From: a virus
Reading direction: 5' to 3' (one strand)
Length of the DNA stretch: 40,847 nucleotides
Virus genome (UHGV): UHGV-0390358
Shown: in pieces, positions 1 through 40,847 of the stretch
Layout: the number at the start of each line of letters is the position of its first letter
How positions within the stretch are numbered: the stretch's first letter is position 1
The notes under the pieces: model-generated
The model's database searches: none
Seen by the model: only the letters and a program-made list of their open reading frames with translations
What the model was told of the DNA's origin: nothing
Translations under genes and position numbers: made by a program

Positions 1-1
1 G

Positions 2-166
2 CCTGGTGCGAATCTCTGGTACTTGAAGGCGGCTCTCGATCACATGATCTTTAACCAGATGCAGGAGTATTTTTCACCAGGCTATTTGCGTAAAATGGAG
101 CAACGTTCGAAGAAAGAGTTTAACCAGACATACTGGTGGCGACCACAGGATGTCACTCCGCAATAA
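2..166 (+). CDS. 3' end of a CDS truncated by the window start; function unknown
   Basis: Open frame from position 2 to TAA at 164-166 (...YLRKMEQRSKKEFNQTYWWRPQDVTPQ*); no start codon in window. Confidence 0.3.
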   Translation, partial: PGANLWYLKAALDHMIFNQMQEYFSPGYLRKMEQRSKKEFNQTYWWRPQDVTPQ

Positions 167-177
167 AAGGAGATATG

Positions 178-300
178 ATGGTTCAAATAACTTTTATTGT
201 ACTAATATGTGCAGCGTTTTTATGCTATTCATACATTTTGATAAAAATGGGTTTCAATTGGAATCTCTGTTGCGTGCAGCGGCATGGTTCGGCTTTGTAG
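178..300 (+). CDS. Small hydrophobic peptide (40 aa), unknown
   Basis: AGGAG at 168-172 then ATG at 178; MVQITFIVLICAAFLCYSYILIK... ; preferred over the overlapping 150..338 frame, which has no ribosome-binding site. Confidence 0.3.
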   Translation: MVQITFIVLICAAFLCYSYILIKMGFNWNLCCVQRHGSAL

Positions 301-385
301 TATTCGGAATTGTATTGTTCGGAAGAATAATAAAATAACTAGTTAATTTGTGGATTGGTGCTGTTTTTCCATGATAGGGGTAATT

Positions 386-766
386 ATGAGAAAAGTATTT
401 TTGATTTTTGGATTTATGCTTCTCGTTGGATGCCAGTCAGCTGCACAGTTTGAAAGAAATATGCTTACGTGGCGCGGGCAGAGTATAGACGCAATGGTTC
501 AGCAGTGGGGGTATCCTCAGGGAGAGCTTACATCTCCAGATGGAAACAGAGTGTATGTTTACTCAAGCTCTGGTAGTTATAACGTACCACAAACCACAAC
601 GTATAATACTACGTCTAATCTAATTGGTAATACTATATATTCAAACACATACGCAACAACTGATGGCGGTTATACACTCCATTTCAGTTGCTCTGTTTAC
701 GTTGAGTTTGGTGCTGATAAGATTATTAAAAATGTTACATGGCGCGGTAATAATTGCGTTGCGTGA
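386..766 (+). CDS. Phage-encoded lipoprotein (signal peptide + lipobox LLVGC), unknown function
   Basis: ATG at 386 preceded by AGGGG; N-terminus MRKVFLIFGFMLLVGCQS; AT-rich; followed by terminator. Confidence 0.6.
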   Translation: MRKVFLIFGFMLLVGCQSAAQFERNMLTWRGQSIDAMVQQWGYPQGELTSPDGNRVYVYSSSGSYNVPQTTTYNTTSNLIGNTIYSNTYATTDGGYTLHFSCSVYVEFGADKIIKNVTWRGNNCVA

Positions 767-774
767 CATGTCAC

Positions 775-800
775 AGGCCGCTTTCGCGGCCTTGTTTTTA
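775..800 (+). terminator. Rho-independent terminator after lipoprotein gene
   Basis: AGGCCGC-tttc-GCGGCCT stem-loop followed by TGTTTTTA. Confidence 0.5.
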
Positions 801-1012
801 ACGAATGCCACCGCCACCCGGGCGGGAATCCGCAGAACGCCCACCGCAGCGGGAGCCGTCAGCAGCAGTGTCGCTGTCGTGCTGACAACGACCGGCAAAG
901 GCCTGAGTTGAAGCTACCAGAGACAACAAAACGAACAGTGCAGCAAATGCTTATTTCCATCTATAAGCCACCTCAATGTGGCGTCAATGAGTGTAGCACT
1001 GACTTTTGTTTC

Positions 1013-1040
1013 GTCCATAAAAAAGCCCTCAGTGCGGGCT
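1013..1040 (-). terminator. Rho-independent terminator of the two-gene minus-strand operon
   Basis: On minus strand AAGCCC-gcactga-GGGCTT followed by TTTTTAT, immediately after the TAA stop at 1040-1042. Confidence 0.5.
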
Positions 1041-1417
1041 TAATTAACTTCGAGGATAATAGAATCTTTAGACTTGAATCCCACTTTCCTCATGGCTGTA
1101 ATGACGTTTTGGATAACCCACGTTTTCCCAAACTCTCTTTCGTGTACAATGGCGCAAGGAAAATGAAGGGCGCTTTTGTTGCACTTTATGGTGAAAGTTG
1201 TACCTTCAGCAAAATCCAAAACAGTCTGCAGATGTGCAGATATAAACGATTTAAACACATCTTCAAGCTCAGCAAGAGTAATTGGCGGTTTGTTCCTCTC
1301 GTCGTTCAGGCGTTCATATGCTGCGTGAAATGAAAAGTGAATTCTTGCCGCATCTTCTTGCAAGATCTCGTTAATCTCATCCTCAAGATCAATGAGTTGT
1401 TGTTCTGTTATAGACAT
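1040..1417 (-). CDS. Hypothetical protein, 125 aa, acidic N-terminus; second gene of a two-gene operon
   Basis: ATG at 1417 overlaps the upstream gene stop (ATGTCTATAA), indicating translational coupling; ends at terminator. Confidence 0.5.
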   Translation of the reverse strand: MSITEQQLIDLEDEINEILQEDAARIHFSFHAAYERLNDERNKPPITLAELEDVFKSFISAHLQTVLDFAEGTTFTIKCNKSALHFPCAIVHEREFGKTWVIQNVITAMRKVGFKSKDSIILEVN

Positions 1418-1626
1418 AGATAACGGGAGGTCGCCTCACTTATTTTTTGATTTAATTCATCATCATTGGATGCACGTACAGTAGCAACATGCTTACTTTG
1501 GCGTAGGGTCCCAATTCTGATATCAAATTCTTCATTATCGAAAGAGTCAACGAAAACAGCTTTACCAGTTTCTGGATGGTAAAAAGAGGCATAGTTTTGG
1601 TTGAGTTGCATATCAAATTTAAACAT
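1408..1626 (-). CDS. Hypothetical protein, 72 aa; first gene of a two-gene operon
   Basis: Strong ribosome-binding site GGGAGGA 5 nt before ATG at 1626; operator-like palindrome upstream at 1744-1758. Confidence 0.55.
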   Translation of the reverse strand: MFKFDMQLNQNYASFYHPETGKAVFVDSFDNEEFDIRIGTLRQSKHVATVRASNDDELNQKISEATSRYLCL

Positions 1627-1824
1627 ATCATCCTCCCATACGGGAACAGACGTGACTTACATACGGTGTGATTTTGACTAGTTAACTTTCTGCAGCAAAA
1701 CCATCACGGTAACTACAAACTAAAATGTTACAAATCAACTTTCTTACCTTTGGGGTAATAGTACGCTATTCACCTGCAATCTGTACAGAATTATTTAAAG
1801 GCACATCCCTGTGCCGCCGTTCTG

Positions 1825-2511
1825 TCAGAAGACCCCTGCCTTGTCGTTGATGTATTCCGCGTGGGTCTGGATATCACGCAGGCATTTACTCACACCGACG
1901 ATGTAGCAGAACATGGTGGTCAGTTCCGCCGCCGCGCCCGATACGTCGTGCCCGTCTTCCTGTAACTGGTTCAGCAGATTCATCAGCAGTGAGTTCTCCG
2001 TCAGGCCGAGAACACCAGACGGCGAGTGAATCAAACTGCGGTAGCCGGGCTTCAGCGGGGCGCTGTAGGTGTTGTTCTCTATCTTCATTGCCTGCATCAC
2101 TGCTGACGCCGTGGCGTTGGCTACCTGGTCGGCAACCATCTTTATGCGTTCTTCCTGCGGGAGCGAGTTTTTAATGTAACTTCCGGTGCGGCGGATCTGA
2201 GGAAGAACCTCACCCGTAACCCATTTACGAAAGCGGTAGGGGATAGTGCCTGGTGTCACCGCATCGCGGCAGCGGAGGATCAGTGTGTAGAGGCCTGACT
2301 CGTTGATAATATTGGTTTCGCCTTGACGGCCTAAGTTAAATTTAGCCCTTTCATCATCATCAAGAGATTTTATTGACATAGTGGGGTTTGTCAGTTGAAG
2401 AGCTTTAATAACGTCTTTGGCAACAAACCAAGGATTTCCATCAATAACAATGGCTCGAATGGTTGCCTCTGATTCAAAATGAAAAACAGATGGGGTTACG
2501 TTAGCAGTCAT
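1825..2511 (-). CDS. Bro-N domain + KilA-C (phage antirepressor-type) domain protein
   Basis: N-terminal FHFESEATIRAIVIDGNPWFVAKDVIKAL matches the Bro-N signature; C-terminal domain is paralogous to the 3657..3914 protein; start taken at internal ATG 2511 (MTANV...) rather than the ORF-track start 2664. Confidence 0.65.
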   Translation of the reverse strand: MTANVTPSVFHFESEATIRAIVIDGNPWFVAKDVIKALQLTNPTMSIKSLDDDERAKFNLGRQGETNIINESGLYTLILRCRDAVTPGTIPYRFRKWVTGEVLPQIRRTGSYIKNSLPQEERIKMVADQVANATASAVMQAMKIENNTYSAPLKPGYRSLIHSPSGVLGLTENSLLMNLLNQLQEDGHDVSGAAAELTTMFCYIVGVSKCLRDIQTHAEYINDKAGVF

Positions 2512-2905
2512 AGTGATCACCTTTGTAGTTAGGTTAATCACCACTACCGACGCCAATCGGTTGGTGGTGAACTGTGCAGGGTTGGCGTAACCGGCTACAA
2601 AGGACCCGGCGCACCTTTCGGTGCCCCCACACAGCCCACCATAGAATAGGTGCGCTTTACACATAAAAAAACCGCTTATGCGGCATATGTGCCTCTGTAG
2701 TAACCCGGGACGCCAATCCCGGCACTGGATTTTGCCAGTGCCCGATTACTATGGCACAAGAGGAGTGCGATGTAAATTTACCGCAAAGGTAATGATAAGC
2801 GCGAAGAAATATTAAAATCAACCGTATTTGGTTGATTGCGTTTAACGCTTGATCACCTGAAAGCAAGATATTACCTTTAAGGTAATGTTATTGTGAGGAA
2901 AAGCA

Positions 2906-3634
2906 ATGGAAGTTTTCTGGATAGTTGTTGGTGTGGTTGCGGTGATTATTTACGTTATCAACCAGAACAAGACTAAGATCTCTGATCGTACGGTCGTTAA
3001 TCAGAACAAAACGATAAAGACCGAAGATGGGGAGGTAACGATTAGTCGTACACAGGTGATAGAACACACATCTACTCAGTTTCAAAAAACTGGAGGTAAC
3101 GCGCCTGATATTTCCGTACCTCCTGCTTATGATAGTGCGGTAATCCAGACATATTATAAACAGCAGGAGTTTGCAAAAGAGAGGCAACTGATTCAGCCAA
3201 AGCCGTTTACAGCTGAGCTTCCACCTGGAGTGTCAACGCGTCCGGCATATCATGGAAGATTCCCTGGTGATGACATATCGTCTCAGTCATCTAAAAAAGC
3301 ACCTCAGGCAGTATCAGAGCCAGCAAGAATACCTTCTGTATCGCCGCCAAAAGAAGAATCAGCTAACAGAGTTTCAAGTGGCCGCAAGCAGTGTTTGCGA
3401 TGCAGAATAAACCTTCCATATGACAAATTCCGGAAATCGTCAAAAAATCCAGATGGATTGACTAAGTGGTGTGCAAGGTGTCTCGATGGCCCAAAGAATA
3501 CACGCCATATGAAGTGGTGCCCAATTTGTAATGTCCGCAGAAAACGGACCAGCTTTTACCCTAATAATCAAAATGCGGACGGCTTAATGGCATGGTGCAA
3601 AACGTGCTGGGACGAGCACAAAGCGAAACGATAG
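2906..3634 (+). CDS. Membrane-anchored protein with two C-terminal CxxC...CxxC zinc-ribbon-like repeats, unknown function
   Basis: ATG at 2906 with GAGGA ribosome-binding site; N-terminal TM helix; repeats CLRC..DGLTKWCARC and CPIC..DGLMAWCKTC; operator palindrome 2871-2885 immediately upstream. Confidence 0.6.
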   Translation: MEVFWIVVGVVAVIIYVINQNKTKISDRTVVNQNKTIKTEDGEVTISRTQVIEHTSTQFQKTGGNAPDISVPPAYDSAVIQTYYKQQEFAKERQLIQPKPFTAELPPGVSTRPAYHGRFPGDDISSQSSKKAPQAVSEPARIPSVSPPKEESANRVSSGRKQCLRCRINLPYDKFRKSSKNPDGLTKWCARCLDGPKNTRHMKWCPICNVRRKRTSFYPNNQNADGLMAWCKTCWDEHKAKR

Positions 3635-3656
3635 GCCGCTCTTGCGGCCTTTAAAT

Positions 3657-3914
3657 TTACCGGGTTTGTTTTCGTAATTGTTCGGCACAATAGTCGAGAT
3701 GTGTTTGCAGATCCTGCATAGACATCTGTGAGCTGGTGACGTAGTTAATCAGTGCAGTCAGTTCGGCAAGTGGGCCATCGACATTAAATCCATCCTTATC
3801 GAGATCTCGGAGTAATTTCATCAAGTGCGATCCCTCCACCAGTGACCTGACGCCTCCCGGCGTGTGAATCCTTTCGGTAAATCCGTTTTCCAGTGGATAG
3901 TGATACTGCTGCAT
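3657..3914 (-). CDS. Stand-alone KilA-C-like small protein; candidate SOS-inducible antirepressor
   Basis: Paralogous to the C-terminus of the 1825..2511 protein (HTPGGVRSLVEGSHLMKLLRDL... versus HSPSGVLGLTENSLLMNLLNQL...); GGAG ribosome-binding site favours the ATG at 3914 over 3929; LexA box 6 bp upstream. Confidence 0.6.
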   Translation of the reverse strand: MQQYHYPLENGFTERIHTPGGVRSLVEGSHLMKLLRDLDKDGFNVDGPLAELTALINYVTSSQMSMQDLQTHLDYCAEQLRKQTR

Positions 3915-3934
3915 CTTAATCTTCTCCATGCAAT

Positions 3935-3954
3935 AACTGTATATTTATACAGTA
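3935..3954. promoter_or_regulatory. LexA (SOS) box
   Basis: AACTGTATATTTATACAGTA, CTGT-N8-ACAG with AT-rich spacer, 15 of 16 core positions matching the E. coli consensus; overlaps a TATAAA -10-like hexamer of the leftward promoter. Confidence 0.7.
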
Positions 3955-4110
3955 GCAAATAATTTGTTTGCTATCCAGCACGTTTTGCAAATTACCTGAA
4001 AGGTAATATCTATTCGTATTTACAGCCTTTCTATCCATATGTGGTTTTTCAGGTAATAGAATAACCAGATATGCGGCGCAACGGGTGCTGCGACTATCTG
4101 GAGATTTAAC

Positions 4111-7100
4111 ATGACGGTCTCAACCGAAGTTGACCACAACGAATACACCGGTAACGGCGTTACGACATCGTTTCCGTATACTTTTCGAATTTTCAGAAAA
4201 TCAGACCTGGTTGTTCAGGTGTCTGACCTGAACGGGAACGTAACAGAATTGGTTCTGGATACCGGTTATACGGTAACTGGGGCGGGCACTTATAGTGGCG
4301 GTTCTGTGGTTCTTCCGTCTCCGCTTGCTACTGGATGGCGAATTACGATAGATCGTGTGCTTGATGTAGTGCAGGAGACAGACCTTCGCAATCAGGGAAA
4401 ATTTTTCCCCGAAGTGCATGAAGATGCCTTTGACTACCTGACGATGCTGATCCAGCAATGTTTTGGGTGGTTCAGACGTGCATTGATGAAACCATCTTTG
4501 CTTGCAAAATATTACGATGCAAAGCAAAACAAAATTTCTAACCTTGCAGATCCATCATTTGAGCAGGACGCTGTAAATAATCGCTCAATGCGTAATTATG
4601 TCGATGCTGCAATCGCCGGGGTTGTTGGTGGTTTTGGTTGGTTTATTCAGTATGGTTCTGGGGCTGTGTACCGAACGTTCCAGGATAAAATGCGTGATGC
4701 TATTAGCCCCAAAGATTTTGGAGCTGTTGGTGATGGTATAAATGACGATTCCACTGCAATAAGCGCGTGCCTTGAAGCCTCATCTCCAGTTTATAAAATT
4801 GACGGATTAGGGCTTACTTTTAAAGTATCAACTCTTCCGGATGTCAGTCGATTTAAAAATGCTCGTTTTTTATTTGAGAGAATACCGGGTCAGCCTCTTT
4901 TTTATGCTTCTGAAGATTTTATCCAGGGAGAGTTATTTAAAATTACAGATACACCGTGGTACAACGCCTGGACGCAGGATAAAACGTTTGTATATGACAA
5001 TGTCATCTATGCGCCTTTTATGGCTGGAGACCGCCATGGTGTAAATAACCTCCATGTTGCATGGGTTCGCTCAGGAGATGACGGGAAGACCTGGACAACG
5101 CCGGAATGGCTTACAGATTTACATGAAAACTATCCCACAGTTAACTATCACTGCATGTGTATGGGGGTTGTCAGAAATCGCCTTTTTGCTGTAATTGAGA
5201 CGCGGACCGTGAGCGGAAATAAACTGCAGGTTGCAGAGTTGTGGGATCGCCCAATGAGTCGCAGCCTTCGCGTTTATGGTGGTATAACGAAAGCAGCAAA
5301 TCAGCAAGTCGCTTATATTCGCATTACTGATCACGGATTATTTGCTGGTGATTTTGTCAACTTCTCAAACTCTGGTGTTACAGGTGTTACCGGGAATATG
5401 ACGGTGACTACTGTTATTGATAAAAATACTTTTACAGTTACGACGCAAAATACCCAGGATGTGGATCAGAATAACGAGGGTAGATACTGGAGTTTTGGTA
5501 CATCATTTCACTCTTCACCATGGAGAAAAACCAGTCTTGGAACTATTCCTTCTTTTGTTGACGGAAGCACTCCTGTTACTGAGATTCACAGTTTTGCGAC
5601 GATTAGCGATAACAGTTTTGCTGTTGGCTACCATAATGGTGATATTGGTCCACGCGAGCTTGGGATACTCTATTTCTCTGATGCTTTCGGTTCTCCTGGT
5701 AGCTTTGTTCGCAGACGCATACCTGCAGAATATGAGGCGAATGCATCTGAGCCATGTGTAAAATATTATGATGGCATTCTGTATCTGACGACCAGGGGGA
5801 CATTAAGTACTCAACCCGGTAGTTCATTGCACAGAAGCTCTGATTTAGGTACATCATGGAATTCTCTTCGCTTCCCAAATAATGTTCATCACTCAAACCT
5901 TCCTTTTGCCAAAGTTGGCGATGAGCTGATTATTTTTGGCAGTGAGCGCGCATTTGGTGAGTGGGAAGGAGGAGAGCCTGATAACCGTTATGCAGGAAAT
6001 TATCCAAGAACATTTATGACCAGAGTTAACGTCAATGAGTGGAGTCTGGATAATGTAGAGTGGGTTAATGTTACTGATCAGATTTATCAGGGCGGAATAG
6101 TTAACTCTGCGGTTGGTGTTGGTTCAGTTTGTATCAAAGACAACTGGCTGTACTACATTTTCGGTGGGGAAGACTTTCTAAACCCATGGAGCATAGGGGA
6201 TAACAACAGAAAATATCCTTATGTTCACGATGGTCACCCGGCTGATTTGTATTGTTTCAGGGTGAAAATTAAACAGGAAGAATTTGTTTCAAGGGATTTT
6301 GTCTACGGAGCCACTCCTAACAGAACGCTTCCTACTTTTATGTCGACGTCAGGCGTGAGGACGGTTCCTGTACCCGTTGATTTCACAGATGATGTTGCCG
6401 TCCAGTCACTGACTGTCCATGCAGGTACATCAGGACAAGTTCGCGCGGAAGTCAAACTTGAGGGTAATTACGCCATTATTGCGAAGAAAGTACCGTCTGA
6501 TGATGTTACCGCTCAGAGATTAATCGTTAGCGGCGGTGAAACAACGTCTTCAGCAGATGGTGCAATGATAACGTTGCATGGTTCCGGAAGCAGTACTCCA
6601 CGTCGCGCGGTATATAACGCACTCGAACATCTTTTTGAGAACGGAGATGTTAAACCTTATCTTGATAATGTAAATGCTCTTGGTGGTCCGGGAAACAGGT
6701 TCTCGACAGTTTATCTTGGCTCCAATCCTGTGGTTACCAGTGACGGAACATTAAAGACAGAGCCGGTCTCTCCTGACGAAGCATTGCTGGATGCCTGGGG
6801 TGACGTCAGGTATATCGCTTATAAATGGCTGAACGCTGTCGCTATAAAGGGGGAAGAAGGGGCGAGGATACATCATGGTGTAATCGCGCAGCAACTTCGT
6901 GATGTTCTTATTTCTCACGGACTCATGGAAGAAGAAAGCACAACATGCCGCTATGCCTTTCTTTGCTATGACGATTATCCCGCAGTATATGATGACGTCA
7001 TTACTGGCCAAAGGGAAATGCCGCTGACTGATAATGACGGGAGCATCATTGTTGATGAGGATGATAATCCAGTGATGGTAATGGAAGACATCATTGAGCG

Positions 7101-7230
7101 CGTTGAAATAACGCCAGCAGGATCTAGATGGGGGGTCAGACCTGATCTCTTATTCTATATCGAGGCAGCATGGCAGCGCAGAGAAATGGATAAGATAAAA
7201 GAGCGGATTCAGTCTCTGGAAGAACGTTAA
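4111..7230 (+). CDS. Tailspike endosialidase (endo-N-acetylneuraminidase) with C-terminal intramolecular chaperone domain
   Basis: 1039 aa; conserved podovirus tailspike N-terminal head-binding region; sialidase Asp-boxes SGDDGKTW and SSDLGTSW; C-terminal HGVIAQQLRDV... autoproteolytic chaperone-type domain. Confidence 0.85.
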   Translation: MTVSTEVDHNEYTGNGVTTSFPYTFRIFRKSDLVVQVSDLNGNVTELVLDTGYTVTGAGTYSGGSVVLPSPLATGWRITIDRVLDVVQETDLRNQGKFFPEVHEDAFDYLTMLIQQCFGWFRRALMKPSLLAKYYDAKQNKISNLADPSFEQDAVNNRSMRNYVDAAIAGVVGGFGWFIQYGSGAVYRTFQDKMRDAISPKDFGAVGDGINDDSTAISACLEASSPVYKIDGLGLTFKVSTLPDVSRFKNARFLFERIPGQPLFYASEDFIQGELFKITDTPWYNAWTQDKTFVYDNVIYAPFMAGDRHGVNNLHVAWVRSGDDGKTWTTPEWLTDLHENYPTVNYHCMCMGVVRNRLFAVIETRTVSGNKLQVAELWDRPMSRSLRVYGGITKAANQQVAYIRITDHGLFAGDFVNFSNSGVTGVTGNMTVTTVIDKNTFTVTTQNTQDVDQNNEGRYWSFGTSFHSSPWRKTSLGTIPSFVDGSTPVTEIHSFATISDNSFAVGYHNGDIGPRELGILYFSDAFGSPGSFVRRRIPAEYEANASEPCVKYYDGILYLTTRGTLSTQPGSSLHRSSDLGTSWNSLRFPNNVHHSNLPFAKVGDELIIFGSERAFGEWEGGEPDNRYAGNYPRTFMTRVNVNEWSLDNVEWVNVTDQIYQGGIVNSAVGVGSVCIKDNWLYYIFGGEDFLNPWSIGDNNRKYPYVHDGHPADLYCFRVKIKQEEFVSRDFVYGATPNRTLPTFMSTSGVRTVPVPVDFTDDVAVQSLTVHAGTSGQVRAEVKLEGNYAIIAKKVPSDDVTAQRLIVSGGETTSSADGAMITLHGSGSSTPRRAVYNALEHLFENGDVKPYLDNVNALGGPGNRFSTVYLGSNPVVTSDGTLKTEPVSPDEALLDAWGDVRYIAYKWLNAVAIKGEEGARIHHGVIAQQLRDVLISHGLMEEESTTCRYAFLCYDDYPAVYDDVITGQREMPLTDNDGSIIVDEDDNPVMVMEDIIERVEITPAGSRWGVRPDLLFYIEAAWQRREMDKIKERIQSLEER

Positions 7231-7536
7231 AAAAAAGCCCGCAATATTTTGCGGGTATCAAAAACGGAGTTTGTGAAAAGTTATCTTTGAATTCTATCAT
7301 GAATCAGTACGTATTTTAAATACATGTTCAGGTTTATTACACCATAGCATTATTAAATACAAAATTAAGTCTATGGTTCCTGTACAACTGCCCCCACTCT
7401 GCTGGCTCGTTCTGTAAAATCATTAGTACTTTTATTGAGATATATGATATGGAACAATAATGATTCATATATGGTTTACTATGCGGGGTTAGTCATCAAT
7501 AATTGACTGGCTTATAGATAGTAAACAGGAGAAAGT

Positions 7537-7941
7537 ATGTCTGCTCAAGTAACAAGTGAGCAATTAAATCAGTTGCTTAGTTTTGGTTCTCTTGCTGCGG
7601 TTATTGCAGGTGTCCCTCCGGAGGTTGCTTTAGGGGCTTTGGCTGGGGCGGTAATTTTTGTTACCTCTGCAGTAGAGTACCCCATCCGTCGCCGGGTGCT
7701 CCTTTCGATGCTCAGCTTTCTTTGTGGCCTTCTCTTTTACAAACCAGCAGCATCAATTCTTATCGGCATAGCCAGCCTGATCCCTACCATCACGCAGGAC
7801 TCTTTTGAAAAAGGGATTGTTTTCTCTGCAGGCGCATTCGTGTCAGCAATTGTCGCTGTGCGTATTGGTATATGGCTCTATCACCGTTCCGATAATCCAC
7901 GCGAGTTAATTCCGGGGAGAAAAGACGATGGTAACGCATGA
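7537..7941 (+). CDS. Putative holin-like membrane protein
   Basis: AGGAG ribosome-binding site; 134 aa with several predicted TM segments; first gene of a cassette followed by endolysin and spanins. Confidence 0.45.
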   Translation: MSAQVTSEQLNQLLSFGSLAAVIAGVPPEVALGALAGAVIFVTSAVEYPIRRRVLLSMLSFLCGLLFYKPAASILIGIASLIPTITQDSFEKGIVFSAGAFVSAIVAVRIGIWLYHRSDNPRELIPGRKDDGNA

Positions 7942-8236
7942 GTTTTTTTTGCTTATCACCAATGCAGTTATTTGCACTGGCATAGCAATTCGCGTTGTCA
8001 CATTCCGGCGTAACGGCTCTCAACATCGAAGGTGGGGAGGATGGCTTGCTTATTTCCTGATTGTTGCTGCGGCCAGTATTCCTGTTCGAGTCGCCTATGC
8101 AATCTGGTTACGTACGCCAATGGCTGTGGATTTATCTGAGGTCATTATCAACGCTGTCATGCTGGCTGCGGTTATTAAAACGCGCGGTAACGTCGTTCAA
8201 ATTTTTAAAGTATCGAGGTCTAAACATGGAGATTAA
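7928..8236 (+). CDS. Putative holin/antiholin-like small membrane protein
   Basis: 102 aa hydrophobic protein; start overlaps previous gene; immediately upstream of endolysin. Confidence 0.4.
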
Positions 8237-8855
8237 ACAATTCCAGCGAGCTGCTGGTACCAGCGAGGCACTGGCCGCACGCTGGTTCTCGCATATAACT
8301 TCTGCGATGAAAGAGTTTGGTATCAGCAAAGCAGAAGATCAGGCAATGTTTATTGCTCAAGTCGGGCATGAGTCTGGGGGCTTCACCAGGTTGCAGGAGA
8401 ATTTCAACTACAGTGTCAGCGGACTGGCTAACTTCGTTCGGGCTGGGCGTCTCACTCAGGGGCAGGCTAATGCACTGGGGCGCCGTGCTGGTGAACCACC
8501 ATTGCCACTTGAGCGCCAGCGCGCGATCGCAAATCTGGTATACAGCAAACGCATGGGGAACAATGCCCCTGGTGATGGCTGGAATTACCGAGGGCGCGGA
8601 CTTATCCAGATTACCGGTTTGAATAACTATCGTGATTGCGGAAACGGTCTGAAGGTTGACCTGCTGGAGAGCCCTGAACTGCTGGCGCAGGACGAATATG
8701 CGGCTCGTAGCGCGGCGTGGTTCTTCGCCAGCAAAGGATGCATGAAGTATACCGGCGATATTGCACGTGTAACTCTGATTATCAATGGTGGCAGAAACGG
8801 TATCGACGACCGGCGTGCGCGGTACATCACAGCAAGTAAGGTACTGGCGGTATGA
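8226..8855 (+). CDS. Endolysin, glycoside hydrolase family 19 (chitinase-like) type
   Basis: ATG at 8226 (ribosome-binding site GAGG); motifs [12 protein letters not shown] and [12 protein letters not shown] typical of GH19 phage endolysins. Confidence 0.8.
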
Positions 8856-9349
8856 TCTGGGCATTTGTAAAAGCATACCGTAAACAGTTACTTATCGTGG
8901 CGATGCTTGCTGTTCTGGTCATATCAGGAGTTGTTGCCTGGAATGTGCACGGCATCCGTCAGTACGATGCCGGGTATGCGCAGGCGAAGGAAGATCAGAA
9001 ACAGGCTGATGATAAGTTAAGGTCACAGCGTGAGCAGGAGAAAACACAAATTGAACGTGAAGCACAATCCCGTATCGATGCGGCGCGTGCTGATGCTGAG
9101 TATGCTAATTCCGCTGCTGACAGCATGCGCGCCGAGCTTGACAAAACCAGGCGGCTCGCCGAACACTATACCGGATCTTTCCCCCCTGGCACGCCAGCCA
9201 GCAAGGTCATCGGTGTGCTCGCCGACATGCTTGAAGAAAGCAACCGAGTTTACAACGCAACAGCAGCTGAGGCTGAAAAGTATCGTATCGCAGGGGAATT
9301 CTGCGAGCAGCAATACGATTCACTGAAGAAGCAAAAATCGTGGCACTGA
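8852..9349 (+). CDS. Rz-like inner-membrane spanin
   Basis: N-terminal TM helix followed by charged coiled-coil region; directly after endolysin. Confidence 0.65.
9078..9326 (+). CDS. Rz1-like outer-membrane lipoprotein spanin, embedded in the +1 frame of the Rz-like gene
   Basis: Embedded ORF with lipobox LLTAC, Pro/Ser-rich; start codon choice uncertain. Confidence 0.4.
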   Translation: MRRVLMLSMLIPLLTACAPSLTKPGGSPNTIPDLSPLARQPARSSVCSPTCLKKATEFTTQQQLRLKSIVSQGNSASSNTIH

Positions 9350-9354
9350 TTTCC

Positions 9355-9616
9355 GGTGACGGTATATGAAACGGTACGGGAAAAGTTGAGGCTTGGAAAA
9401 GTGTTATCACTCAATTGGTTATGGTTGTCGTAAATAATCGAGTGGGAATGATTAACAGCTAACTCATAGCAACTCATTCCTATTCAGATACCAATTTAAC
9501 CCTCTGTTTTTACAGAGGGTTTTTGTTTTTATGTATTCATTTCTATTCACTCTACACCATATTTTTCGTCGGTACAGGTGACGGTATTACCTTAAAGGTA
9601 TACTCTCATACCGTCA
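9355..9616. repeat. Candidate attP arm region: GGTGACGGTAT repeats upstream of the integrase gene
   Basis: GGTGACGGTAT at 9355-9365 and 9577-9587 (direct), inverted copy ATACCGTCA at 9608-9616; core site not identified. Confidence 0.3.
9499..9530 (+). terminator. Rho-independent terminator downstream of lysis cassette
   Basis: ACCCTCTG-ttttta-CAGAGGGT followed by TTTTTGTTTTT. Confidence 0.6.
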
Positions 9617-9643
9617 TGAAAATGGTTTCTATACGGGTGAATT

Positions 9644-10894
9644 GTGCTTACCGATACAAAATTAAAAAACCTCAAGCCGCAGGACAAACTGTACAAGGTC
9701 TCCGATCGTGACGGGCTGTATGTAGCTGTGCTTACGTCAGGCACGGTCTCGTTTCGCTATGACTACCGTATCAACGGTCGCCGCGAAACACTGGTAATCG
9801 GGCAGTATGGGCGTGACGGTATCAGCCTGGCAGAAGCGCGAGAAGAACTGATTGCTGCAAAGAAGCTGCTTAAAGCAGGCCAGTCACCGGCTGCGGCTAA
9901 ACGTGACGGTATCAAAAAGATTCGTGGTGCCGAGACGTTTGCGGTACATACCGACAGTTATATGAAACACGTCATCCTGGCTGACAGTACCCGCGCAATG
10001 AAACAGGCGGTGATCGACCGTGACATACTTCCGGTTCTTGGCAATAAAATGATGGCTGAAATTACCACATCGATGGTTCGTGATTTGTGTGACCGGATTG
10101 TCGAACGCGGTGGCCGGGCAACAGCAGTACAGGCCAGGGAGATCATCAGCAGCGTATACCGTCACGCCAATGACCGTGGTCATGGTTTGTTTAATCCTGC
10201 GGCTGACATTAAACCTTCGTCTATCGCCATATTTAAACCACGAGAGCGAACACTGACACCAGAAGAAATTGGCCTGTTCTTCCGCACGCTGGATGCCATT
10301 GGTGCTATGGGCACTATGAAAATGGCTTTAAAGCTGGTGCTTATCACTATGGTTCGTAAAGGCGAATTCACCAATGCAACGTGGGATGAAATAGATTTTA
10401 AAAAATGGACATGGACAATTCCTTCAGACCGCATGAAGGGAAGCCGGGCGCACGTTATTTACCTGCCTAAACAGGCACAGGATATATTGGTTGGGTTGCA
10501 GATGTGCGCTGGTGGAAGTGAATATCTGGTTCCTGGTCGTTACAATTTCCGGAAGCCATTATCTAATGCCGCGCTGAACTCTCTGATCGACAGAACGGTG
10601 AAAATAATAAATGAAGATGGTGAGCATATTCAGGACTTCACCGTACACGATATGCGCCGTACAGCCAGTACGTTGTTGCATGAGGCTGGTTATCCTTCAG
10701 ACTGGATTGAAAAGGCTCTGGCACATGAGCAGAAAGGTGTGCGCGCCGTATATAACAAAGCGGAATACGCCAGACAGCGCGCCTACATGTTGCAGCAGTG
10801 GGCCGATATGATTGATTCCTGGATTAACGGGGAGCATACGGATCTGATTCCGTTCTCCCCGTCGAAGTTTGAGAAGTGGATGGCGGGGGAATAA
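9644..10894 (+). CDS. int: Tyrosine site-specific integrase
   Basis: GTG start at 9644; N-terminal LTDTKLKNLKP...YRINGRRETLVIG arm-binding-type domain; C-terminal catalytic region HDMRRTASTLL...AVYNKAEY. Confidence 0.85.
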   Translation: MLTDTKLKNLKPQDKLYKVSDRDGLYVAVLTSGTVSFRYDYRINGRRETLVIGQYGRDGISLAEAREELIAAKKLLKAGQSPAAAKRDGIKKIRGAETFAVHTDSYMKHVILADSTRAMKQAVIDRDILPVLGNKMMAEITTSMVRDLCDRIVERGGRATAVQAREIISSVYRHANDRGHGLFNPAADIKPSSIAIFKPRERTLTPEEIGLFFRTLDAIGAMGTMKMALKLVLITMVRKGEFTNATWDEIDFKKWTWTIPSDRMKGSRAHVIYLPKQAQDILVGLQMCAGGSEYLVPGRYNFRKPLSNAALNSLIDRTVKIINEDGEHIQDFTVHDMRRTASTLLHEAGYPSDWIEKALAHEQKGVRAVYNKAEYARQRAYMLQQWADMIDSWINGEHTDLIPFSPSKFEKWMAGE

Positions 10895-10897
10895 CGT

Positions 10898-11092
10898 TTA
10901 ATTATTCTGCTGATTTTCTTCCATCTCGGCTTCTGCTGCCAGTGATTCAATTTTGTTTTCGAATATTGCTGACAGTGTTGCAAATTCAGCATCAGTGACA
11001 GCGGGAATTGGAACAAACCTGATCCCGCTGTGTGCAAGCATGTTTGCAGTTTCAAGGCATTTTCTTAAATCTGCTGGTGATGCCCTGTTCAT
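10898..11092 (-). CDS. Small acidic protein (64 aa), translationally coupled to the methyltransferase gene; alternatively a frameshifted methyltransferase C-terminus
   Basis: ATG at 11092 overlaps methyltransferase stop (ATGA); protein-like sequence ...IRFVPIPAVTDAEFATLSAIFENKIESLAAEAEMEENQQNN. Confidence 0.3.
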   Translation of the reverse strand: MNRASPADLRKCLETANMLAHSGIRFVPIPAVTDAEFATLSAIFENKIESLAAEAEMEENQQNN

Positions 11093-11739
11093 GCAGCACG
11101 CTCCCGCCCCTGGTTGTCTGTTGGTGACAGCGGAGCATTGCTGAATGCATTTGTTAATCCGCCAATATCCAACGCGTATCCAGGGTGTAGTTGCACTGCC
11201 GGGTCTTCGCACTGATTACCCCAAACATCGAAGCCATGAGACGTCTGGCGGGCGAACAGTTCAATGCGAGAAACATCGCCTAATAATTGCACAAGTTTTT
11301 CACGAACGATATCTGGCTTTCTTGAATGCTCAAGCCGCGGTGCGGTAAATGACTGAACGATCCCTGCATTAATGCGCGTAGGTAGTTTTCCCTTTACCGC
11401 AAACAGGCAATCTTCACTATTGGCGCGAGTCATGTGTCCCATACCCATAACCAGTTTATCTGGTTGTCGACTACCACATTTTATCCACGTGAAGCCCTTC
11501 ATGGTCATCAGACGGAATCCCCAGGCTTCAACAACTTTTAGCGCTTCGAGTGGTTGTGTTGGCACCCACCACATGGCCAACAGACAGTTTTCATCGGCCA
11601 AATCCCACACAGGAAGGCGGCAGATATCCATCACACTCATAACCGGATATTTAAAACTGGCACCGCGATTACCATCTGCGGCTTTGTCCCGGTATACCCA
11701 GGGTGGATCTGCATAGATTAGTGTGTATTTCTTAGTCAT
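11089..11739 (-). CDS. DNA N6-adenine methyltransferase, MT-A70 family (orphan methylase)
   Basis: Motif IYADPPW near N-terminus; ribosome-binding site GGGGTGG. Confidence 0.8.
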   Translation of the reverse strand: MTKKYTLIYADPPWVYRDKAADGNRGASFKYPVMSVMDICRLPVWDLADENCLLAMWWVPTQPLEALKVVEAWGFRLMTMKGFTWIKCGSRQPDKLVMGMGHMTRANSEDCLFAVKGKLPTRINAGIVQSFTAPRLEHSRKPDIVREKLVQLLGDVSRIELFARQTSHGFDVWGNQCEDPAVQLHPGYALDIGGLTNAFSNAPLSPTDNQGRERAA

Positions 11740-12031
11740 AAACCACCCCGCAACATCCTATACCGCTATAGTCTCCACGGCGAAGGCCGTTACCTTTTGT
11801 GATACATTGGTCCCTGCGAACCGCGATCCTTGCACGCTCAACATCACCAGAAGCAACATCCATACACTGAAGCCAAAGGTGAGCGGCAATGCGGAACTGC
11901 CCTTTTTTCTCTCTTTCAATCGCGCGTTTTTCGATCTCTATCGCCGCAGGAGTAACGGCGACAATCTTTGACGGACTGCGCATTGAAACCTTATTCATGT
12001 GATATTTTTCAAGTCGGCTTAACTTTCTCAC
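11732..12031 (-). CDS. Hypothetical protein
   Basis: ORF between AlpA-like and methyltransferase genes; GTG start with AGAGGG upstream; no recognisable motif. Confidence 0.3.
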   Translation of the reverse strand: MRKLSRLEKYHMNKVSMRSPSKIVAVTPAAIEIEKRAIEREKKGQFRIAAHLWLQCMDVASGDVERARIAVRRDQCITKGNGLRRGDYSGIGCCGVVYD

Positions 12032-12140
12032 TTAATCCAACCCTCTCTGAAAATTAATGCCAGCAGATAAAGCCATGCTGAAACAGAGGCCAGGAATAAG
12101 TACCATCCTGACCATTTGATCCAGTGCCTTAGCAGCGCAC

Positions 12141-12389
12141 TCATGCAGCGTTGCTCACGGGACGATATACACGTTGCTGAACAGGAGGTTTTTTACCCTG
12201 GAACTCTGCCGGGCTTGCTGCCTGACGTTCATCAAGCCAACGCTCAACTTCGTCACGGTTCCATGCGCAGCGTTTGTCAGTGATATACCAGCGTTTAGGA
12301 AATTCCCCTGCGCGCTCCATACGGTCGATAGTGCTCCATGACAGTGGCACCACCGCCAGGAGTTCCTTCTTACCTAATGCACCTTTCAT
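12141..12389 (-). CDS. AlpA-family DNA-binding protein (excisionase / transcriptional regulator-like)
   Basis: 82 aa; ...LSWSTIDRMERAGEFPKRWYITDKRCAWNRDEVERWLDE resembles the AlpA family HTH. Confidence 0.55.
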   Translation of the reverse strand: MKGALGKKELLAVVPLSWSTIDRMERAGEFPKRWYITDKRCAWNRDEVERWLDERQAASPAEFQGKKPPVQQRVYRPVSNAA

Positions 12390-12438
12390 AAATACCTCTC
12401 TTGGTTGCAGTGCGGCGCGTGTGGCACCGCGGTGGTGG

Positions 12439-13461
12439 TTACTCGAATTCTGGACGCATATCGTTAAGCGTCATCATGAATTTTTGGTGATATTCATCAC
12501 CGAGCTTTTCAGCCATGGTGTTAATCTCATTTTCAGCGCTCTTGAACATCGTTTTTGCATCTTCAGCAGATGGATCCAGGCTATTAAGTATCGCGATGAT
12601 ATATTCTCGAGCTTCTTCTCGTTCTGAATCTGAAATTGGCGACAGGTGTTGACGCTCATCGTCAACTACGGAATATTCACCAGTGATAACAGCTGCGTTA
12701 TCTTGGCTAAGTCCAGCTTCAGCGCGCTCATCCATAACAACAGCCTTCTGCATTTCAATAGAAACAGGAAGATATTTGAATAGTCGGCGAATTACTGTTT
12801 TTTTAGCCATCTCATCGAAGTGATCAACCCATGGGCCACTGCTACCGGCTTTGCTCAGTGCACGAACTTTCTCAATGTCTGCCCGGCTCATAACTTCAAA
12901 TTGGACTCCGCCATCTTTCAGTCGTGCAACGGCGTAAACGTGCGTTAATTCTCCGCGGTCACCTGTTTCGCAAGGTAAATGCTCGAGCGTTTCTTCCAGG
13001 CCGTATGAGTAGCTGAATTTGTCGTTTGTATGTACGGTACGAGCCGAGATACTCAGGATCTGCCCAGAGCGGCGGGCAAGGTCAATCATTCCGCGATAGC
13101 CGATAATCAGCTGTGCTTCTGTAGATACGGTTTCCCATCTTCCATTTACTTTCTGGCGTTTGTCGAACGGTATCAGGTAAGCGTGTCCAAGAGCTCCGCC
13201 TGGTTCAAGACCCAATTGGGCACATTGCATAATTGCCCCCAGGAAGCTGGCTTGGTCGCATGATGCAAGTTTTGGAACCTTTCGGATCTCTGTGGTTGCT
13301 ATGCGCGCCAGACGGTCTGCTGTCATGTGCTTTGGAAGTGCCAAAGCCATCTGAGCTTTAATTTTTGGGTCTGCCAGAAGTCCGGCCAGAGTTGTTGGTT
13401 TCTCATTATGATGTGCAACTTGGTTACCGGCAGCCGCTGCCTTAAGTGCATTGATAGACAT
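12439..13461 (-). CDS. recT: RecT-family single-strand annealing recombinase
   Basis: Strong similarity by eye to Rac RecT (ADRLARIATTEIRKVP...GYRGMIDLARRSGQI...HVYAVARLKDGG.QFEVM...KTVIRRLFKYLPVSIE); AAGGAG ribosome-binding site. Confidence 0.85.
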   Translation of the reverse strand: MSINALKAAAAGNQVAHHNEKPTTLAGLLADPKIKAQMALALPKHMTADRLARIATTEIRKVPKLASCDQASFLGAIMQCAQLGLEPGGALGHAYLIPFDKRQKVNGRWETVSTEAQLIIGYRGMIDLARRSGQILSISARTVHTNDKFSYSYGLEETLEHLPCETGDRGELTHVYAVARLKDGGVQFEVMSRADIEKVRALSKAGSSGPWVDHFDEMAKKTVIRRLFKYLPVSIEMQKAVVMDERAEAGLSQDNAAVITGEYSVVDDERQHLSPISDSEREEAREYIIAILNSLDPSAEDAKTMFKSAENEINTMAEKLGDEYHQKFMMTLNDMRPEFE

Positions 13462-13470
13462 TTTTTCTCC

Positions 13471-14370
13471 TTACTTCATTCTGAAGACGCGTTGTGTCGT
13501 TGTTGTTTTGAATTTTTCGAATAACTCAGGGTGTACTGACTGGAATAGCTTCTGGTCGAATCTGTTGCTGATCTGAGATTTCCATGTGCAGAGCGGCTTT
13601 CCGTCCAGGGTCAGGACTGAGTGCTCTTGCATGTACATCTTCAGCTTCTCTTCTGATATAGCTATTTCTTCTTCCAGTGATTTTCTGCGTGACTTCATGT
13701 CTCGTAGATCGTTGAATAGTGCGAGTGCCTTTCCGTCAGCCTCGATACTTGTCCCGGCATCTTTCTCAAACATCAGCGATACATCGCTTACGCTGGTAGC
13801 TTCCGGCGGGTTAAGATTTTTCACTCGGTCCCAGAAAGCGATTTCTTTTTCTAAGATCGCCTGGATAGTTTCTTCATCACGCTCAACCCGATAGATTCGG
13901 AAGTCGTCGCCACCGATAAGCACACCGAAAACGCATACCTGTTTGTTTGTAACCATCAACCCGTGCATGGCCTGGGCCGTGTAATGCACAGGAATTGCAT
14001 CTGTCTGGATTTCTCCCCATTCTTTGGCTTTGAACGGACTAACTGTTTTGATCTCAATGTTCTCGCCTGACGCTGCTTCTGCATCGATCTCAGCTGCAAT
14101 AAAATCGTAATCACGGTGGATATAGCGGTTTCCGCGATGAACGATTTCCATCCCTGTTTCCTCAGAAAGCAGGTCTATTACGTATGGCTCCATACGCTGG
14201 CCACGCGTGAAAACTTTCTGCTTGCTTGGGTCTACTGGTTTGACACGTGGCTGGACCTTATCCAGATAAACCTCAAGCGGGGTGCGCCATGGGCTAATTC
14301 CAAGAATCCCTGCAACATCGCTTCCTCCGATGTATTTTGTTCTATCCATGATTCCAGCGTTCTGCATCAT
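13471..14370 (-). CDS. YqaJ-like recombination exonuclease (partner of RecT)
   Basis: N-terminal KYIGGSDVAGILG and IEIKT motifs; ATGA overlap with upstream gene stop. Confidence 0.7.
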   Translation of the reverse strand: MMQNAGIMDRTKYIGGSDVAGILGISPWRTPLEVYLDKVQPRVKPVDPSKQKVFTRGQRMEPYVIDLLSEETGMEIVHRGNRYIHRDYDFIAAEIDAEAASGENIEIKTVSPFKAKEWGEIQTDAIPVHYTAQAMHGLMVTNKQVCVFGVLIGGDDFRIYRVERDEETIQAILEKEIAFWDRVKNLNPPEATSVSDVSLMFEKDAGTSIEADGKALALFNDLRDMKSRRKSLEEEIAISEEKLKMYMQEHSVLTLDGKPLCTWKSQISNRFDQKLFQSVHPELFEKFKTTTTQRVFRMK

Positions 14371-14666
14371 GCCGCTTCCCTCTGCCCATCAATCCGATCC
14401 GCCAGATCCCAGCGGGCGATAATTGCCATTGCCTCGCGCCGGTAGGAATCCATCAGTTCTTCGAACTCAGGGCTGTCTTTAGCAGCCTCCAGCACTTCCT
14501 GACGAACGCCTTTGCCTGTTACAACGTCGAAAGTTGAGGACAGTTGATGAAGTCGGATGCTCTCAATCAGTTCAACTTGTCGGTCATATAGCTGTTCTGA
14601 CAGGCGGTAGTCCTTGTCGAATGCCAGCATGATTTTTTGAAGATTTTTCTGCTGATTAACGTTCAT
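14367..14666 (-). CDS. Hypothetical early protein (99 aa)
   Basis: ATG at 14666 with GGAGG ribosome-binding site; in leftward early operon; unassigned. Confidence 0.45.
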   Translation of the reverse strand: MNVNQQKNLQKIMLAFDKDYRLSEQLYDRQVELIESIRLHQLSSTFDVVTGKGVRQEVLEAAKDSPEFEELMDSYRREAMAIIARWDLADRIDGQREAA

Positions 14667-14668
14667 TA

Positions 14669-14821
14669 TCAGCCCTCCCATATCTCGTTATCGTTGGCTA
14701 CATCGCGAGCTTCTTTGCTGACGAAAGCCCACTTAATGCCTTCCTGTAAGGTGCGGAACTTCCAGCTCATGAATCCGCATGCAGTAACGCAGTACCAACC
14801 GTTGATGATTTTCCACTGCAT
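14669..14821 (-). CDS. Small Cys-containing protein (50 aa), first ORF of leftward early operon
   Basis: ATG at 14821 with GAGG ribosome-binding site; below the ORF-track size cut-off; MQWKIINGWYCVTACGF... Confidence 0.3.
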   Translation of the reverse strand: MQWKIINGWYCVTACGFMSWKFRTLQEGIKWAFVSKEARDVANDNEIWEG

Positions 14822-14840
14822 AACTTGTTACCTCGGTCTG

Positions 14841-14917
14841 TTACCGTTAAGGTAATAATTATGCTTATTTGGTTTGGTGTCAATAGATATGAGTTAAAAA
14901 AATTACCCGTAAGGTAA
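14841..14917. promoter_or_regulatory. Leftward early promoter region with two TTACC-N5-GGTAA operator palindromes
   Basis: TTACCgttaaGGTAA at 14841-14855 and TTACCcgtaaGGTAA at 14903-14917, between repressor terminator and first leftward gene. Confidence 0.55.
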
Positions 14918-14928
14918 TCTATCTGGCA

Positions 14929-14952
14929 ATAAAAAAGCCGCCATGAGGCGGC
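14929..14952 (-). terminator. Rho-independent terminator after repressor gene
   Basis: Minus strand GCCGCC-tcat-GGCGGC followed by TTTTTTATT. Confidence 0.5.
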
Positions 14953-14974
14953 TTACTTACTGAAAACTATAGTT

Positions 14975-15559
14975 TTATTGTTTGCTTTTTTCGTTCTGGT
15001 TGATGACAAATTCAATGTAACTTTCGATCTTTGCTTTCTCGGTTTCGGGTAACAATGCGTAGCGTGAGCGGTCATAGTTGATAGTCGCAGGGTCGTGCGG
15101 GTGAATCAGTAGTTCATATCCGTGACGCCCGAATGCGGATGCAACATTCTCCAGGGTGGAAATGGAAACGCTGACCTCATTGTTTAACAGGCGGCTGATT
15201 GTCACCTGGGCGACGCCGGATGCGCGGTGAAGTTTTCCCTGTGTTGAAAGGTCGCGGCTTTCGCTCATCCAGCGTTCCAGGTTGTGAGCCGCCAGCTGAC
15301 CTATATCGCTCGGGCCGACAGGCTGAAAACCCTCCTGAGAAAGCGAACGATCAATATCAAGCCAGTTACGGGGTTTATTGGCGGCAGCTTCAATTTTTCG
15401 TGCAACCTGGTCGCCGATAACCTTCTTGCCAAGAGCCCAGCGGTTTACCAGATTTGCCTGAGTTCCAAGTTTTTCTGCCATCCGCGTCTGAACACCATTG
15501 AATTCACGGTCGATCAAGTCGTTGAGATTTTGCCTGCGGACGTCCTGGATACTTTTCAT
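14975..15559 (-). CDS. Prophage repressor with two tandem XRE-type HTH domains and no peptidase S24 autocleavage domain
   Basis: 194 aa; HTH-like segments QTRMAEKLGTQANLVNRWALGK and VAQVTISRLLNNEVSVSISTLENVASAFG; divergent from Cro-like gene across an operator-containing region. Confidence 0.7.
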   Translation of the reverse strand: MKSIQDVRRQNLNDLIDREFNGVQTRMAEKLGTQANLVNRWALGKKVIGDQVARKIEAAANKPRNWLDIDRSLSQEGFQPVGPSDIGQLAAHNLERWMSESRDLSTQGKLHRASGVAQVTISRLLNNEVSVSISTLENVASAFGRHGYELLIHPHDPATINYDRSRYALLPETEKAKIESYIEFVINQNEKSKQ

Positions 15560-15614
15560 TTTCTGGAAAATCGCCTCATATATGAATCAGTAGATGATTC
15601 AATTTAAAGCAATA

Positions 15615-15677
15615 TTACCCAACAGGTAAATGCACCTCATAGGTAACTATCCTTGATTTTTGTTACCTTATGGGTGA
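15615..15677. promoter_or_regulatory. Divergent immunity-region operators (three TTACC-N5-GGTAA-type sites)
   Basis: TTACCcaacaGGTAA 15615-15629; gCACCtcataGGTAA 15632-15646; TTACCttatgGGTgA 15663-15677 overlapping a TTGTTA-N17-TATTAT promoter candidate for the Cro-like gene. Confidence 0.6.
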
Positions 15678-15713
15678 ATATTTATTATCTGAAATAAATA
15701 TCAGGCAATAGCT

Positions 15714-15944
15714 ATGAGCGATAACGGACATTTCGATTTCAAAAAGCACTGGCTTGCACTTACTCCGGATGAGCGTGAAGCCTTCGCACAGGAAGCCGGA
15801 ACGACGAGTCACTATATCCAGACTCACTTAACAGGCAAGCGCAAAATGCCAGGTAAAGTATTGATGAATGGGCTTTTTAAAGCCTGTAAAACAAGACAAT
15901 GGCTGCGCTCAAAAGCAGAACTGGCATACTTCTTCTACTCATGA
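15714..15944 (+). CDS. Cro-like small HTH regulator
   Basis: 76 aa, divergent from repressor; HTH-like EREAFAQEAGTTSHYIQTHLTGKRKM. Confidence 0.5.
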   Translation: MSDNGHFDFKKHWLALTPDEREAFAQEAGTTSHYIQTHLTGKRKMPGKVLMNGLFKACKTRQWLRSKAELAYFFYS

Positions 15945-15965
15945 TATCCAGCTACAACCCTCTGT

Positions 15966-15990
15966 AGACCGCCACCCGGCGGTCTTTTCA
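15966..15990 (+). terminator. Rho-independent terminator after Cro-like gene
   Basis: GACCGCC-accc-GGCGGTC followed by TTTTCA. Confidence 0.55.
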
Positions 15991-16092
15991 TATCTATTCG
16001 TACCTCAAAGGTAATAAAAAACCAAATCTGGTTGATCAAATTTTCCAATTGTGCAAAATAGCCAATATCAATAACAAAAAGGGGCGGAAAAA

Positions 16093-16305
16093 TTGAAGAT
16101 AGTAACCAGAATGGAGGCCGCAAAAGCCGGGTTAAATCGCTATTTCACAGGAAAGCAGTGCCGTCACGGCCATCTCTCTGAAAGGTATGTTCTGAACGGA
16201 ACATGTGTTGAATGTGCAATGAATAGCGCCAACCGCCATCGTAATGAATTTGCTTGTGCACTAAAGAGTGCAAGAGGGGAAACCTATGGCAAGCAGCTGG
16301 ATTAA
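16093..16305 (+). CDS. Small zinc-finger protein (CxHxH...CxxC), possible regulator
   Basis: TTG start with AGGGG ribosome-binding site; motif GKQCRHGHLSERYVLNGTCVEC; start uncertain (alternative ATG at 16111). Confidence 0.35.
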   Translation: MKIVTRMEAAKAGLNRYFTGKQCRHGHLSERYVLNGTCVECAMNSANRHRNEFACALKSARGETYGKQLD

Positions 16306-17122
16306 GGTTGAAGTTATCACTCCTGATAAACCTGAAATTTTTCAGATAGCAGAAATTCTGGGTATTGATCCAGATGCTGTTCTTGGAAAGCTGGTTCGTA
16401 TATGGGCATGGGCTGACCAGCAAACAATAGACGGTAACGCTGGCAGCGTTACAAAAGGAGTACTTGATAGACTCGCTTTTATTACAGGATTTGCTGACGC
16501 CCTCATTAGCGTCGGATGGCTTGCTTATCATGACGGCAAACTAATTCTTCCAAACTTTGAGCGACACAATGGAGAATCATCGAAAAAACGTGCACTTACG
16601 AATAGAAGAGTGGCAGAGCATCGAAAACGAGTAACGCAAAAAGTAACGCCAACAGCGTTACAAAAGGAGTTACCAGAGGAAGAGGAAGAGGAAGAGGAAG
16701 ATATATATAAAACCCCACACATAGCGCACGTGCGCGAGGGTGCTCCGACCAGTGAAGCGAACAGTACGCCGTTGCAGGTGGCAGAACCTGAATTTCTGGA
16801 TGGCCTGAGTGAACCCATCGGGAAATTTCCGATGACAGATGGCTGGCTACCGTCGCCAGATTTTCGGCGGCGTGCTGCGCTGTGGGGAACGGCCCTGCCG
16901 GAACCTGAATTTACACCTGCTGAACTTGCTGCATTCCGGGATTACTGGATGGCTGAGGGCAAAGTGTTCACGCAGGTTCAGTGGGAACAAAAATTCGCCA
17001 GGCACGTAAATCATATCAGGGGAAAATCAAAAAATGCCGGGAAAAGCGATGAGCTTGACTGGAATAACACTGACTGGATAGAAGGGGTGTGGGATGAAAT
17101 CAACTCCAGAACTTCTCAATGA
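16286..17122 (+). CDS. Replication initiation / replisome organiser protein (lambda O-like role, DnaT-like C-terminal domain)
   Basis: Position immediately upstream of the P-like gene; poly-Glu linker; internal repeated DNA motifs (candidate origin); C-terminal ...AELAAFRDYWMAEGKVFTQVQWEQKFARHV. Confidence 0.55.
   Translation: MASSWIKVEVITPDKPEIFQIAEILGIDPDAVLGKLVRIWAWADQQTIDGNAGSVTKGVLDRLAFITGFADALISVGWLAYHDGKLILPNFERHNGESSKKRALTNRRVAEHRKRVTQKVTPTALQKELPEEEEEEEEDIYKTPHIAHVREGAPTSEANSTPLQVAEPEFLDGLSEPIGKFPMTDGWLPSPDFRRRAALWGTALPEPEFTPAELAAFRDYWMAEGKVFTQVQWEQKFARHVNHIRGKSKNAGKSDELDWNNTDWIEGVWDEINSRTSQ
16430..16712. repeat. Iteron-like repeats, (GAGGAA)4 and AT-rich tract inside the O-like gene: candidate replication origin
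   Basis: AGCGTTACAAAAGGAGT exact at 16445-16461 and 16654-16670 in different reading frames; GTAACGC at 16434, 16631, 16643; (GAGGAA)4 at 16676-16699 followed by ATATATATAAAA. Confidence 0.35.
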
Positions 17123-17870
17123 GTACGATCGCTTACGTGAGCATGGTGTTGCTGTGCATGAAGAGCGGCGTGACAGCAATGGCAAAAAGGAGCAGGTTGC
17201 TAGAATTTTCAATGAACTATTTGTCCAGTTACAGGCTGCATTTCCTGCAAGCGTTTCGACCATAAGGGAGCAGAACAAACTTAATGAATTCCGTAAGCAA
17301 TGGATGCTTGCGTTTCTGGAGAATGGGATCACTACAATGGAACAGGTTAACGCTGGTATGCGCCACGCCCGCGCCAGTGAATCTCCGTTCTGGCCGTCGC
17401 CAGGGCAATTCATCAAGTGGTGCAAAGACAGCAAGATGGTTCTTGGCGTCACCATTGACGATGTGATGGCGGAGTTTCACCGGTACAGCAAGGAAAAAAG
17501 TTTATATCCTGGTGGTCCCGAAAGATTCCCGTGGCGGCATCCGGTTATGTACTGGGTCGTATGTGATACCCGCCGTGCAATGTATCAGCGCCAGCTTAGC
17601 GAGATTGAGGTTGAGAAACACGCGCGCAGGCTGCTCGATGATTGGGCGAAAAAGGTGGCTTCCGGACAGCAGATACCCGATCCGGTGATCAGCATACAGG
17701 CAAAGCCAGAGCCCATGAGTACACCTCCGGACACAGGGAGAGACGTTTACCATCCACCAGGGCGAAGTTTCGGGTGCATGCCTAACGCCGCCACCCTTGG
17801 GGGAATAACACCGGCGCAGTGGCTGATGGAGGAATACAGGCGGGGAAAGGCGGCAGGATTTATCAAGTAA
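17094..17870 (+). CDS. Replication protein P-like (DnaB helicase loader)
   Basis: Clear similarity by eye to lambda P: ...AAFPAS...QWMLAFLENGITTMEQVNAGMRHAR...PSPGQFIKWC. Confidence 0.8.
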   Translation: MKSTPELLNEYDRLREHGVAVHEERRDSNGKKEQVARIFNELFVQLQAAFPASVSTIREQNKLNEFRKQWMLAFLENGITTMEQVNAGMRHARASESPFWPSPGQFIKWCKDSKMVLGVTIDDVMAEFHRYSKEKSLYPGGPERFPWRHPVMYWVVCDTRRAMYQRQLSEIEVEKHARRLLDDWAKKVASGQQIPDPVISIQAKPEPMSTPPDTGRDVYHPPGRSFGCMPNAATLGGITPAQWLMEEYRRGKAAGFIK

Positions 17871-17987
17871 TACCAGCGCGATAGCGCATTTTTTTACGCC
17901 TCAATAATTACCTATAAGGTAACAAAATATTCTAAGCTCTATTGATTTCGTGTCTTATGTGGTTTTTAATTACCTTAGAGGTAAATC

Positions 17988-18335
17988 ATGAGAAAACAGA
18001 TACAGGCTCTTGGTCGACTCAAAACAGGCCAGATGAACAAAACAGAATCTGCGTATTGCCAGCACCTTGAGCAGCGTAAACGTGCAGGGGAAATCGCCTG
18101 GTATCGATTCGAGGGTATTAAGCTGCGGTTAGCAGACAACACGTTCTATACGCCCGATTTCGCTGTGATGCTCGCCACCGGAGAGATGGAACTGCACGAA
18201 GTGAAAGGGGGATTCTGGACCGACGACGCCAGGGTGAAAACCAAAGTAGCCGCAGATCAGTATCCGTTCCGAATCATCGGGGTAACGGTTAAACCAAAGA
18301 AAGCAGGTGGCGGCTGGAACATCGAAGAGTTCTGA
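17988..18335 (+). CDS. Putative PD-(D/E)XK-type nuclease (possible Holliday-junction resolvase role)
   Basis: 115 aa; motif YTPDF...ELHEVKG; follows replication genes as resolvases do in lambdoid nin regions; operator palindromes immediately upstream. Confidence 0.4.
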   Translation: MRKQIQALGRLKTGQMNKTESAYCQHLEQRKRAGEIAWYRFEGIKLRLADNTFYTPDFAVMLATGEMELHEVKGGFWTDDARVKTKVAADQYPFRIIGVTVKPKKAGGGWNIEEF

Positions 18336-18396
18336 ATCGACGATCTTTTTAGTTATCAATGTAATCAATAAGTTATGTGGATAAGCGAGGGTAAAG

Positions 18397-18957
18397 ATGG
18401 AAAGTAATATCAAAGGGTTAGTTTCCGCCGGGCATGAGATGGCTTCGGAACTGAAAGCAGAATGTGGTGCCGTTGATATGCGCAGTGTGGCAAAGCTGAT
18501 CAGCGATTTGGCAACGCAACTGGAAGTGCAACTGGTGCGTGCTAATGCGCTGGCCGAAGACCACCAGAGAGCGACTGAGTCAATTAAGCAGGCTGATTCG
18601 GCTGTTAAGTTGGCGCACGAGAAGTTTTCGGTGCTGGCGGCGGAGAATGAGCTGGCTCGTAAGGCAGTTCAGGCATTCTGCGATGTTGTTGGCGACAACA
18701 CCGAGGTTATCGCTGAGGTGGTTGGGCGAGATGGCGTTCTGGTTATTTTGGAGGCCATGAAGGCAACAGGAAATATGCCAGCCACCGATGCTTTCCTGGC
18801 TGAAGTCCGGGCGCAGGGGGTGGATATGGCTCGTAACGCGATGATTGATTTTGTTGATGGTGAAGTTGGGCCAAACAAGAACGTTCCGGGGCTGATTAGA
18901 GGCGCAGAGATATGCGTAAGTATTGCTGAACAGCTTCGCAAAGGAGGCAACCAGTGA
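18397..18957 (+). CDS. Hypothetical protein
   Basis: 186 aa ORF with start overlapped to neighbours; unassigned. Confidence 0.45.
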   Translation: MESNIKGLVSAGHEMASELKAECGAVDMRSVAKLISDLATQLEVQLVRANALAEDHQRATESIKQADSAVKLAHEKFSVLAAENELARKAVQAFCDVVGDNTEVIAEVVGRDGVLVILEAMKATGNMPATDAFLAEVRAQGVDMARNAMIDFVDGEVGPNKNVPGLIRGAEICVSIAEQLRKGGNQ

Positions 18958-19490
18958 GCGAAATTAATTACCAGGCACTGCGTGAGGCGGCGGAACGTGC
19001 AATTCCGGCAATGGAACGCCTGTTAATGTTGCCAGTTGATGATGATCTGATAAGTGAACAGGAACTTAAAGATTACGGTGTGGATATTGATGCGCTCAAC
19101 GCCTTCAAATTTCTGGCCGGACCAGAAACCGTGCTGGCGCTTCTGGATGAACGGGAAAGAAACCAGCAATACATCAAACGCCGCGACCAGGAGAACGAGG
19201 AGATTGCGCTAACGGTAGGGAAGCTGCGCGTTGAGCTTGAAGCAGCAAAATCAAAACTCAACGAGCAGCGCGAGTATTACGAGGGAGTTATCTCTGATGG
19301 GTGCAAGCGTATTGCTGAACTGGAAGCGCGGGAAGTTCAATTACCGACTCGCTACGACCTTCGATATGGACACCCGATAAATGCAGATGAGCGACAAGTC
19401 ATGATACCTAAAGAAAATGGCAGTTGGCTTTACCTGATTGACCTAGAACACGCATTACGCGTCGCTGACATTCGCATCAAAGGAGAGTGA
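18954..19490 (+). CDS. Ead/Ea22-like protein
   Basis: N-terminal MSEINYQALREAAERA... resembles lambdoid Ead/Ea22-like N-termini; coiled-coil middle. Confidence 0.45.
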   Translation: MSEINYQALREAAERAIPAMERLLMLPVDDDLISEQELKDYGVDIDALNAFKFLAGPETVLALLDERERNQQYIKRRDQENEEIALTVGKLRVELEAAKSKLNEQREYYEGVISDGCKRIAELEAREVQLPTRYDLRYGHPINADERQVMIPKENGSWLYLIDLEHALRVADIRIKGE

Positions 19491-19491
19491 T

Positions 19492-20670
19492 ATGACCACT
19501 TTTACCGACAAAGAACTGATTAAAGAAATCAAAGAGCGCATCAGCAGCCTGGACGTGCGAGACAATATTGAGCGCCGTGCTTATGAAATTGCTCTGGCAT
19601 CGCTGGAAGCAGAACCGGTGGCGTGGGAATGCGGTGAAAACATAATTTTGTTTAACCCTGACACAGTTGAAGCATACGCAAAACGTGCGGAGATAACACC
19701 TAAGCCACTATTCTCCGCGCCGCCAGCGCCGATGGCTGCGCCGGAGAAATGCCCGGCAGAAATTCGAGAGCTGATGTCGTCGCATTCTGACGATCTCTTC
19801 AACGATGAAGACGCTCAGGAGATTTGGAACACCTGCCGCGCCGCTATGCTTCAGTCCGGAAACTTTCGGGAAAACAAGAATTCGTCAACCAATAATTTTC
19901 GAGAAATCGCGGAAACGTCAACCAACTATCCGGCAATTCCTAGTGAGGTGTTGTCCGCAATCCTGAAGGTTGCCAGGATTCGTGCCGATTTCGATGATTT
20001 TGACGGTGACAGGCGAGGTATCGGTGATTGTCTGGATGAGGCTGAGCAAGAGCTTATCGTTACCATTAACAAATATGCCAGTCAGTTGGCAGTAGTACCT
20101 GTTGGGCTTGATGAACGTGCAGCTTTCAATGCCTGGAATAACGACGAGAACCTCCCCATAGCTGGTGTTGGCGCAAAAAACGCTGCCTGGTTAGCCTGGC
20201 AAGCCCGCGCTGAGTTGGGTCGCTCGTTAGCCGTAAACTCTCCGGTAATTCCGGATGGTTTATCCACGGTATGCGCTGAGGCTTATCAGGTTGTAGGAGT
20301 TATGGCAGATGCGCTTGGTGTATTCGGTGATGCAGCAGTACAGAAAGTTCTGGATAACCTGTCACAGCAAAAACTTGTTCACAGAGATGTGCTGCCGTTC
20401 TCGCTTCCGGTAACTCCGGATGGTTGGGTTATAGTGCCGAAGAAACTAACCGCTGAGAACGGCGCTAAGGGTGTGCTATCCGGTGAATTTTCAGAAACTA
20501 CGTTTATAAGCTGCCCGGAATGCTTTGGCGATGATGATTGCGATACCTGTGACGGGAGCGGACGAATTGAAATTAAAGTACCAGTCACGTGGACGACCAT
20601 AAAATCCATCTGGGATAAAGGTATTGCGCATTTTGCAGCAAAACCGCCGCAGGAGGTTAACCGTGGCTAA
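19492..20670 (+). CDS. Hypothetical protein with C-terminal DnaJ-type CxxCxGxG zinc-finger motif
   Basis: 392 aa; C-terminal CPECFGDDDCDTCDGSG. Confidence 0.45.
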   Translation: MTTFTDKELIKEIKERISSLDVRDNIERRAYEIALASLEAEPVAWECGENIILFNPDTVEAYAKRAEITPKPLFSAPPAPMAAPEKCPAEIRELMSSHSDDLFNDEDAQEIWNTCRAAMLQSGNFRENKNSSTNNFREIAETSTNYPAIPSEVLSAILKVARIRADFDDFDGDRRGIGDCLDEAEQELIVTINKYASQLAVVPVGLDERAAFNAWNNDENLPIAGVGAKNAAWLAWQARAELGRSLAVNSPVIPDGLSTVCAEAYQVVGVMADALGVFGDAAVQKVLDNLSQQKLVHRDVLPFSLPVTPDGWVIVPKKLTAENGAKGVLSGEFSETTFISCPECFGDDDCDTCDGSGRIEIKVPVTWTTIKSIWDKGIAHFAAKPPQEVNRG

Positions 20671-20944
20671 CCTGCAACTTGCCGTCAAAGGTGAATACTT
20701 CGATGCCATGATTCGCGGGGAGAAAACGGAAGAGTATCGCCTGTGTAATGACTACTGGAAAAAGCGCCTCGTTAACCGTAAGCATGACCGCCTGATTATC
20801 ACAAAGGGATATCCGAAGCGCGACGATTCCAGCCGCAGAATAGACGTCCCGTATGAAGGGTATGAAATCAAGACAATCACACATCCGCACTTCGGCGATA
20901 AACCGGTAAAGGTGTTCGCGATAAAGGTAAATATTGATGGCTAA
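20663..20944 (+). CDS. Small protein, possibly ASCH/PUA-like fold
   Basis: GTG start overlapping previous stop; ...YFDAMIRGEKTEEYRL...; weak assignment. Confidence 0.35.
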   Translation: MANLQLAVKGEYFDAMIRGEKTEEYRLCNDYWKKRLVNRKHDRLIITKGYPKRDDSSRRIDVPYEGYEIKTITHPHFGDKPVKVFAIKVNIDG

Positions 20945-21275
20945 ATCAGCAGCAGAGCGCAAAGCCGCTCAGAGAGCCAGACAAGCTGCATCTGGTGTGC
21001 GTAAACTGGAGATTGTGCTTGATGCTCAGGAAATTGAAATGCTGGAGCGTAACTGTGCCACGCGTCGCCCCGGGCGTGCGCCTTACGAATTTGGTGAGTA
21101 TATAGCGTTACTGATCCGCCAGGATGATGCACGCGTGCGCGGGCGTATAAAATCGATCAGCAGAAAACGTTGCGGTAAGTGCGGCGAGAGAGTTCCAGTT
21201 AATTCATGCCCGTGTAATGGTGACTCGCAATGCTGGGTGACTAAAGGCTGGCATGAAACGAAATTAATAGTGTGA
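20937..21275 (+). CDS. Hypothetical protein with C-terminal Cys cluster
   Basis: ATG at 20937; C-terminal CGKCGERVPVNSCPCNGDSQC; stop lies inside the GTGACATGTCAC palindrome. Confidence 0.4.
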   Translation: MAKSAAERKAAQRARQAASGVRKLEIVLDAQEIEMLERNCATRRPGRAPYEFGEYIALLIRQDDARVRGRIKSISRKRCGKCGERVPVNSCPCNGDSQCWVTKGWHETKLIV

Positions 21276-21323
21276 CATGTCACGAGTAGATTATGCATGA
21301 TGAATTTGATGGTTTTGAATACT

Positions 21324-21349
21324 GCCGCCAACTATGGCGGCTTTATTTT
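21324..21349 (+). terminator. Rho-independent terminator between early-right genes and terminase operon
   Basis: GCCGCC-aactat-GGCGGC followed by TTTATTTT. Confidence 0.5.
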
Positions 21350-21392
21350 GCATGGTACTATTACCACAACGGTAACTATTACCACGGTGGTT

Positions 21393-21989
21393 ATGATGCC
21401 TGCTGAACCTAAAACCTATAAACGCAAATCAACGCAATTTAAGCCACTAACAGCAATGCAGGAGGCTTATTGCCAGTCATACATCAAAACGCCTGAAAAC
21501 CAGACTCAGGCAGCGATTAATGCAGGATTCTCCCCAAATACAGCGGCAGTTAAAGCCAGTGTCATGATGCGCGATGAACGCATTCAAAAACGGATTGCCG
21601 AGTTGATGGAGGAGCGCAACAAACGAATGCGCGTCAGTGCTGATTACGTTCTCATGCGCCTGGTGGAGATCGACCAGATGGACGTGATCGACATCCTCAA
21701 CGACGATGGGAGCCTTAAACCAATCCGTGAGTGGCCGAAAATCTGGCGCACTACGCTTAGTGGCTTTGATCTGTCATCGATCATCATGAACATGAACGAG
21801 GATTCGATAGAGACAATCCTCAAAAAAATTAAATGGCCTGACAAGGTGAAGAACCTTGAGCTGATTGGTAAGCATGTTGATGTCAACGCGTTCAAAGAAC
21901 GTCTGGATGTTAATGTGAATGTGACAATTGCTGATCGCATAGCAGCAGCCAGGAAGCGACTCAAAGAACGTCAGGATGGTAATCAGTGA
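21393..21989 (+). CDS. Terminase small subunit
   Basis: HTH-like ...QAAINAGFSPNTAAVKASVMMRDERIQKRIAEL; immediately upstream of and overlapping TerL; start taken at internal ATG 21393. Confidence 0.6.
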   Translation: MMPAEPKTYKRKSTQFKPLTAMQEAYCQSYIKTPENQTQAAINAGFSPNTAAVKASVMMRDERIQKRIAELMEERNKRMRVSADYVLMRLVEIDQMDVIDILNDDGSLKPIREWPKIWRTTLSGFDLSSIIMNMNEDSIETILKKIKWPDKVKNLELIGKHVDVNAFKERLDVNVNVTIADRIAAARKRLKERQDGNQ

Positions 21990-23455
21990 CAGATACATCG
22001 TTATCTCCTGAAGAGCAGTTGATCGAGGATATTGCAGGGTTCACTCACGATCCGCTTGGCTATGCCCTCTATGCGTTCCCGTGGGGGGAAGAGGGGACTG
22101 AACTGGCACATGCCACCGGCCCACGTCAATGGCAGGCTGATGCGTTCCGAGAGATACGTGATCACCTGCAGAATCCAGAGACGCGCTATCAGCCGCTTAT
22201 GCTGGCACGCGCTTCTGGTCACGGTATTGGTAAATCCGCATTTATCTCAATGCTGATCAACTGGGGCATGTCCACTTGCGAGGATTGTAAGGTCGTGGTG
22301 ACCGCCAACACCGACAACCAGCTACGAACGAAGACCTGGCCGGAAATTATCAAGTGGTCGAACCTTGCTATCACGAAAGACTGGTTTACCTGTACCGCTA
22401 CCGCGATGTACAGCAATGACCCTGGGCACGACAAGCGGTGGCGAGCTGACGCAATCCCTTGGTCTGAGCACAACACTGAGGCATTCGCCGGACTACACAA
22501 CGAGCGCAAACGCATCATCGTGGTATTCGATGAAGCGTCGAACATTGCGGATCTGGTGTGGGAAGTTGCCGAGGGTGCGCTAACGGACGAAGACACTGAG
22601 ATTATCTGGGTGGCGTTCGGAAACCCGACGCGTAATACCGGACGTTTCCGCGAATGTTTCCGCAAATATAAACACCGCTGGAAAACTGCGCAGATTGACA
22701 GCCGGACGGTGGAAGGCACCAACAAACAGCAGTTGCAGAAATGGGTTGATGACTACGGGGAAGACAGCGACTTCGTTAAAATCCGTGTGCGTGGAATATT
22801 CCCTGATGCATCTGAATTGCAGTTTATCCCTACCGGTCTTACTGACGAGGCAATGAAACGGGTGGTAACCGCTGCGCAGGTTGCACATGCTCCGGTGATA
22901 ATTGGCGTTGACCCGGCATACTCCGGCGTTGATGACGCTGTGATATACCTGCGGCAGGGGCTACACAGTAAGGTGCTGTGGACTGGCAACAAGACCACTG
23001 ACGATCTGATAATGGCGAAGCGTATCGCTGACTTTGAAGACCAGTACCAGGCTGACGCAGTGTTCATCGACTTCGGTTACGGAACTGGTCTGAAGTCAAT
23101 CGGTGACGGCTGGGGTCGTACATGGCAACTTGTTCCGTTTGGTGGCGCGTCTACTGACCCGCAGATGCTCAACAAGCGTGGGGAGATGTTCAACTCATGC
23201 AAGACATGGCTGAGGCTGGGCGGCATGCTTGATGACCAGGAAACAGCGGACGACCTGTCGGCGGCAGAGTACAAAGTTCGAGTGGACGGTAAAATCGTTA
23301 TCGAACCGAAGGAAGATATCAAGGAGCGGCTTGGGCGTTCTCCTGGTAAAGGCGATGCGCTACTGCTGACGTTTGCGTTCCCGGTAGCCAAGAAAACTAA
23401 TGACCCACGGCAGCAGCAGGGCAGGGCTATAACAGACTATGACCCATTTGAATGA
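21986..23455 (+). CDS. Terminase large subunit
   Basis: GTG start overlapping TerS stop; Walker A-like ARASGHGIGKSAF and Walker B-like IIVVFDEAS; 489 aa. Confidence 0.85.
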   Translation: MTDTSLSPEEQLIEDIAGFTHDPLGYALYAFPWGEEGTELAHATGPRQWQADAFREIRDHLQNPETRYQPLMLARASGHGIGKSAFISMLINWGMSTCEDCKVVVTANTDNQLRTKTWPEIIKWSNLAITKDWFTCTATAMYSNDPGHDKRWRADAIPWSEHNTEAFAGLHNERKRIIVVFDEASNIADLVWEVAEGALTDEDTEIIWVAFGNPTRNTGRFRECFRKYKHRWKTAQIDSRTVEGTNKQQLQKWVDDYGEDSDFVKIRVRGIFPDASELQFIPTGLTDEAMKRVVTAAQVAHAPVIIGVDPAYSGVDDAVIYLRQGLHSKVLWTGNKTTDDLIMAKRIADFEDQYQADAVFIDFGYGTGLKSIGDGWGRTWQLVPFGGASTDPQMLNKRGEMFNSCKTWLRLGGMLDDQETADDLSAAEYKVRVDGKIVIEPKEDIKERLGRSPGKGDALLLTFAFPVAKKTNDPRQQQGRAITDYDPFE

Positions 23456-23458
23456 TTT

Positions 23459-24283
23459 TTACTTTTGTGTTTTTGATTTTCTTTGATAGGTGGAATTTAA
23501 ATCACCATTTATATTTACTAGAGGATTATTCAATAATGTACTGATTTCTGGATTGTTAATTCCAGTAACGCCAAGTTTCTTTACGGACTCATTAAAGTCT
23601 TGTAATGATTTTAGACCTACAAGCCCATTAGCAATTGTATTATTTGTTGCCAAAGGAATGTTTTTCTTATAGGACTCATATTCGTTTTTTAAATTTTTGT
23701 GAGTTTTTTCTAGATTTTCTAGTTTAGATGTTGTTTCATCAATAACCTTAGATAATTCTAAAATACGAGCTTGTGCTGCGCGCAGTTCTGTCTCCCTCTC
23801 TTTCAATTCAGATGTGAGTTGTCCCATTCTGTCTTTTGAAAGAATTATTTCCTCTTTCATGTCTTGAATGTTTTTTTCAGCGCCTGTTTTTACTTTTTCG
23901 TAAGTAATGTCTTTTTTAGCCAGCAATCTCTGTAGCCGTGTTTCACGTTGTATTTTTCTTGCCTTCCGGTGGTTTTCGATTGAGTCATTATTATCAAGAG
24001 GTTTTGCTTGCCATACGTTAATGATATTGTTTACCCATGGTAATAGGCAGCAGATAGTAATTACAGATAAGCATGGATAAAACATAACAGTTTTCCATGT
24101 GCTGTTATCTGAGATGTATGAAATTTTATCTATTATATTTGATTTGCTAAAAAACAGATAAAGAAGTGATTTCCAGTTGAAGGCGCACCAGGACATAACA
24201 AAAGCACCAAGCACAGGGTTTTTAGCTCGATGCACGGCAGTATTGGCAGTAGATAAAAACAGCTCTTTGAACGATTCGAACAT
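23459..24283 (-). CDS. AT-rich accessory protein: N-terminal membrane segments + long coiled-coil; unknown function
   Basis: Opposite strand to flanking late genes; AT-rich composition unlike neighbours; consensus TATAAT -10 at 24309-24314 overlapping an operator palindrome; in-frame alternative starts at 24307 and 24337. Confidence 0.5.
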   Translation of the reverse strand: MFESFKELFLSTANTAVHRAKNPVLGAFVMSWCAFNWKSLLYLFFSKSNIIDKISYISDNSTWKTVMFYPCLSVITICCLLPWVNNIINVWQAKPLDNNDSIENHRKARKIQRETRLQRLLAKKDITYEKVKTGAEKNIQDMKEEIILSKDRMGQLTSELKERETELRAAQARILELSKVIDETTSKLENLEKTHKNLKNEYESYKKNIPLATNNTIANGLVGLKSLQDFNESVKKLGVTGINNPEISTLLNNPLVNINGDLNSTYQRKSKTQK

Positions 24284-24342
24284 ACTAATTACCTTAAAGT
24301 TTTTCATGATTATACCTTTAAGGTAATTTGTGGTCATCAGGC

Positions 24343-24367
24343 AAAAAAAATGCCCGGCGAACCGGGC
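24343..24367 (-). terminator. Rho-independent terminator downstream of the tRNA
   Basis: Minus strand GCCCGG-ttcg-CCGGGC followed by a run of 8 T. Confidence 0.45.
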
Positions 24368-24530
24368 GAACTGGAAGCAATGAGTTATGCCTTCCGTGGC
24401 TGTACGGGTTTACAGCATGAAGTCATCGCAATGGCGTCCTGCTGTAAAAAGGGCGGTGATAGGCCTTCAAGGGAAACCATCACCGCCAAGCCCCTGGAAC
24501 TTCTGGCATCACGGTCCTCAGGCGTGATTC

Positions 24531-24607
24531 TGGCGTGGCATGCAGGATTCGAACCTGCGACCAACCGCTTAGAAGGCGGTTGCTCTGTCCAACTGAGCTA
24601 ATGCCAC
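24531..24607 (-). tRNA. tRNA-Arg (anticodon UCU)
   Basis: Reverse complement folds as a 77-nt cloverleaf: 7-bp acceptor stem GTGGCAT/ATGCCAC, D-arm GCTC..GAGC, anticodon loop CTTCTAA, T-arm GCAGG-TTCGAAT-CCTGC, 3' CCA; differs from E. coli argU in the acceptor stem. Confidence 0.9.
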
Positions 24608-25034
24608 AACGCTGAGAGCACTTAGCCTGTTAAGGCGCCACACTTTGTCTCGGCTCCATAAATGCTCTCATCGTTGTACCCTCGTCTCTTCCGAGGCGTC
24701 ACACCGAATCGCCGGGATGGTGAATCCCCGTGCGCGGAATAAAACCGCTCGACTTGCACATTCCGGCTACCTGGTTCGTTTGCCCGAGCAAGGGAGGGTG
24801 CCCCTTAAACGTATCCAGACCGCTATCGGCGCATGTGCCATACGCCGTACTGCTCAAAATAAAAGCTCACTCCACCTGTTCAATTTAACGACAAGCCAGT
24901 CAGGTTAGTAACCGGAATGAACTCTTTGGTTACCTGAAAGGTAATAATTTGTGCGTTAAATGTCAACTATCTACGATAAATAAATCATATGTGGTTAAAT
25001 TGGTAATAATTTAATTGCGTACGGAGTCATTGAT

Positions 25035-25241
25035 ATGTGCATGGGTAGCTCACCATCAGTGCCTGCAACACCAGAAGTTCAGGCAGCACCACAGGAGCAG
25101 GATGCCGCCGTTGTTGATGCCCGCGACGAAGAAACACGTCGCCGTCGCGCTGCTGCTGGTCGTAGTTCTACGCTGCTTACCGGTTCTCAGGGCGACACAT
25201 CAACCGCTAATACCAGCGGTAAAACGCTGCTTGGTCAGTAA
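25035..25241 (+). CDS. Small low-complexity virion protein (T7 gp7.3-like composition)
   Basis: GGAG ribosome-binding site; 68 aa, Ala/Arg/Ser/Thr-rich; immediately upstream of portal. Confidence 0.45.
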   Translation: MCMGSSPSVPATPEVQAAPQEQDAAVVDARDEETRRRRAAAGRSSTLLTGSQGDTSTANTSGKTLLGQ

Positions 25242-25255
25242 CCGGAGTCATTGAA

Positions 25256-26935
25256 ATGGCGGAAACAACTAAAGAGCGATTGAACAAACAGTTCGCACAA
25301 CTTGAAAGCGAGCGTCAGTCGTTCGAGCCGCACTGGCGCGAGTTGAGTGATTACATCAACCCGCGTGGTTCCCGCTTTCTGACTTCTGAGGTTAACCGTA
25401 ACGATCGACGCAATACACGCATTATTGATTCGACCGGGACTATGGCGGCGCGCACTCTTGCCAGCGGCATGATGTCAGGCATAACAAGCCCCGCCCGTCC
25501 GTGGTTTCGCCTGGCTACGCCAGATCCTGAAATGATGGATTATGGCCCTGTTAAGTTGTGGCTTGAGGCGGTGCAGAACCGCATGAACGATATGTTCAAT
25601 AAGTCGAATCTCTATCAGTCGCTGCCGCAGTTATACGGAAGCCTCGGCACATACAGCACTGGTGCAATGGCAGTGCTGGAGGATGACGAGGACATCATTC
25701 GCACAATGCCATTCCCGATAGGCAGTTACTACCTGGCTAACTCACCTCGTGGCAGTGTGGACACCTGTTTTCGCAAGTTCTCTATGACTGTTCGTCAGCT
25801 TGTTCAGGAGTTCGGGCTAAATAACGTCAGCGAATCCGTAAAAAGCATGTGGGAAAGCGGCACCTACGAGAAGTGGATTGAAGTGATGCATTCGGTTTAC
25901 CCGAACATTGACCGCGATACATCGAAGCTGGATAGCAAGAACAAGCCATTCAAATCGGTTTATTACGAGGTTGGTGGCGATAACGACAAGTTGTTGCGTG
26001 AGTCCGGATTCGATGAGTTTCCAATTATGGCTCCGCGCTGGGAAGTTAACGGCGAAGATGTTTATGGATCATCATGCCCGGGTATGCTGGCGCTTGGACC
26101 TGTTAAGGCATTGCAGCTTCTCCAGAAGCGCAAGTCGCAGTTGATTGATAAAGCCACCAATCCGCCGATGGTTGCTCCGACTTCCCTCAAGAATCAGCGT
26201 GCCTCCCTTCTTCCTGGCGACATCACGTATATCGATCAGATTACTGGTCAGGATGGTTTCAGGCCTGCTTATCTGGTTAACCCCAGTACAGCAGATTTGG
26301 TGGCAGACATTCAGGACACTCGTCAAATCATTAACAGCGCCTACTTTGTCGATCTGTTCATGATGTTGCAGAACATCAATACCCGCTCGATGCCTGTTGA
26401 AGCGGTGATCGAAATGAAAGAAGAAAAACTTCTGATGTTGGGGCCGGTTCTGGAGCGTCTGAACGACGAATGTCTTAATCCTCTCATTGACCGCTCTTTC
26501 TCGATGATGGTGCGTAAAAACATGCTGCCGCCACCGCCAGACGTGATGGAAGGTATGCCCCTGAAGGTCGAATACATTTCCGTCATGGCTCAGGCGCAGA
26601 AGTCTATCGGCCTGTCCAGTCTGGCGTCCACGGTTAACTTCATTGGTCAACTTGCGCAAGCGAAACCAGAAGCTCTCGACAAACTCAACGTTGATCAGGC
26701 GATCGATGCATTCGCTGATATGTCCGGAGTGTCTCCAACCGTCATTGTTCCGCAGGAACAGGTTGAGCAGGCTCGCCAGCAACGGGCACAGCAACAACAG
26801 CAGCAACAAATGATGGCGATGGGGATGGCGGCGGCACAGGGTGCCAAGACGCTAAGCGAAGCTAAAACTTCGGATCCGAGTGTTTTGTCAGCTATGGCGA
26901 ATGCAGTTAGTGGTCAGGGTGGGCAATCACAATGA
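25256..26935 (+). CDS. Portal (head-to-tail connector) protein, T7 gp8-like
   Basis: 559 aa; position after terminase; Gln/Met/Ala-rich C-terminus QQQQQQMMAMGMAAAQG as in T7-type portals. Confidence 0.8.
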   Translation: MAETTKERLNKQFAQLESERQSFEPHWRELSDYINPRGSRFLTSEVNRNDRRNTRIIDSTGTMAARTLASGMMSGITSPARPWFRLATPDPEMMDYGPVKLWLEAVQNRMNDMFNKSNLYQSLPQLYGSLGTYSTGAMAVLEDDEDIIRTMPFPIGSYYLANSPRGSVDTCFRKFSMTVRQLVQEFGLNNVSESVKSMWESGTYEKWIEVMHSVYPNIDRDTSKLDSKNKPFKSVYYEVGGDNDKLLRESGFDEFPIMAPRWEVNGEDVYGSSCPGMLALGPVKALQLLQKRKSQLIDKATNPPMVAPTSLKNQRASLLPGDITYIDQITGQDGFRPAYLVNPSTADLVADIQDTRQIINSAYFVDLFMMLQNINTRSMPVEAVIEMKEEKLLMLGPVLERLNDECLNPLIDRSFSMMVRKNMLPPPPDVMEGMPLKVEYISVMAQAQKSIGLSSLASTVNFIGQLAQAKPEALDKLNVDQAIDAFADMSGVSPTVIVPQEQVEQARQQRAQQQQQQQMMAMGMAAAQGAKTLSEAKTSDPSVLSAMANAVSGQGGQSQ

Positions 26936-27228
26936 CAGATTACGAAGATGATCAACTGAAAGAAGAAAACGCCCGTAAGCAACGTGACATGGCACAGCGT
27001 GAAATTGATGACATTCGCTTTGTCATGAGCAGTGAACAGGGGCGTCGCGTTGTCTGGTCGGTGCTGGAGAAAGGCCGTGTGTTTTCCGCTATCTCACCGA
27101 TGGACGCTATGGCAATGGCATTTAATGAGGGGCAACGCAATCTGGCGCTGGAACTGTTTCAGCGCGTTATGGCGCATTGCCCTGAACAGTATTTGAAGAT
27201 GGCCAAAGAGGCCAGTGAACAGGAGTGA
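26932..27228 (+). CDS. Hypothetical protein (98 aa) between portal and scaffold
   Basis: ATG overlaps portal stop; unassigned. Confidence 0.4.
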   Translation: MTDYEDDQLKEENARKQRDMAQREIDDIRFVMSSEQGRRVVWSVLEKGRVFSAISPMDAMAMAFNEGQRNLALELFQRVMAHCPEQYLKMAKEASEQE

Positions 27229-27230
27229 TC

Positions 27231-27926
27231 ATGAATTTATTTGAGCGTTTGATGTATCGCCGTCTTTGCAATGAGCAACCAGTCGATGGTGGAGCAGCTC
27301 CGGCTGCGTCAGAACCGTCAGCGCCTGCAGGTGATAACCCTGCTCCAGTTGGTGATCCATCACAACAGGAAGGTGATAAGCCACAACCTGTTGCTGATGG
27401 CGATAAACCTGCTGATGACAAAAAGCCTGAAAACGATAAGCAGGATGAAAAAAAGGACGGCGATAAACCAGAGGGGGCGCCTGAAAAGTACGAGTTTCAG
27501 GCTGCCGAAGGCGTAGAGCTGGATACAGAAGCGTTGAAGGAATTCGAGCCGGTGGCGCGAGAACTAAACCTGACCAACGAGCAAGCGCAAAAGCTGGTTG
27601 ATGCTTATCCGAAGATTCTGGCAGGTGTGCAGCAGCGCCAGGAAGAAGCCTGGCAGAAAACAACCGAGCAGTGGGCTGCTGATGTAAAAGCTGACAAAGA
27701 AATCGGTGGCGACAAGTTGATTTCTAACCTTAGCGCCGCACAGCGTGCGCTTGAACAGTTCGGGACACCCGAGCTCAAAGAATATCTGAACACCACCGGA
27801 CTGGGTAATCACCCTGATCTGGTCAAAACGTTCGTGAAAATCGGAAAGGCGATGTCTGAAGATGGCATGGTCACCGGTGGTAATGAAGGCCAGCGTAGTG
27901 CGGCCGAAGTGCTCTATGGCAAATAA
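27231..27926 (+). CDS. Scaffolding protein
   Basis: AGGAG ribosome-binding site; acidic, low-complexity Pro/Asp/Lys-rich N-terminus and helical C-terminus; directly upstream of major capsid gene. Confidence 0.6.
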   Translation: MNLFERLMYRRLCNEQPVDGGAAPAASEPSAPAGDNPAPVGDPSQQEGDKPQPVADGDKPADDKKPENDKQDEKKDGDKPEGAPEKYEFQAAEGVELDTEALKEFEPVARELNLTNEQAQKLVDAYPKILAGVQQRQEEAWQKTTEQWAADVKADKEIGGDKLISNLSAAQRALEQFGTPELKEYLNTTGLGNHPDLVKTFVKIGKAMSEDGMVTGGNEGQRSAAEVLYGK

Positions 27927-27940
27927 GAGAGGAAATGACA

Positions 27941-28927
27941 ATGGCTGTTAAAGGCTTAATTGCGCTGACGCTGGCAGACTGGGGTAAGCGCGTCGATCCT
28001 AATGGGAAAATCGATAAAATTACCGAACTTCTCAGTCAAACGAATCCGATTCTGGAAGACATGCTGATTGTTGAAGGCAACCTTCCAACCGGACACCGCA
28101 CCACCATTCGTTCTGGTTTACCTTCAGCTACCTGGCGTTTGCTGAACTATGGCGTACAGCCAAGCAAATCAACCACAGTGCAGGTAACCGATTCCGTGGG
28201 CATGCTGGAAACCTATGCTGAAGTCGATAAGTCACTGGCTGATCTGAACGGCAATACCGCCGAATTCCGCCTGTCTGAAGACCGCGCATTTATTGAAGCG
28301 ATGAATCAGCAGATGGCGCAGACGCTGTTTTATGGTGATTCCAGCGTTAACCCTCAGCAGTTTATGGGACTGTCCTCCCGCTATTCCAGCCTGTCTGCGG
28401 GTAATGCTCAGAACATCATTGATGCTGGTGGCACGGGTACAGATAACACCTCAATCTGGTTAGTGGTGTGGGGCGAAAACACCGTGCATGGCATCTTCCC
28501 GAAAGGGCAGAAGGCTGGCATCCAGATGGAAGATAAAGGCCAGGTGACACTGGAAGATGCTAATGGCGGCAAGTACGAAGGCTATCGCACCCATTACAAA
28601 TGGGATAACGGACTTGCTCTGCGTGACTGGCGTTATGTTGTTCGCATTGCAAACATCGATGTCAGCAATCTTTCAGAACCATCCTCTGCCGCAAATATTG
28701 CGAAGTTGATGGTTAAAGCACTACATCGCATTCCAAACCGTGGCATGGGCCGCCCGGTGTTCTACATGAACCGCACTGTAGGCCAGGCTCTTGATCTGCA
28801 GTCTCTGGAGAAAACATCTCTGGCTATCAGCGTAAAAGAGACAGAAGGCGAGTGGTGGACTTCATTCCGTGGTGTACCAATCCGTGAAACTGATGCGCTT
28901 CTGGAAACAGAAGCCCGCGTGGTGTAA
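27941..28927 (+). CDS. Major capsid protein
   Basis: About 329 aa following scaffold, GAGAGG ribosome-binding site; position and size; alternative start at 27935. Confidence 0.7.
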   Translation: MAVKGLIALTLADWGKRVDPNGKIDKITELLSQTNPILEDMLIVEGNLPTGHRTTIRSGLPSATWRLLNYGVQPSKSTTVQVTDSVGMLETYAEVDKSLADLNGNTAEFRLSEDRAFIEAMNQQMAQTLFYGDSSVNPQQFMGLSSRYSSLSAGNAQNIIDAGGTGTDNTSIWLVVWGENTVHGIFPKGQKAGIQMEDKGQVTLEDANGGKYEGYRTHYKWDNGLALRDWRYVVRIANIDVSNLSEPSSAANIAKLMVKALHRIPNRGMGRPVFYMNRTVGQALDLQSLEKTSLAISVKETEGEWWTSFRGVPIRETDALLETEARVV

Positions 28928-28978
28928 CGCCTGTTATTAACCTGTGGGTCGTAACAGACCCACTAATGGAGAAAGAAG

Positions 28979-29416
28979 ATGATCACCGACAAACTGTTGA
29001 TGTTCTCCGAAGCTCAGGCGGTTACGAATACCGCGGCTTCTACTGACGTAATCGATCTCGGTCCAATTGACGGAAAACGTCGTGATATCGGCGTGGGTTA
29101 CCCGCTTGAGTTTTGGGCGCTGGTTAACACAGCCGCCGCAGCAAGCGGTGATGCAACTGTAAACATCCAGTTGCAGACGAGTGAGAATAACAGCTCATGG
29201 ACCACTATTTATGATAGTGGCGCACTGGCAAAGACCGCCCTGACAGCAGGTAAACGAGTTGTTTCTGCAAAGGTGCCTGCCGGTGTTCAGCGATATCTGC
29301 GTGTTAACTACTCCGTCGCAACTGGCCCACTAACGGCTGGCGAATTCACTGCTGGTATCAGTCTTGATGTTGATGCCAATACGCCGTATCCGATCCGCTC
29401 AAAAGTAACTGGTTAA
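28979..29416 (+). CDS. Hypothetical virion protein (possible capsid decoration or head-tail protein)
   Basis: Ribosome-binding site GGAGAAAG; 145 aa; follows a strong hairpin after the capsid gene. Confidence 0.4.
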   Translation: MITDKLLMFSEAQAVTNTAASTDVIDLGPIDGKRRDIGVGYPLEFWALVNTAAAASGDATVNIQLQTSENNSSWTTIYDSGALAKTALTAGKRVVSAKVPAGVQRYLRVNYSVATGPLTAGEFTAGISLDVDANTPYPIRSKVTG

Positions 29417-29426
29417 GGTGATATCG

Positions 29427-29762
29427 ATGTCAGGTGAGAAACCAAGATACCGCGTTCTGCGCCTCTCTCATATCCATAACACTCTGTGGCCGGAGGGGGC
29501 AGAAATCGAATACGAAGGTGAGCCTGGTAGCGCACTGGAACCTGTTAACGATGCAGCCAGACAGGCAAAAGCAAAAGTTGCAGGAAAGGTGTCAATGGCA
29601 GCAACCAGCACCAAAATCATCAACGACGTGTCAGATGATGGTGAACTGGATAAGCTCCGTGAAGAGTACGAATTGCTCTTTAACGAGAAGCCACACCATA
29701 ACGCCAAAGCCGAAACGCTCCGCGAGAAGATCGCAGATAAGCGTAAAGAACTGGGCGTGTAA
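29427..29762 (+). CDS. Hypothetical structural-module protein
   Basis: ATG at 29427 after AAGG; 111 aa. Confidence 0.4.
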   Translation: MSGEKPRYRVLRLSHIHNTLWPEGAEIEYEGEPGSALEPVNDAARQAKAKVAGKVSMAATSTKIINDVSDDGELDKLREEYELLFNEKPHHNAKAETLREKIADKRKELGV

Positions 29763-29779
29763 GCCTCGCGGATCAGACA

Positions 29780-29800
29780 AGGGGCTTCGGCCCCTTTATT
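29780..29800 (+). terminator. Rho-independent terminator within structural module
   Basis: AGGGGC-ttcg-GCCCCT followed by TTATT. Confidence 0.5.
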
Positions 29801-29812
29801 GCAGGAGTGTAT

Positions 29813-30136
29813 ATGGAACTCGTAAACCTCAAAACCGGCACTGACAGCTACCAGGATGAGAGCGGAGAAACCAGAACTCGCGATGAATACCCGTGGGGGC
29901 TGTGCATCACTCTTAATAACGACACATTGAATAAGCTGAAGGCGCAACCTCAGGGCGTCGGAACAGAAGTGATGATAACTGCAAAGGCTGTTATTCGAGG
30001 CCTGTCTGCCAGAGAAACTGACGATGGTGTTAATCGCAGCGCCGATCTGCAGATCACTGATATGGCGATCGCTCCTGTTTCCGGGGATGTAGAAAAATCA
30101 GCGGCTGAAACTCTGTACGGTAACGGAGGTGAGTGA
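29813..30136 (+). CDS. Hypothetical structural-module protein
   Basis: AGGAG ribosome-binding site 5 nt upstream of ATG 29813. Confidence 0.4.
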   Translation: MELVNLKTGTDSYQDESGETRTRDEYPWGLCITLNNDTLNKLKAQPQGVGTEVMITAKAVIRGLSARETDDGVNRSADLQITDMAIAPVSGDVEKSAAETLYGNGGE

Positions 30137-30741
30137 TGGCCTCTGTAGTAGAGATCTGTAATCGTGCGCTGTCCAATATTGGCAACAGCCGCAGCATTAA
30201 CAGCCTGACGGAAGCCAGCAAGGAAGCGGGGGAATGTTCGCTGCACTTTGAGGCCTGCCGTGATGCTGTGCTTTCTGATTTTGACTGGAACTTTGCTACC
30301 AAACGCGTGGCGCTTGCAGATACGAGCAATCCACCGCCTGACTGGGAATATGCGTACCAGTACCCGTCAGATTGTCTGCGCATTACTGAAATTATGCTTC
30401 CTGGTGTACGCAATCCAACAGCAGCAATGCGCGTTCAGTACGAAGTTGGTGCAGACACCAACGGAACAGGAAAGTTGATCTACACAGACCAGCCTCAGGC
30501 ATGGCTCAAGTATGTCTCTCGCGTTACAGATGTGAACATGTTTGATGCCATTTTTATGGAGGCGCTGGCCTGGCGTCTTGCGGCAGCTATTAACATGGCG
30601 CTGACTGGGAATGCAGACCTCGGTACGTTTGCCCTCAATATGTACAATCGCGTGATTCTTAGTGCTGGCTCGCATAGCCAGAATGAATCACAGGAACCAC
30701 AGCCACCGGTTGATGAGTTTACCATTGCGAGGTTGTCCTGA
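30136..30741 (+). CDS. Head-tail adaptor / tail tubular protein A (T7 gp11-like)
   Basis: About 201 aa; N-terminal ...VEICNRALSNIG... resembles gp11-type adaptor N-termini; immediately upstream of the gp12-like gene. Confidence 0.5.
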   Translation: MASVVEICNRALSNIGNSRSINSLTEASKEAGECSLHFEACRDAVLSDFDWNFATKRVALADTSNPPPDWEYAYQYPSDCLRITEIMLPGVRNPTAAMRVQYEVGADTNGTGKLIYTDQPQAWLKYVSRVTDVNMFDAIFMEALAWRLAAAINMALTGNADLGTFALNMYNRVILSAGSHSQNESQEPQPPVDEFTIARLS

Positions 30742-33212
30742 TGGCTATCAGTTGGATCCAGCCCAGCTTTGCTGGTGGTGAGATTGGACCGTCGTTGTAC
30801 GGACGTATCGACATGGCGAAGTACCAGGTGGCATTGCGCAAGTGCGATAATTTTATCGTGCGGCAGTATGGCGGCGTTGAGAATCGACCTGGTACGCGTT
30901 TTGTCGGTGCCGCCAAATACCCAAATCGGAAATGCCGTCTGATCCCGTTCCAGTTCTCGACGGTTCAGACTTATGCTCTGGAGTTCGGACACCAGTACAT
31001 GCGCGTTATCAAAGATGGTGCGTTGGTGCTGAACAGCAGCAATGTTATTTATGAAATTGCCACGCCATATACTGAAGCCGATCTGTTCCGAATTAAATTC
31101 ACGCAAAGTGCCGACGTGCTTACGCTGGTTCACCCGGCATACCCGCCGAAAGAGTTGCGCCGATATGCTCATGACAACTGGCAACTGGTTGATGTGGTAA
31201 CGAAGAACGGGCCATTTGAAGATATCAATATTGACGAGTCAGTGACGGTTTATGCCAGCGCCAGCACCGGGACAATTACGTTAACGGCAAGCGCCTCTAT
31301 TTTTGGCGCGGAGCAGGTAGGCAAATTGTTCTATCTGGAACAGCCTGCAGTGGATTCAGTGCCGGTATGGGAAACCAGTAAGAGTACGTCGATTGGCGAT
31401 ATTCGCCGTGCAGACAGTAACTACTATCGCGCCGTTACAGCAGGCAAAACAGGCACTTTGCGCCCTTCGCATACAGAAGGCACATCATGGGATGGCTGGG
31501 GCGGATCCGGTGATGATGATACCGGCATTGAGTGGGAGTATCTGCACAGTGGTTTTGGCATTGCCCGTATCTCTGCTGCAAATGGAACTACTGCAACTGC
31601 CGAGGTGATTTCCTATATCCCTTCGCAGGTAGTTGGCGAGGATAATGCCAGCTATAAATGGGCTAAATATGCCTGGAACAGTATTAACGGTTATCCTGGC
31701 ACTGTTGTTTATTATCAACAACGTCTTTACTTCGCCGCATCGACTGCGTTCCCTCAGACTATCTGGGCCAGCCGTACTGGGGATTATAAGGATTTTGGCA
31801 AAAGCAATCCTACGCAGGATGACGACAGAATTATCTACACCTATGCCGGGCGTCAGGTTAATGAGATCCGCCACCTGATTGATGTCGGTTCGCTGGTGGC
31901 GCTGACTTCCGGAGGTGAGTACGTCATCACCGGCGACCAGAACAAAGTGTTAACCCCATCATCATTTGCATTCAGCTCTCAGGGATCAAATGGCTCGAGC
32001 AATGTCCCACCAATTGCCGTGGCGAATATTGCTCTGTTCGTCCAGGAGAAAGGCAGTGTTGTCCGTGATCTGGCCTACTCATTCGATGTTGACGGCTATC
32101 AGGGGAACGACCTGACCATCCTTGCCAATCATCTTTTTCAGAAGCACAGCATTGTTGACTGGTGCTTCTCGATAGTCCCTTACTCCAGCGCCTTCTGCAT
32201 TCGTGATGACGGTAAATTACTGGTGATGACCTATTTGCGTGATCAGCAGGTTTTTGCATGGGCACCACAATCCAGTACTGGAAAATATGAAAGCACATGC
32301 AGTATCAGCGAAGGCAATGAAGATGCGGTGTATTTCGTCGTTAACCGAACCGTTAACGGGCAAACAGTGAGATACATCGAGCGACTGTCCAGCCGTTTAT
32401 TTACCAGCGATGAAGATGCTTTCTTTGTTGATTCTGGCCTTAGCTATGATGGAAGAAATACGTCTGACAGAACGATGATCATCACTGGTGGTTCTGGCGA
32501 ATGGGATTACCGCGCGGAATATACAATCAGTGTTTCTGGTGGTGCGTACTTCACCAGTAGTGATGTCGGCGCGCAACTACAGTTCCCTTATACCGGAACT
32601 GATCCTGATACTGGCGATGAGGTGTCAAAAGAATTACGTTGCGACATTATTTCTGTAACCAGCAATACCGCTGTAGTGGTTCGTGCTAACAGGAACGTCC
32701 CGCCATCCCTCAGGAATGTGGCCACCACGAACTGGCAGATGGCGCGCCGGACATTTGGAGGCCTGTCTCATCTTGAAGGCCAGACCGTAAACATTCTCTC
32801 TGATGCGAACGTGGAACCACAGAAAGTGGTTTCCGGAGGTGCCGTCACGCTGGAATCTCCGGGGGCTGTAGTGCACATCGGCCTGCCAATAACTGCTGAA
32901 TTCGAAACACTGGATATCAACATTAACGGACAGGAAACGCTACTGGACAAAAAACAGGTGATCCCCTCCGTTACTCTGGTTGTGAATGCCAGTCGCGGCA
33001 TCTGGGCGACTACGCCCGGCGGTAAATGGTACGAATATCCACAGCGTGAATTCGAGTTCTACGATGATCCTGTTGATGATGCTACCGGAAAAGTAGAAGT
33101 GAAACTGGACAGTAACTGGGGCAAAAACGGACGTGCAAAAATCCGTCAGCTTGATCCGTTGCCGCTGTCTGTTCTTGCCGTTATTCCTCGCCTTACTGTT
33201 GGGGGGTTCTGA
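30741..33212 (+). CDS. Tail tubular protein B / nozzle (T7 gp12-like)
   Basis: 823 aa; N-terminus MAISWIQPSFAGGEIGP resembles T7 gp12 start; position. Confidence 0.6.
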   Translation: MAISWIQPSFAGGEIGPSLYGRIDMAKYQVALRKCDNFIVRQYGGVENRPGTRFVGAAKYPNRKCRLIPFQFSTVQTYALEFGHQYMRVIKDGALVLNSSNVIYEIATPYTEADLFRIKFTQSADVLTLVHPAYPPKELRRYAHDNWQLVDVVTKNGPFEDINIDESVTVYASASTGTITLTASASIFGAEQVGKLFYLEQPAVDSVPVWETSKSTSIGDIRRADSNYYRAVTAGKTGTLRPSHTEGTSWDGWGGSGDDDTGIEWEYLHSGFGIARISAANGTTATAEVISYIPSQVVGEDNASYKWAKYAWNSINGYPGTVVYYQQRLYFAASTAFPQTIWASRTGDYKDFGKSNPTQDDDRIIYTYAGRQVNEIRHLIDVGSLVALTSGGEYVITGDQNKVLTPSSFAFSSQGSNGSSNVPPIAVANIALFVQEKGSVVRDLAYSFDVDGYQGNDLTILANHLFQKHSIVDWCFSIVPYSSAFCIRDDGKLLVMTYLRDQQVFAWAPQSSTGKYESTCSISEGNEDAVYFVVNRTVNGQTVRYIERLSSRLFTSDEDAFFVDSGLSYDGRNTSDRTMIITGGSGEWDYRAEYTISVSGGAYFTSSDVGAQLQFPYTGTDPDTGDEVSKELRCDIISVTSNTAVVVRANRNVPPSLRNVATTNWQMARRTFGGLSHLEGQTVNILSDANVEPQKVVSGGAVTLESPGAVVHIGLPITAEFETLDININGQETLLDKKQVIPSVTLVVNASRGIWATTPGGKWYEYPQREFEFYDDPVDDATGKVEVKLDSNWGKNGRAKIRQLDPLPLSVLAVIPRLTVGGF

Positions 33213-33676
33213 TGATCGATGTTCAAATTATTCCCGCAACCGAAGAGCATCTTCAGATGATTTTGCCGGATGTTCGTCAGGCTGATATTGACGAACTGTA
33301 TGCGGTATCACTGATGACTACCGAAGATGCGCTGCGTGTTGGTCTGCGTACTGCGACTATGGCCTGGTCAGGATTTGCGAACGGAGAACTGGTAACCATG
33401 TTTGGCGTATCTCCGGCGTCAATGATCGGTGGCAATGGTACGCCCTGGCTGGTCGGAACCAGCCGTATCGAAAAATATCAGAAGACATTTCTTCGCCACT
33501 GCCGCCCTGTATTGCAGCAGATGCTGGCAGTTTATCCGCGCCTGGAAAACTATGTCGATGAGCGAAACCATGTTGCCAAAGCATGGCTGCACTGGCTTGG
33601 ATTCAGGCTTGAAGAAGCCGCGCCTTATGGTGCTCTTGGTCTTAATTTCCACAGATTTCACATGGAGAGAAAATAA
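33212..33676 (+). CDS. Internal virion protein (gp13-like position)
   Basis: 154 aa, start overlaps previous stop. Confidence 0.4.
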   Translation: MIDVQIIPATEEHLQMILPDVRQADIDELYAVSLMTTEDALRVGLRTATMAWSGFANGELVTMFGVSPASMIGGNGTPWLVGTSRIEKYQKTFLRHCRPVLQQMLAVYPRLENYVDERNHVAKAWLHWLGFRLEEAAPYGALGLNFHRFHMERK

Positions 33677-34221
33677 TGTGCGATCCGGTTATTGCTGGTG
33701 GCGCAATGCTCGCCATGAGTGGCATTCAGGCATACACCCAGTACCAACAGGGAAAGTATGCCTCGAAGGTTGCAGAAGCGAACGCAGATATAGCCACAGC
33801 TCAGGCAAATGATGCAATAAACAGAGGTAACGCTGAAGCTGAGCAACGGCGCAGAGAGACCCGACAGCGGCTTGGTACACAGGCGGCGACAATGGGGGCT
33901 ACCGGCGCTGATTTATCTACAGGTAACGCGCTGGATATATTTGGCGACACTGCCCAGTTTGGCGCTCTTGATTCTCTGACGACGGTGAATAACGCGCAAC
34001 GCGAGGCTTACGGTTATCAGGTTCAGGCTGCCAACTATAAAGCAGAAGCCAGTTCAGCCCGTAAACAGGGGAATGTGGGAGCAGCAACAACATTGCTCAC
34101 TGCGCCTCTGAAGGCATACGGTGCGTACCAGATGTTTGGTGGGACGTGGAGTCCGTTTACTCAAAGCACCCCTGCGCCAATCGGGGCAGCAGCAGGAACC
34201 AGATTACCCGGAGGATTATAA
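33676..34221 (+). CDS. Internal virion protein (gp14-like position)
   Basis: 181 aa, Ala/Gln-rich. Confidence 0.4.
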   Translation: MCDPVIAGGAMLAMSGIQAYTQYQQGKYASKVAEANADIATAQANDAINRGNAEAEQRRRETRQRLGTQAATMGATGADLSTGNALDIFGDTAQFGALDSLTTVNNAQREAYGYQVQAANYKAEASSARKQGNVGAATTLLTAPLKAYGAYQMFGGTWSPFTQSTPAPIGAAAGTRLPGGL

Positions 34222-36734
34222 TGCCAGTCGTACCAACAGTATCCGGCCGTCAGGTTCAGAGCCGTGGAGTTCAGTCAGCAGGCTTGCAGACGTTTTCTCA
34301 GCCAGGTATTGGTGATGCTTTTGTTCGGGCAGGGACAGAGGCAATTGATGTTTTTGGTCAGGCAAAACAGCGTGCCAATATCGCTCTGGCTCAGGAGGCA
34401 TCTCTTAACCTCAGTCAGATAAGCAGTGATCTGCTGAATAATCCTGAAACAGGATTGCTTAACCTGAAAGGGAAAAATGCTATTGGAAAAGGTCAGGAGT
34501 ATACGCAGCAGTTTGATGCTCAGGTCGAACAACTGGCTATGTCGCTGCCGGATGAACAGGCTCGTAATGCTTTCATGCAGCAGGCGCAGCAGCAGCGCAT
34601 TCAGTTCACTACGCAGGCAGGGCGGCACGAGATAGGGCAAATAAATGCCTACGAAGAAGGCCAGTTTCAGGCTACGCTGCTGAACAATGGTAAAAATGCC
34701 GCAGCATTGTATGGCGACAACGCCGCATACGTATTGGCTAATAAGCAAACTTTCCAGCAAATTGAGGATTACGGCATTGCACATGGCTGGAGTGACGAGC
34801 AAATCCAGGCCAAGAAAATCGAGTTTAAAGAGAAGGTTGCTGATGCTGCATTGTCCCAGTGGTCGGCAAACAATGCGACCGCATTCATCCAAAGTAATGG
34901 CGAGTTAAGTGATACTGCTGCTGGAGCTCGCCGTGCTGTAGCAGATAGTGACTCTTCCGAGCGTGCCCGTGGCATACGCAACAATAACCCAGGAAATCTC
35001 GAATACAGCAAAACTAATCCGTGGGTAGGCCAGACCGGTGATGATGGTCGATTTGCTAAATTCGAAACACCTGAACACGGGATTCGTGCATTAGGGCGGA
35101 ACCTGATGTCGTATCAGAGGCAGGGTATTGATACCGTCAGCGAGATAATTAATCGCTGGGCACCGCCTACTGATAAAAATGACACTATGTCGTATATCAA
35201 AGCAGTGTGCGAACAACTTGGCGTTTCTGCTGATGAGCCTCTCGATGCATCTAATCCTGATACCCTGAAGGCGCTTTGTGCAGCCATTATCCATCATGAG
35301 AACGGTAGCCAGCCATACAGTGATCAGCAGTTAACTGCTGGTGTCAGTGCAGCACTTGGTTTATCAACAATTCCAACCAACACCAAACGCTATACCGGTA
35401 ATGCAGCATTCGATGCGGCATCTCCTGAGGCGCAGGCAAGTTTTATGCGACAGGCGGATCAACTGCGTCGGCAGCAGCAGGCTGAATATAAAACGATGAT
35501 TGACAGCAAGGTTCGCGATGCGACAGCTGCGTATATGCGGGGCGTTGAATTTCCTAACCCACCTGGTGAGGCTGATTTTATTGCAGCTTATGGAGTCAGA
35601 GAAGGAAACCTGCGATATACCGAGTTCAGAAATACGCAAATCGCCGGACAGTATATAGGCTCTTTCCGCAACATGCCGACAAGCAGCATTACAGCATATG
35701 TTGAGCAATTACGCCCGGATACTGGTGAGACAGGGGAGGGTTATGCGGCACGAGCCGCTCTTTATGACAACGTTGTGTCGGCTGCAAGTCAGGTGATAAA
35801 GCAGCGACAGGCTGATCCTGTACAGTTCTCTCTTGCCGCCGGACAGGCAAAGCCTATCGACATGAGCAATAAGGATAACTTTGGACAGAGCGTTGCCTTG
35901 CGTGCTGCTCAGGTCAGTGACCTTGCTAAGTCATATGGCACTCCACTGACGTTCTTTTCCAAAGACGAGGCCAATCAGATCGGTGTTTTCTTTCGTGATG
36001 CTCCAGTTTCCCAACAGGCAGCATATCTCGATACCATCAGGCAGAGCACTGGTGGTGGGCAGGTGTATATGTCAGCACTACAGCAGATCAGTGCCAACGC
36101 TCCATCTGCTGCCGTTGCCGGGATACTGATGGACAAGCCTGGTGGTATTTTGGCAGAAAAAAACTGGTTTAATCCGGATGTTTCCGTGTCTCCTGAAACC
36201 GCTGCGCAGACAATTCTTACTGGCGCGGCGGCTCGTAAAGGTACTGATGATGCGAAAGGTATTCCGATGCCTAAAGATGCTGATCTTCGCCTTGAGTTTT
36301 CTGACATGGTGAAGGATGCATTTGCTGGTGATGCTCAGGGGGCATCAATGGCATACGAGATCGCAAAGGACTATTACGCTGGTGTGATGGCGAAAAAAGG
36401 CGTGATATCAGGCGAAATTGACACTGATATCTGGAAGCAGGCTGTTAACGTAGCTACAGGTGGCGTGCATGACTATAACGGAATGGGGAATGTCCTTTTG
36501 CCGTGGGGAATGTCTGCAGAGCAATTCGATAAGCAGGTTAATCAGGCTTGGAATGAACAAGTGGTCGGCACCGGGATAAAAACACCGCCTGGTCAGTATG
36601 GTTTGCAAAGTTACGGCGATAGTCAGTACCTGGTGAAACTTGGTACTGGTTATCTGCTGAAAGATGATGGTTCTCCTGTTGTTCTTGATCTGACACAGAA
36701 GCGTCAGAGATTCTCCGGAGATATTCCGCAATGA
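34221..36734 (+). CDS. Large internal (ejected) virion protein with conserved central domain; possible virion-associated peptidoglycan hydrolase
   Basis: ATG at 34221 with GGAGGA ribosome-binding site, overlapping previous stop; conserved-looking block RGIRNNNPGNLEYSKTNPWVGQ... that I cannot assign by eye. Confidence 0.5.
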   Translation: MPVVPTVSGRQVQSRGVQSAGLQTFSQPGIGDAFVRAGTEAIDVFGQAKQRANIALAQEASLNLSQISSDLLNNPETGLLNLKGKNAIGKGQEYTQQFDAQVEQLAMSLPDEQARNAFMQQAQQQRIQFTTQAGRHEIGQINAYEEGQFQATLLNNGKNAAALYGDNAAYVLANKQTFQQIEDYGIAHGWSDEQIQAKKIEFKEKVADAALSQWSANNATAFIQSNGELSDTAAGARRAVADSDSSERARGIRNNNPGNLEYSKTNPWVGQTGDDGRFAKFETPEHGIRALGRNLMSYQRQGIDTVSEIINRWAPPTDKNDTMSYIKAVCEQLGVSADEPLDASNPDTLKALCAAIIHHENGSQPYSDQQLTAGVSAALGLSTIPTNTKRYTGNAAFDAASPEAQASFMRQADQLRRQQQAEYKTMIDSKVRDATAAYMRGVEFPNPPGEADFIAAYGVREGNLRYTEFRNTQIAGQYIGSFRNMPTSSITAYVEQLRPDTGETGEGYAARAALYDNVVSAASQVIKQRQADPVQFSLAAGQAKPIDMSNKDNFGQSVALRAAQVSDLAKSYGTPLTFFSKDEANQIGVFFRDAPVSQQAAYLDTIRQSTGGGQVYMSALQQISANAPSAAVAGILMDKPGGILAEKNWFNPDVSVSPETAAQTILTGAAARKGTDDAKGIPMPKDADLRLEFSDMVKDAFAGDAQGASMAYEIAKDYYAGVMAKKGVISGEIDTDIWKQAVNVATGGVHDYNGMGNVLLPWGMSAEQFDKQVNQAWNEQVVGTGIKTPPGQYGLQSYGDSQYLVKLGTGYLLKDDGSPVVLDLTQKRQRFSGDIPQ

Positions 36735-38533
36735 GTTACTTTGGCCTTAATCCAGTAAACCAGAATCAGCAACTTGACGAAGCAGCATCAAATCCAGCGG
36801 GCTTTAACAGCGATGTTGGTTTTTTCGACAATGCTGTAGGAGCGGCATTGTCTGGTTTGTACTCCGGGCTGGTGGCAAAGCCAGATCAGTTGCTATGGGC
36901 AGGGATGGATAAAATCGTATCCCCGATTGCTCAGTTTATTAACGAAAACACCTCGCTCAATGATACTTCAGTTTCATACATTGCCGAGCAGAGAAAACTA
37001 GCAGAGCAGCAGGTTAAGCGGCTGACGCCTGATGCCGCGACAACCGGAACCGCCGGGCAGGTTCTTTATGGGTTGTTCGATATGGGCGGGCAGGCTGTTG
37101 TCGGTACAACGCTCGGTGGTCCTGTCGGAGGTGCAGCGGCGGTAACTTCGCTACAGGGTTTTTCTGAGTTTGAACGGTTGACAGCACAGGGTGTTGATTT
37201 CAGGACGGCGCAGGAAGCGGGATTAGTGCAGGGCATTACTGCTGGTGCCGGAACACTGATCCCTATGAGCCTCGGGTTACGTGCTGGTGGTGCGCTGGCG
37301 GAAGGTGTGGCGGCTCAGCTTGCGCGGACGGGTGAGAGTTCAGTGCGACGCGCCGCAGCAACAGCAGTACGTGCAACGCCAGATATTGCCTATGCCGCAG
37401 GTACAAATATTGCGTTCGGTATGGCACAGCGTGGGCTTACTGCAAAAACACTTCGTGATGGTGGCTATAGCGAAATGGCTAACCAATATGATGTGTTGGA
37501 TCGACAGGCAATTGCTATTGATGCTGTTCTTGGGGTGGCGTTTGGTGGTGTCGGCAGATTTATTAACTCTCGCGGCGAGTCTACAAACGCACCAAATTTT
37601 TCACCAGTTGATATCGATGCTGCACTGGCGGCGAATGCCGCTCATCATGCTGAAATTGATATTGCGCCCGGCGTGCCGATCAACGTGCTTTCGCGCAATT
37701 CTCACATTCAGGCTCTGCGAAAAGCTATGTCTGATGTTAGCCAGGGGAGACCTGTAGACGTTGCCAGCATTGTTGAGTCTGCATCTTTCAGTGAAATTCC
37801 TGGGCGCAAGAGTCTGCTGTCTCAGGCAGTTAATGAGGCTCTGTCATCTGTAGATGATGGAGTAACGGCGCGCGCTATAGAAAATCGGTTGCTTGAAGAA
37901 CAGGCCGCGCAGCTTTTGCCGCGTGGAGATAGACAGGTTTACCAGTCTGAAATCGCTAATAGCCAACGAATTATTGAAAATCTCACTGAACAGCGTGCAC
38001 AAATTCTTGCAGAAGAGCCAACCGGTAGCGGTAAAGCTTTGTCTCGTGCTCGATCAGATAAACAGGCCAGACTTCGCGATATTGATCAACGAATCCGGCA
38101 GGCACAAGAACGCCTGGAATTTTCCCGTAACGCGTTGGCACCGCACGAGCCTGGCGGTCAGCTTTTTGAAGCTCGAGCAGAACTGGCTCGGAGACAGCAG
38201 GCAGAAAGTGAACTTAATGCTCAGGCTGTTTCATTCTATAAAACAGCAGAGGTCAGGACGCCAGACGAAGTAGCTCCTTTTGAGCCTGATAAAATATTGC
38301 AACAGGCAGAACAAAAAATGCTGTCAGATAAGGCAGGAGATATTGATCTGCGCATAGCTGAAGACTCGCTGCTTGAATCACCTGACATGATAATCACCGT
38401 GCTGGATGATGATGGTAATCCACAATCGCGCAGTGCGCGTGAAGTACTGGATGAAGCGAACAGGGAAAGTGAGCAGGCAATACAGGATTCCAGCCTGTTT
38501 GATGTCGCTGTGGCGTGTTTCTTGAGAGGTTAA
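36731..38533 (+). CDS. Internal virion protein
   Basis: 600 aa, Gly/Ala-rich, overlapping start. Confidence 0.45.
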   Translation: MSYFGLNPVNQNQQLDEAASNPAGFNSDVGFFDNAVGAALSGLYSGLVAKPDQLLWAGMDKIVSPIAQFINENTSLNDTSVSYIAEQRKLAEQQVKRLTPDAATTGTAGQVLYGLFDMGGQAVVGTTLGGPVGGAAAVTSLQGFSEFERLTAQGVDFRTAQEAGLVQGITAGAGTLIPMSLGLRAGGALAEGVAAQLARTGESSVRRAAATAVRATPDIAYAAGTNIAFGMAQRGLTAKTLRDGGYSEMANQYDVLDRQAIAIDAVLGVAFGGVGRFINSRGESTNAPNFSPVDIDAALAANAAHHAEIDIAPGVPINVLSRNSHIQALRKAMSDVSQGRPVDVASIVESASFSEIPGRKSLLSQAVNEALSSVDDGVTARAIENRLLEEQAAQLLPRGDRQVYQSEIANSQRIIENLTEQRAQILAEEPTGSGKALSRARSDKQARLRDIDQRIRQAQERLEFSRNALAPHEPGGQLFEARAELARRQQAESELNAQAVSFYKTAEVRTPDEVAPFEPDKILQQAEQKMLSDKAGDIDLRIAEDSLLESPDMIITVLDDDGNPQSRSAREVLDEANRESEQAIQDSSLFDVAVACFLRG

Positions 38534-38538
38534 ATTAA

Positions 38539-40847
38539 ATGAGACAGGAATGTATACAAGCGGTCCAGCAGGCGGCGCAGCGCACTTTAACGGCGCGAGA
38601 AATACAGAACATTGAAGACCGCATTTATCGAAATATGCGCTCCATTGCTCGTGATGACCCGATCTCGTGGCGACAACTTTCCGAATCAGAGCGGCTATAT
38701 CGAGCAGCACAATTGGCATCTGAAGAATTACAGCGAGAAGCGGCATTAAAGAAACGTCGTGTGGCTCTCACTATAGCCGCGCGTCAGAGATTGGATAAAT
38801 TTATCAATAGCTATCAAGGGGCTGATGGGAAACTTGGTGCTCTTAACCGTACTATAGCTTTTAATGCAGACGGTAAATCTAATTTCCTCTCTGTTGAATC
38901 CAGAACAAAAGCCACCCGTGATTATGCATTGAGTCAATTGCAGGAGGCATTCGAAGCAGTTGATCCTCGCTTTTTTGGTCTGTTTGAAGATGAAGCGGGC
39001 GTACGTGACCTGGTATATGAAATGCGGGGGCAAAATACTGGCAATGCTAAAGCAAGGAAAGGTGCTAAGGCGTGGAGAGAAGTTACAGAGCTGCTGCGCC
39101 GCCGGTTTAATGATGCTGGTGGGGACATTGGCTATCTCGAAAACTGGGGGATCCCTCAACATCATTCTATGGAAAAGGTTGGGGCGGTATCAAAGGATAA
39201 GTGGGTTAGCGATGTTATAGGTAAGCTGGATCGCAAATATTATACCCGAGCCGATGGACAACTGATGAACGATGCCGAGTTGTCTGAATTTCTTGGAGAG
39301 GCTTATAACACGATCGCTACTGGTGGGCTGAATAAGCTTACTGATACCGGAATGCGAATTTCCGGCGCACGTGCTAACCGTGGTAATGCATCACGACAGA
39401 TACATTTCAAAGATGCAGATTCCTATCTGCAATATCAGCAACTTTATGGCGATCGCTCTCTATGGGAAATCATGGTCGGTCACCTGGAAGGTATCAGTAA
39501 AGATATTGCACTGGTGGAAACATATGGCCCAAACCCCGATCATGTTTTCCGCTCTCTTCTTGATCAGGTGAAGGCAGAAACGGCAACAGCTAACCCGAGT
39601 AAAACCGGTAAAGTCGAGCGGCTGGCGAACAACACAGAGAATCTGTACAACTTTATTTCCGGAAAGACACAGCCTGTAGCGAATCCGCACATCGCGCGAT
39701 GGTCTGACAATATCCGCAACTGGCTGGTTGCCAGCAGACTCGGATCCGCGTTGCTGTCATCGTTCTCTGATCTTGGAACCATGTATCTGTCTGCGAAGGT
39801 TACCAACCTTCCAATGAACCAGTTATTCCGCAACCAGCTTGAAGCTATGGACCCAACGAACCGTACAGAACTTGCGCGGGCGCGCCGCGCTGGTCTGGCG
39901 ATGGAATCTCTACTTGGCAGCGTTAACCGCTGGGCGATGGATAATATGGGGCCGTCAGTGTCTCGTTGGGCGGCAACGGCGGTAATGCGTGCCAGTGGGC
40001 TTACAGCATGGTCAGATGCGCACAAGCGCGCCTATGGCGTAACCATGATGGGAAGCCTGGGAGAAGTAGTGTCACGGACACCAGACCTTCGTAGCCTCGA
40101 TGACTCTGATTTTCGTATCCTGAAAAGCAAAGGGATTACTGACACAGACTGGAGCGTATGGAAGCTGGCGAAACAGGAGGACTGGGGGAACGGTAATAAT
40201 ACGATGCTGACACCGGAAAGCATTATGCGTATCCCTGATTCAGCAGTTAAACATCTTGGTGAGCCTGAACGCGTGAAATTTGAGGCAATGCGTAAACTGC
40301 TCGGTGCCGTAACTGAAGAAGTTGATATGGCTGTTATTACACCGGGAGCACGTGAGCAACTGATAACCGGTTCTGGTATTCAGCGTGGAACATGGAAAGG
40401 TGAATTAACGAGAAGTGTTTTCCTGTTTAAATCGTTCCCTATCTCGGTTGTTATGCGTCACTGGTCACGCGCTATGGGTATGCCGTCTGCTGGTGGGCGT
40501 GCGGCATATATTGCGACGTTTATTGCCAGTACGACCATTCTTGGCGCTTTGTCGCAGCAACTTAACGACCTTGCGTCTGGTCGTAATCCTCGAGAGATGA
40601 CAGGAGAAGATGCCGCAAAATTCTGGCTTGGTGCTTTACTGAAAGGTGGTGGTCTTGGCCTTTACGGTGACTTTTTATTGTCAGATCACACTAGGTACGG
40701 AAGCGGCGCGCTGGCGTCGATGCTTGGCCCGGTAGCTGGTCTGGTTGATGACGTAGTGAAGATTGCTCAGGGCATACCGTTAAATGCTGTGGAAGGGAAG
40801 AGTGAGCAGACTGGTGGTGATCTGGTGAAGCTGGGGAAAGGTTTGAT
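38539..40847 (+). CDS. Large internal virion / DNA-injection protein (gp16-like), 3'-truncated by window end
   Basis: ATG at 38539; frame appears open to the window end (inferred partly from absence of long alternative-frame ORFs in the track). Confidence 0.5.
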   Translation, partial: MRQECIQAVQQAAQRTLTAREIQNIEDRIYRNMRSIARDDPISWRQLSESERLYRAAQLASEELQREAALKKRRVALTIAARQRLDKFINSYQGADGKLGALNRTIAFNADGKSNFLSVESRTKATRDYALSQLQEAFEAVDPRFFGLFEDEAGVRDLVYEMRGQNTGNAKARKGAKAWREVTELLRRRFNDAGGDIGYLENWGIPQHHSMEKVGAVSKDKWVSDVIGKLDRKYYTRADGQLMNDAELSEFLGEAYNTIATGGLNKLTDTGMRISGARANRGNASRQIHFKDADSYLQYQQLYGDRSLWEIMVGHLEGISKDIALVETYGPNPDHVFRSLLDQVKAETATANPSKTGKVERLANNTENLYNFISGKTQPVANPHIARWSDNIRNWLVASRLGSALLSSFSDLGTMYLSAKVTNLPMNQLFRNQLEAMDPTNRTELARARRAGLAMESLLGSVNRWAMDNMGPSVSRWAATAVMRASGLTAWSDAHKRAYGVTMMGSLGEVVSRTPDLRSLDDSDFRILKSKGITDTDWSVWKLAKQEDWGNGNNTMLTPESIMRIPDSAVKHLGEPERVKFEAMRKLLGAVTEEVDMAVITPGAREQLITGSGIQRGTWKGELTRSVFLFKSFPISVVMRHWSRAMGMPSAGGRAAYIATFIASTTILGALSQQLNDLASGRNPREMTGEDAAKFWLGALLKGGGLGLYGDFLLSDHTRYGSGALASMLGPVAGLVDDVVKIAQGIPLNAVEGKSEQTGGDLVKLGKGL

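What the first reader, a model, noticed from the sequence alone, without database searches (positions are those of the whole stretch)
2512..2777. About 260 bp structured non-coding leader upstream of the Bro-N gene
No convincing ORF, but several stable hairpins (GCACC-tttc-GGTGC, GCACTGG-attttg-CCAGTGC) and a repeated GACGCCAATC motif; it could encode a small regulatory RNA or a long structured 5' UTR.
Basis: seen in the sequence. Interest (0 to 1): 0.3.

Follow-up and report, generated by a model that had tools for sequence, protein, structure and literature searches.

The report
Antisense RNA switch controlling phage antirepressor
The "structured leader" is a well-known type of phage immunity module, in which two small RNAs (an IsrK-like RNA and a c4 antisense RNA) lie ahead of an antirepressor gene and the c4 RNA pairs with that gene's ribosome-binding site; this is an ordinary, unannotated copy, not a new kind of element.

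Summary
Both hairpins and the repeated GACGCCAATC are at the stated places, but the functional strand is the minus strand, the same as the Bro-N gene (ATG 2511).

Rfam places two curated families here, both above their gathering scores:
- isrK: 2741..2665, 74.7 bits.
- C4 antisense RNA: 2646..2560, 79.5 bits.

The repeated 10-mer is the complement of the two "a" target sites (UUGGCGU), which pair with the c4 internal loop ACGCCAA. The c4 hairpin loop CCUUUGUAG pairs with CUACAGAGG inside the IsrK-like RNA and with CUACAAAGG on the Shine-Dalgarno sequence of the antirepressor gene.

P1 (c4-icd-ant) and Gifsy-1 (isrK-orf45-anrP) have the same layout. In 102 distinct copies from viral contigs plus P1:
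- The fold keeps 92.5% of pairs, and 32 of 48 pairs show compensatory changes.
- The a':a2 and a1:a' contacts are 98-100% paired, with compensatory changes in 5 of 7 pairs.

Most likely mechanism (inferred by homology): c4 blocks translation of the antirepressor, and the short terminated upstream RNA carries decoy sites that can titrate c4.

Verdict: a new member of a known kind, with low interest. Side observations are a dispersed operator-like palindrome next to the promoter, and combinatorial a/b "barcodes" across phages.

The parts
2778..2792 (.). Operator-like palindrome TTACC-GCAAA-GGTAA, next to the -35 of the leader promoter. Candidate binding site of the phage repressor.
   Evidence: The window holds 16 copies of TTACC-N5-GGTAA (at most 1 mismatch) against 0.67 expected. 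Pairs of copies flank the HTH_3 repressor-like ORF 14975-15559. Phage Tyrion has a copy at the same position with a different spacer. Function is inferred.
2748..2776 (-). Sigma-70-like promoter of the leader: -35 TTTACA (2776..2771), 17-nt spacer, TG-extended -10 CATAGT (2753..2748). Predicted transcription start near G2741.
   Evidence: Consensus scan. The -10 aligns with a conserved TATAnT block in 103 homologues and with the P1c4 (P51b) -10 annotated in P1. Not tested experimentally.
2665..2741 (-). IsrK-like small RNA unit. Hairpin 1 is 2741..2722 (loop CAAAAU). Hairpin 2 is 2721..2706 and presents a1. A single-stranded stretch carries b1. An intrinsic terminator follows (stem 2684..2671, U-run to 2665).
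   Evidence: Rfam RF01394 isrK, 74.7 bits (gathering 50), full-length model. RF03163 c4-a1b1, 44.1 bits (gathering 46.7), over 2754..2702. Terminator scan. Hairpin 1 is 90% paired with 7 of 7 pairs compensatory. A terminator-like hairpin plus U-run sits at this position in 100 of 117 loci.
2710..2716 (-). a1 site UUGGCGU (P1 nomenclature), loop of hairpin 2, complementary to c4 a'.
   Evidence: Read from the sequence. The a1:a' helix is 97.9% paired across 103 sequences with 5 of 7 pairs compensatory. Duplex energy -15.6 kcal/mol.
2692..2700 (-). b1 site CUACAGAGG, complementary to the c4 b' loop (9 pairs, one of them G.U).
   Evidence: (-14.2 kcal/mol). Each locus's own loop finds an upstream complement of 7 nt or more in 58% of loci, against 6% for mismatched loci.
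2560..2646 (-). c4 antisense RNA gene. By alignment with the annotated P1 c4 RNA, the predicted mature RNA is 2640..2563 (78 nt).
   Evidence: Rfam RF01695, 79.5 bits (gathering 45), E 4e-14. The minimum-free-energy fold equals the Rfam consensus, z = -4.3. The basal stem is 99.1% paired with 11 of 17 pairs compensatory, and the tetraloop hairpin 99.4% with 4 of 5.
2595..2603 (-). b' = CCUUUGUAG in the loop of the second c4 hairpin.
   Evidence: Complementary to b1 and b2.
2582..2588 (-). a' = ACGCCAA in the single-stranded internal loop of c4.
   Evidence: Covaries with a1 and a2.
2547..2560 (-). Hairpin CCGA-UUGGCG-UCGG presenting a2 (UUGGCGU, 2556..2550).
   Evidence: The a':a2 helix is 99.6% paired across 103 sequences, with 5 of 7 pairs compensatory.
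2538..2544 (-). GUGGUGA, able to pair with the 3' strand of the c4 basal stem (UCACCAC, 2570..2564). This alternative helix places a2 in a loop in the unprocessed transcript.
   Evidence: 95.6% paired across 103 sequences, 5 of 7 pairs compensatory, slid controls 30-70%. Predicted in the minimum-free-energy fold of 2570..2505.
2517..2528 (-). b2 site CUACAAAGG (2528..2520) overlapping the Shine-Dalgarno AAGGUGA (2523..2517) of the antirepressor gene.
   Evidence: (-12.6 kcal/mol). Each locus's own loop finds a downstream complement of 7 nt or more in 87.5% of loci, against 6% for mismatched loci, at a fixed distance and followed by a start codon.
1825..2511 (-). Regulated gene: Bro-N antirepressor (228 aa), ATG 2511..2509.
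   Evidence: Pfam Bro-N, E 5e-20. PHROG 130 'anti-repressor Ant', E 1e-56. RefSeq annotates the identical 228-aa CDS.

Best explanation
The region is the RNA control leader of an antirepressor operon, of the P1 immI (c4) / Gifsy-1 isrK type, read on the minus strand.

Proposed sequence of events:
1. A promoter at 2776..2748 starts transcription near 2741. It sits next to an operator-like palindrome.
2. Many transcripts stop at the intrinsic terminator (2684..2665). This gives a roughly 77-nt IsrK-like RNA carrying sites a1 (UUGGCGU) and b1 (CUACAGAGG).
3. Read-through transcripts contain the c4 RNA (about 2640..2563). In P1 this RNA is cut out of its precursor.
4. c4 exposes two single-stranded elements, b' (CCUUUGUAG, hairpin loop) and a' (ACGCCAA, internal loop). 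These pair with a2 (2556..2550) and b2 (2528..2520) just downstream.
5. b2 covers the Shine-Dalgarno sequence of the Bro-N antirepressor gene, so c4 binding blocks its translation. This keeps the prophage repressed and makes the lysogen immune to phages with the same a/b sequences.
6. The short upstream RNA carries the same two sites, so it can compete with a2/b2 for c4 and relieve the block.

Shown here: the sequence elements, their family membership, the fold and the complementarities, and their covariation in relatives.

Inferred from P1 and Gifsy-1: transcription, termination, processing, translational repression and the decoy role.
For: Family membership:
- Rfam isrK and C4 both score above gathering, and c4-a1b1 scores just below it.
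- The same three-part layout, scored by the same models, occurs in P1. There the record annotates a1, b1, c4 RNA, a2, b2, icd and ant.
- It also occurs in Gifsy-1 upstream of anrP.
- The downstream gene is a Bro-N antirepressor.

Complementarity in the window:
- b':b2 has 9 Watson-Crick pairs on the SD (-12.6 kcal/mol).
- a':a2 has 7 pairs (-10.3 kcal/mol).
- b':b1 gives -14.2 and a':a1 -15.6 kcal/mol.
- Cross-combinations are weak, at -4 to -6 kcal/mol.

Covariation in relatives:
- 120 c4 copies from viral contigs fall into 65 distinct loop combinations. Target sites sit at fixed distances, and the SD-proximal one is followed by a start codon.
- Each locus's own loops find complements far more often than loops from other loci do.
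- a':a2 is 99.6% and a1:a' 97.9% paired, with compensatory changes in 5 of 7 pairs each.
- The fold is 92.5% paired with 32 of 48 pairs compensatory.
- The nearest diverged relative, phage Tyrion, has changed a1, a' and a2 together (GGUCU/AGACC/GGUCU against GGCGU/ACGCC/GGCGU) while keeping b.

Published experiments on the Gifsy-1 homologue (PMC4825925):
- The isrK promoter drives anrP transcription, but anrP is not translated.
- IsrK supplied in trans raises anrP translation 139-fold.
- IsrK G28A and G31A, which lie in a1, abolish that trans-activation.
- C162U and C159U, which lie in a', derepress translation.
Against: - No expression data for this phage were available. The promoter and terminator are consensus matches only.
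- Unlike P1, there is no icd-like ORF between b2 and ant.
- Unlike Gifsy-1, there is no orf45-like ORF ending at the ant start. The conserved AUGG frame stops after 15 codons. The translational-coupling step described for both model systems therefore cannot apply as such.
- The Gifsy-1 authors explain their data by alternative cis structures of the long mRNA, not by a trans-acting c4 repressor. When they co-expressed the downstream RNA, growth arrest was stronger rather than weaker.
- The c4-a1b1 model scores 44.1 bits, just under its gathering score of 46.7.
Confidence: 0.85

Rival explanations
1. The leader works purely in cis, as proposed for Gifsy-1. The read-through mRNA folds into an inactive structure in which a1/b1 pair with a'/b', and the short RNA opens it. 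No processed c4 RNA acts as a trans repressor.
For: duplexfold gives an extended a1b1:c4 interaction of -56.8 kcal/mol. Native-gel and compensatory-mutation data for Gifsy-1 support a cis helix between IsrK positions 28/31 and positions 162/159.
Against: a2 and b2 covary with a' and b' as tightly as a1 and b1 do, which a model without a2/b2 pairing does not explain. In Gifsy-1 the double mutants that restore the cis helix stay at 224 and 327 units against 4 for wild type, as expected if the a':a2 pairing, which was not compensated, is what represses. In P1 the c4 RNA is annotated as a separate 77-nt RNA that binds a2/b2.
Confidence: 0.1
2. c4 acts mainly by causing premature transcription termination, as the related CI RNA of satellite phage P4 does, rather than by blocking translation initiation.
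For: C4 and the P4-type RNAs are treated as structural relatives, and the Gifsy-1 authors raise this possibility. In Gifsy-1 the transcriptional fusion rises 8-fold with IsrK. In P1, translational repression is followed by transcriptional polarity (my own knowledge of Biere et al. 1992, not checked here).
Against: b2 lies exactly on the SD, 5 nt from the AUG, in the window and in most of the 120 copies. In Gifsy-1 the translational effect (139-fold) far exceeds the transcriptional one (8-fold).
Confidence: 0.1
3. The region is protein-coding. It would encode either a small leader peptide (the 32-aa GUG ORF 2632..2534, annotated as an 'ash family protein' in phage ZX5) or an N-terminal extension of Ant (the in-frame ORF from ATG 2664).
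For: Both ORFs exist. ZX5 annotates a 37-aa CDS there. The 32-aa ORF matches PHROG 20442, E 1e-10. Gifsy-1 orf45, which overlaps c4, was reported to be translated.
Against: Neither ORF has a Pfam or NCBIfam match. RefSeq annotates only the 228-aa Ant and leaves the leader empty. Substitutions in relatives are compensatory for RNA helices. The ORF from the conserved AUGG is only 15 codons long here. The Gifsy-1 paper itself, as summarised, notes that the nucleotide sequence of orf45 is conserved while its amino-acid sequence is not.
Confidence: 0.03

Closest known systems
Bacteriophage P1/P7 immI operon: c4 antisense RNA with a1/b1 and a2/b2 sites, icd, ant1/2 (Citron & Schuster 1990; annotated in NC_005856)
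   Same: The order of parts is the same: promoter, a1, b1, a terminator-like hairpin, c4, a2, b2 on an SD, then the antirepressor. The same Rfam models match (C4 68.8 bits, c4-a1b1 51 bits, isrK 35 bits in P1). The -10 of the leader promoter aligns with P1's P1c4/P51b. An operator-like site sits by the promoter, as Oc4 does in P1.
   Different: In P1, b2 covers the SD of icd, a 73-codon ORF that precedes ant. Here b2 covers the SD of the antirepressor itself. The a/b sequences differ (P1: UUGACAG and GUUAGUGA). The antirepressor is a Bro-N protein in a podovirus of the genus Uetakevirus, not P1 Ant1/2. The upstream terminator is a strong isrK-type one here, scoring above the isrK gathering score, whereas P1 scores below it.
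Salmonella Gifsy-1 isrK-orf45-anrP locus (Hershko-Shalev et al. 2016, PMC4825925), including STnc1160
   Same: IsrK above gathering is followed by C4 above gathering, then an a2 hairpin, GGUGGUGA, and b2 on the SD of an antirepressor-like gene. The a sites are identical (UUGGCGU/ACGCCAA). The short RNA ends at an intrinsic terminator.
   Different: The b specificity differs (Gifsy-1 loop UCGGUGAU). Gifsy-1 has a 45-codon ORF that starts at the conserved AUGG of c4 and overlaps the anrP start (AUGA). In the window that frame stops after 15 codons. AnrP belongs to a different protein family (it begins MTTQISVETLSP...). The downstream consequence in Gifsy-1 (AntQ toxicity) has no counterpart examined here.
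P22 immI: sar antisense RNA with Arc and Mnt repressors controlling ant
   Same: An antirepressor gene near the tail-spike gene of a temperate podovirus is kept off post-transcriptionally by a small RNA that pairs with its ribosome-binding region (for sar).
   Different: sar is transcribed from the opposite strand across the ant start, so it is a true cis-antisense RNA. Here the regulator is encoded on the same strand upstream and pairs through two short loop sequences. Nothing other than isrK and C4 reached an Rfam gathering score in this region, and no arc- or mnt-like genes are present.
Satellite phage P4 CI RNA with seqA/seqC
   Same: A small RNA processed from the leader of its own operon pairs with complementary sequences located upstream and downstream of itself.
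   Different: P4 CI causes premature transcription termination of replication genes, not a translation block of an antirepressor. It was not compared by sequence here.

Membership tests
C4 antisense RNA (Rfam RF01695; P1/P7 c4) | Covariance-model score at or above the curated gathering score over the full model | tested here: met
   79.5 bits against 45, model positions 1-87 of 87, E 4e-14.
C4 antisense RNA (Rfam RF01695; P1/P7 c4) | Long basal stem enclosing two hairpins and a single-stranded internal loop, supported by covariation | tested here: met
   The minimum-free-energy fold equals the consensus. The basal stem is 99.1% paired with 11 of 17 pairs compensatory, and the first hairpin 99.4% with 4 of 5.
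C4 antisense RNA (Rfam RF01695; P1/P7 c4) | Two exposed elements (a', b') complementary to sites a2 and b2 just downstream, with b2 at a ribosome-binding site | tested here: met
   a' ACGCCAA pairs with a2 UUGGCGU. b' CCUUUGUAG pairs with b2 CUACAAAGG, which overlaps the SD AAGGUGA, 5 nt before the AUG. The a':a2 helix is 99.6% paired with compensatory changes.
C4 antisense RNA (Rfam RF01695; P1/P7 c4) | A second set of sites (a1, b1) upstream of c4 on the same transcript | tested here: met
   a1 is 2716..2710 and b1 is 2700..2692. a1:a' is 97.9% paired.
C4 antisense RNA (Rfam RF01695; P1/P7 c4) | Lies upstream of an antirepressor gene in a temperate phage | tested here: met
   Bro-N / PHROG 'anti-repressor Ant' ORF at 2511..1825. 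The window is a Uetakevirus-like phage with a 416-aa ORF at 9644-10894 (annotated as integrase in related phage records) and an HTH repressor-like gene.
C4 antisense RNA (Rfam RF01695; P1/P7 c4) | Excised from a precursor as a roughly 77-nt RNA (RNase P at the 5' end), and represses ant synthesis in trans | not testable with these tools
   Needs RNA and genetic experiments. Only the near-invariant CCACC at the predicted 3' end was seen.
P1 immI operon architecture | An icd-like ORF whose SD is the b2 target and whose translation is needed for ant | tested here: not met
   b2 sits directly on the SD of the 228-aa Bro-N ORF, with no ORF in between. Across 103 complete downstream ORFs the lengths range from 33 to 382 aa, so both arrangements exist.
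isrK (Rfam RF01394; Gifsy-1 IsrK) | Covariance-model score at or above the gathering score, with two 5' hairpins, a linker and a Rho-independent terminator | tested here: met
   74.7 bits against 50, model positions 1-77 of 77. Terminator found by the scan. Fold z = -2.45.
isrK (Rfam RF01394; Gifsy-1 IsrK) | Own promoter, giving a short terminated form and a read-through mRNA form | tested here: inconclusive
   A promoter-like site lies at the right distance and aligns with a conserved -10 block and with P1's P51b. The transcript isoforms cannot be tested here.
isrK (Rfam RF01394; Gifsy-1 IsrK) | A downstream orf45-like ORF translationally coupled to the antirepressor gene | tested here: not met
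   The frame from the conserved AUGG (2642) stops after 15 codons. The 32-aa GUG ORF ends 23 nt before the ant AUG.
isrK (Rfam RF01394; Gifsy-1 IsrK) | Hfq binding | not testable with these tools
   No binding data are available.
c4-a1b1 motif (Rfam RF03163) | Covariance-model score at or above the gathering score | tested here: not met
   44.1 bits against 46.7 over 2754..2702, a narrow miss. Both hairpins of the motif are present, and P1 (51 bits) and Gifsy-1 (48.1 bits) pass.
P22 immI (sar RNA, arc, mnt) | An opposite-strand antisense RNA across the ant start, plus Arc and Mnt repressor genes | tested here: not met
   No Rfam match other than isrK, C4 and c4-a1b1 had an E-value below 0.5 in 2300-3000. 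No arc- or mnt-like ORFs were seen.

The most novel reading that the evidence does not exclude
The short terminated IsrK-like RNA may be a dedicated anti-antisense decoy for c4. The switch would then have three RNAs: decoy, antisense RNA and mRNA.

The two short pairing sequences may also act as independently exchangeable 'barcodes':
- 65 combinations occur among 120 copies.
- The same b' loop is found with three different a' sequences, and the reverse also occurs.

These barcodes would set up a network of cross-immunity and cross-induction between unrelated prophages in one cell. For example, this Uetakevirus shares its a sequence with Gifsy-1 and its b sequence with phage Tyrion.

The published Gifsy-1 mutant data appear to fit this model better than the purely cis-structural one. 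Restoring a1:a' pairing leaves 224 to 327 units against 4 for wild type, and a2 was not compensated in those mutants.
Probability: 0.4. Interest if true: 0.5.

Novelty: new member of a known kind. Interest (0 to 1): 0.22.

Why it matters
This finding settles what a blank intergenic stretch is. Related leader sequence occurs in 941 of 5426 complete E. coli genomes, and in the RefSeq record inspected and the other 11 top hits no RNA gene is annotated over it. The stretch is an RNA immunity switch for a prophage antirepressor, and therefore a determinant of induction and superinfection immunity in a K1-capsule-specific (endosialidase) temperate phage.

The comparative data also link two literatures that a 2025 review still lists separately, P1 c4 and Salmonella IsrK. 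They show that the pairing sequences vary combinatorially, which predicts which prophages can silence or awaken each other.

None of this changes the known principle.

Tried and rejected
- **Naming.** At first I called the loop element a' and the internal-loop element b'. The P1 record uses the opposite names, so print swapped labels. The report uses P1 names.
- **Misplaced helices.** My first structure string for the alignment placed some helices wrongly and was unbalanced. It was corrected.
- **b-site counts.** Column-based counting of the b helices gave only 53-60% paired. MAFFT cannot align the hypervariable b sites. I relied instead on the test of own-locus against other-locus loops.
- **P1 papers.** The classic P1 papers (PMC523184, PMC204598) are not held. 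P1 facts come from the GenBank record and are otherwise marked as my own knowledge.
- **'Ash family' annotation.** I tested whether the 'ash family protein' annotated over c4 in ZX5 has a Pfam or NCBIfam model. It has none.
- **24B_1.** I tested whether the microRNA-size 24B_1 of phage Phi24B, which regulates an antirepressor, is the same locus. It is not: 24B_1 maps to the lom region, while the c4 module of Phi24B lies upstream of ant/roi at 18.3-18.5 kb.
- **Frame from the AUGG.** I checked whether the ORF from the conserved AUGG of c4 is a conserved coding frame. It is in frame with the downstream start in 39 of 64 groups and uninterrupted in 26, but a single 138-nt scaffold dominates and the frame is closed in the window. 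I left this unexplained.
- **Chance hairpins.** Rejected on the shuffles and the covariation.
Full report
**1. What is in the sequence**

Its ATG is at 2511..2509 and its stop at 1825, giving 228 aa (Pfam Bro-N E 5e-20; PHROG 'anti-repressor Ant' E 1e-56). RefSeq annotates the identical CDS in E. coli genomes.

- GCACC-tttc-GGTGC at 2612-2625.
- GCACTGG-attttg-CCAGTGC at 2722-2741.
- GACGCCAATC exactly twice, at 2549-2558 and 2709-2718.

**2. Identification**

A scan of the whole window against Rfam gives three hits above gathering thresholds. Two of them fill the leader on the minus strand:
- isrK (RF01394): 2741..2665, 74.7 bits against 50.
- C4 antisense RNA (RF01695): 2646..2560, 79.5 bits against 45.

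A more permissive scan adds the c4-a1b1 motif (RF03163) over 2754..2702 at 44.1 bits, just below its 46.7 threshold.

- The first hairpin is the GAAA-tetraloop hairpin of c4.
- The second hairpin is the 5' hairpin of the IsrK-like RNA.
- The repeated 10-mer is the complement of two hairpin loops, UUGGCGU.

The consensus scans find a sigma-70-like promoter (TTTACA, 17 nt, TG-CATAGT; 2776..2748). They also find an intrinsic terminator (stem 2684..2671 and a run of seven U ending at 2665), which is the 3' end of the isrK match.

**3. Anatomy, in P1 nomenclature**

The P1 GenBank record annotates the promoters P2c4/P51a (with the C1 operator Oc4) and P1c4/P51b. It then annotates a1, b1, the 77-nt c4 RNA, a2, b2, icd and ant1/2. 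The same Rfam models match P1 in the same order.

Transferring those names, the window has the following parts:

| Part | Sequence | Coordinates (minus strand) | Position |
|---|---|---|---|
| a1 | UUGGCGU | 2716..2710 | loop of the second IsrK hairpin |
| b1 | CUACAGAGG | 2700..2692 | single-stranded linker |
| b' | CCUUUGUAG | 2603..2595 | loop of the second c4 hairpin |
| a' | ACGCCAA | 2588..2582 | internal loop of c4 |
| a2 | UUGGCGU | 2556..2550 | loop of a small hairpin right after c4 |
| b2 | CUACAAAGG | 2528..2520 | overlaps the SD AAGGUGA, 5 nt before the AUG |

Short-duplex energies:
- b':b2 -12.6 kcal/mol.
- b':b1 -14.2 kcal/mol.
- a':a2 -10.3 kcal/mol.
- a':a1 -15.6 kcal/mol.
- Wrong combinations, -4 to -6 kcal/mol.

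CTACARAGG occurs five times in the window against 0.36 expected, and three of the five are b1, b' (as its complement) and b2.

By alignment with P1, the mature c4 would be 2640..2563. That 78-nt RNA folds into the Rfam consensus at -44.7 kcal/mol, z = -4.3.

**4. Relatives and covariation**

The window is a Uetakevirus-type (epsilon15/phiV10-like) temperate phage, close to Escherichia phages Phi05_1387 B and vB_EcoP_ZX5.

A scan of viral contigs with a pattern for the invariant c4 core, which leaves both specificity elements free, returned 120 loci. These hold 120 credible c4 copies falling into 65 different b'/a' combinations.

The complement of each locus's own loops appears in nearly every locus at fixed distances. 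Distances are measured from the core pattern. print a and b swapped.
- a1 near -95.
- b1 near -79.
- a2 near +22.
- b2 near +50 to +54, followed by an SD and a start codon.

Share of loci with a complement run of at least 7 nt, own loops against loops from other loci:

| Site | Own loops | Other-locus loops |
|---|---|---|
| a2 | 98% | about 6% |
| a1 | 88% | about 6% |
| b2 | 87.5% | about 6% |
| b1 | 58% | about 6% |

I aligned 102 distinct copies plus P1 and counted pairs for named structures:

| Structure | Cells paired | Pairs with compensatory change |
|---|---|---|
| Cis fold | 92.5% (about 40% when slid) | 32 of 48 |
| a':a2 | 99.6% | 5 of 7 |
| a1:a' | 97.9% | 5 of 7 |

The b helices are undercounted in this column-based count (53-60% paired) because the hypervariable b sites do not align.

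The closest diverged relative, phage Tyrion, has changed a1, a' and a2 together and kept b.

A terminator-like hairpin plus U-run lies between b1 and c4 in 100 of 117 loci.

One further conserved helix is notable. The 3' strand of the c4 basal stem (UCACCAC, 2570..2564) can also pair with GUGGUGA (2544..2538). This puts a2 in a loop in the unprocessed transcript. It is 95.6% paired, with 5 of 7 pairs compensatory.

**5. Comparison with Gifsy-1**

In the Gifsy-1 record the layout is as follows:
- IsrK: 34316..34240.
- C4 at 69 bits: 34214..34131.
- An a2 hairpin identical to the window's.
- GGUGGUGA.
- b2 on the SD of anrP.

The 'orf45' of Hershko-Shalev et al. starts at +107. That is the conserved AUGG at the 5' end of c4, so orf45 lies on top of the c4 gene. 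The stable downstream RNA the authors call STnc1160 is presumably c4. The authors themselves compare the locus with P4 seqA/CI.

Their experiments:
- The isrK promoter transcribes anrP, but it is not translated.
- IsrK in trans raises anrP translation 139-fold.
- IsrK G28A and G31A lose this activity. By position these bases lie in a1.
- C162U and C159U derepress translation to 484 and 926 units, against 4 for wild type. By position these bases lie in a'.
- Restoring a1:a' pairing lowers this only to 224 and 327 units.

My inference is that the residual derepression is what a c4:a2 repression model predicts, because a2 was not compensated. This is an inference from their Table 1, not their conclusion.

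**6. Mechanism proposed for the window**

*Shown here:*
- The elements, their fold and their complementarities.
- Their covariation in relatives.
- Their position in front of an antirepressor gene.

*Inferred by homology:*
- Transcription starts near 2741.
- Part of it terminates at 2665, giving a short RNA carrying a1 and b1.
- Read-through yields c4, which in P1 is a 77-nt RNA processed from the precursor. RNase P is involved, from my knowledge of Hartmann et al. 1995, not checked here.
- c4 pairs with a2 and b2 and occludes the SD of ant.
- The short RNA competes for c4 and relieves the block.

*Differences from both model systems:* there is no icd between b2 and ant, and no orf45-like ORF reaching the ant start. 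The AUGG frame stops after 15 codons, and the 32-aa GUG ORF ends 23 nt upstream. Repression here would act directly on the antirepressor's own initiation site. The ORF directly under b2 ranges from 33 to 382 aa across loci, so both direct and relayed arrangements are normal for the family.

**7. Rivals**

- **Purely cis structural switch.** The extended a1b1:c4 complementarity supports it (-56.8 kcal/mol). It leaves the tight covariation of a2 and b2 unexplained.
- **Termination-based (P4-like) action.** It may add to translational repression, but it is unlikely to replace it given the SD overlap.
- **Coding explanations.** These are weak. The leader ORFs have no Pfam or NCBIfam support, RefSeq annotates nothing there, and the substitution pattern is RNA-like.

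**8. Novelty and interest**

The kind of element has been known since 1990 (P1 c4) and 2016 (IsrK), and is curated in Rfam. Sequences similar to this leader occur in 941 of 5426 complete E. coli genomes, 40 of them at 99% identity or more. Only the Bro-N CDS is annotated under the matches listed.

This is a new, unannotated member of a known kind, and interest is low.

Two points go slightly beyond the textbook picture. First, IsrK and the c4 a1/b1 leader are the same element, although a 2025 review still lists IsrK and c4 separately. Second, the a and b pairing sequences are reassorted combinatorially among phages of very different types: Uetakevirus, Stx phages, Gifsy-1, P1 and APSE.

Noticed in passing
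window 1744, 2778, 2871, 3992, 9587, 14841, 14903, 15615, 15663, 16000, 17908, 17970, 21361, 21379, 24312, 24930 (each 15 nt): The palindrome TTACC-N5-GGTAA occurs 16 times (11 perfect) against 0.67 expected. Most copies are intergenic and often come in pairs 18-62 nt apart. Pairs lie on both sides of the HTH_3 repressor-like ORF 14975-15559, and one copy sits next to the -35 of the isrK/c4/ant promoter. It looks like a dispersed operator of the phage repressor, comparable to the C1 operators of P1.
   Followed up: partly
window 3657-3929 (-): A 90-aa ORF is a stand-alone copy of the C-terminal domain of the Bro-N antirepressor (PHROG 450, E 6e-48; the same family matches residues 146-226 of Ant). 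In ZX5 and Tyrion its homologue lies directly upstream of the isrK promoter.
   Followed up: partly
window 2906-3634 (+), with terminator-like hairpin 3633-3650: A 242-aa protein with an N-terminal hydrophobic stretch and a Cys-rich C-terminus (PHROG 6762; weak endonuclease VII, Lar and Stc1-like zinc-ribbon matches) is absent at this position in ZX5 and Tyrion. It appears to be an insertion between the 90-aa ORF and the leader promoter. An operator-like palindrome at 2871-2885 lies just upstream of it.
   Followed up: no
L001 (phage vB_EcoP_ZX5) 2674-2787; window 2534-2632 (-): The ZX5 GenBank record annotates a 37-aa 'ash family protein' CDS on top of the c4 RNA gene. Neither it nor the window's 32-aa equivalent matches any Pfam or NCBIfam model. 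It is probably a mis-annotated RNA gene.
   Followed up: yes
L125 (Gifsy-1) 34075-34316 (-): The published orf45 of the isrK locus starts at the conserved AUGG at the 5' end of a C4 RNA (69 bits) and overlaps that RNA. The published mutant values for a' and a1 fit a c4:a2 repression model, which the paper did not test.
   Followed up: partly
L003-L122, frame starting at the conserved AUGG of c4: In 39 of 64 sequence groups the AUGG at the 5' end of c4 is in frame with the downstream start codon, and in 26 the frame is uninterrupted. A single 138-nt scaffold dominates these cases. The frame is closed in the window and in P1. Its significance is unknown.
   Followed up: partly
L036 9643-11239; L064; L097; L121: Some viral contigs carry two or three c4 modules with different a/b combinations. 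In L036 they are spaced 656 nt apart, each ahead of a roughly 120-aa ORF. This looks like tandem arrays of differently barcoded modules.
   Followed up: no
window 4111-7230 (+): The tail fibre is an endosialidase with all four endosialidase Pfam domains plus the C-terminal chaperone domain. The phage therefore probably targets K1-capsulated E. coli.
   Followed up: no
window 24534-24607 (-): A tRNA gene (Rfam tRNA, 73.3 bits) lies inside the phage window, near two of the operator-like palindromes.
   Followed up: no
L126 (phage Phi24B) 18308-18484: Stx phages, including Phi24B, carry a c4-type module in the nin region upstream of ant and roi. It is a different locus from the published 24B_1 small RNA, which is said to regulate an antirepressor.
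   Followed up: partly

What the first reader, a model, noticed from the sequence alone, without database searches (positions are those of the whole stretch)
3657..3954. Near-consensus LexA box directly upstream of a stand-alone KilA-C gene: candidate SOS-triggered antirepressor
AACTGTATATTTATACAGTA (3935-3954) matches the CTGT-N8-ACAG LexA consensus and overlaps the TATAAA -10-like hexamer of the leftward promoter for the 85-aa KilA-C-domain protein. With a repressor lacking an autocleavage domain, this fits LexA-controlled antirepressor induction as described for Gifsy-type and some other prophages. An operator copy (3992-4006) lies just beyond, so the gene may be under dual LexA and phage repressor control.
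Basis: partly seen in the sequence, partly recalled or inferred. Interest (0 to 1): 0.75.

Follow-up and report, generated by a model that had tools for sequence, protein, structure and literature searches.

The report
LexA-controlled phage antirepressor gene (known type)
This is the DNA-damage switch of an epsilon15-like E. coli phage: a host LexA binding site guards a small gene whose product disables the phage repressor. The same system has already been worked out in the sister Salmonella phage SPC32H, so it is real but ordinary.

Summary
AACTGTATATTTATACAGTA (3935-3954) matches the E. coli LexA consensus at 18 of 20 positions and is the only such site in the window. It lies 20 nt upstream of the ATG of an 85-aa gene (3657-3914, minus strand).

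The window is an epsilon15-like (Uetakevirus) phage closest to phiV10, TL-2011b and vB_EcoP_ZX5. The small protein is 88% identical to Ant of Salmonella phage SPC32H (PDB 5D50 chain E). The 194-aa protein at 14975-15559 is a homologue of SPC32H Rep (5D50 chain A). It has HTH domains only and no S24 autocleavage domain.

The LexA box sits at the same position in every relative examined. It is intact in 83 of 87 loci. The constitutively lytic SPC32N differs from SPC32H by one C-to-A change in the ACAG arm.

Three details are not supported:
- The protein is not a KilA-C domain protein; Pfam gives no hit.
- The TATAAA -10 hexamer is not conserved.
- The palindrome at 3991-4007 belongs to a phage-wide operator family and more probably serves the tailspike promoter.

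A second, Bro-N-fused Ant-like gene (1825-2511) lies nearby.

The parts
3935..3954 (.). LexA (SOS) box AACTGTATATTTATACAGTA; core CTGT-N8-ACAG at 3937-3952
   Evidence: 18/20 to consensus and unique in the window. Same position in all Uetakevirus relatives. Arms intact in 83/87 loci.
3657..3914 (-). ant: 85-aa antirepressor, orthologue of SPC32H Ant. An alternative upstream ATG at 3929 would give 90 aa but has no Shine-Dalgarno sequence.
   Evidence: PDB 5D50_E, E=8e-47. 88% identity to SPC32H ant by tblastn. PHROG 450. Annotated as 85 aa in RefSeq and phiV10.
3924..3927 (-). Shine-Dalgarno GGAG, 9 nt before the ATG at 3914
   Evidence: Read from the sequence. GGAG is invariant in alignment A1.
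3949..3977 (-). Candidate ant promoter: -35 TGGATA (3977-3972), 17-nt spacer, extended -10 TG (3957-3956) plus TACTGT (3954-3949). The -10 is the left arm of the LexA box.
   Evidence: Position-conserved in 7/10 phages. TG is invariant while the following base varies (C/A/T) across E. coli loci. The consensus scan found no strong sigma-70 site. Prediction only.
3991..4007 (.). Perfect palindrome ATTACCTGAAAGGTAAT, a member of the phage-wide putative Rep operator family
   Evidence: 17 sites against 1.1 expected. Arms invariant in A1. The homologous site is annotated 'repressor binding' in the epsilon15 GenBank record. The same motif flanks rep in SPC32H.
4034..4062 (+). Candidate tailspike/late promoter TCCATA-17-TAGAAT. 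Its -10 is overlapped by the operator half-site GGTAAT (4052-4057).
   Evidence: Position-conserved in 10/10 phages. Prediction only.
3633..3650 (.). GC-rich hairpin between the convergent genes 2906-3634(+) and ant(-); likely a bidirectional terminator
   Evidence: Terminator scan. epsilon15 annotates a terminator at the equivalent place.
14975..15559 (-). rep: 194-aa phage repressor with two HTH regions and no S24 peptidase domain; the presumed target of Ant
   Evidence: PDB 5D50_A, E=3.5e-42. 43.8% identity to SPC32H Rep. 99.5% identity to phiV10/ZX5 Rep. Pfam finds HTH_3 only.
15614..15678 (.). Operator pair in the rep-cro intergenic region (15614-15630 and 15662-15678)
14840..14918 (.). 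Operator pair downstream of rep, upstream of the leftward early operon (14840-14856 and 14902-14918)
   Evidence: Three equivalent sites are annotated in epsilon15.
1825..2511 (-). Second antirepressor candidate: a Bro-N domain fused to a C-terminal Ant-like domain (40% identical to Ant)
   Evidence: 81% identical to vB_EcoP_ZX5 ORF4, and identical over the C-terminal half except at two residues. Overexpression of ZX5 ORF4 lowered lysogeny (PMC9782041).

Best explanation
This is the SOS-responsive induction module of an epsilon15-like (Uetakevirus) temperate phage. It is orthologous to the LexA-Ant-Rep switch of Salmonella phage SPC32H.

In the lysogen, Rep (14975-15559) binds the ATTACC-N5-GGTAAT operators in front of the lytic operons. 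Rep has no RecA-stimulated autocleavage domain. Host LexA sits on the box at 3935-3954, which overlaps the -10 and start region of the leftward ant promoter, and keeps ant silent.

DNA damage activates RecA, LexA cleaves itself, and ant is transcribed. The 85-aa Ant then assembles with Rep. In SPC32H an Ant tetramer binds two Rep dimers and breaks up the DNA-binding Rep tetramer. Rep leaves its operators and lytic genes are expressed.

Shown here:
- the near-consensus box and its conservation;
- the orthology of Ant and Rep to the solved SPC32H proteins;
- the absence of an S24 domain;
- the operator family.

Inferred by homology: LexA binding, SOS dependence, and the Ant-Rep contact in this particular phage.
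For: - Ant matches PDB 5D50 chain E ('Anti-repressor protein') at E=8e-47 and is 88% identical to SPC32H ant.
- Rep matches 5D50 chain A at E=3.5e-42. Its only Pfam domains are HTH.
- Synteny is the same in phiV10, SPC32H, epsilon15, Tyrion, BUCT554 and the Klebsiella phages: ant lies divergent from the tailspike gene.
- The LexA box is at the same alignment columns in all ten phages. In 83 of 87 loci CTGT-N8-ACAG is intact 19-20 nt before the ATG, and variation is confined to the spacer.
- SPC32N differs from SPC32H in this 3.2-kb segment at two bases only. One is a C-to-A change in the ACAG arm. This agrees with my recollection of Kim & Ryu 2013 (PMID 23986584; the paper is not held) that a LexA-box point mutation makes Ant constitutive.
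- Secondary literature describes Ant as made after LexA self-cleavage (PMC7380047) and as a tetramer that binds two Rep dimers (PMC9638917; PMC9986798).
- Close E. coli relatives are inducible by mitomycin C (ZX5 titre rises from 1e7 to 1e9 PFU/mL, PMC9782041) and by a DNA-damaging microcin (bioRxiv 10.64898/2026.05.26.727859).
Against: - No experiment exists on this phage or, in the literature held here, on any E. coli member.
- Rep is only 43.8% identical to SPC32H Rep while Ant is 88% identical, so the Ant-Rep contact is extrapolated.
- No strong sigma-70 consensus promoter was found by the scan. The promoter assignment rests on conservation alone.
- The only functional study of a near-identical phage (ZX5) attributes antirepressor activity to the Bro-N protein and does not mention the small gene or LexA.
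- The primary SPC32H papers could not be read here.
Confidence: 0.9

Rival explanations
1. Dual control. ant is repressed both by LexA at 3935-3954 and by phage Rep at the palindrome 3991-4007, so full expression needs both to leave.
For: The palindrome is a perfect member of the operator family and lies only 37 bp from the LexA box. Its arms are invariant in all relatives.
Against: Its centre is about 57 bp upstream of the predicted ant start and 14 bp upstream of the -35 candidate, a poor position for repression. A half-site 50 bp away overlaps the -10 of a rightward promoter candidate conserved in 10/10 phages. This mirrors the roughly 49-bp operator pair in the rep-cro region. That suggests the pair controls the tailspike/lysis operon. 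There is also a logical problem: an antirepressor repressed by its own target could not start induction unless the repression were leaky.
Confidence: 0.2
2. The operative antirepressor of this phage is the Bro-N::Ant-like fusion (1825-2511), as proposed for ZX5 ORF4. The small LexA-controlled gene would be redundant or act mainly on heteroimmune relatives.
For: ZX5 ORF4 is 81% identical to the window protein, and identical over the C-terminal half except at two residues. Its overexpression reduced lysogens from 1e9 to 1e6. Its C-terminal domain is 40-42% identical to Ant.
Against: The fusion gene has no LexA box. Its promoter-like site is overlapped by a Rep-type operator, so it cannot sense SOS by itself. 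It is absent from SPC32H and epsilon15 and truncated in phiV10, whereas the small ant and its LexA box are universal.
Confidence: 0.12
3. The LexA box controls rightward transcription into the tailspike and lysis genes, instead of or in addition to ant.
For: The AT-rich palindrome also reads as a weak rightward promoter (TTAATC-18-TATATT, 8/12, seen in 6/10 phages).
Against: The -35 would lie inside the ant coding sequence. Any AT-rich palindrome gives -10-like hexamers on both strands. A much better conserved rightward promoter candidate lies 90 bp further on. The SPC32N phenotype is attributed to Ant (GenBank gene name; my own knowledge of PMID 23986584).
Confidence: 0.07
4. The LexA-like sequence is a chance AT-rich palindrome with no function.
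For: None beyond the general frequency of AT-rich sequence in intergenic DNA.
Against: No site within 3 mismatches occurred in 100 shuffles. The PWM score is 26.1 bits against a mean best shuffle score of 12.7 and a highest of 21.4. The arms are conserved while the spacer varies across 83 loci and four host genera.
Confidence: 0.01

Closest known systems
SPC32H Ant / Rep / LexA antirepression switch (Kim & Ryu 2013, PMID 23986584; Kim et al. 2016, PMID 27099293; PDB 5D50, 5D4Z)
   Same: Same genus (Uetakevirus), same gene order (ant divergent from the tailspike gene) and Ant 88% identical. The LexA box is at the same distance from the start codon. Rep is homologous and lacks S24. The same ATTACC-N5-GGTAAT palindromes flank rep.
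   Different: Host is E. coli rather than Salmonella. Rep is only 43.8% identical, so probably a different immunity type. The LexA box is closer to consensus (2 mismatches against 3). An extra accessory block, including a Bro-N::Ant-like fusion, lies next to ant; SPC32H lacks it.
vB_EcoP_ZX5 ORF4 'anti-repressor' (PMC9782041)
   Same: Nearly the same phage: Rep 99.5% and Ant 98.8% identical. ORF4 corresponds to the window's Bro-N protein at 1825-2511.
   Different: That study tested the Bro-N fusion only. The small ant is annotated as hypothetical there, and LexA is never mentioned.
Coliphage 186 Tum and Gifsy-1/-3 GfoA/GfhA (LexA-controlled antirepressors; PMC3121763)
   Same: Same logic: a non-cleavable repressor, and a small antirepressor whose promoter is repressed by host LexA.
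   Different: No detectable sequence relationship; no Pfam, NCBIfam or PHROG link. These are myo- and siphovirus lineages. Ant acts on the Rep tetramer through the Rep C-terminal domain rather than by the mechanisms described for Tum.
P22 immI antirepressor Ant
   Same: The antirepressor gene sits immediately upstream of the tailspike gene of a short-tailed temperate phage.
   Different: From my own knowledge, P22 Ant is about 300 aa, is controlled by the phage Mnt and Arc repressors rather than LexA, and is not needed for SOS induction because C2 is cleavable. No homology was found here.
KilA-C / ANT domain (Pfam PF03374), often fused C-terminal to Bro-N
   Same: The Ant-like domain occupies the C-terminal position after Bro-N in the paralogue 1825-2511, the place where KilA-C is often found.
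   Different: No PF03374 match for Ant, for the fusion, or for any of 120 homologues.

Membership tests
SPC32H-type LexA-Ant-Rep antirepression module | Small (~85 aa) protein homologous to SPC32H Ant | tested here: met
   PDB 5D50_E, E=8e-47, aligned over 83 residues; 88% identity.
SPC32H-type LexA-Ant-Rep antirepression module | Cognate repressor homologous to SPC32H Rep and lacking a RecA-dependent autocleavage (S24) domain | tested here: met
   5D50_A, E=3.5e-42; Pfam finds HTH families only; 43.8% identity overall.
SPC32H-type LexA-Ant-Rep antirepression module | LexA box immediately upstream of ant, overlapping its promoter | tested here: met
   The box aligns column for column with the SPC32H box, whose C-to-A mutant is SPC32N; 19-20 nt before the ATG in 86/87 loci. 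The overlap with the promoter is predicted only.
SPC32H-type LexA-Ant-Rep antirepression module | Synteny: ant lies between the virion-gene block and the divergent tailspike gene of a Uetakevirus | tested here: met
SPC32H-type LexA-Ant-Rep antirepression module | LexA binds the site, and ant is induced by SOS | not testable with these tools
   Needs EMSA or footprinting, and RT-qPCR in lexA+ versus lexA(Ind-) hosts.
SPC32H-type LexA-Ant-Rep antirepression module | Ant binds Rep and releases it from the operator | not testable with these tools
   Inferred from the 5D50 complex. The N-terminal (52%) and extreme C-terminal (54%) parts of Rep are better conserved than the middle (about 31%).
KilA-C / ANT domain (Pfam PF03374) | Significant match to the PF03374 profile | tested here: not met
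   No hit at E<=1 for Ant or for the Bro-N fusion. None in ZX5, Tyrion or phiV10 fusions. No precomputed Pfam domain in any of 120 homologues.
186 Tum / DinI-like antirepressors | Sequence homology to Tum, which has a DinI-like C-terminal domain | tested here: not met
   No Pfam or NCBIfam hit of any kind. The resemblance is functional only.
E. coli-type SOS (LexA) box | Palindrome CTGT-N8-ACAG with an AT-rich spacer, close to TACTGTATATATATACAGTA | tested here: met
   18/20 match. PWM score 26.1 bits, at or above the recalled chromosomal boxes used to build the matrix.
Rep operator family ATTACC-N5-GGTAAT | Site 3991-4007 matches the palindrome found around rep and before the lytic operons | tested here: met
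   Perfect match; 17 sites against 1.1 expected. The same motif flanks SPC32H rep. Annotated as repressor binding in epsilon15. That Rep is the protein that binds it is not tested.

The most novel reading that the evidence does not exclude
A two-stage 'trigger and latch' antirepression circuit built from paralogous Ant domains. The LexA-gated small Ant would start Rep inactivation. This would then derepress the Bro-N::Ant-like fusion (1825-2511), whose promoter-like site is overlapped by a Rep-type operator. The fusion would supply a second, SOS-independent Rep antagonist that makes induction irreversible.

A related possibility follows from Ant being 88% conserved across phages whose Reps are only about 43% identical. 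Ant might act in trans on heteroimmune Uetakevirus prophages.
Probability: 0.2. Interest if true: 0.45.

Novelty: already known. Interest (0 to 1): 0.15.

Why it matters
- Annotation. The gene is labelled 'hypothetical protein' in RefSeq and in every E. coli phage record seen. Yet the region occurs in 531 of 5426 complete E. coli genomes, and no Pfam or NCBIfam model covers it. Transferring the SPC32H annotation would name the SOS sensor of a common prophage family.
- Induction. It explains why phiV10-like prophages are induced by mitomycin C and by DNA-damaging microcins.
- A correction to the literature. The only functional study of a near-identical E. coli phage (ZX5) assigned antirepression to the Bro-N protein and overlooked this gene and LexA.
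- Prediction. This particular phage carries an endosialidase tailspike and so probably targets K1 capsule. The switch predicts when such a prophage is released.
- No new biology is implied.

Tried and rejected
- KilA-C assignment: rejected. There are no PF03374 hits for Ant, for the fusion paralogues, or for any homologue.
- TATAAA as the -10: not adopted. With TAGCAA at 18 nt it scores 8/12. It is matched at that position in only 4/10 relatives, and phiV10 has TGTATT there.
- Consensus promoter scan of 3500-4200: found nothing at 9/12 or better.
- Other CTGT-N8-ACAG sites (24400, 28942): rejected as LexA boxes. Their spacers are GC-rich, and only 24400 is even among the eight best PWM hits, at a background-level 12.3 bits.
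- Primary papers: PMC3807360 / 10.1128/JVI.02173-13, PMC4983836 and the epsilon15 genome paper PMC2698709 are not held. What I say about their content comes from memory and from citing papers.
- Source of the window: E. coli chromosome NZ_CP031215 is 100% identical over 3640-4115, but there the prophage ends after the Rz-like gene and host genes follow. The window continues in phage order.
- Apparent natural LexA-box losses: three were checked. Two are contig-end artefacts (a Nextera adapter in L026 and truncation in L054). One (L029) is a real replacement of the left arm.
- A fold-level test against KilA-C was considered and not run, because an 88%-identical solved structure already exists.

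Full report
**What is in the sequence**

The stated sequence is present at 3935-3954. It has two mismatches to the 20-bp E. coli SOS-box consensus. It is the only site in the 40.8-kb window within three mismatches, and none occurred in 100 dinucleotide-preserving shuffles.

The looser pattern CTGT-N8-ACAG occurs three times against 0.52 expected. The other two have GC-rich spacers; the only one among the eight best hits of the weight matrix (24400) scores at background level. I built that matrix from chromosomal SOS boxes recalled from memory. It gives 26.1 bits for the box, 13.4 for the next best site, and a mean best score of 12.7 in shuffles.

On the minus strand the box is followed by TTATTGC, then ATG (3929), then GGAGAAGATTAAG, then ATG (3914). 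The first ATG has no ribosome-binding site. The second has GGAG at 9-nt spacing. RefSeq and phiV10 annotate the 85-aa product.

**What the window is**

The region matches Uetakevirus (epsilon15-like) phages at 95-99% DNA identity. These include TL-2011b, phiV10, vB_EcoP_ZX5, phiv142-3 and the O157 typing phages 9 and 10. It matches the Salmonella members at about 77%.

The gene order is the same in all of them: virion gene block, then the small gene on the opposite strand, then the divergent tailspike gene. Here the tailspike carries endosialidase domains and an S74 chaperone.

**What the small protein is**

Pfam gives no KilA-C/ANT hit. The only hit at E<=1 is a sub-threshold DUF724 match. 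NCBIfam gives nothing meaningful. PHROGs places the protein in phrog_450 (unknown function), with a weak match to the C-terminal end of an 'anti-repressor' family.

Against solved structures it matches one entry only. That is chain E of 5D50, 'Anti-repressor protein', at E=8e-47 over 83 residues. By tblastn it is 88% identical to the gene named ant in SPC32H and SPC32N.

It contains only helix-turn-helix domains, with no S24 peptidase. It is 43.8% identical to SPC32H Rep and 99.5% identical to the phiV10 and ZX5 repressors.

None of 120 database homologues of the small protein carries any Pfam domain. A few UniRef entries are named 'Anti-repressor protein'.

**Is the LexA box conserved?**

I aligned the ant-tailspike intergenic region of ten phages from Escherichia, Salmonella, Enterobacter and Klebsiella. 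The box falls in the same columns in all ten:

| Phage | Box (ant-sense strand) |
|---|---|
| window | TACTGTATAAATATACAGTT |
| phiV10 | TACTGTGTATTTATACAGTT |
| SPC32H | TACTGTATGTTTATACAGTG |
| epsilon15 | TACTGTATGTTTATACAGTA |
| Tyrion | TACTGTATAAGCATACAGTG |
| BUCT554 | TACTGTACATATATACAGTG |
| Klebsiella phages | ATATGTATATATATACAGTA or ATATGTATATACATACAGTA |

Across 87 loci, including 80 IMG/VR contigs, 83 keep CTGT-N8-ACAG 19-20 nt before the ATG, and variation is confined to the spacer. Of the four exceptions:
- Two are contig-end artefacts.
- One is a genuine replacement of the left arm.
- One is SPC32N.

SPC32N differs from SPC32H at only two bases in the 3.2-kb segment fetched. 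One of these is a C-to-A change in the ACAG arm. This fits my recollection of Kim & Ryu 2013 (PMID 23986584), which I could not read here. As I recall it:
- The two phages differ by two nucleotides.
- Rep is not cleaved during SOS.
- Ant is repressed by LexA.
- The LexA-box point mutation makes Ant constitutive and the phage lytic.

Papers that are held agree in outline. Ant is made after LexA self-cleavage (PMC7380047). [quoted passage not shown] The C-terminal tetramerisation domain of Rep is the Ant contact (PMC9986798).

**Promoter**

The consensus scan found no sigma-70 site at 9/12 or better between 3500 and 4200.

I scanned the ten aligned sequences for position-conserved candidates. 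It is supported in only four phages.

A candidate shared by seven phages is TGGATA (3977-3972), a 17-nt spacer, then TG-n-TACTGT (TG at 3957-3956, -10 at 3954-3949). Across about 80 E. coli loci the TG is invariant while the next base is C, A or T. That is the pattern expected of an extended -10.

Either way the box covers the -10 or start region, so LexA occupancy should block initiation. This is prediction only.

**The 'operator copy'**

ATTACCTGAAAGGTAAT at 3991-4007 is a perfect palindrome. The pattern ATTACC-N5-GGTAAT with two or fewer mismatches occurs 17 times against 1.1 expected. By position relative to the ORFs, about 15 of these are intergenic. They lie:
- on both sides of rep (14840, 14902, 15614, plus a weaker 15662);
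- after cro;
- before the replication, terminase and portal blocks;
- before the Bro-N gene.

The same motif flanks rep in SPC32H, with three sites on each side. The homologous epsilon15 sites, including the one upstream of gp19, are annotated 'protein_bind: repressor' in GenBank. That Rep is the protein that binds the motif remains an inference.

Whether this site controls ant is doubtful. It is centred about 57 bp upstream of the predicted ant start. Fifty base pairs to its right, a half-site (GGTAAT, 4052-4057) overlaps the -10 of a rightward promoter candidate, TCCATA-17-TAGAAT (4034-4062). That candidate is conserved in all ten phages. The spacing resembles the roughly 49-bp operator pair between rep and cro. 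I therefore assign the palindrome primarily to tailspike/late-operon control and give dual control of ant about 0.2.

**Mechanism**

In the lysogen, Rep tetramers occupy the palindromes and LexA occupies 3935-3954. DNA damage leads to activated RecA and then to LexA self-cleavage (established SOS biology). ant is then transcribed. Ant binds Rep and releases it from DNA, as seen in the 5D50 complex for SPC32H, and lytic transcription follows.

Shown here:
- the site, and its conservation under apparent selection;
- the orthology of both proteins to the solved pair;
- the absence of an autocleavage domain;
- the operator family.

Inferred: every binding event in this phage.

Supporting phenomenology comes from close relatives. 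ZX5 lysogens rise from 1e7 to 1e9 PFU/mL with mitomycin C (PMC9782041). phiV10-species prophages are induced 21- to 47-fold by a DNA-damaging microcin.

**A second Ant domain**

The gene at 1825-2511 (minus strand) encodes a Bro-N domain followed by a C-terminal region 40% identical to Ant over 82 residues. It is 81% identical to ZX5 ORF4, and identical over the C-terminal half except at two residues. ORF4 is the protein that the ZX5 paper overexpressed and called the anti-repressor. That paper does not mention LexA, and the ZX5 record annotates the small ant as hypothetical.

The same fusion exists in Tyrion and is truncated in phiV10. SPC32H and epsilon15 lack it.

Its promoter-like site (TTGATT-18-TATCAT, 2821-2792) is overlapped by an operator (2777-2793). 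A second operator lies at 2870-2886, and the roughly 280-nt leader holds a terminator-like hairpin. It has no LexA box.

This arrangement allows, but does not show, a trigger-and-latch design in which Ant starts induction and the Rep-controlled fusion reinforces it.

**Comparison with known systems, and novelty**

The module meets every sequence-testable criterion of the SPC32H LexA-Ant-Rep switch. It fails the test for KilA-C. It shows no sequence link to 186 Tum; I did not compare it directly with the Gifsy antirepressors. It works like these but does not appear to belong to their families.

The system is already known for this phage genus, including a crystal structure. The E. coli copies are common, present in 531 of 5426 complete genomes, but unannotated.

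Interest is low (0.15). Its value lies in annotation, and in pointing out that the E. coli literature has overlooked the LexA-gated gene.

Noticed in passing
window 1825-2511 (-), upstream region 2512-2905: A Bro-N domain protein has a C-terminal 82 aa that are 40% identical to Ant. It is a fusion paralogue, 81% identical to ZX5 ORF4 'anti-repressor'. Its promoter-like site (2821-2792) is overlapped by a Rep-type operator (2777-2793), and a second operator lies at 2870-2886. A terminator-like hairpin (2684-2671) sits inside the long leader.
   Followed up: partly
window-wide: 1743, 2777, 2870, 3991, 9586, 14840, 14902, 15614, 15999, 17907, 17969, 21360, 21378, 24311, 24929: The palindrome ATTACC-N5-GGTAAT is dispersed in front of nearly every operon (17 sites against 1.1 expected). 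Sites often come in pairs 49-62 bp apart. The same motif occurs in SPC32H and epsilon15 although Rep is only about 43% identical.
   Followed up: partly
window 4111-7230 (+): The tailspike combines an epsilon15-type N-terminal adaptor with endosialidase beta-propeller, beta-barrel and stalk domains and an S74 intramolecular chaperone. This points to a K1-capsule-specific Uetakevirus. E. coli relatives carry many different receptor-binding modules at this position (GH28, SGNH/GDSL, beta-helix).
   Followed up: no
window 2906-3634 (+): A 242-aa protein of unknown function (phrog_6762) lies between the Bro-N gene and ant. Its C-terminal region shows weak matches to Stc1 and to endonuclease VII / HNH-type families.
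   Followed up: no
window 9350-10900 versus L013 (NZ_CP031215.1): The window is in circular phage order: lysis genes run straight into the integrase gene at 9644-10894. In the E. coli ST80 chromosome, which is 100% identical over 3640-4115, the prophage ends after the Rz-like gene and yfgI follows. This is consistent with integration at the 3' end of guaA, as reported for ZX5.
   Followed up: partly
L029 (IMGVR_UViG_2563366870_000004), about 1140-1180: In one natural variant the left arm of the LexA box and everything upstream is replaced by unrelated DNA, leaving ...CATAAACATACAGTT before ant. It may be an insertion or rearrangement that uncouples ant from LexA.
   Followed up: no
L003 versus L004 (SPC32H versus SPC32N), locus positions 1284 and 1471: The two phages differ at two bases in this 3.2-kb segment. 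One lies near the 5' end of the tailspike gene. The other is the C-to-A change in the ACAG arm of the LexA box.
   Followed up: yes
window 3915-3923: The window and a minority of E. coli loci have a 1-nt insertion between the Shine-Dalgarno sequence and the ATG (GATTAAG against GATAAG). This places the LexA box 20 nt rather than 19 nt from the start codon.
   Followed up: no
window 15575-15592: The rep-cro intergenic region contains CATATATGAATCAG. This resembles the conserved block AACC-N2-ATATG(A/G)AT upstream of the tailspike gene (4030-4045), which holds the -35 of the rightward promoter candidate. The two regions may share promoter architecture.
   Followed up: no

What the first reader, a model, noticed from the sequence alone, without database searches (positions are those of the whole stretch)
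4038..24996. Recurrent ATrTGGTTT motif upstream of late-type genes
TATGTGGTTTTT (4038-4049, tailspike), TATGTGGTT (24988-24996, portal operon), TATGTGGTTTTT (17956-17967, nuclease gene), TATATGGTTT (7468-7477, lysis) and GATGGTTTT (21308-21316, terminase) each lie 30-85 bp upstream of the first start codon of a late-type operon. In three cases a GGTAAT half-site or a full operator follows within 2-5 bp. The element is short, so it is tentative, but it could be a late-promoter element read by a phage activator, for which the small zinc-finger ORF at 16093 is a candidate.
Basis: seen in the sequence. Interest (0 to 1): 0.5.

Follow-up and report, generated by a model that had tools for sequence, protein, structure and literature searches.

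The report
Second palindromic operator in phage promoters
The recurrent TATGTGGTT word is real, but it is one arm of a conserved 14-base palindrome built into most repressor-controlled promoters (early and late) of this epsilon15/phiV10-like phage, so it looks like a second operator site, not a late-gene activator signal.

Summary
The window is a complete, circularly permuted Uetakevirus (epsilon15/phiV10-like) genome. TAT[AG]TGGTT occurs four times, always intergenic and always on the + strand (Fisher p=3e-5), and is conserved at orthologous promoters in 17 relatives. The fifth site (21308, terminase) does not fit the motif and is not conserved.

The 9-mer is the right arm and centre of a 14-bp imperfect palindrome, consensus AACCATATATGGTT. 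Besides the tailspike, lysis, portal and "site B" promoters, it also lies in the leftward early promoter PL, upstream of the replication genes, and at the Bro-antirepressor promoter. It is therefore not late-specific.

It usually sits exactly 5 bp from a half-site of the known repressor operator (TTACC-N5-GGTAA). It overlaps the predicted -35 or spacer at varying distances from the -10. That is operator-like placement, not activator-like.

The proposed zinc-finger activator belongs to a domain family spread through unrelated lytic phages. Another candidate, the gp49-like regulator, travels with a different palindrome (GTGACATGTCAC).

The binding protein is unresolved; the Cro-like protein or Rep itself are the best candidates. 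The late-activator reading is weakened but not excluded. Interest is moderate.

The parts
4033..4046 (+). 14-bp dyad ATCCATATGTGGTT in the tailspike promoter.
   Evidence: AT.CATAT..GGTT is invariant in 7 lineages, while the 26 nt between it and the upstream operator vary.
3992..4006 (.). Full Rep operator TTACCTGAAAGGTAA, centred about -70 from the predicted tailspike transcription start. It is shared with the divergent ant promoter.
   Evidence: The orthologous site is annotated 'protein_bind repressor' in the epsilon15 RefSeq record.
4052..4062 (+). GGTAAT Rep half-site (4052-4057) abutting the predicted -10 TAGAAT (4057-4062). The predicted -35 TCCATA (4034-4039) lies inside the dyad.
   Evidence: GGTAATAGAAT is conserved in relatives. 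The hexamer varies as TAGAAT, TACAAT or TAAACT and keeps T-12, A-11 and T-7. Inferred, not mapped.
7463..7476 (+). Dyad ATTCATATATGGTT upstream of the lysis cassette. Its last TT begins the predicted -35 TTTACT (7475-7480), paired with -10 AATAAT (7498-7503).
   Evidence: The orthologous site is a perfect AACCATATATGGTT in phiV10 and Tyrion.
14861..14874 (.). Dyad ATGCTTATTTGGTT filling the spacer of the leftward early promoter PL. On the minus strand, -35 TTGACA is at 14883-14878 and -10 AATTAT at 14860-14855.
   Evidence: It is ATCCATATATGGTT in Tyrion and ATCCTTATGTGGTT in BUCT554.
14841..14917 (.). Pair of full Rep operators (14841-14855 and 14903-14917), 62 bp centre to centre, flanking PL.
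   Evidence: The same 62-bp spacing is found in all relatives.
16020..16033 (+). Dyad AACCAAATCTGGTT, 5 nt after the operator at 16000-16014. It overlaps the predicted -35 TTGATC (16032-16037), paired with -10 CAAAAT (16054-16059). It lies upstream of the zinc-finger ORF and replication genes.
   Evidence: A.CCa.ATa.GGTTGATC is conserved in every genus examined.
17951..17964 (+). Dyad TGTCTTATGTGGTT filling the spacer of promoter B, between -35 TTGATT (17942-17947) and -10 TTTAAT (17965-17970).
   Evidence: This is the mirror image of the PL architecture.
17908..17984 (.). Pair of full Rep operators (17908-17922 and 17970-17984), 62 bp apart, flanking promoter B.
24983..24996 (+). Dyad AATCATATGTGGTT in the gp3/portal promoter.
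   Evidence: TGGTTAAATTGGTAATAATTTAA is invariant in all genomes. In Klebsiella phages, blastn matches only this promoter block.
24930..24944 (.). Full Rep operator upstream of the portal promoter. DNA homology with distant relatives starts exactly here.
25002..25012 (+). GGTAAT half-site (25002-25007) and predicted -10 TAATTT (25007-12). An alternative is an extended -10, TGG-TAATAA.
   Evidence: Inferred by analogy with the tailspike promoter.
2820..2833 (.). Dyad AACCGTATTTGGTT within the longer palindrome AATCAACC..GGTTGATT. On the minus strand it abuts -35 TTGATT of the predicted leftward promoter (-10 TATCAT 2797-2792) for the ash/Bro-N antirepressor genes.
21308..21316 (+). It is not part of the element.
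   Evidence: It does not fit the motif and is not conserved.

Best explanation
TATGTGGTT is the well-conserved arm and centre of a 14-bp imperfect palindrome. The half-sites are AACCA and TGGTT separated by 4 bp, giving the consensus AACCATATATGGTT. I read it as a second class of operator built into the repressor-controlled promoter cassettes of Uetakeviruses.

Shown: It is conserved across genera while flanking intergenic DNA drifts. It occurs at early promoters (PL, the replication-gene promoter, promoter B, the Bro-antirepressor promoter) as well as at late ones (tailspike, portal, lysis). It is usually separated by exactly 5 bp from a half-site of the known Rep operator (TTACC-N5-GGTAA). 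Its centre lies 19.5, about 41-43 or about 52 bp from full Rep operators, close to whole numbers of helical turns.

Inferred: A dimeric DNA-binding protein sits on it. Because the element covers the predicted -35 hexamer or the -35/-10 spacer, occupancy interferes with RNA polymerase. Because it abuts a Rep half-site, its occupant must either cooperate with or compete with the looping Rep tetramer.

About 0.35 for the family-specific Cro-like HTH protein, the first gene of the rightward early promoter PR. Its recognition helix is invariant like the dyad, and the dyad half-site TAACC/GGTTA looks like a diverged sister of Rep's TTACC/GGTAA. About 0.3 for Rep itself, with the dyad as the promoter-proximal auxiliary contact that lets a tetramer anchored at a far-upstream operator occlude the tailspike, portal and lysis promoters. 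About 0.2 for another phage or host factor.

On any of these readings it belongs to the lysis/lysogeny switch wiring and is not a late-promoter recognition element.
For: The motif is real and intergenic-only. The 14-bp palindrome is perfect (14/14) at the phiV10 and Tyrion lysis promoters and scores 11-13/14 at five or more loci per genome. Phylogenetic footprints show that the operator, the dyad and the -10/half-site block are the only conserved blocks in the tailspike, portal, replication-gene and lysis upstream regions across 6-7 lineages. The element is also present in Citrobacter, Erwinia, Buttiauxella, Scandinavium and Klebsiella prophages. In 80 E. coli prophages only the ninth position varies, taking all four bases, while AACCAAAT-N-TGGTT stays fixed. 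A Rep half-site (at most 1 mismatch) lies exactly 5 nt away in 43 of 69 unique contexts, in three different arrangements: GGTAA-5-dyad, dyad-5-TTACC and dyad-5-GGTAA. PL and promoter B are mirror images: -35, 3 nt, dyad, -10, flanked by operators 62 bp apart. At the tailspike and portal promoters the only full operator is centred about -70 and -82, too far upstream to repress alone (coordinates). Rep of SPC32H is a DBD-dimerisation-TetDloop tetramer likened to the DNA-looping repressor Rco. Rep overexpression abolishes holin and endolysin transcripts in the near-identical phage ZX5. The dyad is best where no Rep site is adjacent (lysis, 12-14/14) and weakest next to a full operator (PL and B, 9-11/14), as expected if binding energy is shared. 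The Rep N-terminal recognition helix (NLVNRW) and the Cro-like helix (TTSHYIQTHL) are both invariant across the family, matching two invariant palindromes.
Against: There are no binding data and no mapped transcription starts. All -35/-10 assignments are predictions, and the consensus scan found no >=9/12 sigma-70 match at the tailspike, portal or B sites. The PR/PRM region has three canonical operators but only weak dyad-like sequences of 9-10/14, which is odd for a Cro operator. Psychrobacter phage pOW20-A has homologues of both the Rep N-domain and the Cro-like protein with ACCT-N3-AGGT operators, yet has no dyad. The dyad differs from the Rep operator at a fully conserved base (TTACC versus AACCA) and in spacing (ACC-N6-GGT versus ACC-N5-GGT), which argues against the Rep N-domain as its reader. 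The portal promoter is a poor sigma-70 match although it must drive all virion genes, which would suit an activator. The lysis and Bro-promoter dyads lack an adjacent Rep half-site. The shared 5-bp gap may partly reflect common descent of duplicated promoter cassettes.
Confidence: 0.5

Rival explanations
1. Activator site, a broadened version of the reader's idea. A phage-encoded dimeric activator binds the dyad and recruits or substitutes for sigma-70 region 4 at promoters with poor -35 hexamers, switching on lytic (including late) transcription once Rep is removed.
For: The tailspike, portal and lysis promoters have weak or no -35 matches: TCCATA and ATCATA score 3/6, and the relatives' lysis promoters have none. 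No >=9/12 sigma-70 match was found at these sites. At the replication-gene, Bro-antirepressor and window lysis promoters the dyad centre falls at about -41, the class II activator position. The motif always points toward the gene at the late promoters. Precedents from my own knowledge: P1 late promoters carry a palindrome near -22 read by Lpa, and the T4 MotA box sits at -30.
Against: The same element fills the 17-bp spacer of PL and promoter B, which already have good -35 hexamers (TTGACA, TTGATT). An occupant there should hinder polymerase, not help it. The distance to the -10 differs among sites: 0, 7 and 10 nt from the dyad end. No activator candidate emerges. The zinc-finger ORF domain is generic. 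The gp49-like protein travels with a different palindrome and, in ZF40, occurs without any dyad. PerC/ANR-type proteins are not known to bind DNA. Direct Rep operators at every one of these promoters imply that they fire without a late factor.
Confidence: 0.22
2. Core-promoter or DNA-shape feature with no dedicated protein. CATAT would be the -35 hexamer (TTCATA), and the flexible TATA-rich centre with GGTT would tune spacer geometry or the tight Rep loop.
For: TTCATA (4/6) lies 17 bp upstream of TAGAAT in most tailspike promoters. The element centre is alternating pyrimidine-purine (CATATATG), which is highly deformable. It lies between operators that must be brought together.
Against: The conserved outer bases AACC and GGTT have no role in sigma-70 recognition. 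The element sits at four different positions relative to the -10. Its dyad symmetry, perfect over 14 bp in two genomes, and its constant 5-bp offset from Rep half-sites point to a protein.
Confidence: 0.12
3. Host transcription factor or nucleoid-protein site (DnaA, IHF, CRP, a GntR/TetR-type regulator) co-opted by the phage.
For: The element is invariant across phages of six host genera, as a site for a conserved enterobacterial protein would be. The epsilon15 record annotates IHF sites next to the operators.
Against: TGTGGTTTT has 3 mismatches to the DnaA box TGTGNAWAA. No IHF consensus overlaps any dyad, and the window's seven consensus IHF sites are all elsewhere. The CRP right half is absent. 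The known ACCA/TGGT palindromes I can recall (RutR N2; FadR and PdhR in the inverse orientation) differ in spacing or orientation. I could not scan host genomes for the dyad.
Confidence: 0.08
4. Chance recurrence of a short word in AT-rich intergenic DNA.
For: In intergenic-only k-mer discovery the 9-mer is merely at the null 95th percentile. One of the five cited sites is indeed spurious.
Against: 0 of 100 shuffles reach three exact copies. All 4 of 4 sites are intergenic (p=3e-5). Conservation at orthologous sites spans 17 other genomes with divergent flanks.
Confidence: 0.02

Closest known systems
Rep operator of epsilon15/SPC32H-type phages (TTACC-N5-GGTAA; annotated 'protein_bind repressor' in NC_004775; Rep/Ant system of Kim & Ryu 2013 and Kim et al. 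2016)
   Same: Both are palindromic and dispersed over nearly every transcription unit. Both overlap or flank core promoters. They share an ACC...GGT core and are helically phased with one another.
   Different: The half-site is AACCA, not TTACC, differing at a 100%-conserved base. The ACC-GGT spacing is 6, not 5. The central AT is conserved (94%), whereas the operator centre is only A/T-biased. The element is not annotated in any record fetched. The binding protein is unknown.
Lambda-type CI/Cro switches and multipartite operators with cooperative or looped repressor binding (OR1-3/OL1-3); the DNA-looping TetDloop repressor Rco of pLS20
   Same: Adjacent palindromes lie about 2 turns apart, with distant partners 4-6 turns away. 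A tetrameric repressor is expected to bridge sites. A small Cro-position HTH protein is encoded divergently from the repressor.
   Different: Here two distinct palindrome types alternate, whereas in lambda CI and Cro share the same sites. The sites are spread over seven or more promoters, including those of virion and lysis genes, not just the immunity region.
Dedicated late-promoter elements: P2/P4 Ogr/Delta TGT-N12-ACA at -55; Mu C and Mor sites; the P1 Lpa palindrome near -22; the T4 MotA box at -30 (from my own knowledge)
   Same: A short conserved element replaces or overlaps a weak -35 at virion-gene promoters. The P1 case is also a palindrome between -10 and -35, in a phage whose repressor has dispersed operators.
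   Different: Those elements are confined to middle or late promoters and sit at a fixed distance from the start site. This one is also in early promoters and its distance to the -10 varies. No cognate activator was identified.

Membership tests
Late-promoter activator element (Ogr/C/Lpa/MotA type) | Restricted to late (virion/lysis) promoters | tested here: not met
   It is also present in the PL spacer (14861), upstream of the replication genes (16020), at promoter B (17951, the nin-like operon) and at the Bro-antirepressor promoter (2820).
Late-promoter activator element (Ogr/C/Lpa/MotA type) | Fixed position relative to the -10 or transcription start | tested here: inconclusive
   Using the -10 hexamers best supported by conservation, the dyad end lies 0, 7 or 10 nt from the -10, with centres at -19.5 to -41. 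No start sites have been mapped, so this rests on prediction.
Late-promoter activator element (Ogr/C/Lpa/MotA type) | A cognate phage activator gene that co-occurs with the element | tested here: not met
   The zinc-finger ORF domain occurs in 215 phage records, many of them lytic and unrelated. The gp49-like gene occurs in ZF40 with no dyad. No other candidate was found.
Canonical Rep operator (TTACC-N5-GGTAA) | Half-site sequence and 5-bp spacing | tested here: not met
   The dyad is AACCA-N4-TGGTT (ACC-N6-GGT). Position 2 of the half-site is A in 99% of dyads and T in 100% of operators.
Canonical Rep operator (TTACC-N5-GGTAA) | Bound by Rep | not testable with these tools
   This needs EMSA or footprinting.
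Operator-type site in general (repressor-style placement) | Dyad symmetry, overlap with the core promoter, conservation above that of the flanks | tested here: met
   The palindrome is 14/14 in phiV10 and Tyrion. It overlaps the predicted -35 or spacer at 7 promoters. Footprints are shown.
Sigma-70 -35 hexamer | Match to TTGACA 16-18 bp upstream of a -10 | tested here: inconclusive
   TTCATA/TCCATA (4/6 and 3/6) lies 17 bp from TAGAAT at the tailspike promoter. At PL and B, however, the element lies in the spacer between separate, good -35 and -10 hexamers.
DnaA box / IHF site | TTATCCACA (reverse complement TGTGGATAA); WATCAANNNNTTR | tested here: not met
   TGTGGTTTT has 3 mismatches to the relaxed DnaA box. 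No IHF consensus overlaps any dyad. A perfect DnaA box exists elsewhere (18376) and is unrelated.

The most novel reading that the evidence does not exclude
Uetakevirus lytic promoters are read by a two-code system. Every cassette combines the Rep operator with a second, sister palindrome (TAACC-N6-GGTTA) placed 5 bp away. That second palindrome would be read either by the Cro-like protein acting as a genome-wide local anti-immunity factor, or by Rep's own middle HTH_3-fold 'dimerisation' domain. In the latter case one repressor would read two different palindromes with two different HTH domains.
Probability: 0.2. Interest if true: 0.6.

Novelty: new member of a known kind. Interest (0 to 1): 0.38.

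Why it matters
Uetakeviruses (epsilon15, phiV10, SPC32H/SPN1S) are used as reporter and biocontrol phages, and they are the model for the LexA-controlled Ant/Rep antirepression switch. How the Rep tetramer actually represses has 'not been extensively characterized' (PMC9986798). A second conserved palindrome wired 5 bp from Rep half-sites at seven promoters gives a concrete, testable handle on three things: how a far-upstream operator can silence virion and lysis promoters, what the Cro-like protein does, and which bases to avoid or exploit when engineering promoters in these phages. It also corrects the tempting inference that a shared word upstream of virion genes marks a late-activator regulon.

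Tried and rejected
- Sigma-54, sigma-28, sigma-32 and sigma-E consensus, a CRP site, a DnaA box and an IHF site as identities for the motif. None fits (by inspection).
- An RNA-level role. With the predicted -10 hexamers the motif lies upstream of the transcription start at the tailspike, portal and B promoters, so it is not in those transcripts.
- An exact 14-mer scan of viral contigs. It returned about 120 mostly chance hits and was uninformative.
- The search for related loci with the Cro-like alignment in viral contigs. It returned 80 loci, all with 100% identical Cro. These were useful only for micro-variation.
- The genome-contig scan. It gave 8 further genera, all with the same operator and dyad, so no covariation test between protein and site was possible.
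- tblastn of the Cro-like protein and of the Rep C-terminal half. Both are confined to the family, apart from pOW20-A, so co-occurrence cannot separate them.
- AlphaFold2 of the gp49-like protein. Mean pLDDT was 64.6. The order of strand, helix and helix is compatible with a ribbon-helix-helix fold, but confidence is too low for a fold search, so none was run.
- PDB sequence searches for the Cro-like and gp49-like proteins. Nothing significant.
- The primary papers (Kropinski 2007; Kim & Ryu 2013; Kim et al. 2016) were not held. What they say about operators comes from my memory, the epsilon15 RefSeq annotation and secondary citations.
- The full-text searches I ran turned up no transcription-start or RNA-seq data for this phage group.

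Full report
**What the window is.** The 40,847-bp window is a complete, circularly permuted genome of a temperate podophage of the genus Uetakevirus. The last virion gene runs off the right end and resumes at the left end. The closest record is Escherichia phage vB_EcoP_ZX5 (98% identity). phiV10, epsilon15, SPC32H/SPN1S, Tyrion and others are related. The gene order matches those records:
- ant (3657..3929, minus strand)
- tailspike (4111..7230)
- lysis cassette (from 7537)
- attP and integrase
- leftward early operon (RecE/RecT, AlpA-like, PerC-like, methylase)
- repressor Rep (14975..15559, minus strand)
- Cro-like gene (15714..15944)
- a small zinc-finger ORF (16093) and the replication genes
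- a nin-like operon starting with a DUF1064 gene (17988) and ending with a gp49-like regulator (20934..21275)
- TerS (true start 21396) and TerL
- a moron on the minus strand
- gp3, portal and the virion genes (from 25035)

**Checking the observation.**
- Exact TATGTGGTT occurs three times against 0.23 expected, and 0 of 100 shuffles reach three.
It fits neither 24988 nor 21308.
- TAT[AG]TGGTT occurs four times in the whole genome on both strands. All four are intergenic and on the + strand (Fisher p=3.3e-5).
- k-mer discovery restricted to intergenic DNA is dominated by the repressor operator and puts TATGTGGTT only at the null 95th percentile. The case rests on the genome-wide count and on conservation.
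- The 21308 site (GATGGTTTT) does not fit. It has an extra G in ZX5 and phiV10 and is replaced by unrelated sequence in the Salmonella and Enterobacter relatives. I reject it.

**The known context.** The palindrome TTACC-N5-GGTAA occurs 16 times (at most 1 mismatch) against 0.67 expected, at nearly every transcription unit. The epsilon15 RefSeq record annotates the orthologous sites as repressor-binding sites. Pairs exactly 62 bp apart flank the leftward early promoter PL (14841 and 14903) and the promoter I call B (17908 and 17970) in every genome. Rep of SPC32H is described as an N-terminal DNA-binding domain, a middle dimerisation domain and a C-terminal TetDloop tetramerisation domain, likened to a DNA-looping repressor. 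ant carries a LexA box (3937-3952), which fits the published Ant/Rep system.

**What the motif really is.** Orthologous upstream regions were compared from nine complete relatives and, for the replication-gene and portal regions, from eight more prophages in other genera. The conserved unit is longer than the 9-mer.
- It is a 14-bp imperfect palindrome, consensus AACCATATATGGTT. It is perfect at the lysis promoters of phiV10 and Tyrion and scores 11-13/14 at five or more loci per genome.
- In the tailspike, portal, replication-gene and lysis alignments the only conserved blocks are the Rep operator, this dyad, and the -10/half-site block.
- In Klebsiella phages, blastn homology to the portal region covers only the operator-to-promoter block.

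**Not late-specific.** In the window the dyad occurs at seven sites:

| Position | Sequence | Location |
|---|---|---|
| 4033 | ATCCATATGTGGTT | tailspike promoter |
| 7463 | ATTCATATATGGTT | lysis promoter |
| 24983 | AATCATATGTGGTT | portal promoter |
| 17951 | TGTCTTATGTGGTT | promoter B |
| 14861 | ATGCTTATTTGGTT | spacer of PL |
| 16020 | AACCAAATCTGGTT | after the cro terminator, upstream of the zinc-finger ORF and replication genes |
| 2820 | AACCGTATTTGGTT | Bro-antirepressor promoter |

**Architecture.** Three arrangements recur.
- At PL and B the layout is -35 (TTGACA / TTGATT), 3 nt, dyad, -10 (AATTAT / TTTAAT). The -10 runs into a full operator, and a second operator lies 62 bp upstream. 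The two promoters are mirror images.
- At the replication-gene promoter, the leftward Bro promoter and the window's lysis promoter, the last TT of the dyad is the first TT of a -35-like hexamer (TTGATC, TTGATT, TTTACT). The element centre is then near -41.
- At the tailspike and portal promoters the dyad is followed after 5 nt by GGTAAT, which abuts a -10-like hexamer. That hexamer is TAGAAT in most relatives and varies as TACAAT or TAAACT, keeping the key positions; at the portal promoter it is TAATTT. The matching -35 (TTCATA, TCCATA or ATCATA) lies inside the dyad, whose centre is near -29.5. The only full operator is about 70-82 bp upstream of the predicted start.

In the relatives' lysis promoters a good TATGAT or TATAAT lies 7 nt after the dyad. 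All of these -35/-10 assignments are inferred, not mapped.

**Coupling to Rep sites.** A Rep half-site (at most 1 mismatch) lies exactly 5 nt from one end of the dyad in 43 of 69 unique contexts, in all three arrangements. Dyad-to-operator centre distances are 19.5, 40.5-43.5 and 51.5-52.5 bp, close to 2, 4 and 5 helical turns (computed from coordinates). The dyad is most perfect where no Rep site is adjacent (lysis) and most degenerate beside a full operator (PL and B). It is nevertheless distinct from the operator. Its half-site has A where the operator has an invariant T, its ACC-GGT spacing is 6 rather than 5, and its central AT is conserved.

**Who reads it.**
- The zinc-finger ORF (16093) carries a module present in 215 phage records, many lytic and unrelated, often within endonuclease VII or HNH annotations. 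It is a poor candidate.
- The gp49-like protein has an N-terminus weakly like a CopG/ribbon-helix-helix 'LexA-regulated protein' and a Cys4 C-terminus. The AlphaFold2 model has low confidence. This protein co-occurs with a different palindrome, GTGACATGTCAC.
- The myovirus ZF40 shares only that gene (67% identity). It has three exact copies of GTGACATGTCAC but no dyad and no Rep operator.
- The Cro-like protein and both halves of Rep are confined to this family. Both have invariant recognition helices.
- Psychrobacter phage pOW20-A has homologues of the Rep N-domain and of the Cro-like protein with ACCT-N3-AGGT operators but no dyad.

I rank the Cro-like protein first (about 0.35), then Rep as an auxiliary, promoter-proximal contact (about 0.3), then another factor (about 0.2).

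**Mechanism and rivals.** The element overlaps predicted core promoter elements at variable positions. It is palindromic, it is present at early as well as late promoters, and it is locked to Rep half-sites. The best-supported reading is therefore a second operator class within the lysis/lysogeny circuitry (confidence 0.5).

The activator reading keeps about 0.22. The tailspike, portal and lysis promoters are weak sigma-70 matches, and three sites have a class II-like placement. A pure promoter or DNA-shape role gets about 0.12, a host-factor site about 0.08, and chance about 0.02.

**Novelty.** The Rep operator, the Ant/LexA control and the genome type are known. The 14-bp dyad is not annotated in any record I fetched, and I found no description of it in the literature I could read. 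I file it as a new member of a known kind (a phage operator-type cis-element), of moderate interest, with a more interesting 'two-code' reading not excluded.

Noticed in passing
window 763-774 and 21272-21283 (terminators at 775-792 and 21322-21349): An exact 12-bp palindrome, GTGACATGTCAC, sits next to intrinsic terminators at operon boundaries. One copy overlaps the stop codon of the gp49-like gene just before TerS. The other is at the end of the virion operon. Relatives have a third copy right after the TerL terminator. The unrelated myovirus ZF40 shares only the gp49 homologue and has three exact copies, one directly after that gene. This is probably the target of the gp49-like protein (ribbon-helix-helix-like plus Cys4) and possibly the real control point for terminase and late read-through. 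It resembles matS (GTGACRNYGTCAC) but has a 2-nt centre.
   Followed up: partly
window 3937-3952: A near-consensus LexA box, CTGTATATTTATACAG, lies upstream of the minus-strand ORF 3657..3929. That ORF is the homologue of the SPC32H antirepressor Ant, so SOS induction works through a LexA-controlled antirepressor, as published for SPC32H.
   Followed up: partly
window 14841/14903 and 17908/17970; also 15615, 15632, 15663; 21361/21379: Rep operators come in fixed geometries. Pairs exactly 62 bp centre to centre flank PL and promoter B in every genome. Three operators lie in the rep-cro region (17 and 31 bp apart). A tandem pair 18 bp apart lies just before the TerS start codon. Sixteen sites in all place almost every transcription unit, including morons, under direct Rep control.
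   Followed up: partly
window 18363-18384: An IHF-consensus site (AATCAATAAGTTA) is followed immediately by a perfect DnaA box (TGTGGATAA, reverse complement TTATCCACA). Both lie in the short intergenic gap between the DUF1064 gene and the Eae-like gene. This could be chance or an origin-related feature.
   Followed up: no
window 16093-16305: The 'zinc-finger' ORF (more likely starting at the ATG at 16111) carries a CxHxH...CxxC module. The module is widespread in lytic and temperate phages of Vibrio, Xanthomonas, Klebsiella and Synechococcus, often as part of endonuclease VII or HNH proteins. Here it overlaps the start of the DnaT-like replication gene.
   Followed up: partly
window 2906-3634 and 23459-24337: Two accessory genes are absent from ZX5 at these places. 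One is a 242-aa protein with EndoVII/Lar-like zinc-ribbon repeats, between the antirepressor genes and ant. The other is a 292-aa minus-strand moron between TerL and the portal operon. Its predicted promoter (ATGACC-17-TATAAT) has a Rep operator (24312-24326) in the spacer.
   Followed up: no
window 9437-9453: The attP core ATCGAGTGGGAATGATT lies about 190 bp upstream of the integrase gene. It has one mismatch to the published attP core of phiV10, epsilon15 and ZX5, which integrate at the 3' end of guaA.
   Followed up: no
window 15583-15597 (L002 33300 in epsilon15): A weak dyad-like palindrome (CCTCATATATGAATC; ATCCATTTAATGTT in epsilon15) lies between the rep start codon and the three canonical operators. 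It is a possible low-affinity site controlling the rep promoter, but it is not conserved in all lineages.
   Followed up: no

What the first reader, a model, noticed from the sequence alone, without database searches (positions are those of the whole stretch)
4111..7230. Endosialidase tailspike implies a K1 (polysialic acid) capsule host
Two sialidase Asp-boxes and a C-terminal self-cleaving chaperone-type domain, behind a conserved podovirus head-binding N-terminus, are the hallmarks of K1-specific endosialidases. A capsule depolymerase on a temperate element carrying an SOS-linked switch is of applied interest.
Basis: partly seen in the sequence, partly recalled or inferred. Interest (0 to 1): 0.5.

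Follow-up and report, generated by a model that had tools for sequence, protein, structure and literature searches.

The report
Known K1 capsule-degrading phage tailspike
This gene encodes the tail spike of a temperate E. coli phage, an enzyme that cuts the polysialic-acid (K1) capsule so the phage can reach the cell; the reading is correct, but almost the same protein is already published and annotated, so it is ordinary.

Summary
Window 4111-7230(+) is one intact 1039-aa ORF. It matches all four endosialidase Pfam domains (beta-propeller E=6e-233) and Peptidase_S74. It has exactly two Asp-boxes and keeps the endoNF active-site residues and the Ser-Lys self-cleavage pair.

The K1-host interpretation also holds:
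- Residues 234-1025 differ at 5 positions from the CUS-3 endosialidase, whose GenBank record cites a direct assay of endosialidase activity.
- The gene is 99.8% identical to ORF7 of the published temperate phage vB_EcoP_ZX5, which was isolated on an O87:H52:K1 strain.
- The near-identical prophage sits in a genome that carries the kps/neu K1 cluster.
- The chimeric gene is complete in 72 of 5426 complete E. coli genomes, apparently all K1.

Two corrections:
- The N-terminus is the epsilon15/Uetakevirus-type virion-attachment module, not the P22 "head-binding" domain that CUS-3 uses.
- The SOS link is a LexA box in front of a small antirepressor-like gene, not a self-cleaving repressor.

The gene is a mosaic. 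A Uetakevirus anchor is joined at the domain boundary to an endosialidase cassette 99.5% identical to that of CUS-3, and both prophages often share one chromosome.

Novelty: already known. Interest is low.

The parts
4100..4103 (+). Ribosome-binding site GGAG, 7 nt upstream of the ATG
   Evidence: Read directly from the sequence.
4111..7230 (+). Tailspike gene: 1039 aa, 115.7 kDa precursor, stop codon TAA at 7228-7230
   Evidence: ORF list. phrog_1171 'tail spike protein' matches end to end with E=0. The ZX5 ORF7 homologue has 3 amino-acid differences. Molecular weight.
4111..4722 (+). N-terminal virion-attachment module (aa 1-204), epsilon15/Uetakevirus type: predicted beta-sandwich plus coiled-coil neck
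   Evidence: PDB Dpo31 (28lx) residues 1-215 match with E=1.3e-35. In Dpo31, domain D1 is a beta-sandwich that contacts the virion base. The DNA is 97.8% identical to Uetakevirus phiv142-3, whose distal part is unrelated. tblastn distribution. No similarity to the CUS-3/P22-type N-terminus.
4707..4808 (+). Left mosaic junction (aa ~199-233). This divergent stretch lies between the Uetakevirus-like and CUS-3-like DNA and holds the conserved G-DG--DD motif
   Evidence: BLAST end points and per-50-nt mismatch counts. In the phage collection the segment occurs only in ZX5 and two partial Phi05 records.
4723..4923 (+). Endosialidase N-terminal extension (aa 205-271)
   Evidence: PF12218, E=5.7e-31.
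4924..6273 (+). Six-bladed beta-propeller catalytic domain (aa 272-721), with the lectin-like beta-barrel inserted at aa 383-465 (nt 5257-5505)
   Evidence: PF12217 E=6.1e-233 and PF12195 E=3.2e-46. 65.4% identity to the endoNF crystal-structure sequence over 665 residues.
5071..5094 (+). Asp-box 1, SGDDGKTW (aa 321-328)
   Evidence: Regex scan.
5836..5859 (+). Asp-box 2, SSDLGTSW (aa 576-583)
   Evidence: Regex scan.
5035..5949 (+). Span holding the active-site residues H309 (5035-5037), R515 (5653-5655), E547 (5749-5751), R562 (5794-5796) and R613 (5947-5949). They correspond to endoNF H350, R549, E581, R596 and R647
   Evidence: Mapped through the alignment to 1v0e; all five are identical. 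The residue list comes from PMC12632334.
6274..6738 (+). Triple-beta-helix stalk domain (aa 722-876), which is the C-terminus of the mature spike
   Evidence: PF12219, E=8.5e-78. The alignment to endoNF runs to its last mature residue, T910, which corresponds to T876.
6739..7227 (+). C-terminal intramolecular chaperone / self-cleaving domain (aa 877-1039, 18.7 kDa). The scissile bond is T876|S877, the nucleophile is S877 (6739-6741) and the base is K882 (6754-6756)
   Evidence: PF13884 at 41.4 bits. 3gw6 matches with E=2e-69. The dyad positions are from PMC3828593. Molecular weight.
7185..7201 (+). Right mosaic junction. Near-identity to CUS-3 siaK1 ends about 30 nt before the stop codon, and the last 14 residues differ
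7238..7255 (.). G+C-rich hairpin 8 nt after the stop codon. It is flanked by an A-run upstream, so the scan scores it as a terminator only for the minus strand
   Evidence: Its function was not tested.
7537..9349 (+). Context: the lysis cassette downstream on the same strand (two holin-family proteins, a GH19 endolysin, and a DUF2514 protein)
   Evidence: Pfam hits and the ZX5 and RefSeq annotations.
3937..3952 (.). Context: LexA box CTGTATATTTATACAG in the divergent intergenic region. It lies 158 nt upstream of the tailspike ATG and 22 nt upstream of the start of the minus-strand 85-aa ORF
   Evidence: Pattern search: 3 matches against 0.52 expected, and this one is near-consensus.
3657..3914 (-). 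Context: 85-aa protein homologous to the C-terminal domain of the Ant antirepressor, a candidate SOS-induced mini-antirepressor
   Evidence: phrog_450 E=1.7e-47. The same family matches aa 197-277 of the Bro-N antirepressor encoded at 1825-2664.

Best explanation
The gene encodes the homotrimeric endosialidase (endo-N-acetylneuraminidase, GH58) tailspike of an epsilon15-like (Uetakevirus) temperate podovirus that infects E. coli K1.

Inferred mechanism, by homology to endoNF:
- The 116-kDa precursor trimerises with the help of its C-terminal chaperone domain.
- The Ser877-Lys882 pair then cleaves the T876|S877 bond and releases an 18.7-kDa fragment.
- The 97-kDa mature spike attaches to the tail through its epsilon15-type N-terminal beta-sandwich and coiled-coil module.
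[quoted passage not shown] The virion thereby tunnels through the K1 capsule to the outer membrane.

The gene is a chimera. A Uetakevirus anchor module is joined at the domain boundary to the same receptor-binding cassette that the P22-like prophage CUS-3 carries.

Shown here: the domain architecture, the conserved residues, the mosaic boundaries, the genome context and the K1 genotype of lysogens.

Inferred: enzymatic activity, self-cleavage and capsule dependence of infection.
For: Domains are, and PDB homology to endoNF (E=0, 65.4% identity over 665 aa) is. Catalytic and dyad residues are conserved.

Only 5 substitutions separate aa 234-1025 from CUS-3 SiaK1, and the DNA is 99.46% identical over 2393 nt. 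The CUS-3 record carries 'endo-alpha-sialidase activity [Evidence IDA] PMID 16689790', and a review lists CUS-3 among the K1-specific endosialidases.

The gene is 99.8% identical to ORF7 of phage ZX5, with 3 amino-acid differences. ZX5 plaques on an O87:H52:K1 host, lysogenises at guaA and is induced by mitomycin C. Its paper describes the same three-part architecture.

The window is 98-99.5% identical to ZX5 over most of its length and 99.85-99.99% identical to a prophage of E. coli Es_ST80. That chromosome carries kpsMT-neuDBACES-kpsSCUDEF.

neuS occurs in 329 of 5426 genomes, and the chimeric junction is complete in 72. Ten accessions are shared between the two 60-row lists. About 10.9 are expected if all carriers are K1, and P=1.2e-9 under independence. 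Every carrier whose record title states a capsule type is K1, for example O7:K1 CE10, O1:K1:H7, O2:K1:H7 and O2:K1:H5.
Against: No experiment was done on this exact protein.

One residue next to the cleavage site differs from endoNF (N912 becomes D878), although CUS-3 has the same residue.

The ZX5 paper reports no test on acapsular mutants, so capsule dependence for the Uetakevirus version rests on homology and on the host serotype.

The co-occurrence statistic uses truncated 60-row lists, not full lists.
Confidence: 0.93

Rival explanations
1. The spike is an endosialidase whose effective specificity is broader than or different from plain K1. It might act on the K92 capsule (alternating alpha-2,8/2,9 linkages) or be selective for the O-acetylation state of polysialic acid. 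In that case 'K1 host' would be only part of the host range.
For: Fourteen genomes carry a neuS only 80-90% identical to the K1 allele, and these may be K92-type (the K92 assignment is my inference). This phage lacks neuO, the capsule O-acetyltransferase that CUS-3 carries next to its spike gene. The two phages may therefore relate differently to capsule acetylation.
Against: The catalytic and binding domains differ from CUS-3 SiaK1 at only 5 residues. All serotyped carriers are K1. The ZX5 host is K1.
Confidence: 0.1
2. The gene is a decaying remnant in a cryptic prophage and no longer yields a functional spike.
For: In the Es_ST80 copy of the prophage a neighbouring virion gene is annotated as frameshifted. 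Many prophages are defective.
Against: The ORF is intact and all functional residues are conserved. The window lacks that frameshift: it has one extra G at 30228 and an open 202-aa ORF. ZX5 forms plaques and reaches 1e9 PFU/mL on induction with a spike that differs by 3 residues. The window is in the excised, circularly permuted order, with the lysis genes followed by the attachment junction and then the integrase.
Confidence: 0.04
3. The central domain is a general exo-sialidase (GH33, BNR type) or another glycosidase rather than an endosialidase.
For: The Asp-boxes are shared with exosialidases, and there is a weak BNR_2 hit (E=0.0026).
Against: The BNR_2 score of 17.6 bits is below its 31.4-bit cut-off, whereas the endosialidase-specific propeller, barrel and stalk domains score 773, 156 and 260 bits. 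The best solved-structure matches are all endo-N-acetylneuraminidases.
Confidence: 0.01

Closest known systems
ORF7 tail protein of Escherichia phage vB_EcoP_ZX5 (MW722083; Li et al., Pathogens 2022, PMC9782041)
   Same: Same gene: 99.8% nucleotide identity and 3 amino-acid differences (V227G, C350S, S368R). The genome backbone is the same Uetakevirus backbone, the gene sits in the same position ahead of the lysis cassette, and the paper describes the same three-part architecture. The ZX5 host is K1.
   Different: The window genome carries several replaced modules relative to ZX5: about 1051-3657, 12442-14367, 18554-20937 and 23385-24345. None of them touches the spike.
SiaK1 endosialidase tailspike of the P22-like prophage CUS-3 (CP000711; Stummeyer 2006, King 2007)
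   Same: The endosialidase and chaperone cassette is 99.46% identical in DNA, with 5 amino-acid differences across aa 234-1025. Both are temperate K1 phages.
   Different: The N-terminal anchor is unrelated: CUS-3 has the P22 gp9-type domain and this protein has the epsilon15 type. The last 14 residues differ. CUS-3 has neuO downstream and this phage has none. The genera differ (Lederbergvirus against Uetakevirus), and so do the integration sites.
EndoNF of lytic phage K1F (PDB 1v0e, 3gvl, 3gw6)
   Same: Same domain order and, by homology, the same fold, with 65.4% identity over the mature catalytic part. The active-site residues, both Asp-boxes and the Ser-Lys cleavage pair are the same.
   Different: K1F is a lytic T7-like phage. 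This protein has a 7-residue insertion (aa 482-488) relative to endoNF, and N912 is replaced by D878.
Tailspikes of epsilon15, phiV10, SPN1S and phiv142-3 (Uetakevirus)
   Same: The N-terminal attachment module matches at 64-72% protein identity, or 97.8% DNA identity for phiv142-3. The gene position in the genome is the same.
   Different: Their distal parts are unrelated to the endosialidase cassette. Some carry record annotations such as 'right-handed parallel beta-helix repeat-containing protein' or 'eliminase'.

Membership tests
Bacteriophage endosialidase (endo-N-acetylneuraminidase, GH58) | Endosialidase-type six-bladed beta-propeller catalytic domain | tested here: met
   PF12217 covers aa 272-721 and the full profile (1-367/367), E=6.1e-233, 772.7 bits against a cut-off of 24.
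Bacteriophage endosialidase (endo-N-acetylneuraminidase, GH58) | Beta-barrel domain inserted in the propeller, plus the triple-beta-helix stalk | tested here: met
   PF12195 covers aa 383-465 (E=3.2e-46) and PF12219 covers aa 722-876 (E=8.5e-78).
Bacteriophage endosialidase (endo-N-acetylneuraminidase, GH58) | Active-site residues equivalent to endoNF H350, R549, E581, R596 and R647 | tested here: met
   H309, R515, E547, R562 and R613 are all identical in the alignment to 1v0e. The residue list is from PMC12632334.
Bacteriophage endosialidase (endo-N-acetylneuraminidase, GH58) | Two Asp-box motifs | tested here: met
   SGDDGKTW at aa 321 and SSDLGTSW at aa 576. The regex finds exactly two.
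Bacteriophage endosialidase (endo-N-acetylneuraminidase, GH58) | Endo-cleavage of alpha-2,8-polysialic acid | not testable with these tools
   Supported indirectly only. CUS-3 SiaK1 differs by 5 residues in this part and its GenBank record cites a direct assay.
Peptidase S74 / C-terminal intramolecular chaperone domain | Domain homology | tested here: met
   PF13884 covers aa 877-937 at 41.4 bits against a cut-off of 22. 3gw6 matches with E=2e-69 over aa 839-1038.
Peptidase S74 / C-terminal intramolecular chaperone domain | Ser-Lys catalytic pair at the cleavage site (endoNF S911 and K916, with cleavage after T910) | tested here: met
   T876|S877 and K882 are aligned column for column. N912 is replaced by D878.
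Peptidase S74 / C-terminal intramolecular chaperone domain | Self-cleavage and release of the domain after trimerisation | not testable with these tools
   Predicted products are 97.0 and 18.7 kDa.
P22 gp9-type 'head-binding' N-terminal domain (as in CUS-3, HK620 and Sf6) | Sequence homology of the first ~110-130 residues to the P22/CUS-3 N-terminus | tested here: not met
   BLASTP against CUS-3 aa 1-174 finds similarity only in aa 193-232, which is the endosialidase N-terminal extension. Nothing matches in aa 1-190. No Pfam Head_binding hit was found.
Epsilon15 / T7-gp17-like N-terminal tail-attachment module | Homology to the N-termini of epsilon15-group tailspikes and to a structurally characterised podovirus spike anchor | tested here: met
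   tblastn gives 64-72% identity to Salmonella phage VB_ST_E15, SPN1S and O157 typing phage 10. Dpo31 domains D1-D2 match with E=1.3e-35.
Epsilon15 / T7-gp17-like N-terminal tail-attachment module | Pfam Phage_T7_tail (PF03906) membership | tested here: inconclusive
   15.9 bits against a cut-off of 25.2, covering only aa 135-161. The ZX5 authors report a T7-like tail-fibre N-terminal domain.
Uetakevirus (epsilon15-like temperate podoviruses) | Collinear genome with a classified member, with integrase, repressor and antirepressor | tested here: met
   The window is 98-99.5% identical to ZX5 over most of its length, and the ZX5 record is classified in Uetakevirus. The integrase, the HTH repressor and the Bro-N antirepressor are identified.

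The most novel reading that the evidence does not exclude
The endosialidase cassette may be kept almost identical (99.5% over 2.4 kb) in two unrelated prophage genera by ongoing recombination or gene conversion inside K1 chromosomes that carry both. The two genera are the P22-like CUS-3 and this epsilon15-like phage. At least 10 complete genomes hold both spike types, including the one with this exact prophage. If true, the receptor-binding module evolves in concert across co-resident prophages, with crossover points fixed at the anchor/enzyme boundary and just before the stop codon.
Probability: 0.35. Interest if true: 0.35.

Novelty: already known. Interest (0 to 1): 0.15.

Why it matters
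The result confirms that the host of this phage can be read from its spike gene: it is a K1-encapsulated extraintestinal pathogenic E. coli. It also shows that the spike is a ready-made, well-understood capsule depolymerase.

The applied value is limited. Equivalent enzymes (endoNF, endoNE, CUS-3 SiaK1) are already characterised, and a temperate phage is a poor therapeutic.

The modest added value is descriptive. About 22% of neuS-positive complete genomes (72 of 329) carry this epsilon15-type endosialidase prophage and about 48% (157 of 329) carry the CUS-3 type. The two often occur together, and they share one receptor-binding cassette on different anchors.

Tried and rejected
1. CUS-3 itself. 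My first guess was that the window is CUS-3. I rejected this because only nt 4809-7201 match CUS-3 and the rest of the genome is Uetakevirus.

2. P22-type head-binding domain. There is no similarity in aa 1-190.

3. neuO or a heptanucleotide contingency repeat next to the spike, as in CUS-3. blastn, tblastx and a search for AAGACTC repeats all found nothing, and TRF reported no such array.

4. Self-cleaving CI/LexA-like repressor as the SOS link. The 194-aa repressor has HTH domains only and no Peptidase_S24 domain. The LexA box with a small Ant-like ORF is the better candidate.

5. Donor of the junction segment 4707-4808 and of the 7202-7536 spacer. A sensitive blastn against 50,697 phage records found only ZX5 and two partial Phi05 records, so no third parent was identified.

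6. Terminal redundancy of the window. There is none. The ends abut as in a circular permutation of ZX5.

7. Structure prediction, fold search and the large protein-database searches were not run. Crystal structures at 65% identity and near-identical published sequences already answer the question.
Full report
**Observation.** Window 4111-7230(+) is a single intact ORF of 1039 aa. Its ATG is preceded by GGAG 7 nt upstream. The short ORFs that overlap it on either strand are by-products of the six-frame listing and have no support.
- A regex for the Asp-box finds exactly two: SGDDGKTW at aa 321 and SSDLGTSW at aa 576.
- Pfam places Peptidase_S74, 'chaperone of endosialidase', at aa 877-937.
- The first ~200 residues are a widely conserved podovirus spike N-terminus.

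**What it is.** Pfam assigns the centre of the protein to the four endosialidase-specific families:
- N-terminal extension, aa 205-271.
- Beta-propeller, aa 272-721, E=6e-233.
- Beta-barrel insert, aa 383-465.
- Stalk, aa 722-876.

The generic sialidase family BNR_2 stays below its threshold.

The best solved structures are the endoNF crystal forms. They match with E=0 over aa 205-876, with one 7-residue insertion and 65.4% identity. The residues reported as catalytic or substrate-binding in endoNF are H350, R549, E581, R596 and R647 (PMC12632334). All are conserved here, as H309, R515, E547, R562 and R613.

The C-terminal 163 residues align with the endoNF intramolecular chaperone structure 3gw6 with E=2e-69. 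The cleavage serine and its general-base lysine in endoNF are S911 and K916 (PMC3828593). They appear here as S877 and K882, preceded by T876. The neighbouring N912 is D878 here, as it is in CUS-3. Predicted products are a 97.0-kDa mature spike and an 18.7-kDa released domain.

**Whose gene it is.** The window is a complete, circularly permuted genome of an epsilon15-like temperate podovirus of the genus Uetakevirus.
- It is collinear with Escherichia phage vB_EcoP_ZX5 at 98-99.5% identity, apart from four replaced modules.
- It is 99.85-99.99% identical to a prophage of E. coli Es_ST80_L1_NDM_10_2017. Over the ~25.3 kb compared, the differences are one SNP, one 1-nt indel and one 13-nt indel.
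- In that chromosome the prophage ends right after the lysis genes, next to yfgI. The attachment junction therefore maps to about window 9453, just upstream of the integrase gene. This fits the guaA 3'-end integration reported for ZX5.

The spike gene is 99.8% identical to ZX5 ORF7, with 3 amino-acid differences.

**Mosaic structure.** The gene joins two sources.
- DNA 3657-4706 covers the upstream small gene, the intergenic region and codons 1-198. It is 97.8% identical to Uetakevirus phiv142-3, whose spike continues into an unrelated distal domain.
- DNA 4809-7201 covers codons 234-1030. It is 99.46% identical to siaK1 of the P22-like prophage CUS-3, with 13 mismatches, no gaps and 5 amino-acid changes.
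- The ~100 nt between the two, and the 335 nt that include the last codons and the spacer before the holin gene, match neither parent. In the phage collection they occur only in ZX5 and two partial Phi05 records.

The left junction falls at the start of the endosialidase N-terminal extension, around a G-DG--DD motif shared by all three proteins.

The N-terminal module is not the P22 'head-binding' domain. BLASTP against the CUS-3 N-terminus finds nothing in aa 1-190. It is instead homologous to the anchor of epsilon15-group spikes at 64-72% identity, and to domains D1-D2 of the Carin-1 tailspike Dpo31 with E=1.3e-35. In Dpo31, D1 is a beta-sandwich that contacts the base of the virion (PMC13317679). 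Pfam's T7 tail-fibre N-terminal family is only a sub-threshold hit.

**Host.** The K1 inference is supported independently of the domain homology.
- The CUS-3 enzyme, which is nearly identical in the relevant part, is recorded with direct-assay evidence for endo-alpha-sialidase activity. A review lists it among K1-specific endosialidases.
- ZX5 was isolated on E. coli YO1, typed O87:H52:K1.
- The Es_ST80 chromosome carries the complete group 2 K1 cluster: kpsMT, neuD-like acetyltransferase, neuB, neuA, neuC, neuE, the alpha-2,8-polysialyltransferase, and kpsSCUDEF.
- neuS occurs in 329 of 5426 complete genomes, or 6.1%. A 401-nt probe across the Uetakevirus/endosialidase junction is complete in 72 genomes. 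Ten accessions are shared between the two 60-row listings. About 10.9 would be expected if every carrier were K1, and P=1.2e-9 if carriage were independent of neuS.
- Every carrier whose record title states a capsule type is K1.

**Temperate lifestyle and the SOS link (context).** The genome encodes a tyrosine integrase, a 194-aa repressor with HTH domains and no S24 peptidase domain, and a Bro-N antirepressor. ZX5 lysogens release 1e7 PFU/mL spontaneously and 1e9 PFU/mL after mitomycin C.

A near-consensus LexA box, CTGTATATTTATACAG, lies at 3937-3952 in the divergent region between the spike gene and a minus-strand 85-aa ORF. That ORF belongs to the same PHROG as the C-terminal domain of the antirepressor. 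The SOS connection is therefore most likely LexA-controlled antirepression. This is an inference and was not tested.

**Comparison and novelty.** Endosialidase cassettes are already known on several attachment solutions: a T7-type anchor (K1F), a P22-type anchor (CUS-3) and a separate adapter protein (K1E, K1-5). This is the textbook case of modular exchange among tailspikes. The epsilon15-type anchor is one further solution, and it is already in the literature. The ZX5 paper describes ORF7 as a T7-like N-terminal domain, an endosialidase and an intramolecular chaperone. RefSeq annotates the gene as 'endosialidase catalytic beta-propeller domain-containing protein' in the carrier genomes listed. 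The finding is therefore correct but already known.

**Small additions from this work.**
- Exact mosaic boundaries for the gene.
- The absence of neuO.
- The CUS-3-type junction is complete in 157 genomes and the Uetakevirus type in 72.
- At least ten genomes carry both types, Es_ST80 among them. This offers an obvious route for keeping the cassette 99.5% identical between two unrelated prophages.

**Verdict.** Novelty is 'already known' and interest is 0.15.

Noticed in passing
window 3915-4110, with the LexA box at 3937-3952; minus-strand ORF 3657-3914: A near-consensus LexA operator sits directly upstream of an 85-aa protein homologous to the C-terminal domain of the phage's own Bro-N antirepressor (phrog_450). 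The repressor (14975-15559, minus strand) lacks an S24 autocleavage domain, so SOS induction is probably by LexA-controlled antirepression. The same divergent region lies just upstream of the spike and lysis genes. It also holds inverted repeats (for example ATTACCTGAAAGGTAAT, starting at about 3982) that could be further operators.
   Followed up: partly
window 2906-3634 (+): A 242-aa ORF has an N-terminal hydrophobic segment and a Cys-rich C-terminal half, with weak hits to Stc1, endonuclease VII and Lar-like zinc-ribbon families (phrog_6762, function unknown). It lies on the opposite strand to its neighbours and is followed by a terminator-like hairpin at 3633-3650. It is absent from ZX5 but present in the Es_ST80 prophage. 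It looks like a moron or accessory gene.
   Followed up: partly
window 1051-3657, 12442-14367, 18554-20937 and 23385-24345: Four modules have little or no nucleotide similarity to ZX5, although the rest of the genome is 98-99.5% identical. The second replaces the recombination genes (RecT/RecE region in ZX5). The fourth holds a 292-aa minus-strand ORF (23459-24337) between the terminase and portal genes.
   Followed up: no
window 7231-7536: A 306-nt non-coding spacer lies between the spike stop codon and the first holin gene. In the phage collection it is found only in ZX5 and two partial Phi05 records. It starts with a G+C-rich hairpin (7238-7255) that is flanked by an A-run upstream and not by a T-run downstream, so the scan scores it as a terminator only for the minus strand.
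   Followed up: partly
NZ_CP031215.1 at 5,041,410 (Uetakevirus-type spike) and 5,214,193 (CUS-3-type spike); also IHE3034, APEC O18, EC69, ST95-32 and others: At least ten complete K1 genomes carry both endosialidase prophage types. In Es_ST80 the two spike genes lie about 170 kb apart. Lysogeny by one capsule-targeting phage therefore does not exclude the other.
   Followed up: partly
window 30228, compared with L004 (Es_ST80 prophage): The window has one extra G relative to the RefSeq chromosome, where the corresponding virion gene is annotated as frameshifted. In the window the ORF (30133-30741) is open. Either the chromosome record has a homopolymer error or the prophage copy there is defective.
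   Followed up: partly
L005/L006 (NZ_CP031215.1 4.40-4.50 Mb): In the lysogen, the K1 kps/neu cluster adjoins a large island that carries fec, hlyCABD, cnf1 and S/F1C fimbrial genes. This is a typical virulence background for extraintestinal pathogenic E. coli.
   Followed up: no

What the first reader, a model, noticed from the sequence alone, without database searches (positions are those of the whole stretch)
7537..40847. Mosaic architecture: lambda-like early region joined to a T7-like structural module, with lysis genes next to the integrase
RecT, P-like and repressor/Cro genes are lambdoid, while the portal (Gln/Met-rich C-terminus), gp11/gp12-like tail and the train of internal virion proteins are T7-like, and the tailspike is an endosialidase. 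Lysis genes sit between tailspike and integrase rather than beside the terminase. I do not recognise this as a specific named phage.
Basis: inference. Interest (0 to 1): 0.45.

Follow-up and report, generated by a model that had tools for sequence, protein, structure and literature searches.

The report
Known epsilon15-like K1 coliphage genome
The window is the complete, circularly permuted genome of an epsilon15/phiV10-type temperate short-tailed phage (genus Uetakevirus) of capsule-K1 E. coli. Its "mosaic" layout is the standard, long-described layout of that genus, and the sequence is about 99.9% identical to a prophage already present in a public E. coli genome.

Summary
The layout is not a new mosaic. 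The 40,847-bp window is a whole, circularly permuted Uetakevirus genome.

- **Identity:** it differs at only 22 alignment columns from a prophage at the 3' end of guaA in E. coli Es_ST80_L1_NDM_10_2017. It is 98% identical over 84% of its length to the characterised K1 phage vB_EcoP_ZX5.
- **Gene order:** it matches phiV10 and epsilon15 gene for gene, including tailspike, lysis cassette, attP and int.
- **Protein matches:** 41 of 51 proteins hit epsilon15, none hit T7, and four hit lambda.
- **T7 link:** it is real but ancient. It covers the portal and gp14 Pfam families, the gp11 adaptor fold at 12-14% identity, and published profile matches. The terminase, protease and capsid shell are not T7-type.
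- **Lambda link:** the early region is lambdoid in layout only. It has no N or Q, no O, and no S24 repressor domain.

This is ordinary and already known, so interest is low.

The parts
38539..40847 (+). Last ejection/internal virion protein gene (824 aa; homologue of epsilon15 gp17 and phiV10 p20; IVP-D class). It runs off the window end and continues at 1-166.
   Evidence: Reading frame is continuous across the junction. 99% aa identity to ZX5 and 28% to epsilon15 gp17. phrog_684 virion structural protein. Hardies 2016 assigns epsilon15 gp17 to the T7 gp16 (IVP-D) family.
1..166 (+). 3' end of the wrapped ejection-protein gene. It shows that the window is a circular permutation.
386..766 (+). 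Small lipoprotein gene (lipobox LLVGC), function unknown, after the last ejection gene.
   Evidence: Sequence. phrog_3716, unknown function. 100% aa identity to ZX5.
1825..2511 (-). BRO-N antirepressor.
   Evidence: PF02498, E 8e-20. RefSeq start. 81% aa identity to ZX5 ORF4, whose overexpression pushed ZX5 towards lysis.
2560..2741 (-). C4 antisense RNA (2560-2646) and isrK-like sRNA (2665-2741) directly upstream of the antirepressor. Together they form an immI-like second immunity region.
   Evidence: Rfam RF01695 79.5 bits and RF01394 74.7 bits, both above gathering score.
4111..7230 (+). Chimeric tailspike. About the first 232 aa are the Uetakevirus particle-anchor domain. The remainder is a K1 polysialic-acid endosialidase with a C-terminal chaperone domain.
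   Evidence: Pfam End_N_terminal, End_beta_propel, End_beta_barrel, End_tail_spike and Peptidase_S74. aa 1-165 are 72% identical to epsilon15 gp20. nt 4809-7201 are 99.5% identical to CUS-3 siaK1. 100% aa identity to ZX5 ORF7.
7537..9349 (+). Lysis cassette: membrane/holin-type protein (7537-7941), holin (7928-8236), GH19 endolysin (8226-8855), Rz i-spanin (8852-9349) and embedded Rz1 o-spanin (about 9078-9326, lipobox LLTAC).
   Evidence: Pfam PF16931, PF05449, PF00182 and PF10721. Embedded ORF. Same order as in epsilon15 and phiV10.
9437..9453 (+). attP core ATCGAGTGGGAATGATT. It re-creates the last codons (IEWE-stop) of guaA.
   Evidence: The 17-bp overlap is duplicated at both ends of the prophage in NZ_CP031215. 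One mismatch to the published core attgagtgggaatgatt. It lies 190 bp upstream of int, as in ZX5.
9498..9521 (+). Strong intrinsic-terminator-like hairpin between the att core and int.
   Evidence: 10-bp stem followed by a T-run. phiV10 annotates a terminator at the same place.
9644..10894 (+). Tyrosine integrase (P4-type, with arm-binding domain).
   Evidence: PF13356, PF22022 and PF00589. 100% aa identity to ZX5 ORF12 and 88% to epsilon15.
10898..14681 (-). Leftward early operon: DUF1382 (lambda orf63-like), MT-A70 adenine methylase, PerC-like activator, AlpA-type excisionase/regulator (12141-12389), RecT (12439-13461), YqaJ-type exonuclease (13471-14370) and a hypothetical gene.
   Evidence: Pfam. 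RecT and the exonuclease are 92% and 91% aa identical to epsilon15 and absent from ZX5.
14975..15944 (.). Immunity switch: two-HTH repressor without an S24 domain (14975-15559, -) and a divergent Cro-like gene (15714-15944, +).
   Evidence: PF01381 only, no Peptidase_S24. phrog_35. 99% aa identity to the experimentally tested ZX5 ORF21.
16286..17870 (+). Replication genes: DnaT-like initiator (16286-17122) and lambda-P-like helicase loader (17094-17870).
   Evidence: PF17948 and PF06992. 39% aa identity to lambda P.
17988..21275 (+). Accessory block (DUF1064, Eae-like, Ead/Ea22, a 392-aa DUF550/551-type fusion, ASCH, and a regulator like epsilon15 gp49). This is the only part that shares nucleotide identity with lambdoid and Stx phages.
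21315..23455 (+). Terminase small subunit (21315-21989) and large subunit (21986-23455). Not T7-type.
   Evidence: PF03592. phrog_2. 93% aa identity to epsilon15 TerL. No match to the T7 terminase families.
23459..24607 (-). Opposite-strand moron unit: tRNA-Arg(UCU) (24531-24607) and a 33%-GC gene for a 282-292 aa membrane and coiled-coil protein of unknown function (23459-24337).
25256..26935 (+). Portal (podovirus / T7 gp8 type).
   Evidence: PF12236, E 2.7e-187. T7 gp8 is in the same family. PDB 8ck0_A, E 1.5e-178.
26932..30136 (+). Capsid module: Bbp19-like protein, protease/scaffold (27231-27926), major capsid protein (27941-28927), Bbp16-type cement (28979-29416), gp9-like protein, and gp10-type staple (29813-30136).
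   Evidence: PF25181, PF20911, PF21190 and PF21628. phrog_458 protease. PDB 3j4u, 8cjz and 3j40. The major capsid protein is 63% aa identical to BPP-1 and 43% to epsilon15.
30136..33212 (+). Tail hub: adaptor (30136-30741; T7 gp11 fold) and nozzle (30741-33212; equivalent to epsilon15 gp12 / T7 gp12).
   Evidence: PDB 8ck1_E and 8ck1_A. AF2 model with pLDDT 86. Foldseek hit to T7 gp11, E 7e-6, TM 0.56-0.59. 85% and 88% aa identity to epsilon15 gp11 and gp12. Hardies 2016.
33212..38533 (+). Ejection (internal virion) proteins: IVP-A-like (33212-33676), T7-gp14-family IVP-B (33676-34221), an 837-aa protein with a lysozyme-like domain at aa 249-398 (34221-36734), and a 600-aa protein (36731-38533).
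   Evidence: PF24072, E 2.5e-7. phrog_308 and phrog_992. PDB 9vvp_L and 7q47_A. Collinear with epsilon15 gp13-gp16.

Best explanation
**What it is.** The window is one complete, circularly permuted genome of a temperate podophage of the genus Uetakevirus (the epsilon15/phiV10 group). It is a K1-capsule-specific variant, essentially the same phage as a guaA-integrated prophage of E. coli ST80 and a close relative of vB_EcoP_ZX5.

**How it works.** The steps below are shown only by homology or literature, except where marked as inference.
- **Adsorption:** six trimeric tailspikes attach to the tail hub through a genus-specific N-terminal anchor. Their endosialidase body cleaves the K1 polysialic-acid capsule.
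- **DNA delivery:** the dodecameric portal, adaptor and hexameric nozzle form the short tail. The internal proteins (homologues of epsilon15 gp13-gp17, one with a peptidoglycan-hydrolase domain) are ejected to build a trans-envelope channel, as in T7 and epsilon15.
- **Lysis-lysogeny decision:** a two-HTH repressor facing a Cro-like gene sets the decision. The repressor has no LexA-like cleavage domain. Induction therefore goes through a BRO-N antirepressor, which appears to be held in check by a C4-type antisense RNA (inference).
- **Integration:** the integrase recombines the 17-bp attP core with the 3' end of guaA and rebuilds the guaA stop codon.
- **Replication and recombination:** replication uses a DnaT-like initiator and a lambda-P-like helicase loader. 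Recombination uses RecT with a YqaJ-type exonuclease.
- **Transcription and lysis:** nearly all genes from cro through replication, terminase, head, tail, tailspike and lysis lie on one strand as a single array of about 34 kb. The lysis cassette is therefore the last late function and abuts attP and int on the circular map. This explains 'lysis next to integrase'.
- **Packaging:** probably headful (inference from the terminase type and from the circular ZX5 record).
For: **Near-identical sequences exist.**
- Full-length alignment to the prophage in NZ_CP031215.1, between guaA and yfgI, shows only 22 differing columns. The 17-bp att overlap is duplicated at both prophage ends.
- Megablast gives 98% identity to ZX5, phiV10, TL-2011b, PAS61, phiv142-3 and the O157 typing phages 9 and 10.
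- Identity multiplied by coverage is 81.9% for ZX5, 69.1% for phiV10, 37.4% for epsilon15, 0% for T7 and 0.9% for lambda.

**Gene order and content match the genus.**
- Gene order is identical to ZX5, epsilon15 and phiV10, including tailspike, holins, endolysin, Rz/Rz1, attP, int, the methylase, PerC, AlpA, RecT and the repressor.
- 41 of 51 proteins hit epsilon15 collinearly.
- Family and structure matches: PF20911 (epsilon15 gp7 capsid), PF21628 (gp10 staple), PF21190 (Bbp16), PF12236 (portal), PF24072 (gp14), the endosialidase domains, and the lysis and integrase domains.
- The adaptor model has the T7 gp11 fold.

**Experimental support comes from ZX5** (PMC9782041).
- Its host is K1 and it integrates at the guaA 3' end.
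- Its repressor is 99% aa identical to the window's, its integrase 100% and its antirepressor 81%. All three were tested by overexpression.

**The wrap is real.** The last gene reads through from the window end to the window start.
Against: Nothing contradicts the assignment. Four caveats apply.
- Against the type species epsilon15, nucleotide similarity is only about 37%, and the capsid-shell proteins are only 36-43% aa identical.
- About 16-18% of the window (recombination genes, accessory genes and morons) is not shared with ZX5. By the ICTV 95% rule it would be a different species from any isolated phage.
- Virion morphology, host range and inducibility of this exact sequence were not, and cannot be, tested here.
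- The C4-RNA control of the antirepressor and the headful packaging mode are inferences.
Confidence: 0.97

Rival explanations
1. The window would be a novel, unnamed mosaic made by recent recombination between a lambdoid phage (early genes) and a T7-like phage (structural genes).
For: - The portal and the gp14-like protein share Pfam families with T7.
- The adaptor has the gp11 fold.
- Homologues of lambda P, orf63 and ea22 are present.
- Short 90-95% nucleotide patches are shared with Stx and lambdoid phages at 18.5-21 kb.
Against: - tblastn and tblastx find no matches to T7.
- Identity to T7 gp11 is only 12-14% even at fold level.
- T7 hallmark genes gave no hit, and the terminase, scaffold, capsid, adaptor, nozzle and gp13 Pfam families of T7 are not matched.
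- The same combined architecture already exists in epsilon15, phiV10, ZX5 and, for the structural half, BPP-1. The join is therefore ancient and defines a named genus.
- A near-identical prophage is already public.
Confidence: 0.02
2. The contig is an assembly artefact that stitches two different phages or prophages together.
For: GC content varies locally between 0.43 and 0.52 and there are opposite-strand inserts.
Against: - The whole window is collinear at about 99.9% with one contiguous prophage in a closed chromosome, bounded by a 17-bp att duplication.
- It is also collinear with the independently sequenced phage ZX5.
- The GC dips coincide with known moron positions.
Confidence: 0.01
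3. The sequence is a defective or cryptic prophage remnant, not a functional phage.
For: - In the RefSeq copy, the adaptor gene is annotated as frameshifted.
- Several ea22/DUF550/DUF551 genes there are annotated as partial.
Against: - In the window the adaptor gene is intact. It has one extra G at 30228 relative to the RefSeq copy, and at 201 aa it is 100% identical to a cluster of 1,275 member sequences.
- All the head, tail, ejection, lysis, terminase, integrase and replication genes examined are full length, at 97-100% aa identity to those of the viable phage ZX5.
- The window is in the excised, circular order across attP.
Confidence: 0.05

Closest known systems
guaA-integrated prophage of E. 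coli Es_ST80_L1_NDM_10_2017 (NZ_CP031215.1, about 5005883-5046750)
   Same: The sequence is identical apart from 22 alignment columns over the full 40.8 kb. All genes, the att core and the endosialidase tailspike match.
   Different: - The window is in excised, circular order.
- It carries one more AGAGGA repeat unit in the DnaT-like gene.
- It lacks a 13-nt insertion at 952.
- It has an intact adaptor gene at 30228, where the RefSeq copy has a frameshift.
- It has one SNP at 9390.
Escherichia phage vB_EcoP_ZX5 (MW722083; Uetakevirus; host O87:H52:K1; PMC9782041)
   Same: - 98% nt identity over about 84% of the window.
- The tailspike and integrase are 100% aa identical and the repressor 99%.
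- The structural and lysis modules, the attP position and the integration site are the same.
   Different: - The RecT/exonuclease pair differs: the window's is the epsilon15 type.
- The accessory genes at 18.5-21 kb, the moron between terL and the portal, the genes around the antirepressor, and Rz (52% aa) also differ.
- Identity multiplied by coverage is about 82%, below the 95% species line.
Escherichia phage phiV10 (NC_007804) and Salmonella phage epsilon15 (NC_004775), the founding members of Uetakevirus
   Same: - Gene order is the same all round the genome, including the lysis cassette between tailspike and attP-int.
- Both integrate at guaA.
- The portal, adaptor, nozzle and terminase are 81-93% aa identical to those of epsilon15.
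   Different: - The receptor-binding part of the tailspike differs: O157- or O-antigen-specific there, K1 endosialidase here.
- The window has no O-antigen-modifying genes (oac in phiV10, the polymerase and inhibitor in epsilon15).
- The capsid-shell proteins are only 36-43% aa identical to those of epsilon15.
Enterobacteria phage CUS-3 (Lederbergvirus, K1 prophage) endosialidase siaK1
   Same: The receptor-destroying body and chaperone domain are 99.5% nt identical, at window 4809-7201.
   Different: The N-terminal particle-binding domain is P22-type in CUS-3 and Uetakevirus-type here. The rest of the genome is unrelated.
Bordetella phage BPP-1 (Rauchvirus)
   Same: - The order of structural genes is the same.
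- The major capsid protein is 63% aa identical, which is closer than epsilon15's.
- Bbp16 cement, a Bbp19-like protein and the portal (44% aa) are shared.
   Different: Replication, immunity and tail-fibre genes are entirely different, BPP-1 carries a DGR, and the host is different. Nucleotide similarity is about 1%.
Coliphage T7 (Autographiviridae)
   Same: - The order portal, capsid, adaptor, nozzle, internal virion proteins, fibre is the same.
- The portal and gp14 Pfam families, the gp11 adaptor fold and the Gln/Met-rich portal tail are shared.
- Published profile links exist for the nozzle and for IVP-A, IVP-B and IVP-D.
   Different: - There is no detectable pairwise sequence similarity.
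- No T7 gene, including the RNA polymerase and replisome genes, gives a match.
- The terminase and capsid families differ.
- The window has a protease in place of the gp9 scaffold.
- The window phage is temperate.
Coliphage lambda and the lambdoid phages
   Same: - The divergent repressor/cro switch is flanked by a leftward recombination operon and a rightward replication operon.
- Homologues of P (39% aa), orf63/DUF1382 and ea22 are present.
- The Rz/Rz1 arrangement is the same.
   Different: - The window has no N or Q.
- It has a DnaT-like initiator in place of O.
- It has RecT in place of Bet.
- Its repressor lacks the S24 domain and works with an antirepressor.
- Its lysis genes follow the tail genes where lambda's precede the terminase.
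- Its virion is a podovirus.

Membership tests
Genus Uetakevirus (epsilon15/phiV10-like temperate podophages) | Whole-genome nucleotide similarity of at least about 70% to a classified member (ICTV genus criterion). | tested here: met
   Identity multiplied by coverage, normalised to the window, is 81.9% to ZX5, which GenBank classifies as Uetakevirus. It is 69.1% to phiV10 and 37.4% to epsilon15. This is a blastn approximation, not VIRIDIC.
Genus Uetakevirus (epsilon15/phiV10-like temperate podophages) | Conserved gene order: terS, terL, portal, protease, MCP, staple, adaptor, nozzle, gp13-17 ejection proteins, tailspike, lysis, attP, int, leftward recombination genes, repressor/cro, replication. 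| tested here: met
   Gene-by-gene collinearity with epsilon15, phiV10 and ZX5. 41 of 51 proteins hit epsilon15.
Genus Uetakevirus (epsilon15/phiV10-like temperate podophages) | Capsid proteins of the epsilon15 type (gp7-family MCP plus gp10 staple). | tested here: met
   PF20911, E 3.8e-149, and PF21628, E 1.2e-51. PDB 3j40_A, E 1e-84.
Genus Uetakevirus (epsilon15/phiV10-like temperate podophages) | Integration at the 3' end of guaA through the 17-bp core next to a P4-type integrase. | tested here: met
   The prophage copy lies between guaA and yfgI with the core duplicated at both ends. The core has one mismatch to the published sequence and lies 190 bp upstream of int.
Genus Uetakevirus (epsilon15/phiV10-like temperate podophages) | Podovirus virion with six tailspikes and an internal core. 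| not testable with these tools
   Inferred only from homology to structural proteins of epsilon15, ZX5 and Carin-1.
T7-like phages (Autographiviridae) | Phage-encoded single-subunit RNA polymerase and a T7-type replisome. | tested here: not met
   tblastx of the whole window against T7 gives 0 HSPs at E <= 1e-3. No window protein hits T7 by tblastn.
T7-like phages (Autographiviridae) | T7-family structural proteins: portal PF12236, capsid PF21703, scaffold PF05396, adaptor PF17212, nozzle PF25675, gp13 PF11090, gp14 PF24072, terminase PF22530. | tested here: not met
   Only two of the eight families are shared, the portal and gp14. The adaptor matches gp11 only at fold level, at 12-14% identity. 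Thin-profile hhalign was not significant.
Lambdoid phages | N/Q antitermination, O/P replication, a CI repressor with an S24 autocleavage domain, and a lysis cassette upstream of the terminase. | tested here: not met
   - P is the only homologue from this set.
- The repressor has HTH domains only.
- The initiator is DnaT-like.
- The lysis genes lie after the tailspike.
- No hit to lambda N, Q or O was found.
Endosialidase (K1-specific) tailspikes (K1F, K1E, CUS-3 type) | N-terminal extension, beta-propeller with inserted beta-barrel, stalk domain and a C-terminal intramolecular chaperone (Peptidase_S74). | tested here: met
   All five Pfam domains are above threshold. 99.5% nt identity to CUS-3 siaK1, whose activity has experimental evidence in its annotation. 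Enzyme activity of this copy was not tested.

The most novel reading that the evidence does not exclude
The opposite-strand unit between the terminase and portal genes (23459-24607) may be a lysogen-expressed moron with a new function.

- **What it contains:** a tRNA-Arg(UCU) followed by a 33%-GC gene for a membrane-anchored coiled-coil protein.
- **Why it stands out:** the protein has no Pfam, NCBIfam or PADLOC family. Homologues appear in only three isolated phages.
- **Proposed function:** a new superinfection-exclusion or abortive-infection activity, sitting in a variable hot-spot of Uetakevirus genomes.

A more modest alternative is that the window is a new species-level lineage of the genus, at about 82% similarity to the nearest isolated phage.
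Probability: 0.15. Interest if true: 0.3.

Novelty: already known. Interest (0 to 1): 0.08.

Why it matters
It matters little as a discovery. The architecture has been textbook for epsilon15-like phages since the epsilon15 and phiV10 genome papers, and this exact sequence is already in RefSeq as a prophage.

Its practical value is as an example. It shows a temperate, guaA-integrating podophage that acquired a K1 endosialidase from the pool shared with P22-like prophages such as CUS-3. That bears on capsule-typing from prophage tailspikes, on engineering receptor-binding domains, and on the ecology of K1 (neonatal-meningitis and ExPEC) E. coli.

It also makes a general point. The labels "lambda-like" and "T7-like" describe deep module ancestry here and do not indicate a recent chimera.

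Tried and rejected
- **Published attP core:** an exact search for ATTGAGTGGGAATGATT found nothing. Reading the sequence showed the window core differs at one base, ATCGAG....
- **T7 similarity, pairwise:** tblastn and tblastx against T7 gave no hits.
- **T7 similarity, thin profiles:** hhalign used three-sequence profiles (window, epsilon15, BPP-1) against single T7 and lambda proteins, and nothing was significant. The best results were the portal (P 0.002), IVP-A (P 0.0012) and the nozzle (P 0.055). The remote T7 link therefore rests on Pfam, on the adaptor fold search and on Hardies et al. 2016.
- **Unannotated structural proteins:** Pfam and NCBIfam returned nothing for TerL, the nozzle, the adaptor, IVP-A or the three large ejection proteins.
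- **Morons:** PADLOC returned only weak coiled-coil noise for the 292-aa protein and nothing for the others.
- **PDB codes in the literature:** searches for 8CK1, 8CJZ and 8CK0 found no paper. The Foldseek description later identified 8ck1 as phage Carin-1.
- **My first BRO-N gene model:** the ORF 1825-2664 was rejected because it overlaps the Rfam C4 RNA. The RefSeq start at 2511 is used.
- **Assembly artefact:** rejected.

Full report
**What the window is.** A megablast of the finding's span and of the rest of the window against about 50,000 phage records shows 96-98% identity to a tight group of E. coli podophages. These are vB_EcoP_ZX5, phiV10, TL-2011b, PAS61, phiv142-3, HEMP4 and the O157 typing phages 9 and 10. 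Identity to Salmonella and Enterobacter relatives is 75-82%. GenBank classifies ZX5, phiV10 and epsilon15 in the genus Uetakevirus.

Against complete E. coli genomes, the stretch 9437-25000 matched a chromosome of strain Es_ST80_L1_NDM_10_2017 at 100%. Fetching that region showed a prophage lying between guaA and yfgI. Two blastn segments, 9437-40847 and 1-9453, cover the entire window at 99.98% and 99.85% identity. They are contiguous in the chromosome and overlap by 17 bp.

A global alignment shows only 22 differing columns:
- one base in the att core;
- one AGAGGA repeat unit (also seen);
- one G at 30228;
- a 13-nt insertion;
- one SNP.

The window is therefore the excised, circular form of that prophage, cut arbitrarily inside a gene. 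The 824-aa ejection-protein gene starting at 38539 reads straight through the window end into 1-166. ZX5 aligns across the same junction.

**Checking the observation.**
- Pfam finds RecT, a YqaJ-type exonuclease, an MT-A70 methylase, PerC, AlpA, an HTH_3 repressor, a DnaT domain, lambda replication protein P, DUF1064 and Ead/Ea22 in the early region.
- Pfam finds terminase small subunit, a PF12236 portal, the epsilon15-type capsid protein PF20911, Bbp16 cement, the gp10 staple, a Bbp19-like protein and a T7_gp14-family protein in the late region.
- The tailspike carries five endosialidase domains. Two holin families, a GH19 endolysin, DUF2514 (Rz) and a tyrosine integrase with an arm-binding domain follow it.
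- An Rz1 lipoprotein ORF is embedded in Rz.
- The portal C-terminus is indeed Gln/Met-rich and resembles the C-terminus of T7 gp8.

The one coordinate problem is that the tailspike (4111-7230) lies outside the stated span. This follows from the circular permutation.

**Is the architecture a new mosaic?** No. The annotated genomes of epsilon15, phiV10 and ZX5 have the same order all the way round:
- terS, terL, an opposite-strand moron, then portal, protease and MCP;
- gp8/gp9/gp10, adaptor, nozzle and gp13-gp17, followed by morons and the tailspike;
- membrane protein, holin, endolysin and Rz/Rz1, then attP and int;
- methylase, PerC, AlpA, the recombination genes, repressor and cro, then the DnaT-like gene, (P) and the ea genes.

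By tblastn, 41 of my 51 gene products hit epsilon15 in collinear order, at 28-93% aa identity. None hits T7. Only four hit lambda: P at 39%, orf63/DUF1382 at 50%, ea22 at 60%, and a weak int match. tblastx confirms 0 HSPs to T7 and three loci in lambda. Identity multiplied by coverage is 81.9% to ZX5, 69.1% to phiV10, 37.4% to epsilon15, 0% to T7 and 0.9% to lambda.

The att core (9437-9453, ATCGAGTGGGAATGATT) differs by one base from the published attP of phiV10, epsilon15 and ZX5. It lies 190 bp upstream of int, exactly as reported for ZX5.

**How far "T7-like" is true.** T7 proteins run through Pfam fall in eight structural families. The window shares only two of them, the portal family PF12236 and the gp14 family PF24072. 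Its terminase, capsid, adaptor, nozzle and gp13-position proteins do not reach the T7 families. It also has a protease-annotated gene (phrog_458) where T7 has the gp9 scaffold.

Three-sequence profiles compared with T7 proteins by hhalign were not significant. I then tested the adaptor by structure:
- an AlphaFold2 model from a 41-sequence alignment reached pLDDT 86 and pTM 0.77;
- its best solved match is the connector of phage Carin-1 (8ck1_E), followed by Legionella phage LME-1;
- a block of T7-like gp11 adaptors and tail tubular protein A structures follows at E 7e-6 to 1e-4, probability 1.00, TM 0.54-0.59 and 12-14% identity.

The nozzle is 88% identical to epsilon15 gp12 and matches the Carin-1 "Tail Nozzle" at E 1e-216. 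Hardies et al. (PMC4819975) reported strong profile-profile matches between the epsilon15 and T7 nozzle families. [quoted passage not shown] They also report that the epsilon15 terminase and capsid group with siphovirus lineages.

The 837-aa ejection protein carries a lysozyme-like domain (PDB 7q47_A, E 2.7e-17). This is functionally analogous to the transglycosylase domain of T7 gp16. The tail and ejection apparatus is thus an ancient relative of T7's, and the head and packaging genes are not.

**How far "lambda-like" is true.** The layout is lambdoid: a divergent repressor/cro pair, a leftward recombination operon and a rightward replication operon. Most components differ, however.
- The repressor has two HTH regions and no S24 cleavage domain.
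- The initiator is DnaT-like, not O.
- No match to lambda N, Q, O or cII was found.
- Nucleotide-level sharing with several hundred Stx-converting and lambdoid phages is confined to window ~18.5-21 kb. That stretch holds the ea22, eaA, DUF550 and DUF551 accessory genes, and the shared patches cover 1-10% of a 6.4-kb query.

**Why the lysis genes sit next to the integrase.** Nearly all genes from cro (15714) round to Rz (9349) are on the + strand, and cumulative GC skew rises across this stretch. The lysis cassette is simply the distal end of this long rightward array. attP and int follow it on the circle, separated by a strong terminator-like hairpin at 9498-9521. phiV10 annotates a terminator at the same place. 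In the prophage, the lysis genes and int are at opposite ends. This is a property of the genus.

**Mechanism.** From homology, the phage adsorbs by cleaving the K1 polysialic-acid capsule. Its tailspike is a chimera:
- aa 1-165 are 72% identical to the epsilon15 gp20 anchor;
- nt 4809-7201 are 99.5% identical to the CUS-3 endosialidase, beginning 521 nt into that gene, which is after its P22-type head-binding domain.

Exchange of receptor-binding domains behind a genus-conserved anchor is documented for Uetakevirus and Lederbergvirus (PMC10408124). ZX5 carries the identical tailspike, and its host is O87:H52:K1. In ZX5, overexpression showed that the repressor blocks lytic transcription and the antirepressor promotes lysis. 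The window's repressor, integrase and antirepressor are 99%, 100% and 81% aa identical to the ZX5 proteins.

Rfam adds a C4 antisense RNA (2560-2646) and an isrK-like RNA (2665-2741) directly upstream of the antirepressor gene. From what is known of P1/P7 immI and of Gifsy-1 IsrK (my own knowledge), I infer antisense control of antirepressor expression. This step is inferred, not shown.

**Internal mosaicism within the genus.** The real mosaicism here is small-scale.
- The RecT/exonuclease pair is epsilon15-type (92% and 91% aa) and is replaced in ZX5.
- The capsid-shell genes are closer to Bordetella phage BPP-1 than to epsilon15. The major capsid protein is 63% against 43% identical and the cement protein 43% against 36%. 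The flanking portal, protease, adaptor and nozzle are 73-88% identical to epsilon15. The phiV10 annotation already points to BcepC6B and BPP-1 for these genes.
- The slot between terL and the portal holds a 33%-GC gene of unknown function with a tRNA-Arg(UCU) on the opposite strand.

**Verdict.** The thing itself is an ordinary, already sequenced member of a well-described phage genus. Novelty is "already known" and interest is low.

Noticed in passing
window 2560-2741 (-), upstream of 1825-2511 (-): Rfam finds a C4 antisense RNA (79.5 bits) and an isrK-like Hfq-binding sRNA (74.7 bits) in tandem, directly upstream of the BRO-N antirepressor gene. Together they look like an immI-like second immunity region, as in P1/P7 or Gifsy-1. 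The ZX5 paper does not mention it in the passages read.
   Followed up: partly
window 23459-24607 (-): An opposite-strand moron unit lies between terL and the portal. It holds tRNA-Arg(UCU) and a 33%-GC gene for a 282-292 aa protein with hydrophobic N-terminal segments and a long coiled coil. The protein has no Pfam, NCBIfam or PADLOC family (only phrog_4780, unknown function). Homologues appear in only three isolated phages, one of them at the same slot in the Uetakevirus EC.W1-9.
   Followed up: partly
window 27941-30136: The capsid-shell sub-module is swapped relative to the type phage. The MCP is 63% aa identical to Bordetella phage BPP-1 but 43% to epsilon15, and the cement protein is 43% against 36%. 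The neighbouring portal, protease, adaptor and nozzle are 73-88% identical to epsilon15.
   Followed up: partly
window 4111-7230, junction near 4809: The tailspike is a clean chimera. A Uetakevirus anchor (72% aa to epsilon15 gp20 over aa 1-165) is joined to an endosialidase body that is 99.5% nt identical to that of the P22-like K1 prophage CUS-3. The match starts just after CUS-3's own head-binding domain.
   Followed up: yes
window 30228; L002 23577-24181: The RefSeq prophage copy lacks one G here, so its adaptor gene is annotated as 'frameshifted'. The window copy is intact and 100% identical to a protein cluster of 1,275 member sequences. The RefSeq frameshift is probably an assembly error or a strain-specific inactivation.
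   Followed up: partly
window 16675-16701: A hexanucleotide repeat, AGAGGA x4.5, lies inside the DnaT-like replication gene. The window has one more unit than the ST80 prophage, an in-frame length polymorphism.
   Followed up: yes
window 2906-3634 (+): A 242-aa protein has an N-terminal transmembrane segment and C-terminal zinc-ribbon-like repeats. The repeats hit endonuclease VII and Lar-like PHROGs only weakly. It is absent from ZX5 and epsilon15 and its function is unknown.
   Followed up: no
window 386-766 (+): A small lipoprotein (lipobox LLVGC) is encoded just after the last ejection-protein gene, with a terminator-like hairpin at 775-792. It is 100% aa identical in ZX5 and could be a superinfection-exclusion candidate. 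Its function is unknown.
   Followed up: no
window 12439-14370 (-): The RecT and YqaJ-exonuclease pair is 92% and 91% aa identical to Salmonella phage epsilon15 and has no tblastn hit in ZX5. ZX5 annotates a different RecT and a RecE-like exonuclease at that position, and phiV10 a RecE-RecT fusion. This is module exchange within the genus.
   Followed up: yes
window 19492-20670 (+): A single 392-aa ORF spans what RefSeq annotates, in the near-identical prophage, as several partial DUF551 and DUF550 pseudogene fragments. It matches several different PHROGs piecewise. It looks like a patchwork of lambdoid 'ea'-region gene segments.
   Followed up: no
window 9437-9453 against L002 attL: The phage core has C at its third position (ATCGAG...), while the guaA-side attL copy in the lysogen has T, the published core. 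The codon stays Ile. This places the strand-exchange point to the right of that base.
   Followed up: partly
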